A program made the translations under genes and the position numbers. Positions 1 through 64,000 of a stretch of DNA of 64,000 nt are shown here, piece by piece. The stretch is from an uncultured delta proteobacterium (GTDB lineage Bacteria > Desulfobacterota > Desulfobacteria > Desulfobacterales > JAHEIW01). The number at the start of each line of letters is the position of its first letter. The first letter of the stretch is position 1. The notes under the pieces were generated by a model, which was given only the letters and a program-made list of their open reading frames with translations, did no database searches and was not told the origin of the DNA. Location of the stretch: the NCBI GenBank assembly GCA_963706575.1, contig CAVPNL010000001.1, positions 288,001-352,000 of the forward strand, read 5' to 3'.

Positions 1-5
1 GTCAT
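1..5 (-). CDS. Probable start of a gene running off the left edge of the window
   Basis: On the minus strand, GAGGAGG-taaa-ATG (ATG at 5..3) lies downstream of the TetR gene; only the first codons are visible. Confidence 0.45.
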
Positions 6-91
6 TTTACCTCCTCAACTTCGGTTATAAATCTTAATTGCCATCAACAGCCGAACATAAGTCGAAAACATAAGGATGTTGATTACAGCAC

Positions 92-237
92 TAGAAGTGG
101 TTTCAAAACCCCATCTAAGGGACAATGGCTGCGTTGCAGTCCTCCGATAAATGCTCACATACCAATGTATGCTGCGCTTTCTCGATCGGCCTGCGCCTTG
201 CCCTTGAACCTTATCTGAGGCTTTGAAACCACTTCTA
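92..237. mobile_element. MITE-like non-autonomous element
   Basis: Perfect 16-bp terminal inverted repeats TAGAAGTGGTTTCAAA (92-107) and TTTGAAACCACTTCTA (222-237); no coding capacity; the right end contains the TetR stop codon. Confidence 0.75.
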
Positions 238-885
238 TGATGATTTTTTCCCACCGGCAAACATTCCAAAAATGATGTCGGTTTGCAACTGAATATAATC
301 TTCAATACTGTAGTGGTGGGCTAAATACCACCGCCTGAAGGTCCACATGTGCCCCAATATGACAATATTGTGGGCCGCCAGTTCAAGATTGTTTTCACTT
401 AGCTTTATCAGGTCGTCGGAATGGGCGATGCCGGCAAGCGCTTCCACAAAAAGGCCGGTGATACGGAGCTCATTTTCCAGCACCCGTTTTTGCCACTGGG
501 ATGGTAGGGATTGGGTTTCCTGGTAGATCAAAAGGATAAAATCACTCATCCGATGGCATACCATAAAGTATTCATGGATGATTTTCGCCAATGCATCTCT
601 GCCCCCGGCCGCCTGGGACATGGCTGCGGTCACACCGCGCTCCACCTCTGCGTGGATCGATTCGCAAACCATGTACAATATGTCTTCCTTTGACGCGAAA
701 TATTCATACAGAGAACCGATGGAAAACCCGGCTGCACCGGCGATCTGCCGGGTTGTGGTTTTATGAAATCCCTTATCGATAAACAGCTGTACGGCCGCAT
801 CGGCAATCTGCCGTCGTCTGCGATCCACCAGTTCCGGATCTTTGACCTGGGTAGGGATATCTTTTGTTCGGTCCAGTTCTTCCAT
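235..885 (-). CDS. TetR/AcrR family transcriptional regulator
   Basis: N-terminal HTH (LFIDKGFHKTTTRQIAGAAGFSIGSLYEYFASKEDIL); 216 aa. Confidence 0.92.
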   Translation of the reverse strand: MEELDRTKDIPTQVKDPELVDRRRRQIADAAVQLFIDKGFHKTTTRQIAGAAGFSIGSLYEYFASKEDILYMVCESIHAEVERGVTAAMSQAAGGRDALAKIIHEYFMVCHRMSDFILLIYQETQSLPSQWQKRVLENELRITGLFVEALAGIAHSDDLIKLSENNLELAAHNIVILGHMWTFRRWYLAHHYSIEDYIQLQTDIIFGMFAGGKKSS

Positions 886-941
886 TATAACCGTATGATA
901 TTATTGTATATTTATTTGTAACAACAGACCGATACGTTGTC

Positions 942-959
942 TGAACGAGCGCTCAATCA
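942..959. promoter_or_regulatory. Candidate TetR operator 1
   Basis: Palindrome TGAACGAGCGCTCAATCA upstream of tetR; a second copy lies at 1122-1141. Confidence 0.65.
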
Positions 960-1121
960 ATAAATAACATGTCTTATTTTTACTTGTCAAGTTATTCGCC
1001 AGTACAACCTTAGATTATATTTAACTAATTGAAATAATATGTAAAAGAAAATTACTAAACGGATTGTCGATTTCTGATGAGAATTTGTTTTGTTGGCGAA
1101 GATTTAATTAAGAGGGGTTAT

Positions 1122-1141
1122 GTGAATGAGCGCTCGCTCAC
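1122..1141. promoter_or_regulatory. Candidate TetR operator 2
   Basis: GTGAATGAGCGCTCGCTCAC; shared consensus TGAnnGAGCGCTCnnTCA. Confidence 0.65.
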
Positions 1142-1249
1142 AGGTATAAATTACTGATAGGATATCAAATGGTTTTACCGATTCTGTGAAGTCAGGCCGA
1201 TCAGTCGAGGGCAGGGGGCAGACTGACTTATGCTGACGGTGAGCGAATT

Positions 1250-2299
1250 TTACCCAGCTGAAGAGAAACTAATCTTTTTCATGTCATCCAATCGTCCCAG
1301 CACACTGCCTTCCAGCGCAAAGAGCGTGCGCTCGCAGGGACAGGTGCGGTCGGCCACGGTTACAATGTCGCGTGTCCGATAACGTATGAAGGGCGTCGCG
1401 CGTCTATCCAGATTGGTCAATACCAGTTCACCCGTACCGCCGGGTCCCAAGGGCTCATCGGTTTCAAGATCCAGAACCTCCGGGTAAGCCCAGTCTTCAT
1501 TGACATGCGTCACGCCGGATTGAAATTCACAATTATAGCCCCAGGGGCCGATTTCAGTGGAGCCCAGAAAATCGAATGCCTTGCAACCATAGGCACTTTC
1601 GATCTTATTTTTAACCCCGGGAATCACAGCGCCGGGTTCGCCCGTGTGCCAGGAGAGCCTGATACGAGCTTTCATGGCAAGATCGATGTCGCTTTTTGCG
1701 GCAACATCCGCCATATGAATGGCATAGGACGGGGTGGCGCCAATGACCGTGATCGGATAAGTGGCCAGGGCGTTGATGCGTTGTTCGGTCTTCATGCCCC
1801 CGGATGCAAAAAGCAGGCAGCCGATTTCCTGGCAGGCGTACCATCCGGCCCAAAACCCGATCCAGGGGCCGAAGCTGAACACGGGCATGACCATGTCGGT
1901 CTTGCGGATCCCGTAAGCATAGAGCATGCGGGCGTAAATATGACAAAATTGGGACCAATCCTCAGGTGTGTCGAGAATTTTAATAGGGGTGCCGGTGGTA
2001 CCGGATGTCATGTGCACCCGCTGGGTTTCCTCCATTGGAACTGCCAGCATGCTGCCCCAGGGCGCATGGGCCTCCTGGTCTTTGCGTAAGTCTTCTTTGG
2101 TTAGAAAAGGCAGTCTTTTTATGTCATCCAGTGTGCGGATCTGATCCGGCGTGATATTGGCCTTCTGGAAATGTTTTTTATAAAATAGGCTATGATCCCA
2201 GGCGTGTTGAACCAGGGCTTTGAGTTTGCGCTCCTGCAAACCCCTGAGTTCATCCCGTGATGCCGTCTCAATTTCAGGATCATAATAGCGGCTTGCCAT
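1250..2299 (-). pseudogene. Phenylacetate-CoA ligase (PaaK) family protein, C-terminally truncated
   Basis: HMTSGTTG, GSTEIG, IRYRTRD and GRLDDM motifs present; the ORF ends 9 residues after GRLDDM at 349 aa, against 435 aa for the paralog at 35963-37270; I saw no continuation in other frames. Confidence 0.75.
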
Positions 2300-2317
2300 A
2301 GGTCCTCCTTCGCAAAA

Positions 2318-3136
2318 TTATAATTTTAACAACCTGGCCGCATTTTCACCCAGAATCATTCGTTTGGCTTCTTCTTTTATACTTAAGCCCTGCAGGGCGG
2401 TTATATTTTCTTTGATGGTGGGCACAGCCGGCCAGTCGGAGCCGTAGATCACTTTATGGGCGATGCGCTCGAGTTCCGGAAAATAATTTAATAGATTTTG
2501 CGGTGGCAGCCCGGAAACTTCCATGTACACATTTTCATGAATCCGGGCCAGCGTCAGCGCTTTTTGATACCAGAATGGGCGCCCGCTGTGAGCCTGAAGC
2601 AGTTTGAGTTTCGGAAAATCCACTGCAACATCATCCAGGTAAAGGGGATCTCCGTATTTTAGCCGGGCGCCGCTGAATATAGACGAGCCGATATGAAGCA
2701 ATACCGGGATGTCCAGCTCCTGTGCCTTGGCGTACAGCGGATAGATTTTGGTCTCGTTGGGATAGAAATGCTGATAGGTCGGATAAAGTTTTAAGCCCCT
2801 GAAACCCTGGTGTCGCACCAATTCCTCCAATTCATCATCCGGTCTCTCAGATGTGTTCGGGTCAATGCTGGCAAAGGGTATCAGGCGTGGACTATGAGAG
2901 CAGAATTTCGCCACATCCTCATTGGCAGCGATTCCGGAAGTGATGGGAGCAAGTTCTGCCAGGATCACCGCATAATCAATACCGGCCTCATCCATTAGTC
3001 CCACAAAGGCTTGCGGTGAAGAATAGGTCTCAAGCATCCAGTCCAGGCGCTCTCCCCATCCCTGCTGCAAAAGTTCCGTATAATCCGGTGTCCGGCTGCG
3101 ATAATACGCGGTATGGACATGAAAATCGATAATCAT
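2318..3136 (-). CDS. Amidohydrolase_2 family metal-dependent hydrolase
   Basis: IIDFHVH, GLKLYP, VLLHIG, AHSGRP and YGSDWP motifs. Confidence 0.88.
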   Translation of the reverse strand: MIIDFHVHTAYYRSRTPDYTELLQQGWGERLDWMLETYSSPQAFVGLMDEAGIDYAVILAELAPITSGIAANEDVAKFCSHSPRLIPFASIDPNTSERPDDELEELVRHQGFRGLKLYPTYQHFYPNETKIYPLYAKAQELDIPVLLHIGSSIFSGARLKYGDPLYLDDVAVDFPKLKLLQAHSGRPFWYQKALTLARIHENVYMEVSGLPPQNLLNYFPELERIAHKVIYGSDWPAVPTIKENITALQGLSIKEEAKRMILGENAARLLKL

Positions 3137-3303
3137 TTTTCACCACCTGTTTTGACTTTAATTCTGGCGCAGACGTAATTACAGTTCTGGCAAATCCCGC
3201 CGTGATGCTGACGCAATTGGAGATGGCTCGTGTCCAGCTTGTTTTTGAAAAAGTAGTGTCGGTTGCAGACGCGGCAATATCCCCTCAGGTACAGGGGATT
3301 CAT
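3133..3303 (-). CDS. Small Cys-rich (CxxC...CxxC) zinc-ribbon/rubredoxin-like protein, about 56 aa
   Basis: MNPLYLRGYCRVCNR...GICQNCNYVC; its TGA overlaps the amidohydrolase ATG (ATGA); start uncertain. Confidence 0.6.
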   Translation of the reverse strand: MNPLYLRGYCRVCNRHYFFKNKLDTSHLQLRQHHGGICQNCNYVCARIKVKTGGEK

Positions 3304-3427
3304 ATCCTTGGTTTGACGCTCCAGGTCCTGTCCTCCTGGATGATTTGTATTCCTACGTTTCACTATTATCCTTGTAATGCTTTTATAACAGCCTGGCGGC
3401 TCATGACGGTCAAAGTTCGGGAAACGA

Positions 3428-3464
3428 GATTGGGGGAGGGTAACCTTTAGACCCCTCCCCAATC
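3428..3464 (-). terminator. Stem-loop downstream of the acyl-CoA synthetase gene
   Basis: GATTGGGGGAGGGT...ACCCCTCCCCAATC inverted repeat. Confidence 0.5.
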
Positions 3465-3540
3465 ATCTATCAAATCCAATCGTTCAATATTCGATTTGCA
3501 GATCCGAGTTGACGGTTAACCGAGACTCTGCGCATCGGTT

Positions 3541-5694
3541 TTACGACGGCAGCAATGGATCCGGCTGCTGCCGCTCGTGATCGATGGCATAGCGCCTTGC
3601 GGCGGTGAGTGCTTTTACGGCGATTCCGGTGGTATCAAAAAAGGGCATATTCAACCCATCGACTTCTTTGAGCCACCGCTGCTTTACTACGCCGCCAATC
3701 AACACGGAATAGAGTGGCTTTTCAGGATGAAGCTCCTTGGCCTTCTGGTAGACATCCCGGATACCTTCGAAATCCGCGTTCGCCAGACCCAACAGGATCA
3801 CCAGAACGGCATCCACATTCTCGTCATCCAATACCGAATGGATGCCCTCTTCGTGGGCGAGGCGGTTGCCAGCCCCCAGGGCCGCCCAGAGGTCAAGCGG
3901 ATTTGCGGGCGGTTGCCACTCCGGTAGAAACTTTTTGATACGTTCCCGGGTCCTGGGGCTGAATTCAGCCTGCACAAAACCGTTGGCCTCCAGCTCGTCC
4001 GAGGCCATCACGCCATTGGCGCCGCTGAAGGTTACGATACCGACCCGGTTTCCCTGGGGCAGCGGCTGGTACTGAAAAACCTTCATATACTCCAGAAATT
4101 CCTCCAGGTCGTATGCCCGGGTAATTCCATACTGCCGGTAGGCGTAATCGACGATCTTATCGTCGAGGGCCAGGGAACCGGTATGCGAGGCTGAGGCTTT
4201 GGCGCCTGCTTTCGTGCGGCTGGGCTTTAGCACCACAATCGGCATGTCTGCTTTGGCCTTATTCGCAATCGAGAAAAAGCGACGGGGGTTTTGCATGCCT
4301 TCCAGATAAAGCGCCACCTGATCGCTTCCCGGGTCTTTCCAGGCCCACTCCAGGTAATCACTTTCGTCCAGATCGATTTTGTTGCCGAATATAATACTTT
4401 TGCCGATCCCGATGCGCTGAACGGTTCGTGTCATCAGCTGATCGGCCACCGCGCCGGCAAAGATTCCGGATTGGCCGCCCAATGCAATGGAGCCATCCTC
4501 CCAGTTTTCAAACAGAATGAAGCTGGCCACCAGTTTCTGGTCCATGTTGATGAATCCGATTGAGTTGGGTCCCATGCAGCGGACGCCGGTTTTTCTGATC
4601 AGCTCGGCCAGCTTTTCCTGCTCTTTTTTGCCTTCCTCTCCGACCTCGGCAAAGCCTGCCGCTATGATTACCGCTGCTTTTACACCCTTTTTGTAGCAAT
4701 CCTCAAACAGGGTCGGCACAAACTTGCCCGGCAGAAGAAAGAAGACCAGGTCGATATCACCCGGCACATCGAGGATTTTAGGATAGGCCTTGAGACCGAT
4801 GATCTCGTCGGCTTTGGGGTTGATGGGGTATACTTTTCCCGGAAAACCGTTGACCACAATATTTTTCAGCAATACGTGGCCGGTTTTGGTTGGATTGGTT
4901 GAAGCACCGATGACAGCCACGGACTTGGGTTCCAGGACGGCCCTGATGTCATTGAGGACATCACTTTTAGCGGGTTGTTCTATGGCGTCTTCTTTTTGTT
5001 TGAGGGTAATCAGGGCGTCCAGTGCCAGAATCCGATCACCTTTAACCACAAGGGGATTGATGTCCAATTCTTCGATGTCGGCATGAAATTTGACCGCCAG
5101 CTCCGAAAGCCGGGCAATGGTCTGTGCAAGCGCCGTTCTGTCGGCGCGCGCTTGCCCGCGGTAACCGTCGAGCATCTTTGACCCTTTAATCTCATCCAGC
5201 ATCTCGGCAGCACCACTTTCATCAATCGGTGCCAGGCGTAATGTGACATCTTTCAACAACTCTACGAACACGCCCCCGAGACCAAATGCCACCACCGGGC
5301 CGAAAGGGGGACGGTTGGCGACGCCCAAAATCGTCTCAATACCGCCTTCCACCATTTCCTGAACAAGAACACCGTCGATTTTGGCAGCGGGATGCTTTTC
5401 ATTTATGGCATTCATAATTTCCTGGTATGCCTTGCGAACAGCTTCATCGTCAGCGAGTCCCACCTTTACGCCACCGGCATCAGTCTTGTGTAAAATGTCG
5501 GGTGATGAAATCTTTAATACGACCGGGTACCCGATATTTTGGGCGCTGGATACCGCTGCTTCCTCACTGTTGGCCAATTCTTCACGTGTGCCGGCAATTC
5601 CCGCAGCTGCCAGCACCTGCTTGGCTTCAAATTCAGTCAGTTTGGTTCTCCCATCCCTTCGGACGTCTTCCAGGATCTGTTCAATTTCCGCCAT
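3541..5694 (-). CDS. ADP-forming acyl-CoA synthetase (acetate--CoA ligase family), beta-alpha fusion
   Basis: N-terminal ATP-grasp (ILHKTDAGGV, ELDINPL) followed by a CoA-binding domain (VAVIGAS, GPNSIG) and the phospho-His motif ASHTGSLA. Confidence 0.88.
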   Translation of the reverse strand: MAEIEQILEDVRRDGRTKLTEFEAKQVLAAAGIAGTREELANSEEAAVSSAQNIGYPVVLKISSPDILHKTDAGGVKVGLADDEAVRKAYQEIMNAINEKHPAAKIDGVLVQEMVEGGIETILGVANRPPFGPVVAFGLGGVFVELLKDVTLRLAPIDESGAAEMLDEIKGSKMLDGYRGQARADRTALAQTIARLSELAVKFHADIEELDINPLVVKGDRILALDALITLKQKEDAIEQPAKSDVLNDIRAVLEPKSVAVIGASTNPTKTGHVLLKNIVVNGFPGKVYPINPKADEIIGLKAYPKILDVPGDIDLVFFLLPGKFVPTLFEDCYKKGVKAAVIIAAGFAEVGEEGKKEQEKLAELIRKTGVRCMGPNSIGFINMDQKLVASFILFENWEDGSIALGGQSGIFAGAVADQLMTRTVQRIGIGKSIIFGNKIDLDESDYLEWAWKDPGSDQVALYLEGMQNPRRFFSIANKAKADMPIVVLKPSRTKAGAKASASHTGSLALDDKIVDYAYRQYGITRAYDLEEFLEYMKVFQYQPLPQGNRVGIVTFSGANGVMASDELEANGFVQAEFSPRTRERIKKFLPEWQPPANPLDLWAALGAGNRLAHEEGIHSVLDDENVDAVLVILLGLANADFEGIRDVYQKAKELHPEKPLYSVLIGGVVKQRWLKEVDGLNMPFFDTTGIAVKALTAARRYAIDHERQQPDPLLPS

Positions 5695-5748
5695 TATCTT
5701 ACCTCCTAAATAAGGTGTTTAGTAATTGCCTTTTTAATTGATAGTGAC

Positions 5749-6081
5749 CTAGTGTCATGTCCCAGAAATGTCGGCTAAAATATTATTCCGTTCTGAGTCG
5801 TGGTATCGATCCGTCATTCCCGTGCAGCAGACTGTGTCGTAATTCAAAAAAGCGCTTAAATTCTGCCTGTCATGCCGGACTTGATCCGGCATCCAGAACT
5901 GTAACACTTTGAAAAAGCACTGGATTCCGGGTCAAGCCCGGAATGACAAAAAGGCTCATTTTCCTCGCTTGAAGATTATGTCACAGCCTCGCAGGCGGGA
6001 GTCCAGTTCAAAGACGCCTGGATTCCCGCCTGCGAGGCTGTGACATTCATTTTGCAACTTATTTATAGGACATGACACTAG
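5749..6081. mobile_element. MITE-like element with nested REP-like palindromes
   Basis: 14-bp terminal inverted repeats CTAGTGTCATGTCC / GGACATGACACTAG; internal GTCATGCCGGACTTGATCCGGCATCC...GGATTCCGGGTCAAGCCCGGAATGAC and an interrupted GTCATTCCCG...GCGGGAGTCC hairpin. Confidence 0.7.
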
Positions 6082-6111
6082 ATACTATCTCAAAACTGCA
6101 TAAATGCTCGC

Positions 6112-6228
6112 TAGTTGAGCGGCTTGTTCTGTTAGCCCGTTAGCGCCTTGTTCAGTTGACCGTAAAAAATAGTATTTTTTTTATCGGTCTCAACTGGTCC
6201 AACGGAACAAAGTGCTCAACTGGCAAAC
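6112..6228. repeat. Degenerate 9-bp-period tandem-repeat palindrome
   Basis: A left arm of GTT-containing units (AGTTGAGCG, TTGTTCTGTT, CAGTTGACCG) faces a right arm of AAC-containing units (CTCAACTGG, CAACGGAACAA, GCTCAACT). Confidence 0.5.
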
Positions 6229-6277
6229 CTATAGAATATATAACTTCCCTAAATCTCGCCCCTGCTGGACGAAAAAT

Positions 6278-6330
6278 TAGCCACTCGCCTGGAACTCAGT
6301 GCGAGGTCATAAGCCATGGCGAGTGGCTAG
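6278..6330 (-). terminator. Stem-loop downstream of the ABC substrate-binding gene
   Basis: 12-bp perfect stem TAGCCACTCGCC...GGCGAGTGGCTA. Confidence 0.5.
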
Positions 6331-6365
6331 TTGAATTCGCGACTCCGTTTATGAACAAAGTCGTT

Positions 6366-7544
6366 TTATCTGGCCATGAATGCTCCGCCTTCAACAACCA
6401 GGGTTCTGACACCGCCGACGCCGTCACCGTTTTTGTCCATGGTGGTCACACCGGAGATGCCGTTGAAATCTTTCAGCTTTTCCCAACCCTGGCGGATTTT
6501 ATCGCGATCCTTGGCCAGGTCTCCGGGTTTGTTGGTAACCCCTTCTTCCTCCATGATTTTCTTGATAATATAAATGTTGTCATAGGAACGCGGTCCGCCG
6601 TAAGGTGGCGCTTTGCCGCCCGGAGAACGCGCTTTGAATTTCTCAAGATATTTGACCATTCTGGGGTCGGGGTTGCCACCGATCCAGGCGGCCGTTGAAC
6701 CAAAATAGCCTTCGACAGCCTCCCCGCCGATTTCGATCAGACCGGGAGTACTGTTGCAGGCGCCGCCCAGCATGGGTGCATTAAGGCCCTGCTTTTTAGC
6801 TTCGATCGCAATTTTGGCGCCGGCTTCGTAGCAGGAGCCAACCGCAATGCCATCCGGGTTCAGCGATTTGACCTCGGTTATAAATGGTGCGAAATCAACG
6901 GTTTGAGTCTGGAACGTAAACATTTTCTTGAGCTCTATGCCGTGTTTTTTGAATAAAACCGGCATGATTTTTTTGCCTTCCACCGTGGAAACGGCATCTT
7001 CCGAGTTGTAAAGGATAACGGCGGATTTGATACCATATTTTTCTTTCCATTTGGTGATGGCCGGATCGAGCTGCTTATCGCTGGTCAGGGTATTTCTGAA
7101 TGCCCAGGGGCTCAGGGCGGACAGACCCGGTTTGGAGGAGCAAAAAGAAATCATCGGCATCTTTAATCGATTCAGCTTTGGAAAAATGACTTCACAGACT
7201 GAGCTCTGGCAGGGCCCGTTGACCACCAGGGCCTTATCCTGTTTGGCGAGTTTTTCGACCACCGGGATGGCAGGTGGTGCTTTGCAGCCAACGTCGTACC
7301 ACACCATCTCGATTGGAACACCGCCGATTCCGCCGGCGGCATTGATTTCTTCTACCGCAATTTCAGCAGAAATTTTTGCAGCGTTGCCCCACTCAGCGCA
7401 GACCCCTGAAACTGAATAGATGCCGCCAATTTTGACCGTATCGCCGGAAAGCTTTCCGGCTTGAGCGGATGGCGCAAAGGTCAGGACGCTTACCACAAAA
7501 AACGCAATAATTACAATTGGCAAAAAATTTTTCTGTTTTACCAT
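6366..7544 (-). CDS. LIV/HAAT-family ABC transporter substrate-binding protein
   Basis: Signal peptide ending AQA; VKIGGIYSVSG and AVEEINAAGGIGG motifs; adjacent permeases and ATPases. Confidence 0.9.
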   Translation of the reverse strand: MVKQKNFLPIVIIAFFVVSVLTFAPSAQAGKLSGDTVKIGGIYSVSGVCAEWGNAAKISAEIAVEEINAAGGIGGVPIEMVWYDVGCKAPPAIPVVEKLAKQDKALVVNGPCQSSVCEVIFPKLNRLKMPMISFCSSKPGLSALSPWAFRNTLTSDKQLDPAITKWKEKYGIKSAVILYNSEDAVSTVEGKKIMPVLFKKHGIELKKMFTFQTQTVDFAPFITEVKSLNPDGIAVGSCYEAGAKIAIEAKKQGLNAPMLGGACNSTPGLIEIGGEAVEGYFGSTAAWIGGNPDPRMVKYLEKFKARSPGGKAPPYGGPRSYDNIYIIKKIMEEEGVTNKPGDLAKDRDKIRQGWEKLKDFNGISGVTTMDKNGDGVGGVRTLVVEGGAFMAR

Positions 7545-7689
7545 GATGCCCTCCTTTCGAATAGAAGTGAACCTACAAAGGACCCGTTCGGGTTCGTCCT
7601 CATTTTTTTTATCACCTCCCTTATCTCAACAGACGATATTCTTTAAACCGACGGTTCTTATAAACGAATTGATTTTATTTTACATCCAT

Positions 7690-8421
7690 TCATTGAACCC
7701 GCGCGCTGCGGCCGGCTCTTCCCAGGTAGGCTCTTTGAACCGCCTCATTATCCCGCAGCGTCTGACTGTTGCCCTCCAGGACAATGCGGCCGGTTTCCAT
7801 TACATAGCCGCGATCCGCGACAGTCAGGGCCTGATTGGCATTTTGCTCCACCAGCAAGATCGTGTAACCGTCGTTGGCACGCAGTTCATGGATGGTTTCG
7901 ATGATAAATTCCACTAAAACCGGCGCCAGCCCCAGAGAGGGCTCATCCATGAGCAGCAGCTGCGGTTTTGCCATCAAGGCCCGGCCGATCGCGAGCATCT
8001 GTTGTTCGCCTCCTGAAAGCGTGCCTGCATTCTGGCCCAGTCGTTCTTTCAATATCGGGAATTTTTCGAAGACCTGGTCAAGATCCTTGGCGATACCCAT
8101 TTTGTCGGAACGCAGGTAGGCGCCCATTTCCAGATTTTCTTTCACGGTCATGCGGGATAATATCCCCCGTCCTTCGGGAATTTGAACCACCCCCATCTTG
8201 ACGATTGCATAGGGTTTAACGCCGTCGATCCTGCGGTCCTGGTAGACAATTCGACCCTCTTTGGGCTTTAGGGCGCCGGATATGGTTCTCAAAAGCGTGC
8301 TTTTCCCGGCACCATTGGCGCCAATCAGAACCACGACTTCGCCGCGCTGGACGTCAATTCTTACCGCATTGATCGCGAGAATACCGCCGTATCCGGCTGA
8401 GATGTTTTCGACAGACAGCAT
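7690..8421 (-). CDS. livF: LivF-type ABC ATPase
   Basis: GANGAGKS, LSGGEQQMLA, MDEPSLGLAP. Confidence 0.9.
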   Translation of the reverse strand: MLSVENISAGYGGILAINAVRIDVQRGEVVVLIGANGAGKSTLLRTISGALKPKEGRIVYQDRRIDGVKPYAIVKMGVVQIPEGRGILSRMTVKENLEMGAYLRSDKMGIAKDLDQVFEKFPILKERLGQNAGTLSGGEQQMLAIGRALMAKPQLLLMDEPSLGLAPVLVEFIIETIHELRANDGYTILLVEQNANQALTVADRGYVMETGRIVLEGNSQTLRDNEAVQRAYLGRAGRSARVQ

Positions 8422-8426
8422 CGCAT

Positions 8427-9188
8427 CTACCTTTTTCTGCCTAAATAGGCTTCAATGACCGCAGGATTTTCCTGAATCTCGGACGGGTTGCCTTCGGCGA
8501 TTTTAGCGCCGAAATTGAGCACTGAAATCACATTGGATATTTCCATGACCAAATCCATATTATGCTCGATTAAAAGAACCGTCTTACCCATCTGGTTGAT
8601 TTTGACGATCAGGGATTCCAGATCCACGGTTTCTTTTGGATTCATTCCGGCTGCGGGTTCGTCGAAGAGCAGCAAATCCGGATCCTGGCTGAGTGCCCTG
8701 GCGATTTCAACAAGACGCTGCTCGGCATGGGGGAGGTTGGCGGCAATCTGGTCGGCTTTTTGAGGGATGCCGACAAACTCCAACCAGTGCATGGCATTTT
8801 CACGGGTGGTCTTTTCTTCCTTCAACTCCCGCAGAGAAATTCGGAAGAGGGTTCTTAACAACCCGGTTTTGGTCCGGCAATAACTGCCAAGCATCACATT
8901 TTCCAAAACGCTCATATGACCGAAAAGCCTTACGATCTGAAAGGTCCTGGCAATTCCCAGTTCGGCTCTCTGATGGGGCTTTAATCCGTTAATCAGGCTT
9001 TTTCGAAAGGAGATTTGTCCTTCGGTAACATCGTACATTCCGCTGATCAGGTTAAAAAGGGTGGTCTTGCCGGCGCCATTGGGTCCGATAATGGCATGTA
9101 GCGTATTTTCTTCTACTTCAAGTTCTACATTCATAAGTGCGCAAAACCCGTCGAAATATTTAGCGATATCTTTTATTTCAAGAATCAT
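8427..9188 (-). CDS. livG: LivG-type ABC ATPase
   Basis: GPNGAGKT, IARTFQ, DEPAAGMN, VIEAYLG. Confidence 0.9.
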   Translation of the reverse strand: MILEIKDIAKYFDGFCALMNVELEVEENTLHAIIGPNGAGKTTLFNLISGMYDVTEGQISFRKSLINGLKPHQRAELGIARTFQIVRLFGHMSVLENVMLGSYCRTKTGLLRTLFRISLRELKEEKTTRENAMHWLEFVGIPQKADQIAANLPHAEQRLVEIARALSQDPDLLLFDEPAAGMNPKETVDLESLIVKINQMGKTVLLIEHNMDLVMEISNVISVLNFGAKIAEGNPSEIQENPAVIEAYLGRKR

Positions 9189-10075
9189 TTGCCCTCCGTT
9201 CGGTCCGGATAGAGAACGCCAGCGCTCTCTATCCCCAAAAGTTTGCGAAAGGCATATTCAATAGATCGTACGGAATCCAGACTGATAATCCCCTGGGGTC
9301 TGACAATCATCATTAAAATAAGCAGCGCGCCGTATAACTCCATGCGCCATTCCTGGATGACGCGCAGAAATTCCGGAACCAAAGTTAAAACAAAAGCACC
9401 GAATATGGGACCCCAGAATATCTGGATTCCACCGAAAATGGTAAATACGATCAACTCAACGGCGTGCATGACGTCGAACATGAGTGGTTCGATGTACTCC
9501 TGGTAGTGGGCAAAGATCCCCCCGCCGACACCGGCAATAAAAGCACCCGATGAAAATGCGGTCAGCTTGACGGCGGTGATGTTTACCCCCAGAACTTCAG
9601 CCGCATCCTCATCACTGCCGACCGCCTGACAGGCCCGGCCCATTCGAGACTTGCGCAATCGATTAAAGAATACGATCAGGATCACGATCATGCCATAAGC
9701 ATACAACAGGGTGTGTTCCTGATAGGGGATTCCCGGAAAACCGGCAGCGGCACCGATATAGTCGATATTGATGAAGACCACACGCACAATCTCACCAAAT
9801 CCCAGGGTCAACAGCAGCAGATAAATCCCTTTGATACGCAGGGCCGGAAGCCCTAAAACGAAACCGACCATTGCGGAACAAATCCCGCCGATCAAAACAG
9901 CCGGCACGTAAGGGATTCCGAATTTAACCGTGCAGACCGCCGACGCGTAAGCACCAATAGACATAAACCCGGCCTGACCCAGGGATATCTGTCCGGTCAT
10001 AAAGGGCAGATAGAAGCTAAGGGCCATAATGATATTAATGCCTGCAATCGTGATAACGGAAATCAGATAATCCAA
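9185..10075 (-). CDS. livM: LivM-type ABC permease
   Basis: GQISLGQAGF and TLGFGEIVR motifs; hydrophobic; TTG start. Confidence 0.88.
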   Translation of the reverse strand: MDYLISVITIAGINIIMALSFYLPFMTGQISLGQAGFMSIGAYASAVCTVKFGIPYVPAVLIGGICSAMVGFVLGLPALRIKGIYLLLLTLGFGEIVRVVFINIDYIGAAAGFPGIPYQEHTLLYAYGMIVILIVFFNRLRKSRMGRACQAVGSDEDAAEVLGVNITAVKLTAFSSGAFIAGVGGGIFAHYQEYIEPLMFDVMHAVELIVFTIFGGIQIFWGPIFGAFVLTLVPEFLRVIQEWRMELYGALLILMMIVRPQGIISLDSVRSIEYAFRKLLGIESAGVLYPDRTEGK

Positions 10076-10089
10076 TTCAAAATCCCTTC

Positions 10090-10965
10090 TTAACCCTGTC
10101 GAATGCGTGTCCCGAAAAGCCCGGTGGGTTTGAATATCAGAATCAGGATCATGATACCGAAAGAAAAAATATCCTGTAAATTAATCTCGGTCGGCAGGAT
10201 AACGATACTGAGCACTTCAGCCAATCCCAGAATCAGTCCGCCAATCATGGCGCCGGCCACATTGCCGAGTCCTCCCAAAAGCATAACGACCAGCCCTTTA
10301 AGGGCAAAAGTCAGTCCGATAAAAGGAGAAATGGCGTGGAAGGACAACCCGATCATCACCCCGGCAGCCCCGGCTAGGGCGGATGCGATACCAAAGGTAA
10401 TCAGGACGATCCAATCCACATTTACGCCCAGCAGACCCGCGACCATGTGATTTTCAGAGACCGCGCGCATGCCTTTTCCAATCTTTGCCTTGGCGATAAA
10501 AAAATACAGGCCGACCATTAAAGACAGAGAAATCCCCAGTATAAGGACGTTAACGGAACTGATGAAAAATGATCCAACCTGATAATTCGTGGTTCCGATG
10601 GCATCGGGAAAACGGGTCCCGTATCCGCCGAAAAGCTTTACGGCCAGGTTCTGCAGAATAATGGTAACCCCGATGGTGCTTAAAAGCGGTGCCAGGTGAA
10701 AATCCTTTCTAAGCGGCCGGATCGCCAGCAAATCGATCAAAACACCCAGGATTCCCGTGGCTAGCATGGCCAGGGGCAGGGTGATGTAGAGCGGCAGGCC
10801 GCTCCAGATGATGATATAGAGCCCCATAAAGGCACCGGCCATTAAGACTTCGCCGTGCGCAAAATGCAGAATTCCGAGCACGCCGAATATGAGGGTATAA
10901 CCGATCGCCACCAGCGAATATGTGGCGCCCAGCGTCAGACCGTTGATAATTTGTTGAAAGATCAT
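10090..10965 (-). CDS. livH: LivH-type ABC permease
   Basis: NGLTLGATYSLVAIG, HFAHGE, GKGMRAV; ATGA overlap with the upstream 2Fe-2S gene. Confidence 0.9.
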   Translation of the reverse strand: MIFQQIINGLTLGATYSLVAIGYTLIFGVLGILHFAHGEVLMAGAFMGLYIIIWSGLPLYITLPLAMLATGILGVLIDLLAIRPLRKDFHLAPLLSTIGVTIILQNLAVKLFGGYGTRFPDAIGTTNYQVGSFFISSVNVLILGISLSLMVGLYFFIAKAKIGKGMRAVSENHMVAGLLGVNVDWIVLITFGIASALAGAAGVMIGLSFHAISPFIGLTFALKGLVVMLLGGLGNVAGAMIGGLILGLAEVLSIVILPTEINLQDIFSFGIMILILIFKPTGLFGTRIRQG

Positions 10966-11442
10966 TTATTCCTCATTTGCTGAGCGGCTTCCATCACCGA
11001 ATCGACCACCTGCTTGTATCCGGTGCAGCGGCACAGCACGCCGGACATGTTCTTTCGCACCTCTTCCTCGCTCGGATTCGGATTTTCATTGAGAAATTCA
11101 TAGGCGGTCATCAGCATGCCGGGGGTGCAGTATCCGCACTGCAGGCCGTGTTTTTCGCGAAATGCTTCCTGAATGCGGGTGTAATTGCGCGGCATCTGCA
11201 AGCCCCTCGACGGTCGTGATGTCGGCACCATCGGCCTGGACGGCAAACATCAGGCAGGAACGCACCGCGCGGCCGTTGAACAGAACCGTACAGGAGCCAC
11301 ATATGCCGTGTTCGCATCCGATGTGGGTTCCCACCAGTTCCAGATCGTTTCTTAAAAAATCAACCAGAAGGCGCCGGGGCTCTACCCAACGCTCATAGTC
11401 CACGCCATTTACATTTACTGCGATGCGACGACTGTCTGCCAT
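10962..11442 (-). CDS. Molybdenum hydroxylase small [2Fe-2S] subunit (CoxS-like); one +1 frameshift near 11175
   Basis: GCEHGICGSC in ORF 11098-11457 and LQCGYC...CRCTGY in ORF 10962-11246; removing one base restores LHPIQEAF. Confidence 0.88.
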
Positions 11443-11443
11443 T

Positions 11444-12325
11444 TTATTGACCTCCATTGAGCATCTTCCATGCCTCTTGCAATCCTCTTTTTACGAAAAC
11501 CCGTGCCATGTCCATACGATATTCAGCCGAAGCGTGATAATCGGGTTCGGTGTCGGTCTCCTCAGCGGCCTGTTGAGCCGCTTCTGCGATCAGTTTTTCG
11601 GTAATTTTTTGACCCGCCAATAGCGCTTCAGCTTCTTGCGCGCGCACCGGGGTCGGGGCGACACCGCCCATCGAGATTCGCGCTTCGCTGCACACCCCTG
11701 CCGCTTCGGTCAAAAGCAAAATGCCTACCGCCACAATGGCAAAATCACCCGAACGTCGACTCAGTTCCATAAAAGACCATCCCGTATTCTGCGGCAGGGC
11801 CGGAATTCTTACTTCCACCAGAAGATCCGACGGCTCCAGCGAAGTCGTCAGATAGGTCAAAAAGAATTCTTCGGGCTGCAATATTTTATCTCCGGACGGC
11901 CCCAAGACCTTTAGCATTCCATTGAGGGCACACAGTGCGGTCGGTATTTCGGCTGAAGGGTCGGCATGCACCAGGCTGCCGCCAATGGTTCCACGATTTC
12001 TAATGGTGCTGTGCCCGATAAATGATATGGCCTTGGAGAGGATGGGCCATTTTTCGACGACCACCGGTGATTGCTCAATATCTCTTTCGCGGGTTAACGC
12101 CCCAATTACAAGCTCATCGCCTTCGGTTTTTATGTATTCGAGTTCCCTGATCCCATTGATGTCGATCAGAATTTCGGGACGGGCCAGTCGGAAATTCATC
12201 ATGGGGACCAGGCTCTGCCCCCCTGCGATTATCTTGGCCTCATCTCCGTAGCGATCCAGCAGATCGATGGCCTCTTCGACTGTTTGGGGACTGAGATATT
12301 CAAAAGCGCATGGTTTCATATCCAT
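11444..12325 (-). CDS. Molybdenum hydroxylase medium FAD subunit (CoxM-like)
   Basis: IAGGQSLVP, IRNRGTIGGS, ADPSAE; no Cys-rich 4Fe-4S insert. Confidence 0.92.
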   Translation of the reverse strand: MDMKPCAFEYLSPQTVEEAIDLLDRYGDEAKIIAGGQSLVPMMNFRLARPEILIDINGIRELEYIKTEGDELVIGALTRERDIEQSPVVVEKWPILSKAISFIGHSTIRNRGTIGGSLVHADPSAEIPTALCALNGMLKVLGPSGDKILQPEEFFLTYLTTSLEPSDLLVEVRIPALPQNTGWSFMELSRRSGDFAIVAVGILLLTEAAGVCSEARISMGGVAPTPVRAQEAEALLAGQKITEKLIAEAAQQAAEETDTEPDYHASAEYRMDMARVFVKRGLQEAWKMLNGGQ

Positions 12326-12343
12326 TCTCCTGTGGTGATAACT

Positions 12344-12784
12344 CTAAAGCGACTTTAATTCCTTGCCGATTTGCTTAAAAAATTGACCCAGCATCATTTT
12401 AGCGATTCCGCTGATCAGCCTTTGCCCGACCCCTGCGATCAGCCCGCCGACCTGTCCCTCGCCCTGATAGGAAACGATGGTGCGCTGGTCTTGATGGGAC
12501 AGTTCAATCAGGGCCTCTCCTTTTACGAATCCGGGGATGCCGCTGCCTTCGACAACCAGGCGGTATTTTTCCGGAGGCTGGGGATCTGCCACTTCGGCCA
12601 TCCCTTTGTAGGTTCCTTTAATGGCGGCGATGCCGATCTTTAATGTGGCATCATATTTCCCGGGTTCGATTTCCTCTAATTTTTCACATCCCGGGATGGC
12701 TTTTTCGAGATGCCGTGGATTGGTTAAAACCTCCCAGACCTTTTCCTGGGTGGCATTGAATTTGTACGTTCCTTCCAGTTTCAT
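12344..12784 (-). CDS. CoxG/SRPBCC family accessory protein
   Basis: VWEVLTNP..L...IPGC and VGGLIAGVGQRLI patterns; lies between the L and M subunit genes. Confidence 0.85.
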   Translation of the reverse strand: MKLEGTYKFNATQEKVWEVLTNPRHLEKAIPGCEKLEEIEPGKYDATLKIGIAAIKGTYKGMAEVADPQPPEKYRLVVEGSGIPGFVKGEALIELSHQDQRTIVSYQGEGQVGGLIAGVGQRLISGIAKMMLGQFFKQIGKELKSL

Positions 12785-12806
12785 AAAAATCTCCGTAGCA
12801 GCTAGA

Positions 12807-15230
12807 TTATTTTTGTCCTTTGGCTTCCTGGATCAGATGCCAGATTTTATTCGGGCTCAGAGGCAGTTCGTTTATGGTTACACCCAAGGGTGCCAGGGCA
12901 TCTGCAATGGCATTTGCGATGGCCACCGGGACCGACATGGTGGAACTTTCGCCCGCGCCTTTTGAACCCAAAGCGGTCAGCGGGGAGGGTGTTTCCACGT
13001 GTCCGATATCCACCTTGGGGACTTCCATGGCCGTCGGCACTAGATAGTCCTGAAAGGATGCGGTCAGGCATTGACCGTTTTCATCGTAGGCCCATTCTTC
13101 ATAAAGGGTGCCCCCGAGGGCGTGAGCAATACTTCCCATGACCTGACCTTCCAGCAGCAGGGGATTCAGAACGGTTCCGGAATCATGCACGCTGGCCCAT
13201 TTGAGAAACTCAACCTGACCGGTTTCGGGATCCACTTCCACTACAATGGCCTCGGCGATAAATCCATAGGTGTTGGAAGAATCCACGCGATCCAGCTGGT
13301 CGGGCGGCTGTGAGGTCGGCATGGATAACAGGCTGCTGGCGTACAGGCCGACATCCGTTCCCTCCGGTAGAGCGGATTGATTCCAGTGGGCGGTGCCGGC
13401 AATGTGTTTGACATGGATCGATTTGTCCGGGGCGCCCTTGACATAAAATTTGCCATCCTGGTCTTCGATGTCATCGGGGTTGGCTTCCAGAAGATGAGCG
13501 GCAATTTTTTTCATTTTTTCCTTCACCTTGCGGGTGGCTGCGACAACCGCATTTGTACCTACAGAGGCAAAACGGCTCGAATAGCTTCCGGTGGTAATGG
13601 TATAAACCCGGTCATGGGTGTCCACCACGTCGCTGACCGTTACATCATCCGGGCTGATACCGAGTTCATCGGCTACGATCTGCGATATGACGGTTTCGTG
13701 CCCCTGACCTTGGGGGTTGGTGCATGCGATCACGTGGGCTTTTCCCAGCGGGTCTAATTTGACGATGACCGATTCACCTGATCCCGACTTGGGATGGCCT
13801 TTGGCTCGCTGCTCGGGAGTCAACGCCAGGGTGACATAGGCGATATTGGTAACCGAGGGATCTACCACCGTTGCCAGCCCAATACCGATATAGCGGCCTT
13901 GCTTGCGGGCTTTTTGCTGCTCTTTTCTCGTTTTCTCGTAGTCGATTTTGTCCAGCGCCATCCGCAGGGCTTTGGGATAGTCGCCGGCGTCGTATACGCC
14001 GCCGGTTGCGGTGGTATAAGGGAACTGATCGGATTGAATGAAGTTTTTGAACCGTATTTCAGCCGGATCCATTTCCAATTCCGCAGCAACCATGTCCACC
14101 AGTCGTTCGACACTGAAATAAAGCTCCTGGCAGGTATATCCGCGGTTGGGGGCTGTCAGGCATTTGTTGGTGCCGACAACCATCACTTCTCGATCTAAAT
14201 TGCGAATTTGATAGGCACCGGTGTGATTACCGGTGCTGCGGTAGGCACATCCGGGCTCCGGAGCGCGGATGTATCCGCCGGTGTTGTCCATGGCTTTATC
14301 TTTGAGCCCCAGAATGGTTCCGTCTTTTTTGACGGCCGCCTCCATATAGGTGACGCGATCGGTTCCCGTGGCACTGGCCAGCAGGTGTTCGCGGCGGTCT
14401 TCAATCCATTTGACCGTCATGCCTGTTTTTTTAGCCGCAAGCGCAATTAAGGCGATATAGGGGTACATCCCGGTTTTGGTGCCAAAGCCGCCGCCGATAT
14501 CGGTGGGTACGATCCAGCGCATCTTGTTTTCCTGAATTCCAAGGGCGATGGCGACCAGGGAATGATTGACAAAGGGGCCCTGATAGTTGTTGTAAATGAC
14601 AAATTCCTCGTTAAAGGGATTGTATGATGCAACCACACCATAGGTCTCGATGGGCGTAGATCCGTATTTGGGAAAAAGAAATTTACCCTTGACCACCAGG
14701 TCCGCTTCTTCATATGCTTTTTGCATATCCCCGTATTGGAAAAAGCGATGCGAATAAATGTTGCTGCCGATATTGTCATGCAGAATGGGGGCATCCGGTT
14801 CGACGGCTGCCTCTATGTCCATTACGACCGGCAACGGGTCATATTCGACCTCGATCATGTCCAGCGCGTCTTCTGCGATATAGCGATTATCCGCGACAAC
14901 CACGGCAACGGGCTCACCGACGAAACGGACCTTATCCACCGCACAGCTGTAATACTTGGGTGGAATCGGCACGCCCACCGGAAATGGCTGAGACATGGCG
15001 GCCACATCATTGCCGGTTAGAACACCTCTGACGCCGGGAACATTCAGGGCCGGGGATATATCCAACCCCTTAATCCATGCATGCGGATAAGGGCTGCGCA
15101 GTATGGCGGCGTGCTTCATATTCGGCAGATAAATATCATCCATAAAGCGTCCGCGACCCGTCAGAAGCCGGAGGTCTTCTTTGCGCTTCATTCCTGTACC
15201 GACCCACTTTTTTTGTTGCTTTTCTGGCAT
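12807..15230 (-). CDS. Xanthine-oxidase-family molybdopterin large subunit, 2-furoyl-CoA dehydrogenase (HmfA)-like
   Basis: RKEDLRLLTGRGRF, GGGFGTK, QGQGHET and KGAGES family motifs; YIRAPEP, PNRGY and GSYSSRF resemble HmfA as I recall it; lacks the CoxL VAYRCSFR loop. Confidence 0.85.
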   Translation of the reverse strand: MPEKQQKKWVGTGMKRKEDLRLLTGRGRFMDDIYLPNMKHAAILRSPYPHAWIKGLDISPALNVPGVRGVLTGNDVAAMSQPFPVGVPIPPKYYSCAVDKVRFVGEPVAVVVADNRYIAEDALDMIEVEYDPLPVVMDIEAAVEPDAPILHDNIGSNIYSHRFFQYGDMQKAYEEADLVVKGKFLFPKYGSTPIETYGVVASYNPFNEEFVIYNNYQGPFVNHSLVAIALGIQENKMRWIVPTDIGGGFGTKTGMYPYIALIALAAKKTGMTVKWIEDRREHLLASATGTDRVTYMEAAVKKDGTILGLKDKAMDNTGGYIRAPEPGCAYRSTGNHTGAYQIRNLDREVMVVGTNKCLTAPNRGYTCQELYFSVERLVDMVAAELEMDPAEIRFKNFIQSDQFPYTTATGGVYDAGDYPKALRMALDKIDYEKTRKEQQKARKQGRYIGIGLATVVDPSVTNIAYVTLALTPEQRAKGHPKSGSGESVIVKLDPLGKAHVIACTNPQGQGHETVISQIVADELGISPDDVTVSDVVDTHDRVYTITTGSYSSRFASVGTNAVVAATRKVKEKMKKIAAHLLEANPDDIEDQDGKFYVKGAPDKSIHVKHIAGTAHWNQSALPEGTDVGLYASSLLSMPTSQPPDQLDRVDSSNTYGFIAEAIVVEVDPETGQVEFLKWASVHDSGTVLNPLLLEGQVMGSIAHALGGTLYEEWAYDENGQCLTASFQDYLVPTAMEVPKVDIGHVETPSPLTALGSKGAGESSTMSVPVAIANAIADALAPLGVTINELPLSPNKIWHLIQEAKGQK

Positions 15231-15341
15231 GCTTAATTCTCTCCTTGTTTTATAGTGGTTGTTAAAAAAACGTTGCGGTATTCAAACGTTTTTTTCTACA
15301 ATCACTTATGCCGCACTGCGGTATAAAAGCGCTTAAATCAG

Positions 15342-16034
15342 CTAGTCTTTAAACCACTCAAGTGTATGAATGTCATATTCGATGGTGATCTTGCGGTTCA
15401 AGCTGGCATCCAGCAACTCAGCTTCAAAACGATCTGCAAAAACCATTTCTCCGGACAAAATAGGCGGTGTGCCTGAAAATATCACAATGCCGCCAATTCG
15501 GTCATTTAACTGCTCCTGGACGAGTCGGATCAAATTTTCAGGCGGTAGAATGGATCCGAGAGTTGACTCCTGGTAAATGTTTTTTTGTCCATCTTTAATT
15601 GCCCAGCTGCGAACTTGAATCTGATCCCAGGTCTCTTTGACTTCCTCGTAATTCCATAAGTTTCTGGAGAGGATGGTGGGACAGACCTGTTTTGATTTGC
15701 GGATATCAAGTCTTTCCAGCTCCCGATCGGTGTGGTCACTGGCAAGCCCGACGTAGATGCTGTTTTCATCGATAAGCAGGAAAAACTCAACCTCACCGGA
15801 AGTTTCCCGGCCTTCGACCTGAATCGCGTCCTTTTGAGTCAATCCCCAGGCCGGTTTGGGGTATTGGGTCGGAACTGAAGGCGGGGGTTCAACGCCCTCT
15901 TTGGCCAGTTCTTCAATATGCTTGCGAACAGCCGATTGATCGCGTCCGGTATAACCACAAAGCACGGCCCCGTTTACCTCATAGCCGATCTCTCTTTTGC
16001 CGGTTTTTTCTTCAACTATAAATTGGAATATCAT
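15342..16034 (-). CDS. DUF2848 family protein (FAH-like fold)
   Basis: GYTGRDQ...HIEEL, TSGEVE, SDHTDRELE and SKQVC motifs; likely ATG at 16034. Confidence 0.85.
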   Translation of the reverse strand: MIFQFIVEEKTGKREIGYEVNGAVLCGYTGRDQSAVRKHIEELAKEGVEPPPSVPTQYPKPAWGLTQKDAIQVEGRETSGEVEFFLLIDENSIYVGLASDHTDRELERLDIRKSKQVCPTILSRNLWNYEEVKETWDQIQVRSWAIKDGQKNIYQESTLGSILPPENLIRLVQEQLNDRIGGIVIFSGTPPILSGEMVFADRFEAELLDASLNRKITIEYDIHTLEWFKD

Positions 16035-16036
16035 CG

Positions 16037-17683
16037 CTATCCGCGCTCCTTTTTGTCTTGCTTTTCCCTGTCCCACCGGCGCAGCTCTCTTCGGAGGATT
16101 TTGCCGGAGGATGTTTTTGGAAGCTCTTTCAGAAACTCGATTTCCCTCGGATATTTATAAGGTGCAATGATGTTTTTGACATGATCTTGAAGCGCCTTGG
16201 CCAATTCCGGTGTGGAATCGTAGCCGTCATGCAGGACAACCCAGGCTTTCACTTTTTCACCCATTTCCGGATCCTTGACACCGGCCACGCCGGACTCCAG
16301 CACGGCTTCATGTTCCTGCAGCGCTGTTTCAACATCAGCCGGTGAGATGCGGTACCCATGACAGGTCATGATATCGTCGGATCTGGCGCCGTACCAGAAA
16401 TAGCCATCTTCATCCATATGGGCCAGGTCTTTGGTATCATACCAGTTGTCGGGGAGAGAAACGTCTTTCATTTGTGCGGGCATCTTAAAGTACTCCGTAA
16501 AAAGGCCCGGATGATCATTGCGAATGGCAAGATGGCCCATTTCACCCGGCGCAAGGCGCTCACCCTTGTCATTTACAATCGCGACTTCAATTCCCGGGAG
16601 GGGTTTTCCCATGGACCCGATCTTCACCGGCAACTGGGTCTGGGTCGTGCAGAATTCGTGGGCTTCGGTTTGTCCCATGCTGTCAATAATTTTAACGCCG
16701 AATCGTCTCTTCCATTCACGCCAGGTCTCGGCCAGCAGAGGTTCTCCGGAACTAAGGCAGTATTTTAAGGAACCGGTATCGTATTTTTTCTCGGCATCTT
16801 TGACCGCCAGCATCATTCGATATATCGTCGGAGTGCCTGCAAATATGGTGATTTTGAAATTCTGGATGTATTCATAAGCCCTTTCGGAATCAAAACGCTC
16901 ATCCGCGTAAATGGCGGTGGCAACCCCCCATCTGAAGGCAAATAAAAAATTATGTCCCAGGGCATACATCCAGGTCAGGGCGGTTGGACCGCCGCAGATA
17001 TCGCCTTTTTCCAACCCCATGGTAAATTTGCCGATGGGATCTCCGGCGCCAATGATAAACCGATGGCCGTGGACGACCCCTTTGGGCGCACCGGTAGTTC
17101 CCGAGGTGTACAGGAAATATGCGGGATCATCTTTATGGGTTTCCACAAATGGCAGGGATGCGGCGTCCTCCTTTAGAAGGTCTGCGTAAGAAATCTGATC
17201 GCCTTGCGTATCGCCGATGACAATGACGTGCTTGAGGGTTTCACACTTGGGTCGTATGTTCTCTATGGCTTCTATATAGCTGCTGGTCGTGATGACAGCC
17301 GCGGCCTCGCTATTGTTGATAATATGCTCCAGTTCATATTCTCGCAGCATGGTGCTGGTTGGGATGGGGACCGCCCCGATTTTCTGTCCGCCAAGAAAGG
17401 AAACCATGTATTCCGGCCGGTTGGGGGTCCGGATGAGATAGGTATCGCCTTTCGATATGCCGAGCCGGTGCAGGGCACTGGCAAAACGATCGGTCATATC
17501 TTTTAGATCCTGATAGGTGATTTGCTGATCTTTGTAGTAGATCGCAACATCCTGCCCACGGCCATGCTGCGCCCAATAGTCAACGATGAGCCTGGCCATA
17601 TTCAATTTTTCAGGAATCTCCAATCGGAAAAATCCTTTAGAATCCATCCGTTGAAAAGTTTCGTCCATTTGATCGGATTTCAT
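16037..17683 (-). CDS. AMP-forming aryl/acyl-CoA ligase (benzoate-CoA ligase/AcsM-like)
   Basis: YTSGTTGAPKG, SMGQTE, ARSDD, YKYPREIEF, LPKTSSGKI. Confidence 0.9.
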   Translation of the reverse strand: MKSDQMDETFQRMDSKGFFRLEIPEKLNMARLIVDYWAQHGRGQDVAIYYKDQQITYQDLKDMTDRFASALHRLGISKGDTYLIRTPNRPEYMVSFLGGQKIGAVPIPTSTMLREYELEHIINNSEAAAVITTSSYIEAIENIRPKCETLKHVIVIGDTQGDQISYADLLKEDAASLPFVETHKDDPAYFLYTSGTTGAPKGVVHGHRFIIGAGDPIGKFTMGLEKGDICGGPTALTWMYALGHNFLFAFRWGVATAIYADERFDSERAYEYIQNFKITIFAGTPTIYRMMLAVKDAEKKYDTGSLKYCLSSGEPLLAETWREWKRRFGVKIIDSMGQTEAHEFCTTQTQLPVKIGSMGKPLPGIEVAIVNDKGERLAPGEMGHLAIRNDHPGLFTEYFKMPAQMKDVSLPDNWYDTKDLAHMDEDGYFWYGARSDDIMTCHGYRISPADVETALQEHEAVLESGVAGVKDPEMGEKVKAWVVLHDGYDSTPELAKALQDHVKNIIAPYKYPREIEFLKELPKTSSGKILRRELRRWDREKQDKKERG

Positions 17684-17695
17684 TTGATTTCCCCT

Positions 17696-18370
17696 TTATT
17701 TTTCTTCCTGGGTTTCAATTTTATCGGCGATCGTCTTCTCGGTGTTTTCAAGATGACAAATCAAGGCGTGAAAGGCCTTAAGCGGATTTTCTTCTTTAAG
17801 ACCGGCAAAAATAGCGCGATGCTCATCAATCACCTGTTTCATCCGAGAGTAATCTTCGATGGCTCTGACGCCCATGAGGTGCATCTGATCTCTCAGGTTG
17901 TCGAGAATCGATTCGATTTGCTGGTTTCCAATCTTGGAGGCCAGATAAAGGTGAAATTGTTTGTCGTATTCGATAAAGCCCAGCCTTTCAGTCCGGTTTA
18001 GCATCTTTTCCTGATTGCTGATGTTTTTATCGATTTCCTTAATATCCGCTTCAGTAAGCCGCGTGGTAATTTTTTTTATAACGTAACCCTCGATAATTCG
18101 ACGAATTTCAAAAACTTCCCGAACCTGCTGGGTCGTAAGCTTGCAGATCTCAACGCCTTTTCCCGGAACAAAGGCGACCATGCCCTCGCGGCTCAATTCT
18201 AACAGGGCTTCTCTTACCGGTGTGCGAGAAACCCCGAGTGCCTCGGCCAGTCTCTTCTCGTTCTGCAGTTCGCCCGGTTCGAGGGCGCCGGTGATGATCA
18301 GTTCTTTGAGCTTATCAAAGGCCTGTTCTTTCAGTGACTTCGCACGAGAGATGGGTATTATTTGCTCCAT
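17696..18370 (-). CDS. GntR family (FCD domain) regulator
   Basis: LGVSRTPVREAL wHTH and an FCD domain with FH...EH...H; likely ATG at 18370. Confidence 0.92.
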   Translation of the reverse strand: MEQIIPISRAKSLKEQAFDKLKELIITGALEPGELQNEKRLAEALGVSRTPVREALLELSREGMVAFVPGKGVEICKLTTQQVREVFEIRRIIEGYVIKKITTRLTEADIKEIDKNISNQEKMLNRTERLGFIEYDKQFHLYLASKIGNQQIESILDNLRDQMHLMGVRAIEDYSRMKQVIDEHRAIFAGLKEENPLKAFHALICHLENTEKTIADKIETQEEK

Positions 18371-18672
18371 ATTCGGTCCTTTTATTGACAATTTAATAAA
18401 GAAAACAATTAGTTATACGGTTATTGGCCTGAATGAGTGTGTGATATATCGAATATTGCATACCGACATGGCGGGGCGATGTCAATAAGAAATTGTAAAA
18501 TATATTCGCGCATAATTGAATCGTAAAACGTGCCGCCAGGCACCTTAAGCCAGGTTTTGGAGAAGCCATCAAAATATTTGACTTGAAATATTGTATGTAG
18601 TATGCAACATGCAACATAACCTGAAATCAAATCACCTGCGGGTGGCTTCACCCGATCCAGCCGGTAAGTGCA

Positions 18673-19344
18673 ATGGAAAACCTGAGCAAATTAGAACCGC
18701 CGGGCACCTTACAGAACCTGGCCTACGAAAGAATCAAAACCCTTTTGATTAACGGCCAATTGGAATTTGATGAAGTTTATTCCGCCAATCAATTTGCAGA
18801 ACTATTGGGTGTATCGCGTACGCCGATTCGCGAGGCACTTCTGCAGCTGACTGCCGAAGGGTTTTTCATTTCCCTCAGAGGAAGGGGCTTTAAGATTAAA
18901 GAATTTTCTGAAAAAGAAATCAGAGATTTCTTTGAAACCCGAAAAATGATTGAATCCTATGTGATCGAACAACTGGTGGAAGCGGTCACTGAAGAAGATT
19001 TAGAACCGCTTGAGGACAGTTTAGAAAGGATGCTCAATGGTCACGACCGGGAGGAAATTTACCGCTTTCTGGATGCCGACAAATCTTTTCATATGAATCT
19101 AATCCATCGCTATAAAAATAATTTACTTGAATCCATCATGGAAAATATTCGTGATTTTATTTCTATCTTTGGGCAGAAAGCGCTGAGGAGCCCCGGAAGG
19201 GTTCAGGAAGTTATCCGAGAGCATCAATGTATTGTCAAGGCATTACGACAAAATGATAAAAACAAAGCCGTGCAGGCCATCAATGACCATTTAGATGCAA
19301 CCGAGAAATCATTAATCGAAAATTTACACCACAAATCGGGGTGA
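18673..19344 (+). CDS. GntR family (FCD domain) regulator
   Basis: LGVSRTPIREAL; DKSFH, EH and DH residues; divergent from the paralog. Confidence 0.92.
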   Translation: MENLSKLEPPGTLQNLAYERIKTLLINGQLEFDEVYSANQFAELLGVSRTPIREALLQLTAEGFFISLRGRGFKIKEFSEKEIRDFFETRKMIESYVIEQLVEAVTEEDLEPLEDSLERMLNGHDREEIYRFLDADKSFHMNLIHRYKNNLLESIMENIRDFISIFGQKALRSPGRVQEVIREHQCIVKALRQNDKNKAVQAINDHLDATEKSLIENLHHKSG

Positions 19345-19391
19345 TGACGCTGTGATCCGCAATACCCCCTCGAACAAAGAGAGGTGAAGCG

Positions 19392-20162
19392 ATGAGAGTG
19401 ACCAGTATCCAGCTTGGACTGGAAGACCGTCCCAAAGAGAAAAATGTTGAACATGCCCTCGGCCTGATCGACCAGGCACCGGATAGTGAACTTTTCCTGC
19501 TGCCGGAAATCTGGCCCTGCGGTTTTTTTTGTTTTGATCGCTACAAAAGCGACAGTGAATCCGTTGATGGCGCGATTGTCACTGCTTTCCAGGAAAAGGC
19601 CCGGGAGAAAAATTGTCACATTCTTATGGGAAGTATGGTCGAAAACGATGGTGACGATTATTACAATACCAGCATTTTTTTAAATCCCAGCGGTGAAATT
19701 GCAGCCCGCTACCGTAAAATTCACCTTTTTGGCTATCAATCTGACGAGACCGAAATCCTGACTCCCGGCAAAGAAGTTGTGGTGACCGAAACACCCTGGG
19801 GCGTCAGCGGTTTTTCAACCTGTTATGATTTGCGCTTCCCCGAGCTTTTTCGGAGCATGGTGGATAACGGCGCCCGGTTCTTTCTGGTGGCATCCGCCTG
19901 GCCGCAGGTACGTCTGGAAGCCTGGCGACTGTTTAACCGGGCGCGGGCGCACGAGAACCTTGCCTTTCTTATTTCGTGCAATTGCGCCGGCGCCAACGCC
20001 GGCAAACAATATGCCGGTCACAGCATGATCGTTGACCCGCTGGGGCAGGTCATCGCAGAAGGGGGTGAAGAAGAGCAACTGGTGACGGCCGAGATCGATC
20101 CGGGTCTTGTCGATACGGTGCGCCAGGATTTCAGTGCCTTGGACGATCGGGTTTTGAAATGA
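19392..20162 (+). CDS. Carbon-nitrogen hydrolase (nitrilase superfamily, omega-amidase/Nit-like)
   Basis: Glu-Lys-Cys triad motifs LPEIW, YRKIHLF, TCYDLRFPE. Confidence 0.9.
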   Translation: MRVTSIQLGLEDRPKEKNVEHALGLIDQAPDSELFLLPEIWPCGFFCFDRYKSDSESVDGAIVTAFQEKAREKNCHILMGSMVENDGDDYYNTSIFLNPSGEIAARYRKIHLFGYQSDETEILTPGKEVVVTETPWGVSGFSTCYDLRFPELFRSMVDNGARFFLVASAWPQVRLEAWRLFNRARAHENLAFLISCNCAGANAGKQYAGHSMIVDPLGQVIAEGGEEEQLVTAEIDPGLVDTVRQDFSALDDRVLK

Positions 20163-20196
20163 TGGCCAACCCTTAATCATCTAGAAAGGAAAAATC

Positions 20197-20562
20197 ATGC
20201 TAAAAGAACATCTGGAATTTTTTGCCTTAGACCTCTCGGTTGGCTGGGAAACACCGCCGGGTTACCCCGAAGGAATCGAACAGAAGATTCTGGCGGGATC
20301 GCTGGATGAGGAAAATAAAAAAGGATCCCGCACCCGCCTGCTGCGGTTTCAACCCGGCGCCTTCACCACTGAACCGTTTGAACACGATCACTGGGAAGAA
20401 GTTTTTCTGGTATCCGGTTCACTGACCGTTGGGGAAGAGACATTTCAGCCTTACACGTATGCCTGCAGGCCACCCAACACTCCGCACGGTCCTTTCAGCA
20501 GTCAGGACGGGTGCCTGCTTGTCGAAACGCATTTTTACGAAGCAGCGGGACAAATTGTTTAA
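20197..20562 (+). CDS. ChrR-like cupin domain protein
   Basis: RTRLLRFQPG, HDHWEEV and ACRPPNTPHGPF cupin motifs. Confidence 0.82.
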   Translation: MLKEHLEFFALDLSVGWETPPGYPEGIEQKILAGSLDEENKKGSRTRLLRFQPGAFTTEPFEHDHWEEVFLVSGSLTVGEETFQPYTYACRPPNTPHGPFSSQDGCLLVETHFYEAAGQIV

Positions 20563-20652
20563 TTTGACATTTATTCCGAATTGATCATGTAAAAGCACGG
20601 TATCAACCCTTTAACCGGCTGTTTCACTGATGCCAAAATAGGAGGAGGGATT

Positions 20653-21852
20653 ATGACAACACTTAAAAGACACCAAAAAGTCAAATTCGTACTGGTAATA
20701 GCCGCTGTGGCTATCATCAGTCTGGCCATTTCCCTGCCGGCAGTCCATGCCGGGCAGCCCATTAAAATAGGCGTTGCCTACGGTCTGCAAGGTGTGTGGA
20801 GTGACTGGTGCAAGAAAAACATCGTGGCGGTTGAAATGGCGGTCGAAGAAATCAATGCCGCCGGCGGGGTGAACGGAATGCCGCTGGAGACCATTATATA
20901 CGATACGGCCAGCAAACCGGCCGAAGCCACCCGCCTGGTGCGTAAACTGGCCACCGATGACAAGGTTTTAGCCATTTTAGGACCCTTTTCCAGCTCCGAG
21001 TGCGAGGTGGCCTTTCCGGTAGGTAACCGCATCGGGATTGTCATGATCTCCCAGGCGTCTTCCAAACCGGGGGTTGCCGCCAAGTGGCCTTACGCCTTTC
21101 GCAATAAAATCGATGAGCTCAGACTGGCCTTTCCGGCCATCAAAAAATGGATGATGATTCATAAAATTAAAACCGTGGCCATCGTTCATGATGCCAAGGA
21201 CGCCGTCGGTCGTGCATTGGGTACCATGGTTTTGCCGGGAGTCAGCAAAAAGCTGGGACTTCAGATCGTCAACGAAGGTAACTATGTGACCTATACCACC
21301 GGTGATTTCGACATGCGGCCGCAGGTGACAAAGCTTAAAAGTATGCAATTTGACGGCCTGGTGTTTGGCGGTCTTTACATGGACGGCGTCACGTTTATCA
21401 AAGAAGCCCGGCGCCAGGGTCTTAATCAGCCCATGGTCGGGGGCAATCCGCTGATGAGTTTGCAATTTCCCCGCAAGGGCGGCAAGGCAGCGCAAGGTGT
21501 TTTTACATCTTCGGAATTTTATTACTGGATGGAAGAACCCAAGGTGCAGAAGTTTACCAAAGAGTTTATCAATAGGGCCAAGGCCAAAGGCATCGATCCT
21601 CCCGAGCCGTTGCAGTTTGACGTCAATGTCTACGATGCCATTTACATGCTGGCGCATGTCATCAAACAAAACGGCATTACCAACAAACCCGCAGACCTGG
21701 CGCGGGATCGTGAACTGATCATGAAGGGCCTGACCGATCTAAAAGACTTTCCGGGACTGGCCAGCAAGATCAGATTTAACGATAAGGGCGATGCTGTCAG
21801 AGACGTTTATGTCGTCAAGGCCCAGGGCGATGAATGGGTCCTGGTTGAATAG
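20653..21852 (+). CDS. LIV/HAAT-family ABC substrate-binding protein
   Basis: Signal peptide; AVEEINAAGGVNG; similar to the SBP at 6366-7544. Confidence 0.9.
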   Translation: MTTLKRHQKVKFVLVIAAVAIISLAISLPAVHAGQPIKIGVAYGLQGVWSDWCKKNIVAVEMAVEEINAAGGVNGMPLETIIYDTASKPAEATRLVRKLATDDKVLAILGPFSSSECEVAFPVGNRIGIVMISQASSKPGVAAKWPYAFRNKIDELRLAFPAIKKWMMIHKIKTVAIVHDAKDAVGRALGTMVLPGVSKKLGLQIVNEGNYVTYTTGDFDMRPQVTKLKSMQFDGLVFGGLYMDGVTFIKEARRQGLNQPMVGGNPLMSLQFPRKGGKAAQGVFTSSEFYYWMEEPKVQKFTKEFINRAKAKGIDPPEPLQFDVNVYDAIYMLAHVIKQNGITNKPADLARDRELIMKGLTDLKDFPGLASKIRFNDKGDAVRDVYVVKAQGDEWVLVE

Positions 21853-21857
21853 AACCT

Positions 21858-21891
21858 GTGCGTTCCCGCAATTGAAGCAGCGGGAGCGCAC
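21858..21891 (+). terminator. Stem-loop after the SBP gene (mRNA stabiliser or attenuator)
   Basis: GTGCGTTCCCGC...GCGGGAGCGCAC. Confidence 0.5.
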
Positions 21892-21924
21892 TTAATCCAT
21901 ATTTGATACAAAAAGGGTGCTGAA

Positions 21925-23310
21925 ATGTTTTATGTCCTTTTTGCTTTAATTTGTATTTATGCCATCTTTACGCTCTGGTTTTCGATAAGCGCTTTTTGGG
22001 AGAAAGAACGCCAAGCCGGGATCAGAGGTCTGATTTGCACGTTTGCGATGGTGGTTTTTTTATTTTTCTACGCCCAGGCTCAGGCCGGCGGTATGTTAGA
22101 TGGAACATTTGTGAAAATCCTCCAGGGCATTATTGCTGCGCTGATGATCCTGTTTACGATTTCGATGTTTGTTCCCATCGGTCGCCGACCCGAAGCCCTG
22201 AAAGGAACCGAGGGGATGCGCCAAGGCGAGACAGAACGGTTCAACCAGAAGGATACGGCCTTCAATATTGCCCATGTGGGCGCATACGGTCCTGAAGTGA
22301 GCAAACAGCGCTGGGCTCTTCAGAGCCGGGATCCTTTCGGGGGCATCTACTGGACGCTTGTAATGGGATTGCGGCCGCAGGCGGACGGCAAGGTCAACCC
22401 GCAAAGACAGGATGGTTTTTCTAGCGAAGAGATCACAAAGGAAATCAAACGAACCGCCCGTTATTGCGGGGCGGATCTGGTGGGCATTACCAAAGTCAAA
22501 CAGGATTTTTGTTACAGTGAAACGTTTTCATATGAGGAATCCAAACTGGGTACCGGACCCGCGGTGACATCACCGGTAGATATAAAACATAAATATGTCA
22601 TCGTTTTAGGCCGCGAAATGAATTTTCATCGAATACAGAACACCCTCTCTTCGAAGAATGATGAAAGTCTGGGTGAAATCGGAAAGACCTACTATGAACT
22701 GGCCCAGATTGCCTGTGCGTTGGCGGCATTCATCCGACAGCTGGGTTATTCCGCCAAAGCCCATCATGTGCGCAATGAACAGGTTTTGCAGGTACCGTAT
22801 GCGGTTGATGCCGGCCTCGGTGAACAGGGGCGCCATAACTATATCATTAGCGAAAAATACGGTCCACGGGTACGACTGGCAACGGTGACAACCGACCTCG
22901 AATTGATCGAAGACAAACCGGTCGATATCGGCGTACAGGATTTTTGCGAAAGCTGCCGATTATGCGAAATCAACTGCCCGGCCCAGGCCTTGGCCGCTGA
23001 AAAGACCGAGGTCAGAGGATACCGTAAGTGGCCCCAAGACTATACCAAATGCTTTGGATTCTGGGTTACAGGCGGCAATACGTTTGGCTGTACACTGTGT
23101 TTGAAAGTCTGCCCCTGGAACAAGCCCCGTACGTTTGTTCATCGCGTCAGTATGTATGGCGCCGCGCGTTCGATTGTGGCCCGCCGGGTCCTTTACTGGA
23201 TCTCGCTGATCTTTTACGGCAAACTCTATCGCTGGAAACGACTGCCGTTGCCGGATGAGATCGAGATGCCCCCGGAGACCCAGAGCTGGGGCAAGCAATC
23301 ATCAAATTAG
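21925..23310 (+). CDS. Reductive dehalogenase-like cobalamin/2x[4Fe-4S] protein with about 3 N-terminal transmembrane helices
   Basis: GADLVGI, AVDAGLGEQGR, GPRVRLATVTTDL, FCESCRLCEINCP, CFGFW...CTLCLKVCPW; three hydrophobic segments in the first ~85 aa; no Tat motif. Confidence 0.85.
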   Translation: MFYVLFALICIYAIFTLWFSISAFWEKERQAGIRGLICTFAMVVFLFFYAQAQAGGMLDGTFVKILQGIIAALMILFTISMFVPIGRRPEALKGTEGMRQGETERFNQKDTAFNIAHVGAYGPEVSKQRWALQSRDPFGGIYWTLVMGLRPQADGKVNPQRQDGFSSEEITKEIKRTARYCGADLVGITKVKQDFCYSETFSYEESKLGTGPAVTSPVDIKHKYVIVLGREMNFHRIQNTLSSKNDESLGEIGKTYYELAQIACALAAFIRQLGYSAKAHHVRNEQVLQVPYAVDAGLGEQGRHNYIISEKYGPRVRLATVTTDLELIEDKPVDIGVQDFCESCRLCEINCPAQALAAEKTEVRGYRKWPQDYTKCFGFWVTGGNTFGCTLCLKVCPWNKPRTFVHRVSMYGAARSIVARRVLYWISLIFYGKLYRWKRLPLPDEIEMPPETQSWGKQSSN

Positions 23311-23376
23311 TTGGATTAAACTCTAGGGTGCCGGTTTTTGGGGTAGCTGGATCGGTCATATCTGAAAGGAACAACA

Positions 23377-24253
23377 TTGTTTTTACAGCAGCTTTTTAAC
23401 GGCATTATGCTGGGCAGTACATATGCATTGATCGCCATCTCGTTTACCCTGTTGATGGGGGTCTTGAACATGCTCAATTTTGCCATTGGCGAACTTTTTA
23501 TGCTGGGCGCTGTTTTTGGGCTGACCTTTGTCAATTTTGGAATGCCGTTCTACCTCGCTTTTCCTCTGGCAATGATCTGTACGGGTTGCGTTTGCTTGAT
23601 TATCGAACGCTTTTCTTTTCGACCACTACGCAACGCGCCACCGTCAATTCCCTTGCTCAGCACCATGGGATTTTCGATTTTAATCGGAAGCACAGCTGAA
23701 AATATCTGGGGATCCGAGCGATCCCAATTTCCCCAGTGGATCGAGCCTGTAGATTTTTATATCGGACCGGTTCTGATCTCATCCACCGAACTCATCATCC
23801 TTGCGGCGGCGGTGGTTATCATGATCGGCTTGGATCTATTTCATTCAGCGCACGCGGATCGGTCGCGGTATGCGCGCGGTGGCCGAAAACATCGATACGG
23901 CCAGTATTTTGGGAGTTGATTCCAATCTGATTATTCCGGCTGCTTTTTTTGCCTCAGGTGCCTTGGCGGGTGCCAGCGGGATCCTATTTGGGCTGAGCTT
24001 TTCCATCGTATCCCCCTTTATGGGAATGGCGCCCGGAATTAAAGGGATTGCGGCGATGATTGTGGGCGGCATGGGAAATATCAGGGGGGCTATCGTCGGA
24101 GGCATGTTGATCGGTATCATTGAAGTGCTCAGTGTGGGATATCTGGGCGCGACTGCGAAGGATTTTGCGGTATACGGTGCATTATTTCTGGCGCTGGTCA
24201 TCCGGCCGCAGGGAATTCTGGGAATGCTCCAGACTGAAAGAGAGAGGATTTAA
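23377..24253 (+). CDS. livH: LivH-type permease; +1 frameshift near 23840
   Basis: ORFs 23377-23919 and 23870-24253 join as LDLFIQRTRIGRGMRAV when one T is removed. Confidence 0.85.
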
Positions 24254-24255
24254 CG

Positions 24256-25115
24256 GTGAGTATCTATCATCTGGACCTGCTTTCGGCACTGGGAATAAAC
24301 ATATTGTTGGCCCTGAGTGTTTACTGCCCCATGGTCACCGGGCAGCTTTCCATTGGCAATGCCGGTTTTATGGCCATCGGGGCGTATATTTCAGCGATGT
24401 TGACCGTTCATCTTCATATTCCGCTATTTGCGGCATTGATTGCGGCCGGTGTCGTCGCCGGATTCATCGGCCTGCTGGTGGGGTTCCCGGCCCTCAGGTT
24501 AAAGGGTCTTTTTCTGGCCATGGCGACCCTTGGATTTGGTGAGATCGTCCGCAATTTTTTTATGAATTTTCTTGAGCCCTTAACCGGCGGGGCCTATGGT
24601 TTTAGAGGTATCGGCAGCGATCCGATCTCGGTCTTCTGGATCTGGGGCTGGGTCATATTCTTTTTAATCTTTCTGCATTTCCTTTCACGCTCGCGGATGG
24701 GTCTGGCCATGCTGGCCACCCACGATGACGAAACGGTCAGCGAACTTATGGGTATTAACATCGTTCGCTTAAAGATCGGGGCATTTGGCCTGGGTGCATT
24801 TATTGCCGGTGTCGCCGGTGGTTTGTTTGCCCATTATTACCTTTACATCGAACCGGAGTTTTTTAATGTATGGAAGTCGATTTACATGGTGCTTTTTGTG
24901 ATCATGGGCGGCATGTTGACGGTTTGGGGTGGCGTCATGGGTGCCGCTTTTTTACATTGCTACCCGAATTTACCCGGGTTTTGCATGATTGGCGCGGTGC
25001 GTTTTTTGGATTGGTTATTATTGTGCTGATGATTATTCGGCCTTCGGGGATTCTAACCCGGGATATGTTTCGCTGGGATTTTTGGCGGCCATCGTTAAAG
25101 GAGGCCAAATCTTGA
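24256..25115 (+). CDS. livM: LivM-type permease; one base missing in a T-run near 24950
   Basis: ORFs 24256-25029 and 24870-25115 join as GAAFFTLLPE...IIRPSGI. Confidence 0.85.
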
Positions 25116-25879
25116 ATTCGACACCGATTTTAAGTTTAAAGGATGTTGAAAAAAAATTCGGCGGGTTAACTGCCGTAGGCAGCTTGAATATGCAGGTCTT
25201 TCCGGGGCAAATTTGTGGTCTCATCGGTCCGAACGGTGCTGGCAAGACCACGGTCTTTAATTTAATCACCGGGGTTTACCCCTGCGATGGAGGCGAGGTT
25301 TTTATAAGCGATCGGGAAATAACTTCTGCCAAGCCCTATCGGATCACACGAATGGGTGTTGCGCGTACCTTTCAGACCATTCGGCTCTTTGCGAATCTGA
25401 CCACCTGGGAGCATATTTTGATCGCTCAGAATTTTTTAGCTCGAAGTCACAATGGCAGGCGGTTGCTGCCGGACAGGCAGCGCGAAAAGGAACTAAAGGC
25501 CGAGGCTCAGGAAATTCTCACCCTGCTCGATTTATGGCAAGACCGGCAACGCAAAGCGGTAACACTTCCTTACGGCAGTCAACGCAGAGTAGAAATTGCC
25601 AGGGCGCTGGCCACCCGTCCCAAACTGCTGCTGCTGGATGAGCCGGCCGCCGGAATGAATATGCGCGAGACCGAGGATTTGCTCCATATCATCACAAAAA
25701 TACATGCACAAAAACAGGGCATGGCGATCCTGGTGATCGACCACGACATGGATTTTGTTATGAAAATTTGCGAATATATTTTTGTTCTGAATTTCGGTAT
25801 TAAAATTACGGAGGGAGCGCCGGATGACATTCAGCAGGACGAGAAGGTCAAAGAAGCCTATCTGGGGAAGGAGGAATAG
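25112..25879 (+). CDS. livG: LivG-type ABC ATPase
   Basis: GPNGAGKT, VARTFQ, DEPAAGMN; TTG start behind AAGGAGG, overlapping the livM stop. Confidence 0.88.
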   Translation: MNSTPILSLKDVEKKFGGLTAVGSLNMQVFPGQICGLIGPNGAGKTTVFNLITGVYPCDGGEVFISDREITSAKPYRITRMGVARTFQTIRLFANLTTWEHILIAQNFLARSHNGRRLLPDRQREKELKAEAQEILTLLDLWQDRQRKAVTLPYGSQRRVEIARALATRPKLLLLDEPAAGMNMRETEDLLHIITKIHAQKQGMAILVIDHDMDFVMKICEYIFVLNFGIKITEGAPDDIQQDEKVKEAYLGKEE

Positions 25880-26596
25880 GTGCTGCGGATATCAAATCTT
25901 GCGGCCGGATATGGAAAAATCAAGGTTTTAAAAGGCGTGTCTCTTGAGATCGAAGAAGGAGAAATCATTACACTGATCGGGGCAAACGGGGCCGGCAAGA
26001 CAACGCTTTTGAAAACGATTTGCGGATTGATTCAGGCCAGTTCCGGTTCCATTGAATATGAGGGCGAAGCCGTGCATCGCAAATCGCCTTCGGCGCGGGT
26101 GAAAAAGGGGTTGGTGCTTGTGCCGGAAGGGCGCAATATCCTGCGAAGGATGACGGTCTACGAAAACCTGTTGATGGGCGCTTATTGCCGGGCGGATCGA
26201 ACCGAAATTAAGAACGATATCGAAGCGGTTTTTGAGCGGTTCCCGGTACTGGCAAAACGGATGAATTTGTCGGCCGATGTGCTATCAGGCGGCGAACAGC
26301 AAATGCTGGCCATCGGGCGCGCCATGTTAGCACGGCCGAAAATTCTCATGATGGACGAACCTTCTCTGGGGCTGTCTCCCATTCTGATCAAGGAAATTTT
26401 TTCGATTATTGCCGATTTGCACAGCTCCGGCATGACCATTTTGCTGGTGGAGCAAAATGCGCTCAAGGCTCTGCAGGTGGCAAACCGTGGCTATGTTATG
26501 GAAACCGGCGAGATCGTTATGGCGGATACGTGTGAAGGCCTCTTATGTGATGAGAAGCTTTGTGATGCCTATCTTGGCGGCAAGGTTGATCCCTAA
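25880..26596 (+). CDS. livF: LivF-type ABC ATPase
   Basis: GANGAGKT, LSGGEQQMLA, DEPSLGLSP. Confidence 0.9.
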   Translation: MLRISNLAAGYGKIKVLKGVSLEIEEGEIITLIGANGAGKTTLLKTICGLIQASSGSIEYEGEAVHRKSPSARVKKGLVLVPEGRNILRRMTVYENLLMGAYCRADRTEIKNDIEAVFERFPVLAKRMNLSADVLSGGEQQMLAIGRAMLARPKILMMDEPSLGLSPILIKEIFSIIADLHSSGMTILLVEQNALKALQVANRGYVMETGEIVMADTCEGLLCDEKLCDAYLGGKVDP

Positions 26597-26731
26597 GGAC
26601 CTGATAGGCTGCCAAAAACGGATCTTAAGTTTTGATGTCTCCTTCCAACAATTGAAATAAAATTTGGCGGTGTGGTTCGGATGTTTGAAAGTCAGCCGGT
26701 CGGCAGCGAGCTGCAGCAAAAAGGTGGTTAA

Positions 26732-27055
26732 ATGAGCTATGCATATTTGGTCATATATGAGGTGCAGCCTGAAGATCCTGAAGCTTTTCTGCGATACTAT
26801 TTTGAAACTCACATTCCGATTGTCTGGACATTTCCGAAGATTCGGCGAATTCAAATAGAGCGCGGAGTGGATGGCGGTGACTTTTTTATGATCGCGCGTT
26901 TTACCTTTGATACTCTGGAAGATCTACGGATGGCCATTACATCCAAGGAACGAGAACGTGCGCGGGCTGATATGCAAAATTTTCCTGCTTACCATGGACG
27001 GGTAAGCCGTCAGGCAGTTGAGATAGTGGAAGTAGGACCTGATGGGATCCAGTAA
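26732..27055 (+). CDS. EthD family dimeric alpha/beta-barrel protein
   Basis: PEDPEAFLRYYFETHIP...FP motif; 107 aa. Confidence 0.78.
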   Translation: MSYAYLVIYEVQPEDPEAFLRYYFETHIPIVWTFPKIRRIQIERGVDGGDFFMIARFTFDTLEDLRMAITSKERERARADMQNFPAYHGRVSRQAVEIVEVGPDGIQ

Positions 27056-28136
27056 ATCCGATCATAAGGTAAAATTGTTTTCACCATTAAAGTTGCGTGA
27101 GGTCATCATACCCAATAGGATCATGATTTCACCGATGTGCCAGTATTGTGCCAAAGACGGGATTCCGCATGAATGGCACTTCGTGCACCTTGCCACCAGA
27201 GCGGTTGGCGGTGCTGGGATTGTGATGACCGAAGCGGTTGCGGTTGAGCCGGCAGGCCGCATCACGCCTTTTGATGTCGGATTGTGGAATCAAGAACAGC
27301 AGGAAGAATTTTCGCGACTGGCTGCCTTTATCGATAGGCAGGGAGCCATACCCGGGCTGCAACTTGCCCATGCCGGACGGAAAGCATCCCACGCCCGTCC
27401 CTGGGAGGATCGTCGCCCGCTTACGCCAGCCGAGGGGGGGTGGGAGGTTTACGGGCCCAGCCCAATGGCCTGGGATAGCGGTGATCCCATTCCGCTGGAG
27501 TTGACAACCGATGATATAGCTCATCTAACAAAGACATTTCAGCATGCTGCCCTACGCGCTTTTAAAGCCGGATTTCGTCTGCTGGAATTGCACGCGGCCC
27601 ACGGATACCTGCTGCATTCTTTTCTTTCGCCCCTGACAAACCATCGCCGGGACGCGTATGGTGGAAATTTTGAAGGCCGAATACAATTTGTTGTCGAGGT
27701 GGCCAGAGCAATTAGGGAGGTCTGGCCCGCAGGACTGCCGTTTTTCGTTCGAATATCAGCCACCGATTGGGTAAACGATGGCTGGGATTTGGATGATTCC
27801 GTACGATTGGCCAAATTGCTTATTTCTGAAGGCGTAGATGCGATCGATTGTTCAAGCGGAGGAATTTTGCCGGGGATCGATATAAAACCGCATGCCGGCT
27901 ATCAGGTGCCGTTGGCAGAAGAAATTCGGCTTCGGACAGGCGTTCGAACCGTGGCAGTTGGCATGATCAGTGAGCCGAGACAGGCTGAGGACATTATCGC
28001 TAACGATCGGGCGGATTTGATCGCTATCGGTCGACTTGCCTTATGGGATCCTTACTGGCCGCATCATGCCGCAAAAAAATTAAACGCCAAGGTCCAACTG
28101 CCGCGACAGTACGAACGGGCCAATATCTTTAATTAA
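27042..28136 (+). CDS. NADH:flavin oxidoreductase / old yellow enzyme (YqjM-type)
   Basis: SPMCQY, QLAHAGRKA, HAAHGYL, RISATDW. Confidence 0.92.
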   Translation: MGSSKSDHKVKLFSPLKLREVIIPNRIMISPMCQYCAKDGIPHEWHFVHLATRAVGGAGIVMTEAVAVEPAGRITPFDVGLWNQEQQEEFSRLAAFIDRQGAIPGLQLAHAGRKASHARPWEDRRPLTPAEGGWEVYGPSPMAWDSGDPIPLELTTDDIAHLTKTFQHAALRAFKAGFRLLELHAAHGYLLHSFLSPLTNHRRDAYGGNFEGRIQFVVEVARAIREVWPAGLPFFVRISATDWVNDGWDLDDSVRLAKLLISEGVDAIDCSSGGILPGIDIKPHAGYQVPLAEEIRLRTGVRTVAVGMISEPRQAEDIIANDRADLIAIGRLALWDPYWPHHAAKKLNAKVQLPRQYERANIFN

Positions 28137-28200
28137 ACGGGTTTGTGATCATTACAAGTAATGGGTACCACCTATTTGAACAATACTTGGGAGAAGATGA

Positions 28201-29481
28201 ATGTCAATAGCTGTTAGTATACACGGCAAGACGGGCAGACGCTTCGGAATAGCGGAATTGTCGGAAGCGGCCTACGTCAAGGATATTGTACATCCGCTTG
28301 AGCGCTATGATGAAAGGATGACGCCGCTTTCCAGAGGTTACGTACCGCCCGGCGGGTGGCAACAGGAGTTTCTCGACACACTGGTGCCTGCCATCGGCCA
28401 GCAGGGGGCAGTTCCCCGTGACGAGCCGGGATACACCCAGATAGATCTTGCATTGCGAATTGCCGGGTTTCATACTGCCATGGCGACCAACTGCCACACG
28501 GGCAATTGGACGCGGCCGCGGCTCTCTGATGAGCTGGGCTGTTTTTATGATTGGGAAGGAATCTGGAGCCCCGCAATGATCGGGCTGCCTTGGGAACCTC
28601 CGAAATTAGCGGTGGCATCGCCGGCAGAAATGTCTGAAATCGTTAAAGACGCAGCTTTGTTCCTGGGCGCCAGTCTGGTAGGGATCACCGAGCTGAATCG
28701 AAACTGGATTTATAAAAAGGGATGGGAGCGTTACGGTCATAAAGAAATCGATCTGAATGCCAAAATACCGTCCAGCATAAAATATGCAGTCGTCATGGCC
28801 ATTGAAACAAATTATGATTATGTGCGGCATGCGCCGACAGCCAGGGCCAGTGCGGCGGCCGGTTTAGGCTATTCGAAGATGGCAATTCTCAGTCCGGCGT
28901 TAGCCAAGTTTATTGCTTCACTGGGCTATACTGCCATTGCATGCGGCAACGATACGGCCTTGAGTATCCCGCTGGCTGTAGATGCTGGTCTGGGGCAGCT
29001 GGCCCGGTTGGGAACGTTGATTACGCCGGAATTCGGGCCCCGGGTAAGGTTGTGCAAAGTGCTCACCGATCTTCCTTTGAAACCAACAGCTCCGGTTGAT
29101 TTTGGTGTGACCGAATTTTGTCAGATATGCGAAAAATGCGCCGAGTACTGTCCCTCTCAGGCGATCTTATACGGCAAAAGAATTTCCACGGCACGCACCG
29201 TCTCTACCAACCCCGGACTTTTGAAGTGGCCGCTTAACGGCGAAAAATGTTTTCGGTACTGGTATAAAAATGGTGCTAAAACCGAGAAGGGAATGTACCA
29301 TATCGATTGTTATCAATGCATTAATGTATGTCCGTTTAACAAACAGCCGGGAATCGGCCATGATACGGTTCGCTGGTTTATAAGAAAAAAGATTCCATGG
29401 GTAAGCCGGTTGCTGAAGTGGGGCGATGATCTTTTTTATAAAGTACTGTACAAAACCGGCAAGTATGCGTCTAACACCTGA
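28201..29481 (+). CDS. Cytoplasmic reductive dehalogenase-like cobalamin/2x[4Fe-4S] protein
   Basis: GASLVGI, GYSKMA, SIPLAVDAGLGQLARLG, GPRVRLCKVLTDLP, FCQICEKCAEYCP, CFRYW...CYQCINVCPF; no signal peptide and no rdhB. Confidence 0.88.
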   Translation: MSIAVSIHGKTGRRFGIAELSEAAYVKDIVHPLERYDERMTPLSRGYVPPGGWQQEFLDTLVPAIGQQGAVPRDEPGYTQIDLALRIAGFHTAMATNCHTGNWTRPRLSDELGCFYDWEGIWSPAMIGLPWEPPKLAVASPAEMSEIVKDAALFLGASLVGITELNRNWIYKKGWERYGHKEIDLNAKIPSSIKYAVVMAIETNYDYVRHAPTARASAAAGLGYSKMAILSPALAKFIASLGYTAIACGNDTALSIPLAVDAGLGQLARLGTLITPEFGPRVRLCKVLTDLPLKPTAPVDFGVTEFCQICEKCAEYCPSQAILYGKRISTARTVSTNPGLLKWPLNGEKCFRYWYKNGAKTEKGMYHIDCYQCINVCPFNKQPGIGHDTVRWFIRKKIPWVSRLLKWGDDLFYKVLYKTGKYASNT

Positions 29482-29498
29482 AGCAAGGGGAGGATATC

Positions 29499-30905
29499 AT
29501 GGGCAAAACCAGCAATCGAAAGATGGATCTGCACGGTTTTCTTGAAGAACATCAAGGTCAGTATATTCAAATAAATAAACCGGTAAAACTTGAGCATATC
29601 GGGGCGCTGGTGGCTCAGGCAGATGATACCATTGTCTTTGATAACATAGTAGATTACCCGGGATTTCGCATTGTGGATCAGCTTTTTGTCAATCGCAAGG
29701 CCCAGGCCGCGGTGCTTGGCTGTCAACCGGATGGGGTTGTCAATCGGTTGGTTGAGGTGATGCGCACGGGGCCCAGGACACTCAGAGAAGTAGAAAGTGG
29801 ATCCTGCCAGGATCGTGTTTTTAAAGGTGATGAACTTGATCTGAATGCCTTGCCGGTTCCGGTACACACGCCATTGGATCCCTATCCCTATACAGCCGGA
29901 TTTGCGGTGCACCGACACCTGGATACCGGTAAATTAAACCAGATGTTCCCGCGCTGTGGCGTGCTGAGTCGCAATGAAATGGTGGCGTCATTTGTCACGC
30001 CCACGGCTAATCAAATCCTGGCCAAGTATCGCGAGCAGGAAAAACCCATGCCCCAGGCGCTGGTCATCGGGGCGCACCCGGCCTGGGAACTGGCCTGCTG
30101 TTATTCATATCCCCATGAAGATTTTTGTGAATTGGAGCTGTTTGAAGCCATTAGCGGACAGGTCGGCGAAGTCACCCGCTGTAAAACAGTGGATCTTGTG
30201 GTGCCGGCCGATGCCTCGATTATTATTGAGGGGCTTGTCAGCCCAACCCGCATGGCGCAGGACGGGCCAAATCCCGGACCCAATGCGCTTTTTTGTCCCT
30301 ATGATCAACAACAGCCGGTTTTTGAAGTTACGGCCATAACCATGCGAAAAGATCCGATTTTTCGACACGTGCAGACGACACCTTTTACCGATCACCAGGA
30401 GATGCCGCGGCTCTTCCATGAGGCCATTATTTTCGAGCGCATTAAATCCATGGGATTAAACGTTCATGATGTTCATTTTCCCCAGGGAGGTGCGGCTCAG
30501 GTGGTGATCATTCAAGTCGAGCCAGCCGTGGACGGGCAGGTGACCGATGCACTGATGGCTGCCTTAGGAGCGCCCTGGGCCAACATGAAAATGGCAATCG
30601 CAGTTGATCCGGACATCAATATTTATGACTATCGAGACATTATGTATGCGCTTTCCACACGCGTTGATCCGAGCAAACACACAACGATCATAAACAACGG
30701 TCGGATCTGGCCTTTTGACCCCAGTGCCACACCCGTTGATGGCGCATTTCCGCATACCCAAAAAACGCGGTTGCCTTCCGTGGTCGGAAAGTGGGCCATA
30801 GACGCCACCAAACCGGTTCCGTATCGTGAGGAGGAACGGAAAAATTATGAACGCGCGTGGCCGATCGGCTGGGAAGAGATCAATTTAGAGGATTATTTGG
30901 ATTAA
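29499..30905 (+). CDS. UbiD family (prFMN-dependent) decarboxylase-like protein with an atypical active-site motif
   Basis: VIGAHP, VPADASIIIEG, FEVTAITMR, VDPDINI and WAIDATKP motifs; DGPNPG in place of EGPFGE/D. Confidence 0.85.
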   Translation: MGKTSNRKMDLHGFLEEHQGQYIQINKPVKLEHIGALVAQADDTIVFDNIVDYPGFRIVDQLFVNRKAQAAVLGCQPDGVVNRLVEVMRTGPRTLREVESGSCQDRVFKGDELDLNALPVPVHTPLDPYPYTAGFAVHRHLDTGKLNQMFPRCGVLSRNEMVASFVTPTANQILAKYREQEKPMPQALVIGAHPAWELACCYSYPHEDFCELELFEAISGQVGEVTRCKTVDLVVPADASIIIEGLVSPTRMAQDGPNPGPNALFCPYDQQQPVFEVTAITMRKDPIFRHVQTTPFTDHQEMPRLFHEAIIFERIKSMGLNVHDVHFPQGGAAQVVIIQVEPAVDGQVTDALMAALGAPWANMKMAIAVDPDINIYDYRDIMYALSTRVDPSKHTTIINNGRIWPFDPSATPVDGAFPHTQKTRLPSVVGKWAIDATKPVPYREEERKNYERAWPIGWEEINLEDYLD

Positions 30906-32455
30906 CCGAATTGTTCTCTTAAAATGCGGTGCAGTATTTTTCCGGTGCCGGTGCGGGGCATATCATCTTCGCCGATAAATATGACCTCTTTGGGACATTT
31001 GTAACCCGCCATTTTGCCTTTGCAGGCCTGAATGACATTTTGCTCGTTCAAATTGCTGTTATCAAAATCCGGTTTACGGATGATCACTGCGGCAACTCTT
31101 TCGCCCCATTTATCATCGGGCAGCCCCACCACCGCACAATCAAATACGCCCTCAATGCTGCCGACAACTTCTTCCACTTCACTGGGATAGACATTTTCTC
31201 CACCGGTGATGATCATGTTTTTTTTGCGATCCACCAGATAATAGAAACCGTCTTCGTCCTGTCGGGCCATGTCACCGGCTGAAAAAAAACCCTCTTTAAA
31301 CGATTCGGCAGTTTGTTCGGGCAATTTGTAGTACTCGTCGAACAGCATGGGACCCCGTGAGTATAATTCGCCGATTTCGCCAACGGGCACTTCATTTCCG
31401 TCGATATCAAGTATTTTTAAAAAATCAGTACCGATGCATTCAAATCCGATGGAGCCCAGTTTGCTCATTTGATATTCAGGCTTCAGGATGGTGACCATGC
31501 CGCCTTCGGTGGAACCGTAAGCTTCATAAAGCTTTACTCCCGGGAAAAATTCCATAACCGCCTGTTTCATGCTTTTTCTACCGGGAGCCGAAGAGCACAG
31601 CAGTTTGCGAATAGAGCTGACATCGCGATTTTTGGCTTTTTCGGGCGCATTCAAGATTAAATTATAGTGGGTGGGTATCAGAGAAACAAAACTGATTTTA
31701 TGGCGTTCGATGATTTCAAGGATTACTTCGGGCTTAAAGTTCAAGGCCGGGTGGATGTAAGCTGACCCGCCGATATACAGGAACGTGAAGGTAAAAAAGA
31801 TGGAGTTGATATGGCATAGAGGCATGACATTTAAGCACACATCATGCTCGTTGAAGTCAAAGTCCACGGCGTTGTGCAGATAATAGGCAATGTGGGATTC
31901 ATGCGAACGGATGACGCCTTTGGGCTTTCCGGTGGTTCCCGAGGTGTAGATCAGTATCCAGGTGTCGCGGGGAACAACTTCGCTTTGCGGTTCGCTGTCC
32001 GCTGAAGTACCGATGAATTCTTCATAGGGTCGGTATCCATCATGCGGTTTTCCGACGATAACATAATTTTGCGCTGCAATATTCTTCAGATTCGAACGGA
32101 TCGGCTTAACAACGCCGGCAAACTGGTCATGAACAACCATGGCCTTGGCGTCTGAGTTGCTGACAATATATTCCACCTCTGAAGACACCAGGCGAAAATT
32201 AATCGGCACGATAACGATACCGGTTTTGGCCGTGGCCAGGAACAATTCGCAGATTTCAATGCAATTTTCGAGCAATACCGCGACCTTATCACCCTTTTGC
32301 AATCCCAGAGAGGTCAGGCTATTGGCCAGCTTGTTGATGCGGCTATTCATTTGCGGATAGGTAAATGACCGATTCGCATCTTTTAAAGCGACGGTATTTG
32401 GAAACTTTTTTGCGTTGATTTTTTGAATCTGACCCAGATTCAGCCAAAACCCCAT
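30902..32455 (-). CDS. AMP-binding acyl-CoA ligase (long-chain-fatty-acid--CoA ligase family)
   Basis: YTSGTTGKPKG, YGSTEG, DRKKNMIITGGENVYP, PRTGTGKI; ATG at 32455 behind GGAGG. Confidence 0.9.
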   Translation of the reverse strand: MGFWLNLGQIQKINAKKFPNTVALKDANRSFTYPQMNSRINKLANSLTSLGLQKGDKVAVLLENCIEICELFLATAKTGIVIVPINFRLVSSEVEYIVSNSDAKAMVVHDQFAGVVKPIRSNLKNIAAQNYVIVGKPHDGYRPYEEFIGTSADSEPQSEVVPRDTWILIYTSGTTGKPKGVIRSHESHIAYYLHNAVDFDFNEHDVCLNVMPLCHINSIFFTFTFLYIGGSAYIHPALNFKPEVILEIIERHKISFVSLIPTHYNLILNAPEKAKNRDVSSIRKLLCSSAPGRKSMKQAVMEFFPGVKLYEAYGSTEGGMVTILKPEYQMSKLGSIGFECIGTDFLKILDIDGNEVPVGEIGELYSRGPMLFDEYYKLPEQTAESFKEGFFSAGDMARQDEDGFYYLVDRKKNMIITGGENVYPSEVEEVVGSIEGVFDCAVVGLPDDKWGERVAAVIIRKPDFDNSNLNEQNVIQACKGKMAGYKCPKEVIFIGEDDMPRTGTGKILHRILREQFG

Positions 32456-32537
32456 ACCTGCACCTCCATGGAAATTAATTGTCATATCATCATAAACAAT
32501 CACCGGGATTGTTGATTTTGTGTGTGTTAATGTTACC

Positions 32538-32636
32538 GGAATAATGGAATGGTGGAATGCTGGAATGATGGGCGACCAGGTTGATTTGATGTTTTATTTA
32601 ACCCAATATTCCATTATTCCAATATTCCATCATTCC
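32538..32636. repeat. 8-bp-period tandem-repeat palindrome
   Basis: (GGAATNNT)x4 arm facing an (ANNATTCC)x4 arm. Confidence 0.8.
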
Positions 32637-32709
32637 TTATACAATTACCACGATATTGATTGTAAGAAATATAAGCGTTTCTAAGTTTGTGATTGGCTTG
32701 AACAAGTGA

Positions 32710-33960
32710 TCAATTCTGGTTTTCCTCCAGTTGCTCAATAAAAGCCTCAACATTTGTGTTGGTCTGCTCGTCGGAAACCAGCCGCAAATCATTGAGATCG
32801 GCGTTAAGGATTAAACTGGGTATGCCGGTCTGCTGTTCCAGGCGTTGCGGCATGCCGTAACGGCAATTGGTATTATTGGGGCAGGTTTTGGCATCGTGAT
32901 ATACGATGCCGTCCACCTTGAACAATTCAAGCATGTTTTTGATGTAGGTTTCCTTTTCATCATCAGAACGCACGATAAACAGCTCCAGGTATGCCCTGGC
33001 CATACTGTTGAAGGGATCATTCTCGTCCAGGGCCGAAAAGATCCAGCTGTTGCAGTAGGTCGAAGCCAAAACGCTGGCCTGCAGGCTCGAGAACAGTTCG
33101 GCATGGGCGCGCAGGCGGCCCCATACCGGCATGCCGTCCCAGTAGAGCCTGAAACGCTCATCCCCGATAGCGCCTTCCCTTTTTTTGATACGGATCTTTA
33201 ATTCAGCCAGCAAAATTTTATAGACATCAACTGCCTTTTGTGTTCCCCTGCCTACCACTGCCGGGCCCATAAGCGTGGTGCCGTCAAAAAAAGTGAGCGG
33301 AGACGGCCTGGCAGCTGCGGTTTCGAGCACTTTTCGCCACAGTTCGGAACAGGCCCTGGACAGAGCGACAACCTGTTTTAATTCATCAAGGTTAAACTGC
33401 CGGCCGGATATTTTCTCCAATGGTTCAATCAGACCCTGCATTTGTTTGGCGATTGAAGCGACATGGGCTTCGGTTACCTTGCCGACATTTCGGTGGGTAT
33501 AGATACCCAGCACGGGGGCATCGAACTTTTTGCCGTACCAGGAAAACCAGTCCTGCACATCGCGGCATTGATTCGTGTTGAAAACCAGCACATCGGGTTT
33601 TGGAATGTCTTCGATTCCTTTGTAAACCTTGCTCAGAGGGGTCACCCCCTTCAAGAAGGCGCCGATATCAGCGGTAAGGTAAGAGCAGATATCCGGCGAG
33701 TATCCTAAAGCATTGGCTTCAGGGATCAGCTCGGTGGACATGCGTGTGGCGCCCAGCATGGCGGCATGGGTTTCCGGAAAGTACACCAGGAAGCCAAGGG
33801 CCCTGAGGATTTCCGCCGGCCCTACGCTGGTGCACCATGCAATCTTCGGGTTGCCTTTTTTTGAAGCCGCGTCCAATTCGTGATAGTAATCCGCCATAAA
33901 GCGGCTGGTTTCAGACCCAGCTTTTAATTTTTTTCTGACAGGTTTTTTTTCATCGGACAT
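32710..33960 (-). CDS. 2-hydroxyacyl-CoA dehydratase / class I benzoyl-CoA reductase family [4Fe-4S] subunit
   Basis: YFPETH, GYSPDICSY, NQCRD, RLYWDGMP, VDGIVYH..TC, DLND.R motifs; start uncertain. Confidence 0.85.
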   Translation of the reverse strand: MSDEKKPVRKKLKAGSETSRFMADYYHELDAASKKGNPKIAWCTSVGPAEILRALGFLVYFPETHAAMLGATRMSTELIPEANALGYSPDICSYLTADIGAFLKGVTPLSKVYKGIEDIPKPDVLVFNTNQCRDVQDWFSWYGKKFDAPVLGIYTHRNVGKVTEAHVASIAKQMQGLIEPLEKISGRQFNLDELKQVVALSRACSELWRKVLETAAARPSPLTFFDGTTLMGPAVVGRGTQKAVDVYKILLAELKIRIKKREGAIGDERFRLYWDGMPVWGRLRAHAELFSSLQASVLASTYCNSWIFSALDENDPFNSMARAYLELFIVRSDDEKETYIKNMLELFKVDGIVYHDAKTCPNNTNCRYGMPQRLEQQTGIPSLILNADLNDLRLVSDEQTNTNVEAFIEQLEENQN

Positions 33961-34001
33961 AACATGTCCCCACATTTTCGGGCTTTCCTCTATCCAATTC
34001 A

Positions 34002-34119
34002 AGGTGTCAGGTGGGTCTCGAGGACGAGTACGAGTGCGAGGACGAAATTTTATTCCCTCACTTTACTCGTCCTCGTCCTCGTGCTCGTACTCGGATTCTG
34101 TCTAATACACCTGATACCT
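34002..34119. repeat. Nested tandem-repeat palindrome (6-bp CGAGNA arms inside CAGGTGT arms)
   Basis: AGGTGTCAGGTG [CGAGGACGAGTACGAGTGCGAGGACGA ... CTCGTCCTCGTCCTCGTGCTCGTACTCG] CACCTGATACCT. Confidence 0.8.
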
Positions 34120-34131
34120 AAAAGGTTAGGG

Positions 34132-34908
34132 CTAATTTTGCATCGCATACAAAGCCGCGCCGATGGCCCCGGTGAGCTGGGGATAATCCGGCACGAGGAT
34201 TTCTCTGTTAATCATTTCCGCGGTCATTTTGACCATAAACGGGTTGTGGGCCACCACACCGCCGGTCATAACGACTTTTTCCGTTAAGGCATCCATCTCT
34301 AAAACGCGTTTTATCATCGAATAGAAAACCCCTTTGACGATGTCGGGCAAGTTCTTTCCCTGGCGGATGTTTTCCAGAACCTCGGTTGCCGAAAAGACCG
34401 TACAGAAGCTTCCCAGTTTGACCATATTTTCGGATTGACTGGCCAGCCGGTCCATCTCGTCGAGCGAAACATCCAGCCGCATGGCCATTTCTTCCAGAAA
34501 GGCACCGGTACCGGCGGCACACTTGCGATTCATTTTAAATCCGGTGCGTTTGCCAGACGGATCGATTTTAATGATTTTGTTGTCCTGTCCACCGATGTCA
34601 ATAATGGTGGCTGCAATGGGAAAATAGTAATAACATCCCTTGGCGTGGCATCCGATTTCCGTTTTCGTATCCCGGGCAAATGATACGTTCTTGCGGCCAT
34701 AACCGCTTGCGACGGTGTTTTCAATGTCGCTTTTTTGGGTGCCGGCCATTTTTAAAGCCGAGGTGAGGCAGGTGTCGGCGGTGGCCGCAAAATCGGTGCC
34801 CGATTTTTTGACTGCATAACCGATTAGGTTTTTATTGCCGTCGAGGATGGCGACTTTTGTGCGTGATGCCCCGACATCGACACCCGCATAGGTTGCTTTA
34901 GAAACCAT
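34132..34908 (-). CDS. ATP-dependent CoA-substrate-specific enzyme activase (HgdC/FldI/BcrAD family)
   Basis: GVDVGAS, SGYGR, IDIGGQD, MNRKCAAGTG, CTVF, TGGV. Confidence 0.92.
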   Translation of the reverse strand: MVSKATYAGVDVGASRTKVAILDGNKNLIGYAVKKSGTDFAATADTCLTSALKMAGTQKSDIENTVASGYGRKNVSFARDTKTEIGCHAKGCYYYFPIAATIIDIGGQDNKIIKIDPSGKRTGFKMNRKCAAGTGAFLEEMAMRLDVSLDEMDRLASQSENMVKLGSFCTVFSATEVLENIRQGKNLPDIVKGVFYSMIKRVLEMDALTEKVVMTGGVVAHNPFMVKMTAEMINREILVPDYPQLTGAIGAALYAMQN

Positions 34909-34913
34909 ATCTG

Positions 34914-35858
34914 CTATTTTGACTCTAATCCTTTTACCAGGGCGCTCAGGGTGTGGTTATACGGCGTCTGCGTCCCGGTGCGGGCACCGTATTCTACAAA
35001 TTTGCCGTTGATAAAATCAATTTCCGTGCGCCGTTTGGCCTCGATATCCATCAACATAGACGGTTTGTGGTCACCGGCGTTTCCCATATACTCCATTGCA
35101 TGGGTATAAAAATCCCAACCCAGATCAATTTCATTGGCCCGGGCGACCCGGACGCATTCTTTTACGAGGGCATCAACAATCTGAAAGACGATCGGGTCGT
35201 TCATCGCGCGTGACATCGTCAGGCCGGTAACGGCACACACCGGATTCATGCAGGCATTCATAACACTCTTGCGCCAGACCATCGATATGATGTTATCGGT
35301 GTGCTCAGTTGTCAGGTCGCATTTGCTAAGCGCATCGGCAATGGCAATCGCTGAGCGGCGGGATTGCGGATCCAGTTCCTGAATGTAATGCGGCGGATGG
35401 TGAAAGGGAATTTTGACGTGCGCCGGTCCTGCCAGTCCGCATCCGTAATTAACAACGGCACGCATTACATCCGTCCTGCCGAGTATTTTTGCCAGCTCCA
35501 GCTCGGTATCAATTCCGTTTTGCCAGCTGACAATCGCCATGCCTTCTTTGTGAAAACCCTCAATGGCGGAAGCAATCAGCGGCAGGGCATGGGCCTTGAC
35601 GGTGATAAAGATTACGTCCGGGTCATAGTCAGCCAGTTCATCAATGTGGGTGCATGTCCGGGTCACTTTGTGCTGGATATTTTCTGCGCCTTCCAGAATA
35701 ATTCCCGGGTCTAACGCCGGTGCCAACAAGTCCGGGATGACATCACAAAGGGTGACTTCATAACCGCCTTTCGCCAGAAAGCAGGCGACAATACACCCCA
35801 CCGGGCCGGCTCCGACTACGGCAAATGATTGGGGACTAAAACTGGACGCATCACTCAT
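34914..35858 (-). CDS. Ketopantoate reductase (PanE/ApbA) family oxidoreductase
   Basis: GAGPVG, TVKA, WQNG, WRK...N, SMLMD, RTEIDFING. Confidence 0.88.
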   Translation of the reverse strand: MSDASSFSPQSFAVVGAGPVGCIVACFLAKGGYEVTLCDVIPDLLAPALDPGIILEGAENIQHKVTRTCTHIDELADYDPDVIFITVKAHALPLIASAIEGFHKEGMAIVSWQNGIDTELELAKILGRTDVMRAVVNYGCGLAGPAHVKIPFHHPPHYIQELDPQSRRSAIAIADALSKCDLTTEHTDNIISMVWRKSVMNACMNPVCAVTGLTMSRAMNDPIVFQIVDALVKECVRVARANEIDLGWDFYTHAMEYMGNAGDHKPSMLMDIEAKRRTEIDFINGKFVEYGARTGTQTPYNHTLSALVKGLESK

Positions 35859-35962
35859 ATTTTACCTCCCCTTTAGTCATTTTAGGCACTTTTTAAAACT
35901 GCCGAGATATTGAGTACTGCAACGCTATTGTTTTAATTGCTTGATCCTTGATTGACCGACGA

Positions 35963-37270
35963 CTATCTTTCCTGTTTGGGGCGTTCATCTATGACGCGCA
36001 CGGCTTTACCTTCGCTGCGGGCAATGCTTTTCGGATCGACCAGCTCCACACCAACGCCGATTCCCATCATGCCCTTGATATGGCCTGCAATTTTTCCTTC
36101 GATTTCATGTCTTCGATCTTCACCGGCTTCATAAACTTCTTTTTTGCCTTCCACCTGAACGCTGAGATGATCCAGGTACCCTTTTTTGCTTACGACCATC
36201 CGATATTGCGGTTCGACTTCCTCGATTTCCAGCAGGAGCGCTTCAATTTGTGAGGGAAAGACGTTCACACCGCTGATAATGAGCATGTCGTCCGAGCGGC
36301 CGTAGATTTTGTCCATCCGCATAAAGGTCCGGCCCTCATATCCGGGTTCGCGCCACAGGCGCGTAATGTCTTTGGTGCGATAGCGAATCATCGGCATGGC
36401 GCGGCGTTGCAAAGAAGTGAAAATCAATTCTCCCTTTTCTCCTTCCGGCAGGGGCTCCAATGTCTGCGGGTCTACGACTTCCGCCAGAAAAAAATCTTCA
36501 TTGATGTAAAGGCCGTTTTGATCAGCGGCGTCATATGCCACACCGGGTCCACACAACTCGGTTAATCCATACGCTTCCTGGGCTTTTATTCCCATACGTT
36601 CTTCGATCTCCTGGCGCATGCCCGCTGTCCAGGGCTCGGCACCGAACACGCCGACCCGCAAGGGGAGTTTTTTTATATCAACTTTCATTTCTTCGGCGCG
36701 TTCGGCAATCGTCAGCGCATATGACGGTGTGCTGAACAGAACATCCGACTTAAAATCCTGCATGATGGTAATCTGTCGTTCGGTCATTCCGGCACCGGTC
36801 GGTACCAATGTGCAACCGATGGCAGTCGCTCCCTGATGGAACCCGAGACCACCGGTAAAAAGGCCGTGACCGTAGGCGTTTTGAACCACATCTTCTTTGC
36901 GGATACCGGCCGCCCAGAGGTTGCGGGCCATGCATTCAATCCATTGTTCCAAATCCTCGGCGGTATAAGGGCCGGTAATCGGTTTGCCGGTCGTACCCGA
37001 AGACGCATGAATCCGGACCACTTCTTCTAAAGGCACGGCGCACAGGCCGAAGGGATAATTGTCCCTGAGATCATTTTTGACGGTAAACGGGAGCTTGGCG
37101 ACATCTTCCAGGCTTTTGAGATCCCCGGCTTTAACACCCATTTCTTTGAATTTATTTTTATAGAACGGCACCTTCTTAGAAACCCAATCGACGGTTTCTT
37201 TCAATTTCTCCAACTGAAAATTTTTGAGTTCTTCCACCGGCATACATTCAAATTTATCGTTCCAGGGCAT
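35963..37270 (-). CDS. paaK: Phenylacetate-CoA ligase
   Basis: RIHASSGTTGKP, GLFTGGLG, YGLTELCGPGV, GRSDDMLIISGVNVFPSQIE, RSEGKAVRVID. Confidence 0.88.
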   Translation of the reverse strand: MPWNDKFECMPVEELKNFQLEKLKETVDWVSKKVPFYKNKFKEMGVKAGDLKSLEDVAKLPFTVKNDLRDNYPFGLCAVPLEEVVRIHASSGTTGKPITGPYTAEDLEQWIECMARNLWAAGIRKEDVVQNAYGHGLFTGGLGFHQGATAIGCTLVPTGAGMTERQITIMQDFKSDVLFSTPSYALTIAERAEEMKVDIKKLPLRVGVFGAEPWTAGMRQEIEERMGIKAQEAYGLTELCGPGVAYDAADQNGLYINEDFFLAEVVDPQTLEPLPEGEKGELIFTSLQRRAMPMIRYRTKDITRLWREPGYEGRTFMRMDKIYGRSDDMLIISGVNVFPSQIEALLLEIEEVEPQYRMVVSKKGYLDHLSVQVEGKKEVYEAGEDRRHEIEGKIAGHIKGMMGIGVGVELVDPKSIARSEGKAVRVIDERPKQER

Positions 37271-37316
37271 GATCTTCCTCCTTTTGAATTACAAATTGTT
37301 TATAATCACCATAAAA

Positions 37317-37913
37317 TTATGCGGCCTTGGCGGCGGCTTCAAAGCCCAGTTCAAAGGCCTTGATATTGATATCGACAAAGGCCTTTTTGGTGGATGTCCG
37401 AATGGCTTCTTTGACGTCGTCAGCCGTTACCGGCATAATTCCGGTTTGAATCAACGAACCCAGTAACACCATATTCAAAGACATGATATTGCCGGCCTGT
37501 TTTGCCAGTGTCTGGGCATCGAAAGCGATCAGCCTGGCGGTTTTATTGCGGATCAGCTCCTGAAGCTCCTGTAAATCCGGATAAGTTCCTTTACCGATGG
37601 CTACCGTAAACGGCGGCAGCGGTGCCGTATTGGTGATCACTATGGTATCGGCATTGCATTTGTTTAAAGCGCGCAACGTTTCCGAAGGCTCAAAGCCCAG
37701 CAGCACGTCCGCCTCAGCATCTGAAATAATCGTGCTGTCGGCATCGCCAAAAACCACTGCGGATTCAACCACACCGCCCCTCTGGGCCATTCCATGAATT
37801 TCACTCATGCGCACCGGGATATCGGCCAGCAGCGCCGCCTCGCCCAGTACTTTGGAGGCCAGCAGGTTTCCCTGTCCCCCAACGGCTACGATGATCAGTC
37901 TTTTTGTTTCCAT
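37317..37913 (-). CDS. iorB: Indolepyruvate:ferredoxin oxidoreductase beta subunit
   Basis: VGGQG, SEIHGMAQRGG, NMVLLG. Confidence 0.92.
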   Translation of the reverse strand: METKRLIIVAVGGQGNLLASKVLGEAALLADIPVRMSEIHGMAQRGGVVESAVVFGDADSTIISDAEADVLLGFEPSETLRALNKCNADTIVITNTAPLPPFTVAIGKGTYPDLQELQELIRNKTARLIAFDAQTLAKQAGNIMSLNMVLLGSLIQTGIMPVTADDVKEAIRTSTKKAFVDINIKAFELGFEAAAKAA

Positions 37914-37993
37914 AAATCGATTCCTAAATTTTCAGTTAGTCGGATTAAAACTCGTGGTCGTTTTCTCTTTTAGTTTAGCTTTTAAAATTCAAA

Positions 37994-38142
37994 TTGGAGT
38001 AATGGCGTATGTATAATTTCGGAATGCAGATTTCGGATTTCGGATTGTAAATATGTTGATCTTCTAATTTTTTAATCTGCAATCCGCAATCTAAAATCCG
38101 CAATTTATTTTATTCCATTACTCCAATATTCCAGCACTCCAA
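37994..38142. repeat. Nested tandem-repeat palindrome (7-bp CGGATTT arms inside 8-bp GGAGTAAT arms)
   Basis: TTGGAGTAATGG [TTCGGAATGCAGATTTCGGATTTCGGATTG ... AATCTGCAATCCGCAATCTAAAATCCGCAAT] ATTCCATTACTCCAATATTCCAGCACTCCAA. Confidence 0.78.
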
Positions 38143-40017
38143 TTAAGGTTTTGCCTTTGTCTTTTCTTTTGAGCGCACCGGAACGATTGCCTTTTCCGGG
38201 CAAATCTGGGCACAAACCGCACAGCCTGTACAAAGGTCCGCATTGATGTAAACTTTTTCGCCTTCGGTGTAGAAAGCCGGACAGGCAAGCTCATTGACAC
38301 AATCTCGGTGGTTTTTGCATTTGTCGCTGATATAAAAAGGTTTGCCGCGGCCCTTTTTCAGACTCTGGGCATAAAGGGTACAGGCTTCTTTGGAGATGAT
38401 TACGGATACGCCTTTAAAATTGATGGCTTCCTTTAAAGCCTCGATGCTTTTGTTCACCCGAAAGGGTTTGATCACTGTCACATGCGGCACGCCGATAGCC
38501 CGAACCACTTTTTCGATCGATACCCGGCCATAGCCGGTCAGATTAAAATCTCCCATATCAACACCCGGATTGGGTTGATGCCCGGTCATGGCGGTGGTGC
38601 TGTTGTCCAAAACCACCAGGGTAAAATCATGGTTATTAAAAACAGCGTTTACCAGACCGGGGATGCCGGAGTGGAAAAAAGTCGAATCGCCGATAAAGGA
38701 AATAACCTTTTTGTCAGTGGCAGTTGAAAAACCACATCCCGTGCCGACTGAGGACCCCATGCACAGGAGAAAATCCGCTGTTGAAAGCGGCGGCAGAACA
38801 CCGAGAGTATAACACCCGATGTCGGTGGGATAAATGGTGTCCAGGCCTTCGGCCGCTTTTTTAACGGCATAATACGTGGCGCGATGGGAGCAGCCGGCGC
38901 ACAGGTTGGGCGGTCGTTGTGGCACCTCCGGAACATCGGAAATATCCATTTTAGCGCTGGGTGTATACGGCACTTCGAAAAACTTGGCGATATTTTCTCT
39001 TACCTGGGCGGGGTCGAACTCGTAAAGGCGTGTGAACAGGTCTTTGGCTTTTCCGCGGATCGGCAGGGTTAAACTTTCTTCCTGGGCAAAGGCCTTGATC
39101 TGTTCCTCCATATAGGGTTCACCTTCCTCAATAACCAGCACTTTGTCACATGCTTTCAAAAAGGTCTTAATTAATTTTTCGGGCATAGGGTACGAAAAGC
39201 CCAATCGAAGTACGCGGACGCGATCGGCGATATTTAATTCTTTGATGCCATCCAACGCATAGTTGTAGCTGACACCATTGCAAACGATGCCCCATTTTCC
39301 ATCGCCCTTAATGAAATTAAAGGGTGAATCTTCTGAAAATTCTAAAGCCTTTTCGATGTTTTCCAGCAGCTTAACATGTAATTTTCTGGAAACAGCCGGT
39401 ACCGTGACCAGATTAAAGGGGTCTTTGATAAAGTCGCCTTTGGTTTTGGGCGCTTTTATTTCTCCCAGGGTGACAATCGCACTGGAGTGGTTGATGCGGG
39501 TGGTTGTGCGAAACAGAACCGGTTCCTGCAGTTTTTCGGAAATCTCAAAAGCATAGCCCACCATATCTTTGGCTTCTTCAACCGAAGAGGGTTCTACCAT
39601 GGGCAATCCGGAAAGTTTGGCATAAAAACGGTTATCCTGCTCATTCTGGCTGGAAAACATATAAGGGTCATCGGCTGTCAGGACGACCATCCCGCCCTTG
39701 ACCCCTACATAGGCCAGGGTCATCAGCGCGTCAGCCGCTACATTGACACCCACATGTTTCATGACGCACATGCTGCGCACGCCGGAATTGGCCGCCGCCG
39801 CCGCCACTTCCATGGCAACTTTTTCATTGGTGCTGTATTCAAAATAAAGATCGCTTTCCCGGGAAGTCTGAAAAAACTGTAAGGAAATTTCAGAAGAGGG
39901 TGTGCCGGGATAGGTGCTGGCAACCGCAACACCCGCTTCGATGGCTCCTCTGGCAATGGCCTCATTACCCAAAAGCAGCATTTTTTGACCTGGGTTTTCG
40001 GTAAGTAATTTGTGCAT
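38143..40017 (-). CDS. iorA: Indolepyruvate:ferredoxin oxidoreductase alpha subunit
   Basis: GNEAIARG, YPGTPSSE, SSQNEQDNR, LCAGCSHR, GDSTFFH, C-terminal ferredoxin motif CTGCAVCAQICP. Confidence 0.95.
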   Translation of the reverse strand: MHKLLTENPGQKMLLLGNEAIARGAIEAGVAVASTYPGTPSSEISLQFFQTSRESDLYFEYSTNEKVAMEVAAAAANSGVRSMCVMKHVGVNVAADALMTLAYVGVKGGMVVLTADDPYMFSSQNEQDNRFYAKLSGLPMVEPSSVEEAKDMVGYAFEISEKLQEPVLFRTTTRINHSSAIVTLGEIKAPKTKGDFIKDPFNLVTVPAVSRKLHVKLLENIEKALEFSEDSPFNFIKGDGKWGIVCNGVSYNYALDGIKELNIADRVRVLRLGFSYPMPEKLIKTFLKACDKVLVIEEGEPYMEEQIKAFAQEESLTLPIRGKAKDLFTRLYEFDPAQVRENIAKFFEVPYTPSAKMDISDVPEVPQRPPNLCAGCSHRATYYAVKKAAEGLDTIYPTDIGCYTLGVLPPLSTADFLLCMGSSVGTGCGFSTATDKKVISFIGDSTFFHSGIPGLVNAVFNNHDFTLVVLDNSTTAMTGHQPNPGVDMGDFNLTGYGRVSIEKVVRAIGVPHVTVIKPFRVNKSIEALKEAINFKGVSVIISKEACTLYAQSLKKGRGKPFYISDKCKNHRDCVNELACPAFYTEGEKVYINADLCTGCAVCAQICPEKAIVPVRSKEKTKAKP

Positions 40018-40170
40018 TGAATTATCCTCTTAGAGATTGTTAAATGATCGGAATATTATGGAAGTTTCAAAAGCCTATTTCGTTAACAAATTTACTTTGA
40101 ATTTGTAGCTATTTTTTGAAATTGTGTCAATTAAATGGATAAAGATTATGTTTTTGTTGAAGCTTATATT

Positions 40171-40206
40171 TAGCTACATTAAAGCTACATTGTAGTTTCT
40201 GTCAAG
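40171..40206 (-). promoter_or_regulatory. Sigma70-like promoter and candidate operator upstream of iorA
   Basis: Minus strand reads TTGACAgaaaCTACAATGTAGCTttaaTGTAGCT; a similar site lies at 46281-46320. Confidence 0.6.
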
Positions 40207-40256
40207 CTAAAATATTGTAAATTAAGGGAAGGAAAGCCGAAAATTTGAGGAATTGT

Positions 40257-40481
40257 TTAGGCAGGCCTTTTACGCGTGTAGATCGTTTTATAAAGTTGTG
40301 GCGATACTGCCATGCAACCGGTGCAGCCCGGCTCTTCATCGGGATCAAAAGGCTCCAGATGAACCTCGAGGCCGATGTCCTTATACATGTCAGCCATTTC
40401 GGATAGCCGGGGTTCATCATAGGTGGCCTGTCTTTGCCACCCCTGATGGACCAGTTCCTCCTGGCGTGTCATGGCGATCAC
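40257..40481 (-). CDS. Small hypothetical protein with CxxC
   Basis: GWQRQATYDEPRLSEMADMYKDIGLEV...CTGC...IYTR; GTGA overlap with the upstream gene (alternative ATG at 40472). Confidence 0.72.
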   Translation of the reverse strand: MIAMTRQEELVHQGWQRQATYDEPRLSEMADMYKDIGLEVHLEPFDPDEEPGCTGCMAVSPQLYKTIYTRKRPA

Positions 40482-42517
40482 GATCCTTTATATACCGGTT
40501 TCTTGCGACCCAACGATGAAAGACCTTCCAGGGCATCCGCCGTACTGAAGATATCTTTTGCACGCCCGAGCTCAATCTCTACTGCATCAGCGATGGATTT
40601 TCCGACCTGTTGATCGATGATTTCATTGGCCAATTTCAGGGCCAACGGTGCTTTGTAGCCGATGACTTTGGCCGTTTTGGCTGCGATTTCTTCTGGCACG
40701 CCCTCAGGCAGCTTCCCGGCCAACAACTTTGCTACATTTTCGCTGCTGCAGACCTGGGCCAGTATAGCAAATTTTTCGGGGAGGTCAGTTGGCTGGTATT
40801 TATCCGGCTTTCCTTCTGATACCAGTCGGCGAATAGCGCTTTCCACTTCAGCCGGTTCTACCAGCCGGTTAACGATGCCCAGTGCCTGGGCATCCGCTGC
40901 CTTGATGGGTGCACCGGTAAAGACGTAATATTTGGCAAGCTCCGGTCCGGTAAAGCGGGCCATGCGCAGCATACCGCCCAGTCCGGGGAAGATGCCGATG
41001 CCGGTTTCAGGAAAACCTATGGATCCTGATGGCGTTGCGATGATTGTCTGGCAGGCCATGGCGAGCTCACTACCGCCGCCTAGCGACAGACCGTCGAGCA
41101 AGGCAATGGTCAGCTTGTCTGAGTTTTCGATTTTAAGGAGCAGCTCATGGCCCCTGCGGGTAAATTCGACGATATCCGTAATTTTGTCTGCTTTTATTTT
41201 ATCGACAAACCACTTTATATCCGCTCCGGCTCCGAAAGCCTTGCCGGCGCCCTGAATCACGATGGCCGTGACAGCCGTGTTTTTTTCAGCTTCATCAAAT
41301 CGTTTGGCGATCTGGGCCACCACCGTTTCATTCAGGGCATTCATGGCTTCGGGCCGGTTAAGTGTGATATAAGCAATAGCGCCTTTAATTTGTAGATCCA
41401 CAAAATTGAAGGCAAAGGGTTTGCCGATCTGGTTTTGATTTTCAAGAATTTTTGGCATCTTGAAATCAGGGTATTTTTGGGTAATGGCTTTTACGGTTTG
41501 GTATGTTTTCTCTATTCCGATTTTATTCATGATTTCAAATGGCCCCTTTAACCAGCGTAGGCCGATTTTTGCACCCCGATCTGTGTCTTCAATGGAAGCA
41601 ACACCTTCGTCCACAAGGGCAGCGGCAACACCGAAGCAGACGCCGTAAAAGCGATCCCTGGCTTGCGGGATTTTAGATTCATCGATATCGCCGGCGAGAT
41701 CCCAGTTCTCATTTTTATCCATCTGAGCTTTTAAGATATCAGCTGTGGCATAAAACGGCCCCAGCTCATTTCCCAGGGTGGTTGAGGCGTGCACGGCGAT
41801 GGGGATTCCGGTGACATTCATGAGCTCAAACGGACCCATGCCGATTTTAAACGCCCTCTTGGCGGCTTCTTCAAGGGTGGGAATATTGGCCAGACCTTCT
41901 TCCAGCATGCGGGCGGCCTCATTTAAAAACGGAACAAAGAAGCGGTTTACGGCAAAGCCGGGCGCATCTTTGACGACAATGGCGGTTTTGCCATGAAGCT
42001 TGGCTGCTAAAAGCGATTTTTCCAGGGTCTCGGCGCTGGTCTTTGCATGGGGAATGACTTCCAGCAGACGATTTTTGGCCGGGTGATAGAAATAATGCAG
42101 CCCCACAAATCGATCCGGCCGAGCGGTTTTTTCGGCAAATTCGCGAACGTAAAAACTGGATGTATTGGTTGCCAGAATGGTCTTTTCGGAGCAGATCTGA
42201 TCCAGATTTTCAAAAAGATCGAATTTGACCTGTTTATCTTCAAAGACAGCTTCAATTACCAAATCAGCGTCTGCTACCATTTCAAAGTCGCATGTGCCAA
42301 TGATGCGTGAGAGGACATCGTGAACCTGATCTGCATCGAGAATCTTGCGTTCAACCGCTTCTTTCAGCGTTCGCCGAATGGTATTAATACCGCGTTCGAC
42401 AAATTCTTCTGTCATATCTACCAGAATGACGTTGAGACCCTCCTGGGCCAGTTTTTGGGCAATACCGCTGCCCATATTTCCTGCGCCGATGACCGCGATT
42501 TTGTTGATTTGTGACAT
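40478..42517 (-). CDS. 3-hydroxyacyl-CoA dehydrogenase / enoyl-CoA hydratase fusion
   Basis: IGAGNMGSGIA, EAVFED, NTSS, HYFYHP; C-terminal LNRPEAMNALN, GADI, GGGSELA, FPETGIG. Confidence 0.92.
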   Translation of the reverse strand: MSQINKIAVIGAGNMGSGIAQKLAQEGLNVILVDMTEEFVERGINTIRRTLKEAVERKILDADQVHDVLSRIIGTCDFEMVADADLVIEAVFEDKQVKFDLFENLDQICSEKTILATNTSSFYVREFAEKTARPDRFVGLHYFYHPAKNRLLEVIPHAKTSAETLEKSLLAAKLHGKTAIVVKDAPGFAVNRFFVPFLNEAARMLEEGLANIPTLEEAAKRAFKIGMGPFELMNVTGIPIAVHASTTLGNELGPFYATADILKAQMDKNENWDLAGDIDESKIPQARDRFYGVCFGVAAALVDEGVASIEDTDRGAKIGLRWLKGPFEIMNKIGIEKTYQTVKAITQKYPDFKMPKILENQNQIGKPFAFNFVDLQIKGAIAYITLNRPEAMNALNETVVAQIAKRFDEAEKNTAVTAIVIQGAGKAFGAGADIKWFVDKIKADKITDIVEFTRRGHELLLKIENSDKLTIALLDGLSLGGGSELAMACQTIIATPSGSIGFPETGIGIFPGLGGMLRMARFTGPELAKYYVFTGAPIKAADAQALGIVNRLVEPAEVESAIRRLVSEGKPDKYQPTDLPEKFAILAQVCSSENVAKLLAGKLPEGVPEEIAAKTAKVIGYKAPLALKLANEIIDQQVGKSIADAVEIELGRAKDIFSTADALEGLSSLGRKKPVYKGS

Positions 42518-42530
42518 AAAAGAACCTCGT

Positions 42531-42622
42531 TTTGTTTTATTGGTTGGATTCGTTCAATTTGTTCGATTGGTTACGTCTTTAACGAATAAGACCAATGAAA
42601 CCAATTAAACCAATCAAACCAG
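42531..42622. repeat. 9-bp-period tandem-repeat palindrome (ATTGGTTNN family)
   Basis: ATTGGTTGGATTCGTTCAATTTGTTCGATTGGTT ... AACGAATAAGACCAATGAAACCAATTAAACCAATCAAACCAG. Confidence 0.8.
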
Positions 42623-42623
42623 T

Positions 42624-43394
42624 TTATTTGTTCTTCCAAACCGGTTTACGCTTTTCCTCGAAGCTTTTGATGCCCTCCAGCACGTCCTCTGTTTTCATCA
42701 ATGAATTCAGAAACAGATCACTGACACTTTCAATGGCTTCTGGCAGCGGCATGCCCAGGTGCTTTTTGACTGCTCGTTTGTTCAAGCGAATGATGAGCGG
42801 GCTGTTGTATTGAATTTCCTTAACCAGACTGTCGGTGGCTTCGGAGAGCTGATCGTCAGCGACAGCATAACCGACCATTCCCATTTGCCGGGCTTCCTCA
42901 GCGCTATAACGCTTGCCGGTGGTGCAGATTTCAATTGCCTTGGAAGGACCCACCAGGTGGGGCAATCGCACGGCAGCATAGGGGGGTAAAAATGCGAGTT
43001 TGATTTCCGGCTGACCGAACAGGGCGCTTTGGGCTGCCACGATGATGTCACAGGCAATGGCAACCTCCATGCCCCCGCCCAGACAGGCACCGTGCACTGA
43101 AGCAATGACGGGCACTTCGATCTGGTCGATCATTTCAAAAATGCGGTTAAAGGTCTCGATCATTTTAGGGGCCATCTCAGGCTTGTGATCGGATACTTCA
43201 ACACCGGCGCAAAAGCTGGCCCCTGCGCCGTTGAGGACCACACATTTCAGTTGGTCATCTGCGATAAGCCCTTTTAGTTCGGTGATAAGTTCATTCATCA
43301 TTAGGATATCCAAAACATTGTGCTTCGGCCGATCAAATGTAATGCGCGCAACGCCGTCTGCTTTTTCAACTTTCAGATGCTGATATTCGCTCAT
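42624..43394 (-). CDS. dch: Cyclohexa-1,5-diene-1-carbonyl-CoA hydratase (crotonase family)
   Basis: FCAGVEVSDH, GGGMEVA, GQPEIKLAFLPP, EGIKSFEEKRKP; clustered with had and oah. Confidence 0.8.
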   Translation of the reverse strand: MSEYQHLKVEKADGVARITFDRPKHNVLDILMMNELITELKGLIADDQLKCVVLNGAGASFCAGVEVSDHKPEMAPKMIETFNRIFEMIDQIEVPVIASVHGACLGGGMEVAIACDIIVAAQSALFGQPEIKLAFLPPYAAVRLPHLVGPSKAIEICTTGKRYSAEEARQMGMVGYAVADDQLSEATDSLVKEIQYNSPLIIRLNKRAVKKHLGMPLPEAIESVSDLFLNSLMKTEDVLEGIKSFEEKRKPVWKNK

Positions 43395-43416
43395 GGTTAT
43401 GGCTCCTTTAGAGATA

Positions 43417-43555
43417 AGTGTTTAGTATTTAGTGTTTAGATTTAGTTTTAGATTTAGTGTTTAGTAACTGGTGTTTTGTGTTTGGAATCGCACCTAAAAA
43501 ATGAGCATTACAGTGAGTCCCTAAACGAAACACTAAACACAAAACACCAAACACT
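43417..43555. repeat. 7-bp-period tandem-repeat palindrome (GTGTTTA family)
   Basis: AGTGTTTAGTATTTAGTGTTTAG... facing ...AAACACTAAACACAAAACACCAAACACT. Confidence 0.8.
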
Positions 43556-43557
43556 AT

Positions 43558-43992
43558 CTACGCTTTTTCAAAAACATAGTTCAATTGCCCGTTCGGCAAT
43601 GTGTTGACAACGGTTTGCACTTCCATGCCCACCTGGATGTCGTCTTCCGGTACATCACCGGCGATTCTGCCAAACACTTTATAATCACCATAATCCACCA
43701 GCGCGATGCAGTAGGGGACATCTTCCTCGAACCCGATGGGCGCATATTGCAACTGGCTATAAGTCACCAGCTTGCCCTTGCCTGAGACTTCGAACCATTC
43801 CATGTTGCTGGTAAAACATTGATGGCAATCCGCCCGGGGCGGAAAGAAAGACAACCCGCAATCCTTGCAGCGGGTTCCCATGACCTTATTGTCTTCCAGG
43901 TAAGCCACAAAATCATTGGTTTTGGTTATAGCGGTAAAGCTTACCGTGCCGAATTTTTTAAATCGATCGTCTACTTCTTTTATTTTGCTCAT
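43558..43992 (-). CDS. DUF35-type Zn-ribbon/OB-fold thiolase partner
   Basis: CKDCG..FFPPR.DCHQC, GKGKLVTY; follows the thiolase. Confidence 0.88.
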   Translation of the reverse strand: MSKIKEVDDRFKKFGTVSFTAITKTNDFVAYLEDNKVMGTRCKDCGLSFFPPRADCHQCFTSNMEWFEVSGKGKLVTYSQLQYAPIGFEEDVPYCIALVDYGDYKVFGRIAGDVPEDDIQVGMEVQTVVNTLPNGQLNYVFEKA

Positions 43993-44024
43993 CGTTAAAC
44001 CTTTCTATTCTGGAAAATAAACCT

Positions 44025-44103
44025 CACACAAAGACGCAAAGTCGCTAAGATTAGTTTTATCATTGAGTGTTTTTATCCTTTGCAGTCTTGGCGGCTTTGC
44101 GTG
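44025..44103. repeat. 9-bp-period tandem-repeat palindrome (CGCAAAGNN family)
   Basis: CACACAAAGACGCAAAGTCGCTAAG ... CTTTGCAGTCTTGGCGGCTTTGCGTG. Confidence 0.72.
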
Positions 44104-44143
44104 CTAATTTAACTGTCAAACGATATCATCCACAAAGCCGGGT

Positions 44144-45310
44144 TTATCGGCCGAGAATCGTCACATTCCCATAGAGTCCCACACCGCCAATGTTGTGTAC
44201 CAACCCGATCTCCGGGTCTTTGACCTGGATATCGCCGGCCTCGTTTCTAAGCTGCAATACAATGGTGCGGATCTGGGATCCACCGGTAGCTCCGATCGGG
44301 TGGCCCTTGGATAACAGCCCGCCGTCAACATTCACCGGTATACGTCCTTCCTGATATGTTTCTTTGTTTCGGATTAATTCCTTGCCTTCGCCGGGTTTGG
44401 CAAAGCCCAGATTTTCATAGGCCATCATTTCAGCGATGGTAAAACAGTCATGCACTTCCGCTACATCAATGTCTTTAGGGCCGACGCCGGCCATGGCATA
44501 GGCCTGCTGTGCAGCCTGTTCGGCAACGGTTAAGCCCGTAAACAGATCTCTACCGGCTAAATTGACGCTGGTGGTCGCTGCACCGACACCCAGAATCCAG
44601 ACCGGTTTTTTCGAAAGGGATTTGGCCTTTTCTTCGCTGGCAACGATGACGCAGGAGCTGCCATCGGCATTGGCGCAGCAATCGCCCACCCGCAGCGGGC
44701 TGGCCACCGGACCGGCCATGCGGTTTTCCGGATCTGTAAACATCTCAAATTCTACCGGCTTGCGATATACGGCTTTCTCATTTAGCTGGCCGTAGGTCGC
44801 TGCTTTAACTCGAATCAGCGCCAGGTCGTCCAGGGTGGTGCCGTATTTTTCCATATGGGCTTTGGCATACATGGCGTAGTAAGCAGGCATCATGGTGCCA
44901 AAGGGGCTTTCCCACTGAATATCGGCACCCCGGCCCATGCGTTCCTGGGATTCGGAAGAACTGATTTCCGACATTTTCTGAAATCCGATCACCGCCACCG
45001 TATCGTGCAGGCCCGATTTCACCAGCGAATAGGCCAGTTTTAATCCGGTGCTGCTCGAGGAGCACAGGGTTTCGACGTAAAAGGTCGGCTGGGGATTCAA
45101 TCCCAGATATTCGGCAAATACGCCGGCCGGTGAACGCTGTTTGTCGTATTCGGGTGCCGAGCAGATGACCGAAGCATCGATGTCGCCGGTGCGCAGCTGC
45201 GCATCCTGCATGGCATCCTTGAATCCTTCAAATGCGAGCTCCCGGATAGAGCCCGGGTAGCTTCTGACAAATGTGCTCTGTCCGACTCCGATAATGGCTA
45301 CTTTACTCAT
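44144..45310 (-). CDS. SCP-x type thiolase (acetyl-CoA acetyltransferase)
   Basis: ETLCSSSS, EVHDCF, KGHPIGATG, HNIGG. Confidence 0.92.
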   Translation of the reverse strand: MSKVAIIGVGQSTFVRSYPGSIRELAFEGFKDAMQDAQLRTGDIDASVICSAPEYDKQRSPAGVFAEYLGLNPQPTFYVETLCSSSSTGLKLAYSLVKSGLHDTVAVIGFQKMSEISSSESQERMGRGADIQWESPFGTMMPAYYAMYAKAHMEKYGTTLDDLALIRVKAATYGQLNEKAVYRKPVEFEMFTDPENRMAGPVASPLRVGDCCANADGSSCVIVASEEKAKSLSKKPVWILGVGAATTSVNLAGRDLFTGLTVAEQAAQQAYAMAGVGPKDIDVAEVHDCFTIAEMMAYENLGFAKPGEGKELIRNKETYQEGRIPVNVDGGLLSKGHPIGATGGSQIRTIVLQLRNEAGDIQVKDPEIGLVHNIGGVGLYGNVTILGR

Positions 45311-45323
45311 AAGATTTCTCCCG

Positions 45324-45404
45324 TTGGTGTTCGGTGTTTCGTTTTTTGTGTTTGGAGGATTTTAAGACCAAACAACTAAACACCAAACACCAAATACTAA
45401 ACAC
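45324..45404. repeat. 7-bp-period tandem-repeat palindrome (GTGTTTR family)
   Basis: TTGGTGTTCGGTGTTTCG...TGTGTTTGG facing CCAAAC...TAAACACCAAACACCAAATACTAAACAC. Confidence 0.78.
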
Positions 45405-45407
45405 AAT

Positions 45408-46157
45408 TCATATGTATTGCCCGCCATCAACCTTTATAATTTCCCCGGTAATGTGCCTGGCCTTATCGGATGCCAGAAACGATATCAGATAGGCAAGGTC
45501 CTCCGGCTGGCCGACGCGTTTCAGGGCGCTTTCGCCCATGGCCAGGTCGATAATTTTATCTCTGGCTTCTGATTCTTTGAGCATGGCGGTTTCTATCAGG
45601 CCGGGAGCCACTGCATTGACCGTTACACCGAAGGCACCCAGTTCCTTTGCAAGCGCTTTGGTAAAACCTATGATACCGGCCTTTGAAGCGGAGTAGTTAG
45701 TCTGGCCGAATTTTCCGCGCAGCCCGTTAATTGAGGTCACATTGATAATCTTGCCGTACTTTTGTTCTTTCAAGAGCGGTGCCACGTGGCGGGTGAAGTT
45801 AAAATATCCTTTCAGATTGACTTCCAACACCCGGTCCCATTGTTCTTCGGTCATTTTCCAGGAGACCCCGTCCCAGTTCATGCCGGCGTTGTTCACCAGA
45901 ATTTCCAGGCTGCCGAATGCTTCTACGGCGGCTTTTACGACTTTTTCAGCGTCGGCAAAGGATGCAATATCGCATTGTACAGCCAGCGCTTTACGGCCCA
46001 TCGCCTGAATTTCTTCCGCATATTTAATGGCCTCGGCTTCGTGTTTGCGGTATGTCAGACAGACGTTTGCGCCCTCACGGGCCAGTTCGATCGAGGCGGC
46101 GGCACCGATTCCCTGTGAGCCGCCGGTCACCAGTGCATTTTTACCTTCCAGTAGCAT
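45408..46157 (-). CDS. SDR family 3-oxoacyl/3-hydroxyacyl-CoA oxidoreductase
   Basis: TGGSQGIG, NNAG, NYSASKAG, VAPG. Confidence 0.9.
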   Translation of the reverse strand: MLLEGKNALVTGGSQGIGAAASIELAREGANVCLTYRKHEAEAIKYAEEIQAMGRKALAVQCDIASFADAEKVVKAAVEAFGSLEILVNNAGMNWDGVSWKMTEEQWDRVLEVNLKGYFNFTRHVAPLLKEQKYGKIINVTSINGLRGKFGQTNYSASKAGIIGFTKALAKELGAFGVTVNAVAPGLIETAMLKESEARDKIIDLAMGESALKRVGQPEDLAYLISFLASDKARHITGEIIKVDGGQYI

Positions 46158-46280
46158 AAAATCCTCCTAAATTTTCCTCAACAGTCATTTTAGGTTATTG
46201 GAACTATTGGTTTATCTGTTGTTGCGACAAAATGCCGAAGACTAGATTAAAGCTGAGGCACGGTGAAGTCAATAAAAAAT

Positions 46281-46320
46281 CTTGACATCAGTATAGTTAC
46301 ATTGTAGCTAAAAAGTAGTT
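46281..46320 (+). promoter_or_regulatory. Sigma70-like promoter and candidate operator upstream of had-oah
   Basis: CTTGACAtcagtatagTTACATTGTAGCTaaaaaGTAGTT. Confidence 0.6.
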
Positions 46321-46410
46321 GCAAATTTTACGACTAAAAGCAAGTGAAATTTTGAAAAGATCAACTGAATTCACCAATTGAAATCATTTTAACTTGAAAG
46401 TGAGGATAAT

Positions 46411-47518
46411 ATGGCGGGCATACCTGACAAAATTCAAACCTGGCAGATGATCGCAACCCACGTCGCGCGATAAAGAAACCAAAGAGGTGACACCGGGCAA
46501 ACTCGAAAAAAAGGAAATTGATGTTCCGGAACTGCAGCCAGGTGAAGTGCTGGTTGAGGTTGCAGGCTGTGGCGTCTGTCACACAGACCTGGGGTATTTT
46601 TATGATGGTGTACCAACGGTTTGTAAGCCGCCGTTGACACTGGGACATGAAATTTCCGGTACGGTGGTTGCCGGAGACGAAGTATGGGTTGGCAAGGAAG
46701 TCATTATTCCGGCTGTTATGCCGTGCCGGAAATGTTTTCTGTGCAAAACCGGACGGGGCAATCGATGCCTCGATCAGAAAATGCCGGGGAACAGCCTTGG
46801 GATTTACGGCGGCTTTGCAAGTCACATCCCTGTACCCGGAATCGATCTCTGTGAAATCAAAGATCGGGGAGATATTCCGCTGGAACACCTGGCGGTGTTA
46901 GCGGATGCCGGCACCACGCCCTACCAGGCTGCCAAAAAGGCGGATTTACAGCCGGGGGATAATGTCGTGGTTATCGGTATCGGCGGTGGCGTCGGCCAGT
47001 ACATGGGACAAATTGCCAAGGGTTTAGGGGCCGGCACCGTCATCGGCATTGACATTACCCAGGAAAAACTGGATCGGGCTCTCAACTATGGCGCCGATTT
47101 TATCATCAACTCCGGCGACAAAGACGCCAGGGCGGTGTCCGGTGAATTTAAAGCTATCTGTAAGGAAAATGAGTTGCCGGGCTTTGGTTGGAAAATTTTC
47201 GAGGTCACCGGCGTCAAACCCGGTCAGGAAATCGGTCTGAACTTGCTGAGTTTTATCGGCAAATTGATTATCATCGGGTTTGGGCTTGGCAAGTCGGAAT
47301 ACATGATGAGTCGATTGATGGCTTTTGACGCTGAAATTATTGGGACCTGGGGCTGTTTGCCCGAATACTATCCCATCGTATTGAATATGGTGACCTCGGG
47401 TAAAATAAACATCGATGCCTTTGTTCAGACCCGTCCGATGAGTACAATTATGGAATCCTTTGAAGAAGCCCATAAGGTTCCGCCGGACCAGCGCATTGTA
47501 TTGACACCTGATTTCTAG
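46411..47518 (+). CDS. had: 6-hydroxycyclohex-1-ene-1-carbonyl-CoA dehydrogenase; +1 frameshift near 46452
   Basis: Zn-ADH motifs GCGVCHTD, LGHEISG, CRKCFLC...C, GTWGC; ATG at 46411 behind GAGG gives MAGIPDKIQTWQM, which rejoins ORF 46487-47518 after removing one base; directly upstream of oah. Confidence 0.9.
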
Positions 47519-47587
47519 CAACCGTCTCGAAAATGTCTTTTGGCCCAATACAAAAAACAGCTTTAATAAAATGAGGAGGTAACAATC

Positions 47588-48730
47588 ATGGCACTTGACT
47601 GGATGCCCCGAGATAACGAACCCAAAAACCATCTCCTGCATACGGATGCTCACTGGGGGACGGATGCCGATGCTCCCTGCGTCGTTTATGAGAAACGACC
47701 CCTGACAGATCCCAAAGGAAAGGTGCAGGAAGGACTTTACGTGGCCTGGATCCGGCTCAATAACCCCAAACAATACAACTCTTACACCACCGAGATGGTC
47801 AAAGGCGTCATTGCCGGATTTGAAAATTCTTCCCTGGACAGAAGCGTTGTGGCGGTCGTGTTTACCGGCACAGGCCCTTATTCTTTCTGCACCGGCGGCA
47901 ACACCAAAGAATACAGTGAATTCTACAGCATGCGGTGCGATGAGTACGGCCAATACATGGAATTGTTCAACCATATGGTGGATTCGATCCTGGCCTGCAA
48001 AAAGCCGGTAATTTGCCGGGTCAACGGCATGCGCGTGGCCGGCGGCCAGGAAATCGGCATGGCATGCGATCTTACATTATCGTCCGATTTGGCCATATTC
48101 GGTCAGGCGGGTCCGCGCCATGGTTCAGCACCCGATGGAGGTTCATCGGACTTTCTACCCTGGATGCTCAGCAGCGAAGATGCCATGTGGAATTGTGTCT
48201 CCTGCGAGATGTGGTCCGCCTACAAGATGAAAACGAAAAATTTGATTAGCAAAGTCGCGCCGGTTCTGAAAGTCGACGGGAAGTGGGTGCGTAATCCCAT
48301 GATTATCACCGATAAATATGTCGAAGACGGTGAGATTGTTTACGGTGAATATAAATCCGGTGAGGCCGCCAAGGAGGCCCGGGCATTTGTAAAGGAGCAT
48401 CAGCCCAATGCCGACTTTGAATTGCTCGACAAAGAAATCGATAAGGTTGTCTGGACGTTTGCCAATCTTTTTCCCGGCTGTTTGATTAAATCCATCGACG
48501 GCATTCGCATGAAAAAGAAATACTTCTGGGATATCTGCAAAAACGGCAACCGCCACTGGCTGGCAGCCAATATGGGCGGTGAAGCATTCCTTGGCTTCGG
48601 GGCCTTTAACACCAAGAGAATCACCGGACAGGATACCATTGACTTTATCAAGTTCCGCCAGAACGTTGCCGACTCCAGACTCTGGGATGACGAAATGTTT
48701 GCAGAGGTTCTTGCAAAACCACAGAAGTAG
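47588..48730 (+). CDS. oah: 6-oxocyclohex-1-ene-1-carbonyl-CoA hydrolase (BamA)
   Basis: QYNSYTTEMVKG, FCTGGNTKEY, GMRVAGGQEIGMACD, HGSAPDGGSSDFLP, CEMWSAYK. Confidence 0.95.
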   Translation: MALDWMPRDNEPKNHLLHTDAHWGTDADAPCVVYEKRPLTDPKGKVQEGLYVAWIRLNNPKQYNSYTTEMVKGVIAGFENSSLDRSVVAVVFTGTGPYSFCTGGNTKEYSEFYSMRCDEYGQYMELFNHMVDSILACKKPVICRVNGMRVAGGQEIGMACDLTLSSDLAIFGQAGPRHGSAPDGGSSDFLPWMLSSEDAMWNCVSCEMWSAYKMKTKNLISKVAPVLKVDGKWVRNPMIITDKYVEDGEIVYGEYKSGEAAKEARAFVKEHQPNADFELLDKEIDKVVWTFANLFPGCLIKSIDGIRMKKKYFWDICKNGNRHWLAANMGGEAFLGFGAFNTKRITGQDTIDFIKFRQNVADSRLWDDEMFAEVLAKPQK

Positions 48731-48759
48731 TACTTTTCATCACTTCAACGTTGTATTTT

Positions 48760-48802
48760 ATGGCAGGCGGTGCGTTTAAAAACGGTCGCCTGCCATTTTT
48801 TT
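48760..48802 (+). terminator. Rho-independent terminator after oah
   Basis: ATGGCAGGCGG...TCGCCTGCCAT followed by a T-run. Confidence 0.7.
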
Positions 48803-48939
48803 ATTTTAACGCAATGCCGTCTACAAAAAGAACGCTCAATTTAGGAAGAAGTATCTTGATAATGGGCACTATATTATGTAAAATTCCGCTTGACCTGCCT
48901 CCCTAAACCAGGGTGACTTCAGGCATCACCGATGCGAAC

Positions 48940-49593
48940 ATGAGCGAGACGTTCTCAAAAAAAAGTATTTTTCCAACCCCCAAAGGCGATATCCGCATTC
49001 ATTCCTTTTGTCGTCCGGAACAAATTGAACAATACAGACTCGATCGCTATTTTGGAATCAGCGATGATTTTAAATCGCTTTTCACCCAGCGGGAAAGTCT
49101 GGCTAAAAGCGCCGCCCGTGAGGGCGCCAATGTGGTTCTGGCCCTTGCGGACGCCAAAGACATTATCGGATACGGCGTCTTGGATTATCCCGACGAAGGT
49201 GAGCGCTGGGCTGAGATGGGTGCAAAGATCATGATGGAAATTAAGGCCATTGAGGTTTGCCGCACATGGCGGTCTGTGGGTGTTGCTCACCGAATTATGG
49301 AAATGATGCTCGTCCATCCCCAAATTGAAGACAAGATTATTTATCTGGTAGGGTATTCGTGGACCTGGGATCTGGCAGGTGCCGGCATAAATGCCGGGCA
49401 ATATCGCGCAAAGCTCGTTGAGCTTTTTAAATCTCACGGTTTTCAAGAGTACGAAACCAACGAGCCGAACGTATGCTTAAAGCCGGAAAATTTTTTAATG
49501 GGCCGAATCGGCAAAAATATTTCACAAATGATAAAAGATCGTTTCAAATGGCTGCGGTTTGGGCTGACGCCTTGGAACTGGGAGGTTGATTAA
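48940..49593 (+). CDS. AcuA-like GNAT protein acetyltransferase
   Basis: YPDEGERW, EIKAIEV...WR..GVA, YSWTWDL, TNEPNV...PEN..M.RIG pattern; start 48913 or 48940. Confidence 0.75.
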   Translation: MSETFSKKSIFPTPKGDIRIHSFCRPEQIEQYRLDRYFGISDDFKSLFTQRESLAKSAAREGANVVLALADAKDIIGYGVLDYPDEGERWAEMGAKIMMEIKAIEVCRTWRSVGVAHRIMEMMLVHPQIEDKIIYLVGYSWTWDLAGAGINAGQYRAKLVELFKSHGFQEYETNEPNVCLKPENFLMGRIGKNISQMIKDRFKWLRFGLTPWNWEVD

Positions 49594-49602
49594 TACAAAA
49601 AA

Positions 49603-49669
49603 AGGTTTCAGGTGTCAGTGTTCAGGTGGCAGCTTTTGCATTCCTGACACCCGACCCCTGATACCTGAA
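49603..49669. repeat. 7-bp-period tandem-repeat palindrome (CAGGTGT family)
   Basis: AGGTTTCAGGTGTCAGTGTTCAGGTGGCAG ... CTGACACCCGACCCCTGATACCTGAA. Confidence 0.78.
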
Positions 49670-49785
49670 TTTGACAGTCTTCATCATGAAGTGTATGACG
49701 TTTGGTGATGGAAAATAATTTCGGATTCATTTTATTCGTTTTCTAACCGCTGCGGTTTCATCGCAAAAATACATTAGAGGCTAAA

Positions 49786-50703
49786 ATGATCGAAGATCGT
49801 ATTGTTTATTTAAACGGCGAGTATATTGCCTGGGAGAATGCCACCGTTCATATCATGAGCCACAGCTTCGGGCGGGGCTCGGCTATTTTTGAAGTGATGA
49901 GTCTGCACAAGACGGCTTCCGGCCCGGCTGTTTTCAGGCTGGAAGCGCATATCGACCGCCTGTTTAAGTCTGCTGAATTTCTGGATATGGAACTGCCCCT
50001 TTCAAAAGAAGCGTTGTGTGGAGCCGTTGCCGAGACCGTAAAACGCAACGGGCTTCAAAAAGGCGTCATCAAACTGATAGGTTTCTATCCTGAATTTGCG
50101 TTTGAAATTTTGCCTCCCCAGAAAATGCTGAGCGTTTCGATTTTTGCCATCGACCCCGAACAGGACCTGGGTGCATTTGGCATTCCGTTTGAAACGGGCA
50201 CAACTGCATATCTGAGCAGTTGGCGCAAGCTGGATCCCCGGACAGTTCCGGTTGAAGCCAAAGCGGCTGCCAACTATCTAAACGGCATGGTTGCCCGCGC
50301 CGAGGCGAAAAAAAACGGTTTCGGACACGCCGTTATGCTTGATACCCGGGGCTTTATTGCCGAAGGCGGAACCGAATCGGTATTTCTGGTTAAAGACAAT
50401 TGCCTGATGACCCCCGCTACCGGAACAGTATTAAAAAGTATCACCCGCATGTCGATTCTCGAAGCCGCCAGGGAAACCGGTATTGAGTGCATTGAAGAAC
50501 AGTTAAAACCTGAGCTGTTGTTTGAAGCCGACGAAATGTTTGTATCCTCCAGCCCCTTCAAAGTTTTGCCTGTAAAACAGATCAATGATCACAAACTCGA
50601 TAATGCGCCCGGGCCGCTAACCCGCAAAATCGCTGAACTGTTGGATGCCATCACCGGCGGTAATGACGATCGCTTCAAAGGATGGTTATATAGGGTGGAG
50701 TGA
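49786..50703 (+). CDS. ilvE: Branched-chain amino acid aminotransferase (class IV PLP)
   Basis: IFEVM, FRLEAHIDRL, AKAAANY, IAEGGTESVF, LKSITR. Confidence 0.85.
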   Translation: MIEDRIVYLNGEYIAWENATVHIMSHSFGRGSAIFEVMSLHKTASGPAVFRLEAHIDRLFKSAEFLDMELPLSKEALCGAVAETVKRNGLQKGVIKLIGFYPEFAFEILPPQKMLSVSIFAIDPEQDLGAFGIPFETGTTAYLSSWRKLDPRTVPVEAKAAANYLNGMVARAEAKKNGFGHAVMLDTRGFIAEGGTESVFLVKDNCLMTPATGTVLKSITRMSILEAARETGIECIEEQLKPELLFEADEMFVSSSPFKVLPVKQINDHKLDNAPGPLTRKIAELLDAITGGNDDRFKGWLYRVE

Positions 50704-50707
50704 AGAC

Positions 50708-50856
50708 GATTTGGGATTTGGGATTGCGGATTGCGGATTGTTGCTAAGCTTGCTGAGCTGTTAAGTGATAAAGGAACATAGCTTATTATTTTTATAAACA
50801 TGGGATATTTTTACTTGTCAACCCCATTAATTACTCAACTAATCAACCAATTAACC
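50708..50856. repeat. Unpaired remnants of tandem-repeat arms
   Basis: GATTTGGGATTTGGGATTGCGGATTGCGGATTG and TCAACTAATCAACCAATTAACCA without matching partner arms. Confidence 0.55.
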
Positions 50857-50866
50857 ATACCAGAAT

Positions 50867-51826
50867 ATGAAAACCGATCCAAAAAAAGTTCTTCAGGGAG
50901 ACCAGCTTGCCGGTGGCAGGCTGATCCGGTTGTTGGAAGAGGGTGCCCCTGAAGGTATTGCGGGATTTAAAGCCATATTCTCACACACCGGGAATGCGTT
51001 TATTTTGGGGATTACCGGGCCGCCGGGCTCGGGTAAATCAACCCTGGTGGCGCATCTTATCGCTGAATTCCGGCGGCGGGATCTTAAAGTCGGTGTGGTT
51101 GCGGTGGATCCATCAAGCCCTCTGTCAGGCGGTGCGTTTTTAGGTGACCGGATAAGAATGCGACAGCATACTGAAGACGAAGGGGTTTTCATTCGTTCGA
51201 TGGCGACCCGCGGGCATCTGGGCGGCCTGAGCCGGACCACCCGGGAAACGGTCATGGTGCTGGATGCCATGGGCTATGATGTTGTCATCATCGAAACGGT
51301 GGGCGTCGGGCAGGATGAAGTCGAGATCGCTGATTTTGCACACACCACGGCCATCGTCAGCATAGCGGGATTGGGGGATGATATCCAGACCATGAAAGCC
51401 GGGTTGTTGGAAGTTGGTGATGTGTTCATTGTCAACAAGGCCGACAGACCCGGTGCCGATGATGAAGTCTCTCGCTTAGAGAGTATGCTGGAAATGGGGA
51501 AGGTTCCAGAGGATGGTTGGAAACCGCCGGTCCTTAAAACGGTTGCTGTAAAAGGCGAAGGGATTGCGGAGTTGGTCGATGCCGCCTGGAGCCACCGCCA
51601 GTATCTGATGGATAGTGGCCAATTTAAGGCGCATAACAGCGAGCAGACATTTCGCTTTGTTCGAAGCCTTGTTATGGAAATGGCGGCTGATAAAATTTTC
51701 AAGAAAGCCGAAGATTCTGCTGCCTATCAAACACTTCTCGGCAACTTAGATAAACGCAAAATCGATCCTTTCACCGCCGCTGAAAAACTGATAAAAGGCC
51801 TGCCGCACAAAAAAAATGTTCAATAA
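50867..51826 (+). CDS. meaB: MeaB/ArgK family GTPase (cobalamin-dependent mutase chaperone)
   Basis: GPPGSGKST, VDPSS, GDRIRM, IETVGVGQ, NKAD. Confidence 0.92.
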   Translation: MKTDPKKVLQGDQLAGGRLIRLLEEGAPEGIAGFKAIFSHTGNAFILGITGPPGSGKSTLVAHLIAEFRRRDLKVGVVAVDPSSPLSGGAFLGDRIRMRQHTEDEGVFIRSMATRGHLGGLSRTTRETVMVLDAMGYDVVIIETVGVGQDEVEIADFAHTTAIVSIAGLGDDIQTMKAGLLEVGDVFIVNKADRPGADDEVSRLESMLEMGKVPEDGWKPPVLKTVAVKGEGIAELVDAAWSHRQYLMDSGQFKAHNSEQTFRFVRSLVMEMAADKIFKKAEDSAAYQTLLGNLDKRKIDPFTAAEKLIKGLPHKKNVQ

Positions 51827-51878
51827 ATAGGTTTTCCGCCGGAGGCGGATCAGGTGTCAGCCAACTGGCAAGTGTCAT

Positions 51879-51958
51879 ATTGGTTTTATTGGTTCGATTC
51901 GTTAAATTGGTTAAGATTAAACGAATAAAACCAATTAGACCAATTAAACCAATTCAAC
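51879..51958. repeat. 9-bp-period tandem-repeat palindrome (ATTGGTTNN family) between convergent genes
   Basis: ATTGGTTTTATTGGTTCGATTCGTTAAATTGGTT ... AACGAATAAAACCAATTAGACCAATTAAACCAAT. Confidence 0.8.
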
Positions 51959-51959
51959 G

Positions 51960-52592
51960 TTAATCGGTTTTACCCCCTGCCTGCAGATTTTGTATTTCTT
52001 GCACGATTTCACGGCTCAGCTGGGCGATAGCCCGACTGTGGGCCGCTACCAGGGCTGCGTAGTCCGGCTCTGGCGATAACGGCTCGTTAATAACAGACTT
52101 TCGCTTGGTGTGCGTTTGTTGGCTCTGCTGGCTCGACACGCTCCAGGTCGCTTCCAAAAGAACATCTTTGCCCCATTGTCCCTCAAAGTACCCGATTTTC
52201 AGTGCAATTCTATAGCGTGGCGTGAAATCCGTTTGCCAGGGATACACAGCCACCTGATCTGTAGCGAGCAGCAAAGAGATGTTTTCCGCCAATACCTGGG
52301 CGAAACTTTGGTCCAGACGGCCGGCCCAGCGGTTGAACTCATCTACGTTTAGCTTATTCGGACCGCTGCGGGTAACGATCTGGGGACGATCGAGAATTTC
52401 AGGAATTTCCACCGGACCGACGCCGATGGAAAGCTTCTGATCGCTTTGAGTGGTATTTACCTGACCTTGAATGCCGCTAAGGGGATTTAAGGTGTAGAAT
52501 TCTACCCTTGGGCTGCTGCTACATCCAGTAAGCAAGAGGGTGGTAAACGTAATCACAAGCGTGACTGTCTTAAGAAATCCAATGCGCATCAT
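51960..52592 (-). CDS. pqiC: PqiC family lipoprotein
   Basis: Lipobox LLTGC; LDRPQIV and NRWA motifs. Confidence 0.88.
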   Translation of the reverse strand: MMRIGFLKTVTLVITFTTLLLTGCSSSPRVEFYTLNPLSGIQGQVNTTQSDQKLSIGVGPVEIPEILDRPQIVTRSGPNKLNVDEFNRWAGRLDQSFAQVLAENISLLLATDQVAVYPWQTDFTPRYRIALKIGYFEGQWGKDVLLEATWSVSSQQSQQTHTKRKSVINEPLSPEPDYAALVAAHSRAIAQLSREIVQEIQNLQAGGKTD

Positions 52593-54265
52593 TTTGCTTT
52601 TCCTTTCCCATAGATGAGGGCTTCCGGATGTCGTTCCAGATAATCGGTCAGAATACGAACGGCACGCGCTGCCTCACCCAATTCCTTGATCGCCTGTCTC
52701 ATTTCGTGCTGCAGGGGTGAATCCTGACCCAGCGTCCCCTCGACCGAAACCAGGGTTTTCTGGGCCTGGTCTAAAGTCGAATTGATCGCCGGGGCAACAT
52801 TTGAATCTAAATTTTGCACCAGTTGCCGGGTTTGTTGAAGGGTTTGATTCAGGGCCTGAACGGCTTGCAGCAGTTCTTTGGATTCTGACAGCCGTTTGAC
52901 GTTTTGAAGGGTATCCCCCAAGTCTTTGCCGATCTGCTCTATCGGCATCGTTTCGATTTTGCTTAAAAGATCATTGACTCTGGCAGTAATAATCTGCAGC
53001 GGCGCTGGAATCGTGGGCAGCTCTGGAAATTTTTCTCCATATTTTAATTCTGCCTTCGGTGCATCAGGATAAAAATCGACATTCACGAAAAGCTGGCCCG
53101 TCAGCAAACTCCCGGTTTTCAACTGAGCTCTGAGTCCTTTGGCGACAAGCTTTCCGAGTTGGTCCTTGGGGGTATCGTCTGCCTTTCCTTCTCGAGCTGT
53201 GCCGATAACCTTCCACCGTTGGGGCTCGGTTTCAACCAACACCGTAATCCGGGGGGAAGCCTTTTCCAGGTCAAATTCCGACTTGATGTCGACAACCTGA
53301 CCGATCTTGATACCCCTGAATTCCACCGGTGCGCCGACGGTCAGGCCTCGGATCGACTCGTTAAAATGCAAGATGTAATGGACTTTTTCCGTATATGTTC
53401 TTTCAAAGATACTTGCGCGGGTTTCGTAGAGTCTGAATATATGACCCTCTTGAGCCGGACCACCGACTTCAAGACTGGTGGGGGTGTCAAAAGCGATGCC
53501 GCCCATCATAATCGACACCATGGATTCGGTATTGAGCGTAAGGCCGCTGGCATCGAGTTTCAAATCAAATCCGCTGGCATTCCAGAAGCGCGTGTTCTTG
53601 CGCACAAGCTTGTCATGGGGCGCATTGATAAAAATCTTGATTCTCAGAGATTGTCCCTCGTCTTCCAATTCATAACCAATTACCTGGCCCACCTGTATCT
53701 GTCGGTAATAGACCGGAGCGCCGATATCCAGTGAGCCGAGTGCAGCTGCCCTCAGAAGAAAATCGCGGCCCGGCATCCCGGTGGTTACAACCGGGGGTAT
53801 CTCGAGCCCTTTGAACCTTTTCGCCTCCTTACCCTCTTTTCCCGGGTCCATACCGATATAGGCACCCGAAAAAAGGGTTCCCAACCCGGAGACGCCACTG
53901 GCGGTCACCCGCGGGCGCACCACCCAGAATCGCGTGTTTTCGGTCAGGTAGGGCGCGGCTTCCTTTACCAGTTCGACCCCGACAATCACCCGGGACAAAT
54001 CCTCGTTGAAGCGGATGGTTTGCACCTCTCCAATTTGTACATCCTTATACTTCACCTGGGTTTTACCGGCTTCCAGCCCTTCTGCGGATTCAAAGGTGAT
54101 GGTCACCATCGGTCCCTTTTCCGACAGGCCTTTATATGCCAGCCATCCGCCAATCAATACGGCGACGATAGGGATCAGCCAGACAATAGAAATCTGTTTC
54201 TTACTCTGAACATCCGCTTGCGGTAAATCCGATAAGTCCGGTTCAAGGTTGTTTTCGGCGTTCAT
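52589..54265 (-). CDS. pqiB: PqiB (3x MCE domain) intermembrane transport protein
   Basis: VWLIP, AEGLEAGKT, FWVVRPR, SIRGLTVGAPVEFRGI, GLRAQLKTGSLLTGQ. Confidence 0.93.
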   Translation of the reverse strand: MNAENNLEPDLSDLPQADVQSKKQISIVWLIPIVAVLIGGWLAYKGLSEKGPMVTITFESAEGLEAGKTQVKYKDVQIGEVQTIRFNEDLSRVIVGVELVKEAAPYLTENTRFWVVRPRVTASGVSGLGTLFSGAYIGMDPGKEGKEAKRFKGLEIPPVVTTGMPGRDFLLRAAALGSLDIGAPVYYRQIQVGQVIGYELEDEGQSLRIKIFINAPHDKLVRKNTRFWNASGFDLKLDASGLTLNTESMVSIMMGGIAFDTPTSLEVGGPAQEGHIFRLYETRASIFERTYTEKVHYILHFNESIRGLTVGAPVEFRGIKIGQVVDIKSEFDLEKASPRITVLVETEPQRWKVIGTAREGKADDTPKDQLGKLVAKGLRAQLKTGSLLTGQLFVNVDFYPDAPKAELKYGEKFPELPTIPAPLQIITARVNDLLSKIETMPIEQIGKDLGDTLQNVKRLSESKELLQAVQALNQTLQQTRQLVQNLDSNVAPAINSTLDQAQKTLVSVEGTLGQDSPLQHEMRQAIKELGEAARAVRILTDYLERHPEALIYGKGKAK

Positions 54266-54896
54266 TATTAGGCTCCTGTGAATCCCAGATCAGTCTGGGG
54301 TCAAAGCTCATGGCGGCAAAAATGGTGATGATCACCACACCGGCAAAGAAAATGGCGCCGGGGCCGGCCTCGATCGTTGCCAGTGAACCCAGTCTGACCA
54401 GGGCGACTAAAATGGTTACCACGTAGATATCGGTCATCGACCAGCGGCCGATCGCTTCGGTAATGCGGTAAAGCCGCGTGCGATCCTTTGGTCGCCACTG
54501 GGATTTACGCTGGACCGAAATCAATAAAAAGGAGAGCAGAAAAAGCTTCAGCAACGGGACGAAAACACTGGCCACAAAAATCACCAGCGCAATCGGCCAG
54601 CTGCCGGATTTCACAAAATAAATGACACCGCTCATGATGGTATCCGCCTGGGCTTTGCCAAAGGATATCACATTGGTAATCGGCAGCACATTGGCCGGGA
54701 TGTAAAAGATGAAGGCTGCAATCACCAGCGCCCAGGTGCGAGCGATGCTGTTGGGCTTGCGGGAGTGCAAGCGCGCACCGCAACGCGGGCAAGACACAGC
54801 AAGACCTTTAGCGGCGGGCGCAGCTTTGCAAAGCAGATGGCAGCTGTGGCAACTGATCAATGAAGCGTTCAGGGCTGTAATTGGTGATGGTTTCAC
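54243..54896 (-). CDS. pqiA: Paraquat-inducible protein A (C-terminal-half type)
   Basis: CHSC...CPRCG, YIPANVLP, IGRWSMTD, FDPRLIWD. Confidence 0.9.
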   Translation of the reverse strand: MKPSPITALNASLISCHSCHLLCKAAPAAKGLAVSCPRCGARLHSRKPNSIARTWALVIAAFIFYIPANVLPITNVISFGKAQADTIMSGVIYFVKSGSWPIALVIFVASVFVPLLKLFLLSFLLISVQRKSQWRPKDRTRLYRITEAIGRWSMTDIYVVTILVALVRLGSLATIEAGPGAIFFAGVVIITIFAAMSFDPRLIWDSQEPNNERRKQP

Positions 54897-54901
54897 GGGC
54901 C

Positions 54902-55495
54902 TTAATCCAATTGTTTCCAGACGATATGTGGGTCAAGCGCAGCGGCTGATGCCGCAAGTATAAAAATAAGGACCATAAAAGCATAAAGGGCTGTGCCCGG
55001 AATGATGCTGGCCATTTTGACAAGCTTTACGACGGCCACCAGGATGCCGATCATAAAGACTTCCATCATTCCCCAGGGCCGAAAGCTGCGAGTCGCGCGG
55101 AAGAGCAAGGCAAGCTTCCAGGGTCGCCGCCGCAATTTTAAGGGTACCAGAATAAACAGCATTCCCGTGAGCTCAAGCAACGGCATCACAATGGTCGTCA
55201 ACAGCACCACTCCCGCCACGATCCACATGCCTTGCTGGTAGAGTTCCTTAACTCCGGTAATGAGATTGGTTTGCTGTATCTGAGCTTCCAACCGGAATGT
55301 CAGAAAGGGGTACACATTGGCGATAATGAAAAGAATCAGTCCGGCCACCGTCAATGACAGCACGCGGTCCAGGCTATTTCGTTTGCGCCGGTACAGCATG
55401 GCCCCGCAGCGGATACATCTGGCCGTTCCATCAGGGGGTAAGGGCCGGCGCTGATGCAGCAAATCACATTCATGACAGGCGATTACGGATTCCAT
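54902..55495 (-). CDS. pqiA: Paraquat-inducible protein A (N-terminal-half type)
   Basis: ACHECDLL...CIRCG, PWGMMEVFMIGILVAVVKL. Confidence 0.9.
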   Translation of the reverse strand: MESVIACHECDLLHQRRPLPPDGTARCIRCGAMLYRRKRNSLDRVLSLTVAGLILFIIANVYPFLTFRLEAQIQQTNLITGVKELYQQGMWIVAGVVLLTTIVMPLLELTGMLFILVPLKLRRRPWKLALLFRATRSFRPWGMMEVFMIGILVAVVKLVKMASIIPGTALYAFMVLIFILAASAAALDPHIVWKQLD

Positions 55496-55668
55496 CGGTT
55501 TTCCTTATCTGAAAATGCAGGGGTTGAGCCAACACTGTTTTTATTTTGTTTTGCAGATTTTTCAGATGCCCTGAATTTCTGATAATCGTTTCATAACACA
55601 GATTTAACCAATTAGCGAACACTTTGAATTTGTTAAGGCCAAAAAAATATTAAGTATTTCAGATAGCG

Positions 55669-55698
55669 CTTGACACCCTAATATCATATGTATACATA
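55669..55698 (+). promoter_or_regulatory. Promoter and GntR-type palindrome upstream of gntR
   Basis: CTTGACACC followed by the perfect 12-bp palindrome TATGTATACATA. Confidence 0.6.
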
Positions 55699-55758
55699 AA
55701 GTATTCAAAGAGTGCTCCAGAGGTATTTTTTTGGAAGTCGTCGGAAAAAGGATATGCC

Positions 55759-56469
55759 ATGCAGATTTTTACCCCTGTCGAAAAAGTAGAAATTTCTTTA
55801 ACCGATCAAGTCTACCGTAATCTTCGCCATGGAATTATTACCGGTGCCATCGGGGGCGGGACGCGGCTGGTTGAAACCGCGCTGGCTTCAGAGATGAACG
55901 TCAGCCGAACGCCGGTAAGGGAAGCATTGCACAAACTTGCCCTGGAAGGATTTCTATATTCCATCCCCAGGGCGGGTTATATTGTTGAAGAAACCTCCGA
56001 AACCGATATCAAGGATCTGTTTACGACCCGCACAGCAATTGAGAAAATCGCCGTAAAATGGGCCATCGAAAAAATTACGCCTGAAGAGCTTGAGCGGCTC
56101 GAAATGAATTTACAAAAAACGGACGACATACTGAAAAGCGGTGCAACCGAATCGATGATGGACCTGGATGCTGAATTTCATCAGATTATTTATCGGGCAG
56201 CCCGCAGTAAAACATTGTATAAAATCAGCCAAACCCTGAGTGATCACACGCTTCGATTCCGGTTGGCCTGCATCCATGTACCCGAACTTGCCCAGAGAGC
56301 CAGACAGGGACATTTGAAGATTTTCCAGGCCATCCAGGCCAAGGATTCGGCTACGGCAGAAGAGATGATTGAAGATCATCTGGATACGGTCACAAACGAC
56401 ATCCTTAATCACCTGGAAAAAATGCGCCAGAATGCGTTCATTGGAGATCAAGGTGATATTAGTGTTTGA
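55759..56469 (+). CDS. GntR family (FCD domain) regulator
   Basis: VSRTPVREAL, DAEFH. Confidence 0.92.
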   Translation: MQIFTPVEKVEISLTDQVYRNLRHGIITGAIGGGTRLVETALASEMNVSRTPVREALHKLALEGFLYSIPRAGYIVEETSETDIKDLFTTRTAIEKIAVKWAIEKITPEELERLEMNLQKTDDILKSGATESMMDLDAEFHQIIYRAARSKTLYKISQTLSDHTLRFRLACIHVPELAQRARQGHLKIFQAIQAKDSATAEEMIEDHLDTVTNDILNHLEKMRQNAFIGDQGDISV

Positions 56470-57316
56470 TTTGTCCCAGTAAGGCCTGATTCAATGGGCT
56501 TTTTGCGCGCGCTATCTCGTTGACCACAGAATAATGATGGAACCCGGCCATATGAATGATGTCTACGGGAAATCCTTTCGATCGCCAGCTTTTGGCGAAG
56601 ATCTGAGTTTGTCGATGGAACTCATCGGTTTCTAATTCCCCCACCGCTAAAATCAAGGGTATCGGTTTATCCGGAAGATTGTAAAGAGGGCTGTTACGTT
56701 TGCTAACCGTCACATCCATACCCAGTACGTCGTTCAGGTAGCAAAGCCGAATGGGCTCCAGGTCAAATATGCCGCTGACAGCGCAGATGCCATTAATCAA
56801 ATGAGGCGGAAGCGCCTGATCGAAACTTGCCCAGTCCGTTGCCGCGAGCAGAACGGCAAGATGCCCTCCGGCTGAATGACCGCAGACGTAAATTCTGTCC
56901 GGGTCATATCCAAAGTTATTTCCCTGGTGCCAGATCCAGGCCAGCGCTTTATGATTTTGCCTTACGATTTCATCCATATTCACATCGGGCGCCAGGCCAT
57001 AGTTGACAACAGCCGTGGCAACGCCGGCCTTTACAAATCCATCGGCGATGTGGCTGAATTGGTTTTTATCAAGGCCTTGCCAGTATCCGCCGTGGATAAA
57101 AACCAAAAGCGGGGCATTCGGCTGGCCGGAAAAGAAAATATCCATCGTTTCTAAAGGATGACTTCCATAGGCGACATTCAGTTCACCTGGTAGCTCACGG
57201 CGAGTCTGTTGACTGCGACGATCCCACTCTTCAAAGTAGGCTGGATATTCTTTAACTGCTGTGCGCAGATTGTACTGTGCATCCAGCCCGATTTTGTCAT
57301 AGCCCAGAAAATGCAT
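56459..57316 (-). CDS. Alpha/beta hydrolase, arylformamidase (kynurenine formamidase)-like
   Basis: FIHGGYWQ, GHSAGGHL, SGIFDL, terminal His motif HHYSV. Confidence 0.85.
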   Translation of the reverse strand: MHFLGYDKIGLDAQYNLRTAVKEYPAYFEEWDRRSQQTRRELPGELNVAYGSHPLETMDIFFSGQPNAPLLVFIHGGYWQGLDKNQFSHIADGFVKAGVATAVVNYGLAPDVNMDEIVRQNHKALAWIWHQGNNFGYDPDRIYVCGHSAGGHLAVLLAATDWASFDQALPPHLINGICAVSGIFDLEPIRLCYLNDVLGMDVTVSKRNSPLYNLPDKPIPLILAVGELETDEFHRQTQIFAKSWRSKGFPVDIIHMAGFHHYSVVNEIARAKSPLNQALLGQIKH

Positions 57317-57351
57317 ATCCCTTACCGGTTGTTAAAGATACTCAGAAGCTA

Positions 57352-58665
57352 TCATAACATAATGGATGGCAGCCAGGTCGCCAAGCCTGGAAAAATAACC
57401 AGCAGCACGATTGCGATCAGATCCAGAATAATAAAAGGCATTGCAGCGCCGTATATTTGCTGGATGGGTGTCTTTGGCGGCGCTACGCCTTTCATGACAT
57501 AGAGCAGCAAACCAAACGGCGGTGTTGTAAAACTGACCTCCATCACTAACAACATCAGAACACCGAGCCAGGGCAGGTCTATACCCTGGGTCTTGGCCAG
57601 GGGTATAAAAAATGGAACAGTGATCATCAGCATGCTCACCTGGTCCATAAATGCTCCCAGAAACAGAAGAACCAGCAGCATGACAAGCAGGACGGTAAGC
57701 GGCGACAGGTCAAATTGGTTCACCGTACTTAAAAGTCCGTTGGTGGCTCCGGAAAATGCCAGAATCTGAGAAAATGTAATCGAAGCACAAATGATAAAGA
57801 GTATCATTACCGAAACTTTGGCTGTTTCCCGAAAAGCGACCACCAAATCCCTGATACGCAATTCACGGTAAAGCGCCACCACCGCAATTGAAGCAACACA
57901 TCCCAGCGCCGCGGACTCGGTGGGGGTGGCGATGCCATATATGATGCTGCCGACAACCACGATGAAAATAATAAACAGCGGCATAACATAAATCAGAAAA
58001 GGGCGGATTCGATCCCAGAGCGAAAGATGCGTCACGTCGTACGCTGGGGCTAAGGACGGATTGACAAAGCAGCGTGTCATAACATAACCTAAATAAAGGG
58101 TACTCATGATAAGGCCGGGGATGATGGCCGCAATCAGAAGGGTGGCGATGGAGATATTTGCCAGGCTGCCCAGGAGCACTGCCAGCGCTGAAGGCGGAAT
58201 TAGCATGGCAATACCGCCGGTTGCCATTATCGGTCCCATGGCCATGGATGGATGGTATCCGCGTTTGAGCATGTCGGGCAGCAATACGCTTCCAAGGATA
58301 GCCGTATTGGCAATTGTCGATCCGGAAAGAGACGAAAATACCGTACCGCCGACCAGCGACACCAGACACAAACGCCCGGGCACCTTGCTGATCAGTTTGT
58401 CGATGGCATCGATGGCCTTGAAGGCGACGCCGGTATGAAACAATATTTCCCCCATCAACAAGAACAGGCAGATGGGAACGAGGGTAAAGCTGGTAATTGA
58501 AGCCATGGCGTTGCGGGCCAGTTGATTTAATCCGGCTTCACCCCCCAGAAACACAATGGCCCCGATCACATTGACGCCGAAAAACGCAAATGCAACCGGC
58601 ATTCCAGAAGCCATGAACAAACACAAAAGGCCCAGCAACAGAATCAGCGCTAATGTCCATTCCAT
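57352..58665 (-). CDS. dctM: TRAP transporter large permease
   Basis: SGSTIA, LIPPS, ATPTES, TPPFG. Confidence 0.92.
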   Translation of the reverse strand: MEWTLALILLLGLLCLFMASGMPVAFAFFGVNVIGAIVFLGGEAGLNQLARNAMASITSFTLVPICLFLLMGEILFHTGVAFKAIDAIDKLISKVPGRLCLVSLVGGTVFSSLSGSTIANTAILGSVLLPDMLKRGYHPSMAMGPIMATGGIAMLIPPSALAVLLGSLANISIATLLIAAIIPGLIMSTLYLGYVMTRCFVNPSLAPAYDVTHLSLWDRIRPFLIYVMPLFIIFIVVVGSIIYGIATPTESAALGCVASIAVVALYRELRIRDLVVAFRETAKVSVMILFIICASITFSQILAFSGATNGLLSTVNQFDLSPLTVLLVMLLVLLFLGAFMDQVSMLMITVPFFIPLAKTQGIDLPWLGVLMLLVMEVSFTTPPFGLLLYVMKGVAPPKTPIQQIYGAAMPFIILDLIAIVLLVIFPGLATWLPSIML

Positions 58666-58668
58666 GGC

Positions 58669-59193
58669 TTAATGATTTCCTTTGATGGGGGCATTGCCCG
58701 CAGCCTTCGCCGGATCCCAGCCGAAGCGGCGCAAGATACGGCATAAAAATTCCATCGTCAGCAACAGACCCGTTACGGGAATTATGGCAAATAGCCACCA
58801 TTCCGGTACAATTAGCTGTTTAATGATCAGTGAATGCAACCGGATGGCCTCTATTGCTGTTCTGGCACCGTAGTAAAGCAAAAACAGACAGATGAATAGC
58901 GCTATGCAATCGGCAATTACCGTGGTAATCCGTCCGGCCCGTGATGGAAGCAGGCGGACCACCAGATCGACACGCGTATGGCCATCTTGGTGCATGACCC
59001 AGGGGGCTGCTAAAAAAGTGGCGAGAAATAAAATGTATTCAGAAATCTCTACCACCCAGGGGAGGTTGGCGAGTTTAAGGTTGCGTAAAATGACATCTGA
59101 TGATACCGCCGCCGCCATCAGAAATATGGCCAGGCAACCGATGATTAATCCAGCGGTCAGCGCTTTTTCATACCATGCGTAAATCTTCTGCAT
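58669..59193 (-). CDS. dctQ: TRAP transporter small permease
   Basis: Four hydrophobic segments; DVILR, EISEY, GHTRVD. Confidence 0.9.
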   Translation of the reverse strand: MQKIYAWYEKALTAGLIIGCLAIFLMAAAVSSDVILRNLKLANLPWVVEISEYILFLATFLAAPWVMHQDGHTRVDLVVRLLPSRAGRITTVIADCIALFICLFLLYYGARTAIEAIRLHSLIIKQLIVPEWWLFAIIPVTGLLLTMEFLCRILRRFGWDPAKAAGNAPIKGNH

Positions 59194-59226
59194 TAAAGTT
59201 GCCTGTTGGTCTAGAAAAAATAAACG

Positions 59227-59252
59227 AGGAGAGGCAATAATTTGCCTCTCCT
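59227..59252 (-). terminator. Stem-loop between dctP and dctQ
   Basis: AGGAGAGGCAA-taat-TTGCCTCTCCT. Confidence 0.55.
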
Positions 59253-59276
59253 GATTTCTAATGATTTACAAGGTGG

Positions 59277-60251
59277 TTATTTCTGGAAATATTTCTTCAG
59301 TTGCGGGCCTTCTTTGGGGCTGACTTGCATGACCTTGTCCCAGCCGGCTTTATAGGCCGTCTCCAAAAAAGTTTTGTTAACATCCGGTGAGAAGGTGATG
59401 GTCTTAATTCCCGCAGCAGCCTGTTTTTGCGCTTCTTCTTTGTTGATTCTGGCGTTTTCAGCATTCAGACTTTCAAGCCATGTGCCCATTTTTTCGAGAA
59501 ATGCCTGCTGTTCGGGCGTCAGACTGTTCCATTTTTTCAGATTAATGAGGACATTGACATCCACTTCATAAAAACCGGGATCGACGCGGTATTTGGTGAC
59601 TTCCTGCCAGCCGAGATCCAGAATCCCTTGGATCGGCCAGCCATATCCATCGACCACACCCCGTTCCAGGGCGGTATAGACCTCACCTGGGGCTGTACGG
59701 GTTACCGTTGCGCCCAGTTTAACAAAAAAGGCGCGATAAACCGGGGTAACGCGGATTTTTAAGTCCGTTAGATCGGGTTTGTCGATCTTTTTTGTCAGGT
59801 AAAGATGAAACGGCGTGCCATCGCCCTGACGGGCCAGAAAATAGGAGTTTAATTTTTCGTTGTGAAGTTTATTGATATACTCCCAGCCGCCGGTTTTGCG
59901 CAGTTCCTGGATCGTGTGCTCGGTTAGCTTTAGCGCATCAGCTTCGGGCATCAGATTGGTATAAAATGCCCCGGTTACATTGGCTACATCTACGACACCG
60001 CCGCGCACGGCGTTGCCGACTTCAAAAGGGCTCATTACTTTACCGCCACCGCCGATATAATTAATCTGAACAAGTCCTTTGCCTTCCTTGTTGACTTTTT
60101 CCACGAAGCGTTCGAAGTTCTTAGAGTAGCGTGTGCCCTCTGCAAAAGCGCTGACGCCTTTTAGAGTCACTTCTTTGGCAGCTACTCCACCGACAGTCAG
60201 AAAACACATTATAAAAAATAAAAAACTGATTTTTAAAGATTTTCTACTCAT
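59277..60251 (-). CDS. dctP: TRAP transporter substrate-binding protein
   Basis: Signal peptide; LKIRV (conserved carboxylate-binding Arg), EVYTALERGVVDG, KWNSL. Confidence 0.92.
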   Translation of the reverse strand: MSRKSLKISFLFFIMCFLTVGGVAAKEVTLKGVSAFAEGTRYSKNFERFVEKVNKEGKGLVQINYIGGGGKVMSPFEVGNAVRGGVVDVANVTGAFYTNLMPEADALKLTEHTIQELRKTGGWEYINKLHNEKLNSYFLARQGDGTPFHLYLTKKIDKPDLTDLKIRVTPVYRAFFVKLGATVTRTAPGEVYTALERGVVDGYGWPIQGILDLGWQEVTKYRVDPGFYEVDVNVLINLKKWNSLTPEQQAFLEKMGTWLESLNAENARINKEEAQKQAAAGIKTITFSPDVNKTFLETAYKAGWDKVMQVSPKEGPQLKKYFQK

Positions 60252-60500
60252 TTGACATTCTCCTTTTCTATCCGCACACCAGCAATGTTAGCATAGCGTT
60301 CTGTGGGTTGATGGGTGTCGATCGTTTATATTGAAAACATTCGATTGCATTCAGACAAGTGGGGCATTGATGAATCGAAATTGGTTTCTTTGCGGCAAGA
60401 TGGCTGAATCCAGACGGTGATTTGACCGAATTGACGATTGACCGGGTTGGTCGCAATTGTGTTTGGGTTGAGTCACATTGTCCTGCATGAAATTTAAAAT

Positions 60501-60656
60501 ATACGATTAGTATACAGAATGTACCCCCCGAATAAACATATCTAAAAATAGGTGTCAAGGGAATTTTCTAGCGGTATTTTAGACGATTGAATTTTTACTT
60601 GACACCTGTTAGGTGATATGGTTTTTAAATGGGTACACTCTGTATACAAATAGTAT
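60501..60656. promoter_or_regulatory. Divergent promoter with two inverted 26-bp operator copies
   Basis: ATACGATTAGTATACAGAATGTACCC (60501-60526) is the reverse complement, with 3 mismatches, of GGGTACACTCTGTATACAAATAGTAT (60631-60656); each lies downstream of its own CTTGACACC. Confidence 0.7.
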
Positions 60657-60677
60657 GTTAGGGGCCAGGAAGCACAA

Positions 60678-61235
60678 ATGTATGAAATTCGGATTCATGG
60701 AAGAGGTGGGCAGGGGGCTGTTATGGCCGCCAAGATTTTAGCCAAGGCGCTTGTTGATGAGGGTAAAGTGGCCAAAGCAATTCCCTCTTTCGGCTTTGAG
60801 CGCCGCGGCGCTCCGGTGGAGGCTTATTTACGATTTGATGACCGGCCAATTCGGCAGATTACCAACATCTATCATCCGGATTGTATCATCTGTCTGGATC
60901 CGACATTGGGGCGTGCGGTTGATATCTTCCAGGGTATGAATCCAGATGGTGTCTGGGTTCAGGCCACCAAAAAAAGTATTGATCAATTGCCAGTTCCAGA
61001 TTCCGTGTCCAAAGTGGGCCTGTGCGATGCGGTCGGCATTGCGTTGGAACTCTTCCAGAGACCGATTACCAACACCATTATGCTGGGGGTTTTAGCCAAA
61101 ACCACCGGAATGGTGTCGTTGGATTCCTTGCACAAGGGCATGGAAACGGTTGCTTTTCGTGACGCCATGCTGGATCAGAACATCGAGGCCGTCCAGCGCG
61201 GGTACCATGAGACCCATGTGCATCGCACGCGTTAA
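60678..61235 (+). CDS. padE: Phenylglyoxylate dehydrogenase gamma subunit (2-oxoacid:acceptor oxidoreductase)
   Basis: EIRIHGRGGQG, SFGFERRGAPV, RPITNTIMLG; gene order gamma-delta-alpha-FAD subunit. Confidence 0.82.
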   Translation: MYEIRIHGRGGQGAVMAAKILAKALVDEGKVAKAIPSFGFERRGAPVEAYLRFDDRPIRQITNIYHPDCIICLDPTLGRAVDIFQGMNPDGVWVQATKKSIDQLPVPDSVSKVGLCDAVGIALELFQRPITNTIMLGVLAKTTGMVSLDSLHKGMETVAFRDAMLDQNIEAVQRGYHETHVHRTR

Positions 61236-61316
61236 ATAATCAAATTGAATTTGTTGCTTTGGGATTACCGGACCGGTTCAGGGATCGGGCCCCAATAATA
61301 TTTGAAAGGGTTACGA

Positions 61317-61610
61317 ATGAAACGCCAGGCGAAAAAGCCATTTGATGAATCAACCATACCCAATGACCTTTGTCCGATTGCCACCAAGCACATCGACCTT
61401 AAAACCGGCGATTGGCGGGCCGAGCGACCGCTGGTGGACCGAGACAAGTGCGTTAAATGCGGTACCTGCTGGTTGTATTGTCCGACGCAATGTGTTCAGG
61501 AGAAAAAACGCTGGTTCGAGGCCAATTTAGATATATGCAAGGGGTGCGGCGTCTGTGCCAAAGAATGCCCGCATCATGCCATTAACATGCGTGAGGAAAA
61601 AGAGGAGTAG
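61317..61610 (+). CDS. padF: Phenylglyoxylate dehydrogenase delta subunit (2x[4Fe-4S])
   Basis: PNDLCPIAT, GDWRAERP, CVKCGTCWLYCP, CKGCGVCAKECP. Confidence 0.82.
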   Translation: MKRQAKKPFDESTIPNDLCPIATKHIDLKTGDWRAERPLVDRDKCVKCGTCWLYCPTQCVQEKKRWFEANLDICKGCGVCAKECPHHAINMREEKEE

Positions 61611-61613
61611 ACA

Positions 61614-62817
61614 ATGCCCCAAACGATTGTATGTGATGGAAATGAAGCTGCTGCCTGGGGAGTTGCCCGGTCACGGCCGGACATGGTCGCCGTTTTTCCC
61701 ATCACGCCGCAATCATCGCTGGCTGAATATATTTCGCAGTTTGTTGCTGACGGTATTATTCAGGCTGACCTGATGGATGTGGAAGGTGAGCACAGCGTGC
61801 TTTCCGTTCTGCAGGGCGCCTGCCTGGCCGGGGCGCGCACATTTACTGCCACTTGCGGTCAGGGACTGGCGTTTATGTTTGAACCGTACTTTCGGACACC
61901 GCCGCTGAGGCTACCCATCGTCATGTCAATTGTTACGCGGGACGGGATTACGCCCCAAAGCGTGTGGGGCGGTCAGCAGGATGCCATGACCGTGCGTGAG
62001 GTTGGATGGATCCAGATGTTCTGCGAAAACAACCAGGAGATCCTGGATACCATTATTATGGCTTATAAGATCGCCGAAAACCGCGATGTCATGCTGCCGG
62101 TCAATGTCTGCCACGATGGAAACTATTTATCCTATGGTGTTGAAAAGGTTGAAATTCCCGATCAGGCGGATGTGGATAAATTTTTAGGTGAAAAAAACAC
62201 CAACTGGCATGTTGCACTGGATCCGGAAAGGCCCATGGCGGTTGACCCCCTCACCGGAGGCGCCACCGGTGCCGGGCCGGCAATGTTTGTCCGGTATCGC
62301 AAGGGAACCTGCAAGGGCATGCAAAATGCCTTGAGGGTCATCAGCGACGTTCATGCGGAATGGGAAAAACGGTTCGGGCGCAGCTACGCACCGCTGGTGG
62401 AAGAATATCAGTTGGATGGTGCTGAATTTGCGATTGTGACCATCGGCGGCATGACGGGTGCCGCCAGAGAAGCCGTGGATCTTGCCAGGGATGAGGGTGA
62501 AAAAGTCGGTCTCATCCGGGTCAAGACGTTTCGGCCTTATCCGCAGCAGGCGATGTTGGCTGCGATTTCCAAGGTAAAGGCCATCGGCGTTGTGGATCGA
62601 AGCTGTATCTTTCGGATGGAACTCGGGTCCGGTTTTTCAGGAATTGCTGGGCAGCCTTTATCGCTTGCCGCAACGGATTCCTGCCATCAGTTTTATCGGC
62701 GGATTGGCCGGAGCAGACATTACCATCGACCATTTTCGAGAGGTGATTGCAACCACTTCACAGGCGCTCAAGGGTAAAGTGCCGGATGAACCGGTCTGGA
62801 TCAATGAAAACGAATAA
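61614..62817 (+). CDS. padG: Phenylglyoxylate dehydrogenase alpha subunit; +1 frameshift near 62601
   Basis: FPITPQS, EGEHS, VTRDGITPQSVWGG, WHVALDPERPMAVDPLTGG; the C-terminus continues in ORF 62590-62817. Confidence 0.85.
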
Positions 62818-62836
62818 ACTTAAAGAAAAAGAAAAC

Positions 62837-64000
62837 ATGTCTCAGGCTAAATATCTCATCGTCGGCGGCAGCCATGCCGGGCTTTCTGCTCTGGAAGCTA
62901 TCCGGCTTGCAGGATGAAGACGGGCAAATTACGATGGTGTCTCGCGAGCAAACGCTGCCGTATTCACCCACGATTTTGCCCTATGTCATCTCCGGCAAAA
63001 AACAGGCCGACGCCATTTTACTGCGGGATCAATCCTATTTCACTGATCTTGACGTCCGATTTATGCCGGATAGCGCCGTTGTTGCGGTGGATCCAACCAA
63101 AGAAACAGTGACCCTCGAATCCGGTGAAACCATTCAGTATGAGAAACTATTGCTGGCCACCGGCGCAGATGCTGCAGTGCCGCCATTTTCCGGAATAGAC
63201 ACTGTGCCATATCAGGTGGTTCGAACCCTGGACGATGCCTTGAAGCTGCGAAAATCTATTCAGGCTGCAAAATCCGCCATTGTCATCGGAGCCGGGCTGA
63301 TCGCCATGCATACCGCCGAGAATCTGGCTCGGGCCGGTATCGCGGTAACCATGGTGGTTCGTCGACAGGTGTCGTTGTTTGCGTATTTTGACGGAGACGC
63401 GGCACGCATGATTGAAACCATATTCTGCGAAAACGGCGTCAGCATTGCTACTGGAAGCGGGGTTGCCAGCGTGGCTTCAGCAGGGGCGGGCTGTAAAGTG
63501 ACACTGGAATCCGGCAAGGTATTGTCAGCGGACCTGCTATTGCTTGCCGCCGGTGTGCGGCCGCGCGTAGGCTTTTTGAGACGGTTCGGGCATCGACAGT
63601 CGACCTGGGTATCCTCGTTAATGAGACCATGCGCACGAACGTCGAGAATATCTGGGCAGCCGGGGATGTTGTCCAGGCGCCCGGTTTTTTTGATGATGGC
63701 AAGACCATCAATGCCACCCTGCCGAATGCCTCGGTGCAGGGCCGCATTGCCGGTATGGACATGGTGGACGATCCGGCCTTGAAACCGTATCTGGGCAGCA
63801 GTGGTTTAAACACATTTAATTTTTTCGATAACCATGGATTTTCGTCGGACTGGCAACAGTGACTGATTCGACCGATGAGATTGAAGTCAATACGATCTAT
63901 CTGCCCAGTAGCCGGCAATACCAGAAACTGGTGTTTAAGAATGACCGGCTTATCGGCGTTTCGGCCATTAACGCCGAGCTCGACCCCGGTGTTTTGAGGG
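62837..64000 (+). CDS. padH: FAD/NADH oxidoreductase subunit of phenylglyoxylate dehydrogenase; several frameshifts; runs off the window
   Basis: MSQAKYLIVGGSHAG at 62837, LLLATG, IGAGLI, IWAAGDV, YQKLVFKNDRLIG spread across frames. Confidence 0.75.

Follow-up and report, generated by a model that had tools for sequence, protein, structure and literature searches.

The window, i.e., the whole 64,000-nucleotide stretch of DNA analysed here, carries a conserved and apparently undescribed gene system which, by its look, is made for dehalogenating a small ring acid and for O2-free ring opening. In its best reading, to which we give about even chances, pyrrole-2-carboxylate, plain or halogenated, is degraded anaerobically to 2-oxoglutarate; this reading starts from established gene families, linkage, motifs and folds, from which substrate and activities are predicted. 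That the locus forms one system working on a heteroaryl-CoA seems highly probable, and within that frame pyrrole is the favoured, less firm assignment. A brominated pyrrole-2-carboxylate is our best guess for the halogenated substrate. The preliminary description of this DNA knew of no characterised cluster with this gene combination, and we likewise found no published match in the literature searched. Dehalogenases of this class are common but unexplained, and the system suggests a substrate on which they could be tested.

Layout, conservation and damage of the locus

Genes were called from a list of open reading frames (ORFs) combined with Pfam and NCBIfam profile searches, and all named genes lie at these positions and strands:

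1250..2299, -, PaaK-like CoA ligase, 3'-truncated (343 of 442 residues) (NCBIfam)
2318..3136, -, Amidohydro_2 metallohydrolase (Pfam)
3541..5694, -, ADP-forming acyl-CoA synthetase (Pfam, NCBIfam)
6366..10965, -, LIV-type ABC importer belonging to the Mo module, with its binding protein at 6366-7544 (Pfam)
10962..11457, -, Mo hydroxylase small 2Fe-2S subunit, frameshifted (Pfam)
11444..12325, -, Mo hydroxylase FAD subunit (Pfam)
12344..12784, -, CoxG/SRPBCC subunit (Pfam)
12807..15230, -, Mo hydroxylase large subunit (sequence comparison, tree)
15342..16034, -, DUF2848 protein, FAH fold (Pfam)
16037..17683, -, AMP-forming CoA ligase (NCBIfam)
17696..18391, -, GntR/FCD regulator heading the Mo arm (Pfam)
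18445..18618, no strand, inverted pair of TTGCATAC / GTATGCAA-type sites, candidate operators (divergent promoter region)
18673..19344, +, GntR/FCD regulator heading the right arm (Pfam)
19392..20162, +, Nit-family amidase, E-K-C triad motifs (Pfam)
20197..20562, +, small cupin (Pfam)
20653..21852, +, importer binding protein accompanying the membrane RdhA (conserved linkage)
21925..23310, +, reductive dehalogenase (RdhA), three N-terminal transmembrane helices, no Tat motif (NCBIfam)
23377..26596, +, LIV permeases and ATPases (halogen block), with frameshifts in livH and livM of this copy, both intact in relatives
26732..27055, +, EthD-family protein, variable (Pfam, NCBIfam)
27042..28136, +, old-yellow-enzyme (OYE) flavin oxidoreductase, variable (Pfam)
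28201..29481, +, short reductive dehalogenase, cytoplasmic, with neither Tat motif nor transmembrane helix (NCBIfam)
29499..30905, +, UbiD-family protein of a clade without the catalytic glutamate, DGP[NS]PGP (motif, fold, sequence comparison)

ORFs and Pfam bear out the back-to-back GntR pair and the separate LIV-type importer of each divergent arm described earlier, and the reported gene content of both arms was recovered as well. The left arm runs from CoA ligase, DUF2848 and the Mo hydroxylase (L-CoxG-M-S) to the importer, synthetase and Amidohydro_2 genes, with the PaaK-like ligase as an additional, last gene; the right arm has the order Nit, cupin, LIV binding protein, RdhA, LIV, EthD, OYE, RdhA, UbiD. 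The inverted site pair is retained in relatives of the same genus, and no such sites were found upstream of the more distant loci examined.

Both arms are one system. A synteny check recovered them together in other genomes, and in two other Desulfobacterota families (G573 and G719) the Mo module, membrane RdhA, PaaK-like ligase, second RdhA and right-arm importer even form one same-strand run, with 61-63% identity for the RdhA and 75-78% for the PaaK orthologue. G765 has the same gene order from amidohydrolase to importer, G803 keeps synthetase, amidohydrolase and RdhA together, and G006 shares the divergon head. The membrane RdhA orthologue was found in five other genomes, all five with the Mo subunit; in a 400-genome sample of the phylum it occurs in three, all among the four whose Mo subunit reaches 81% identity or more, counts which overstate independence because the sampled genomes are few and related. 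The Mo subunit is also present in G002, G014 and G543, where the RdhA orthologue was not detected; this counts against our reading, as do the losses of the halogen block in several relatives.

Compared with intact relatives, the cluster contains three single-base frameshifts: +1 near 11175 (Mo small subunit), +1 near 23842 (right-arm livH) and -1 near 24948 (right-arm livM). The PaaK-like gene ends at residue 343 of the 442 present in its G719 orthologue, and its missing 3' remainder was not found in the assembly. As the housekeeping cobT, elsewhere in the assembly, is likewise split in two pieces, the cluster frameshifts may be assembly errors. They may alternatively reflect real decay of the locus; three of the four credible frameshift-like places in the window lie inside the cluster, detection being weaker outside it. 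Frameshifts and truncated ligase are points against our reading.

The probable heteroaryl-CoA core and the proposed ring nitrogen

The Mo hydroxylase had been called HmfA-like, and in our tree its large subunit groups with HmfA as a sister clade. It is 53.6% identical to L of the Geobacillus hmf cluster and 44% to L of the Cupriavidus and Dinoroseobacter hmf clusters, and the FAD subunit is 47% identical to the Geobacillus M subunit. HmfABC hydroxylates furoyl-CoA at C5 en route to 2-oxoglutarate (PMC3223595). Of 15 loci with the Mo subunit, 14 have DUF2848 next to it and 13 the CoA ligase, the misses falling at contig ends; on these 15 stretches no HmfD or HmfE match of at least 40% was found, and a KorA-like gene is present on five. 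CoA activation in the left arm, as first proposed, holds in that a ligase is present, but the AMP-forming ligase was rejected as an HmfD orthologue (27-30% to HmfD vs 46-61% among HmfD-like proteins) and HmfE was not found in the cluster. A candidate for the CoA-releasing, ATP-recovering step in place of HmfE is the ADP-forming synthetase, where G573 and G719 have a CoA-transferase pair. Amidohydro_2 is a candidate ring-opening (lactam) hydrolase: 65-90% orthologues adjoin the Mo module, and 43-44% homologues adjoin HmfA-like genes in L027 and L100. The predicted DUF2848 model (pLDDT 91) matches the fold of FAHD1, Cg1458, YisK and KdaD.

The Nit-family protein is a candidate 2-oxoglutaramate amidase. 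The preliminary description assigned amidase and cupin to the right arm; they belong with the Mo module and are kept in close relatives that lost the halogen block. The two are fused in L055, and in G573 an amidase-signature amidase fills the Nit slot. No Nit orthologue was found in the five further Mo-module genomes searched, and only one of them has a clear orthologue of the G573 amidase. The four Mo-module genomes where no amidase orthologue was found count against our reading (genome completeness is 99% for G719 and 98% for G543). A further point against it is that G803, G805 and G543 have the cupin on a different contig. As dsrA of the host scores above cut-off, the cupin is unlikely to be a dioxygenase.

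Cupin and DUF2848 recur with an amidase in aerobic clusters where a flavin monooxygenase takes the place of CoA ligase and Mo enzyme. In aerobes with amidase, HpaB-type monooxygenase and flavin reductase, the cupin is 53-65% and DUF2848 36-42% identical to ours, and both genes lie within about 3 kb in at least 22 of 31 cupin-bearing plasmid records, as counted with 40 of the 63 DUF2848 matches. Group D flavin monooxygenases include pyrrole-2-carboxylate monooxygenase alongside HpaB, and also phenol, aminobenzoate and chlorophenol enzymes (PMC6165268 Table 1). Aminotransferase-DUF2848-cupin units exist as well and fit 2-oxoglutaramate, which is 99.7% lactam (PMC10452834). By analogy, the aerobic clusters and our locus point to a common lower route via 2-oxoglutaramate, and the cupin/DUF2848/amidase context supports a ring nitrogen. 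The brominated pyrrole offered earlier as an example stays hypothetical as a substrate, though pyrrole-2-carboxylate gains support from the aerobic counterparts. Against pyrrole count the generic names of the aerobic monooxygenases, which give no substrate, the other substrates handled within group D, and the fact that the closest characterised relative of the Mo enzyme is the furoyl-CoA enzyme. No close homologue of the aerobic monooxygenase was found in this genome.

The halogen block and the proposed route

With 168.6 and 209.7 bits, both RdhA-like proteins exceed the TIGR02486 cut-off of 160.35, and both lack the twin-arginine motif. Assignment to QueG was ruled out (59.3 and 46.5 vs a cut-off of 200). 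The right-arm second RdhA, UbiD, EthD and OYE vary as a sub-module, which the stretches read in G573 and G719 lack. Four different deletion scars mark the loss of the halogen block in close relatives, where Mo arm, amidase and cupin remain. This block is optional and was lost repeatedly, and therefore the core pathway probably serves an unhalogenated acid; dehalogenation, previously drawn as a regular step, retains its linkage to the Mo module but only as an option. Sponge enrichments debrominate ethyl 4-bromopyrrole-2-carboxylate anaerobically (PMC12203066).

UbiD is present as described, with DGPNPGP where canonical neighbours have EGPFGE. The catalytic glutamate is absent in at least 120 homologues (120/120 among the matches listed), an observation new here, and since the conserved acid is missing, the ordinary decarboxylase role cannot be assumed.

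The earlier pathway reading stands in the co-occurrence of the arms, the grouping of the Mo enzyme with HmfA and the distinction of the RdhAs from QueG, and changes in the optional dehalogenation, UbiD and ligase details. We propose that the locus serves a sulfate reducer as one catabolic system whose substrate is a five-membered N-heteroaromatic acid, in the likeliest case pyrrole-2-carboxylate, and whose optional front end takes halogenated forms, brominated in marine settings. The two LIV importers would bring in plain and halogenated acid, and the membrane-anchored and soluble RdhAs would dehalogenate in the cytoplasm, possibly on the CoA thioester from the PaaK-like ligase, whose orthologue in G573, G719 and G765 is intact and has an rdhA gene on either side. 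A CoA ligase would yield the heteroaroyl-CoA, which the Mo enzyme would hydroxylate at C5 with water as source, giving a lactam tautomer; cupin, amidohydrolase and DUF2848 (no order assigned) would hydrate and open the ring to 2-oxoglutaramate. Thioester energy would be recovered by the ADP-forming synthetase or CoA transferase, and the amidase would release ammonia and 2-oxoglutarate for a 2-oxoacid:ferredoxin oxidoreductase. UbiD may act at the entry as a variable component, carboxylating or decarboxylating the ring by an altered mechanism, or may be non-catalytic.

An anaerobic version of the Trudgill pathway, acting on 2-furoate or thiophene-2-carboxylate and on their halogenated analogues, with an incidental amidase, seems unlikely. 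Another ligase, the amidohydrolase as lactonase and the ADP-forming synthetase would stand in for HmfD and HmfE. It draws on the sister position to HmfA, the L-G-M-S order of the Geobacillus cluster, the database name of the homologues (2-furoyl-CoA dehydrogenase), a UbiD closest to HmfF with a His matching HmfF H297, several genomes without amidase orthologue and anaerobic furfural degradation by Desulfovibrio, as reported in PMC3223595. Yet none of five hmf-type clusters (L025, L026, L028, L029, L054) has cupin, DUF2848 or Nit in its hmf run, two unrelated amidase families share one slot, and the substrate-side motifs of the Mo subunit differ from those of HmfA. L054 has a separate DUF2848 unit near its hmf run.

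Equally improbable is another N-heterocycle, i.e., a halogenated pyridine carboxylate (picolinate or nicotinate type) or an azole acid, its CoA ester being hydroxylated and then opened to an amide. Mo hydroxylases of the same superfamily act on quinoline, nicotinate and related rings, OYE could reduce the ring, and the Amidohydro_2 family contains decarboxylases and isomerases of N-heterocycle pathways, lumazine being one example (PMC12391406). However, the conserved core has no reductase, OYE is missing from L034, L036 and the G573 and G719 stretches, and the Mo subunit is much nearer HmfA than any solved six-ring hydroxylase. It is more doubtful still that the RdhAs are respiratory or serve unrelated organohalides, riding along with a catabolic operon on an island decaying here. 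In its favour, PMC12219181 places RdhAs with N-terminal helices in a 'transmembrane respiratory' class, there are six rdhA-like genes in the genome, and the block deletions and the damage to this copy agree with it; in contrast, the RdhA orthologue was found only in Mo-module genomes (5/5), its gene is embedded in the operon with importer genes on both sides, among solved proteins it matches the catabolic NpRdhA best, and the Tat motif is absent.

Comparison with known systems

The proposed pyrrole-2-carboxylate route resembles the Trudgill furoate pathway (hmfABCDE of Cupriavidus basilensis HMF14 and the hmf-like cluster of Geobacillus kaustophilus pHTA426) in CoA activation, an HmfA-lineage Mo hydroxylase with CoxG, the Geobacillus gene order and the expected 2-oxoglutarate. 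In contrast, the window has a different CoA ligase, no HmfE and a sulfate-reducing host, and adds DUF2848, cupin, amidase, amidohydrolase, ADP-forming synthetase and reductive dehalogenases; CoxG is separate, whereas in proteobacterial HmfA it is fused to L. Rhodococcus pyrrole-2-carboxylate monooxygenase (EC 1.14.13.130), a group D two-component flavin monooxygenase, forms a C5-hydroxylated ring, the same ring and position as proposed here, but needs O2. Neither its genes nor its lower pathway turned up in the literature searched; aerobic clusters with group-D-type monooxygenases have cupin, DUF2848 and amidase in common with our locus.

NpRdhA, BhbA and the 'transmembrane respiratory' and 'simplified cytosolic' RdhAs (PMC12219181) share the corrinoid and two Fe-S motif architecture, lack of Tat export and dehalogenation ahead of ring degradation. 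Yet known catabolic RdhAs are at least about 700 aa long and lead into the aerobic cleavage of halophenolic acids, whereas those of the window (461 aa, membrane-anchored; 426 aa, soluble) would work within an anaerobic CoA pathway. HmfF acts on furan-2,5-dicarboxylate and HudA, reversibly, on pyrrole-2-carboxylate; the window UbiD has their fold (TM 0.85 to HmfF) and catalytic Arg, with His at the HmfF H297 / HudA N318 position, but is about 26% identical, with Pro replacing the catalytic Glu and Thr where the His aligned with a metal-site His stands, and no ubiX was found in the cluster. Finally, GTwA (glutamine transaminase / omega-amidase) likewise uses a Nit-family amidase to convert 2-oxoglutaramate to 2-oxoglutarate and ammonia, whereas here the amide would arise by ring opening and cupin and DUF2848 may handle its lactam form.

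Gene content and integrity of the cluster

ORF calls together with Pfam and NCBIfam searches recovered all genes that the preliminary description had listed for the ~30-kb region. They are arranged in two arms diverging from a back-to-back GntR pair:

1250..17683 (-): left (Mo) arm, with a PaaK-like ligase, Amidohydro_2, ADP-forming synthetase, LIV importer, Mo hydroxylase (large, CoxG, medium, small; L-G-M-S), DUF2848 and a CoA ligase
19392..30905 (+): right arm, with Nit, cupin, then the halogen block (LIV importer, membrane RdhA), EthD, OYE, soluble RdhA and UbiD
21925..23310 (+): membrane RdhA
28201..29481 (+): soluble RdhA
29499..30905 (+): UbiD

The host assembly is 5.67 Mb in size and contains dsrA above cut-off, and loci with Mo subunits 93–97% identical are labelled Desulfobacterales. 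The genome possesses six rdhA-like, three ubiD and two DUF2848 genes. The genes for the Mo small subunit, livH and livM each bear a one-base frameshift, and the PaaK-like gene ends at residue 343 of 442; these features had been overlooked earlier. As cobT, found elsewhere in the assembly, is also in split form, the frameshifts may be assembly errors.

The candidate operator in the divergent promoter region is conserved within the genus only. Two TGAxxGAGCGCTCxxTCA palindromes (window 936-959 and 1117-1140), just short of which the truncated ligase stops, are located upstream of a TetR gene and are likely its operators. A short Cys-rich ORF (3133-3330, minus strand) with two CxxC-like pairs and no Pfam match lies between the synthetase and amidohydrolase genes. 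Intergenic REP-like long inverted repeats occur at 5749-6233 and about 15250-15315; the stretch near 15250 is matched by many unrelated contigs and skipped in relatives. The region right of the cluster (30902-48730), kept there across the genus, harbors aromatic amino acid and benzoyl-CoA-type genes, including a 2-hydroxyacyl-CoA dehydratase subunit with its activator, PaaK, IorAB and dch/had/oah-like genes.

Linkage of the two arms and loss of the halogen block

The two arms had been proposed to act together, and they do co-occur: G573, a genome of family f113 (100% complete), carries both on one strand. Its gene run starts with GntR, amidase, cupin, ligase, DUF2848, Mo genes, importer, CoA transferase, synthetases and amidohydrolase, and continues with the membrane RdhA (61%), an intact PaaK (75%), a second RdhA and the right-arm importer. 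The same ligase-to-importer run is found in G719 (f126, 99%), where the cupin is close by on the opposite strand; G765 retains the tail of a G573-type run and G803 its start, until the contig end. In a 400-genome phylum sample, the membrane RdhA orthologue was detected in three genomes, all within the four with the Mo orthologue; misses are possible, since only two (Mo) or four (RdhA) candidates were scored per genome. Within the genus, one genome of 21 (G006) encodes it, with the same divergon head. No Mo arm was found within the fetched flanks of metagenome loci L039-L043.

Chance insertion of the RdhA block was first suggested by the block-free genome G014, in which the orthologue of the gene at 30902 directly follows the cupin. 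This explanation was dropped because three genomes (G573, G719 and G803) carry rdhA at the tail of the Mo operon and because remnants show deletion. In two loci (L006 and L052), the cupin is joined to about 80 bases of livG and the ubiD 3' end, and three further scars are present in L049 with L050, in L051 and in L088. In relatives, contigs from four RNA runs span the Mo arm, the GntR pair, Nit and cupin, which is not proof of transcription; one of them links 20569 to 25209, matching the deletion scar. No weight is given to their missing coverage of the halogen block. The remnants kept by block-free relatives indicate that the halogen block is old and was lost repeatedly, the Mo arm, amidase and cupin being retained. 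It is highly probable that both arms constitute one system.

Reductive dehalogenases and the UbiD protein

Both RdhA-like proteins were assigned to the RdhA family by their TIGR02486 scores (168.6 and 209.7 against a cut-off of 160.35), whereas an assignment to QueG was rejected (TIGR00276 scores of 59.3 and 46.5 against a cut-off of 200). Each possesses two Fe-S motifs, and a Tyr and an Arg aligning with those of PceA, which we take to be the catalytic residues. Prototypical respiratory RdhAs have a Tat signal and an adjacent rdhB; in contrast, the window proteins lack the RRxFLK motif, and no rdhB-like gene was found among the window ORFs. The first RdhA has three N-terminal helices. With 461 and 426 aa, the two proteins also differ from the NpRdhA/BhbA type, which retains a vestigial second cobalamin domain and reaches about 700 aa or more. 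They fit the 'transmembrane' and 'simplified cytosolic' classes of a cold-seep survey, where membrane-anchored RdhAs are the largest group (1963/3993) and are called understudied (PMC12219181); in the searched portion of its supplement, furoyl, DUF2848 and UbiD gave no match, and similar loci may be listed in its gene-neighbor tables.

The soluble RdhA and UbiD form a variable sub-module. Their genes are at most one gene apart at 14 of 20 UbiD loci, the remaining six being cut by contig ends (five) or having a transposase-like neighbor (one), and they directly follow cupin and DUF2848 in L039 and L045. Additional rdhA genes are encoded in the same genome. On contig C1, L010:8200-18001 carries a second rdhA pair, one soluble and one with three helices, neighbored by GntR, a PaaK-like ligase, a trimethylamine-methyltransferase-family gene and an IorA-like gene. 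In turn, tandem soluble rdhA genes on contig C3 (L009:8057-17595) precede genes for TetR, a LIV importer and a CoA ligase, and this would be a third catabolic-looking dehalogenase unit. The recurrence of PaaK-like ligases next to RdhAs is a hint that CoA esters or haloarylacetates are dehalogenated. In G719 and G765, where no amidase orthologue was detected, a glutamine-synthetase-family gene lies immediately 5' of the membrane RdhA (L084:16850-18334 and L095:1770-3269) and may handle the ring nitrogen.

The UbiD protein comprises three UbiD domains and has an HmfF-like fold in its predicted model (TM 0.85). Canonical UbiD prFMN decarboxylases possess an E(D)RE motif with an acid-base Glu, which the window protein lacks; the motif is described as integral for activity in two studies (PMC8379154, PMC7976604). 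All 120 homologues listed among the 394 found read DGP[NS]PGP, with Pro in the catalytic-Glu column of the sequence alignment, the position of the acid-base Glu in HmfF-like proteins. In the same 120 listed homologues, the Arg is kept in 119 and an Asp occupies the first acid position in all, and none has an acid in the three columns after the catalytic-Glu column. The invariant Glu301 is a candidate alternative acid. The glutamate-less UbiD may thus employ another acid, catalyze another reaction, or catalyze none. Judged by alignment, the clade of at least 120 sequences would be devoid of an acid-base residue regarded as essential. It was detected in one of 60 relatives and one of 400 genomes of the order, with no match in the plasmid search and distant homologues in Chloroflexota, Acidimicrobiia and others. 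A single ubiX copy is located elsewhere on contig C1 and none within the cluster. Canonical EGPFGE UbiDs are encoded near four other Mo loci.

Proposed pathway and its relation to known systems

The Mo large subunit groups with HmfA, as had been anticipated: a quick IQ-TREE phylogeny placed it in a 19-row HmfA-like group with 100% support, apart from eight paralogues of its own genome. The window clade (94%) is sister to, and outside, five subunits of hmf clusters (98%) in this quick tree, and carries their signature insert. The species-genome scan yielded 12 loci and later additions brought these to 15 distinct ones (Mo subunit identity of about 80% or more), of which 13 encode the CoA ligase and 14 DUF2848, the misses being due to contig ends, and five a KorA-like gene. 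KorAB encoded elsewhere in the host genome are 77% and 73% identical to the cluster-linked copy of L014. More distant HmfA-like subunits (43–60%) of Desulfobacterota genomes G448, G438 and G695 (L097-L102) are neighbored by several UbiDs and by hydantoinase-like and phytoene-dehydrogenase-like genes, and may represent further unexplored heteroaromatic pathways.

The Nit protein, a candidate omega-amidase (Nit2/YafV type), displays Glu-Lys-Cys triad motifs and has Nit proteins as its closest solved relatives, yet scores under all NCBIfam cut-offs. DUF2848 is predicted to adopt the FAH fold, and its ExE, Asp, Lys and His-x-x-Glu positions are invariant, presumably corresponding to the FAH metal site; no PDB sequence match was obtained, and Atlas returned family names only. 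We found aerobic clusters composed of flavin reductase, HpaB-type monooxygenase, cupin (53–65% to that of the window), amidase, DUF2848 and LIV importer genes. In at least 22 of 31 plasmid records with the cupin, no more than about 3 kb separates it from DUF2848, and L055 encodes a Nit-cupin fusion. Since cupin, DUF2848 and amidase are common to both, the oxygen-dependent hydroxylase and the CoA ligase with the Mo hydroxylase appear to be alternatives upstream of a common amidase-ended lower pathway. The aerobic monooxygenases bear generic names only and are themselves uncharacterised. Aminotransferase-DUF2848-cupin units exist, consistent with a 2-oxoglutaramate intermediate. Against the proposed pathway as a whole, three genomes do not have the cupin linked, the Nit orthologue was not found in any of five further Mo-module genomes, and the alternative amidase is clear in only one of these five.

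In L039:17881-21289, a DAO-family flavoprotein is encoded after a second cupin-DUF2848-Nit unit and might generate pyrrole-2-carboxylate from hydroxyproline. In Caballeronia sp. NK8 (L054:11235-33193), an hmf-type cluster adjoins a monooxygenase-cupin-amidase-DUF2848 cluster, with similar spacing in Cupriavidus sp. P-10. A paralogous locus of the host genome (L005, C12:52000-72000), whose GntR is 64% identical to the right-arm regulator, encodes DUF2848, an iron alcohol dehydrogenase, a Mo-bisPGD enzyme, aldehyde:ferredoxin oxidoreductase, a related LIV importer, two phytoene-dehydrogenase-like flavoproteins, a canonical UbiD and CoxG. Some of its genes recur next to the Mo module in L018 and next to the UbiD-RdhA pair in L040, and it is possibly an upstream route from alcohol or aldehyde to acid feeding the same pathway.

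We give an even chance to a substrate of the pyrrole-2-carboxylate family, on which three clues converge: HmfA kinship for a ring of five members, the amidase for nitrogen, and the group D monooxygenase counterpart. Group D flavin monooxygenases include pyrrole-2-carboxylate monooxygenase (PMC6165268). The aerobic pyrrole-2-carboxylate route has a two-component flavin monooxygenase, whereas the host genome gave no match at E 1e-40; the likeness proposed here is one of function. Other ring acids, namely furan, thiophene, pyridine or azole ones, may be the substrate instead, and a role of the cupin as ring-cleaving dioxygenase is unlikely because it is conserved in anaerobes. Pyrrole-2-carboxylate monooxygenase forms a C5-hydroxylated product. 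With a pyrrole-2-carboxylate substrate, C5 hydroxylation of the ring would lead to a dehydrated form of the 2-oxoglutaramate lactam. This lactam accounts for 99.7% at equilibrium and is slow to open at neutral pH (PMC10452834). Anaerobic sponge enrichments debrominate ethyl 4-bromopyrrole-2-carboxylate (PMC12203066). HudA shows that pyrrole carboxylation by the UbiD family is possible.

A joint reading of all parts is tentative and, as a whole, rather doubtful: marine sulfate reducers would mineralise natural bromopyrroles anaerobically; a membrane RdhA of the 'respiratory' class would be catabolic, perhaps acting on a CoA thioester; the glutamate-less UbiD would perform a new prFMN reaction (carboxylation of the debrominated pyrrole, or a conversion of the ring with its halogen still attached); and cupin and DUF2848 would be the missing openers of the 2-oxoglutaramate lactam, common to a widespread aerobic pathway. 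The locus itself would represent an anaerobic sink for pyrrole-2-carboxylate and bromopyrroles of sponge and microbial origin, and it suggests what DUF2848 may do, along with a small family of cupins present in bacteria and archaea. Because one membrane-anchored RdhA is linked here to defined partners, namely an importer, a ligase and a ring-hydroxylating enzyme, the locus points to compounds for testing.

In the literature searched, from which subscription journals were mostly absent, we found no published cluster with this gene combination, in agreement with the novelty claimed at the outset, and no mention of DUF2848. The lumazine cluster of Cupriavidus LA-1 contains a Mo dehydrogenase, an amidohydrolase and UbiD, but was rejected as a match, as no CoA ligase, cupin or RdhA appears in the parts of its description that were compared (PMC12391406). 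As for hmf clusters, the Mo large subunit is 43.8% and 44.2% identical to proteobacterial proxies of C. basilensis HmfA, for which PMC8091172 uses a threshold of at least 45%, and 53.6% to that of Geobacillus, whose hmf-like cluster has the same L-G-M-S order. The window CoA ligase is only 27–30% identical to HmfD of hmfABCDE, and the crotonase-type thioester hydrolase HmfE is missing from the window cluster (best full-length genome matches of about 32%). At the 15 Mo loci no HmfD or HmfE match reached 40%; one HmfE match of 44% was seen in the G573 region, at its far end. The Trudgill route (PMC3223595, PMC8091172) proceeds from C5 hydroxylation of a heteroaroyl-CoA through ring opening to 2-oxoglutarate. 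Given the HmfA-related Mo subunit, the distant ligase and the lack of HmfE, the gene content indicates that the pathway would work like the Trudgill route, yet is not that of an hmfABCDE cluster; the locus is a real and conserved, apparently undescribed variant of the CoA- and molybdenum-dependent heteroaromatic pathway, with dehalogenases as its front end.
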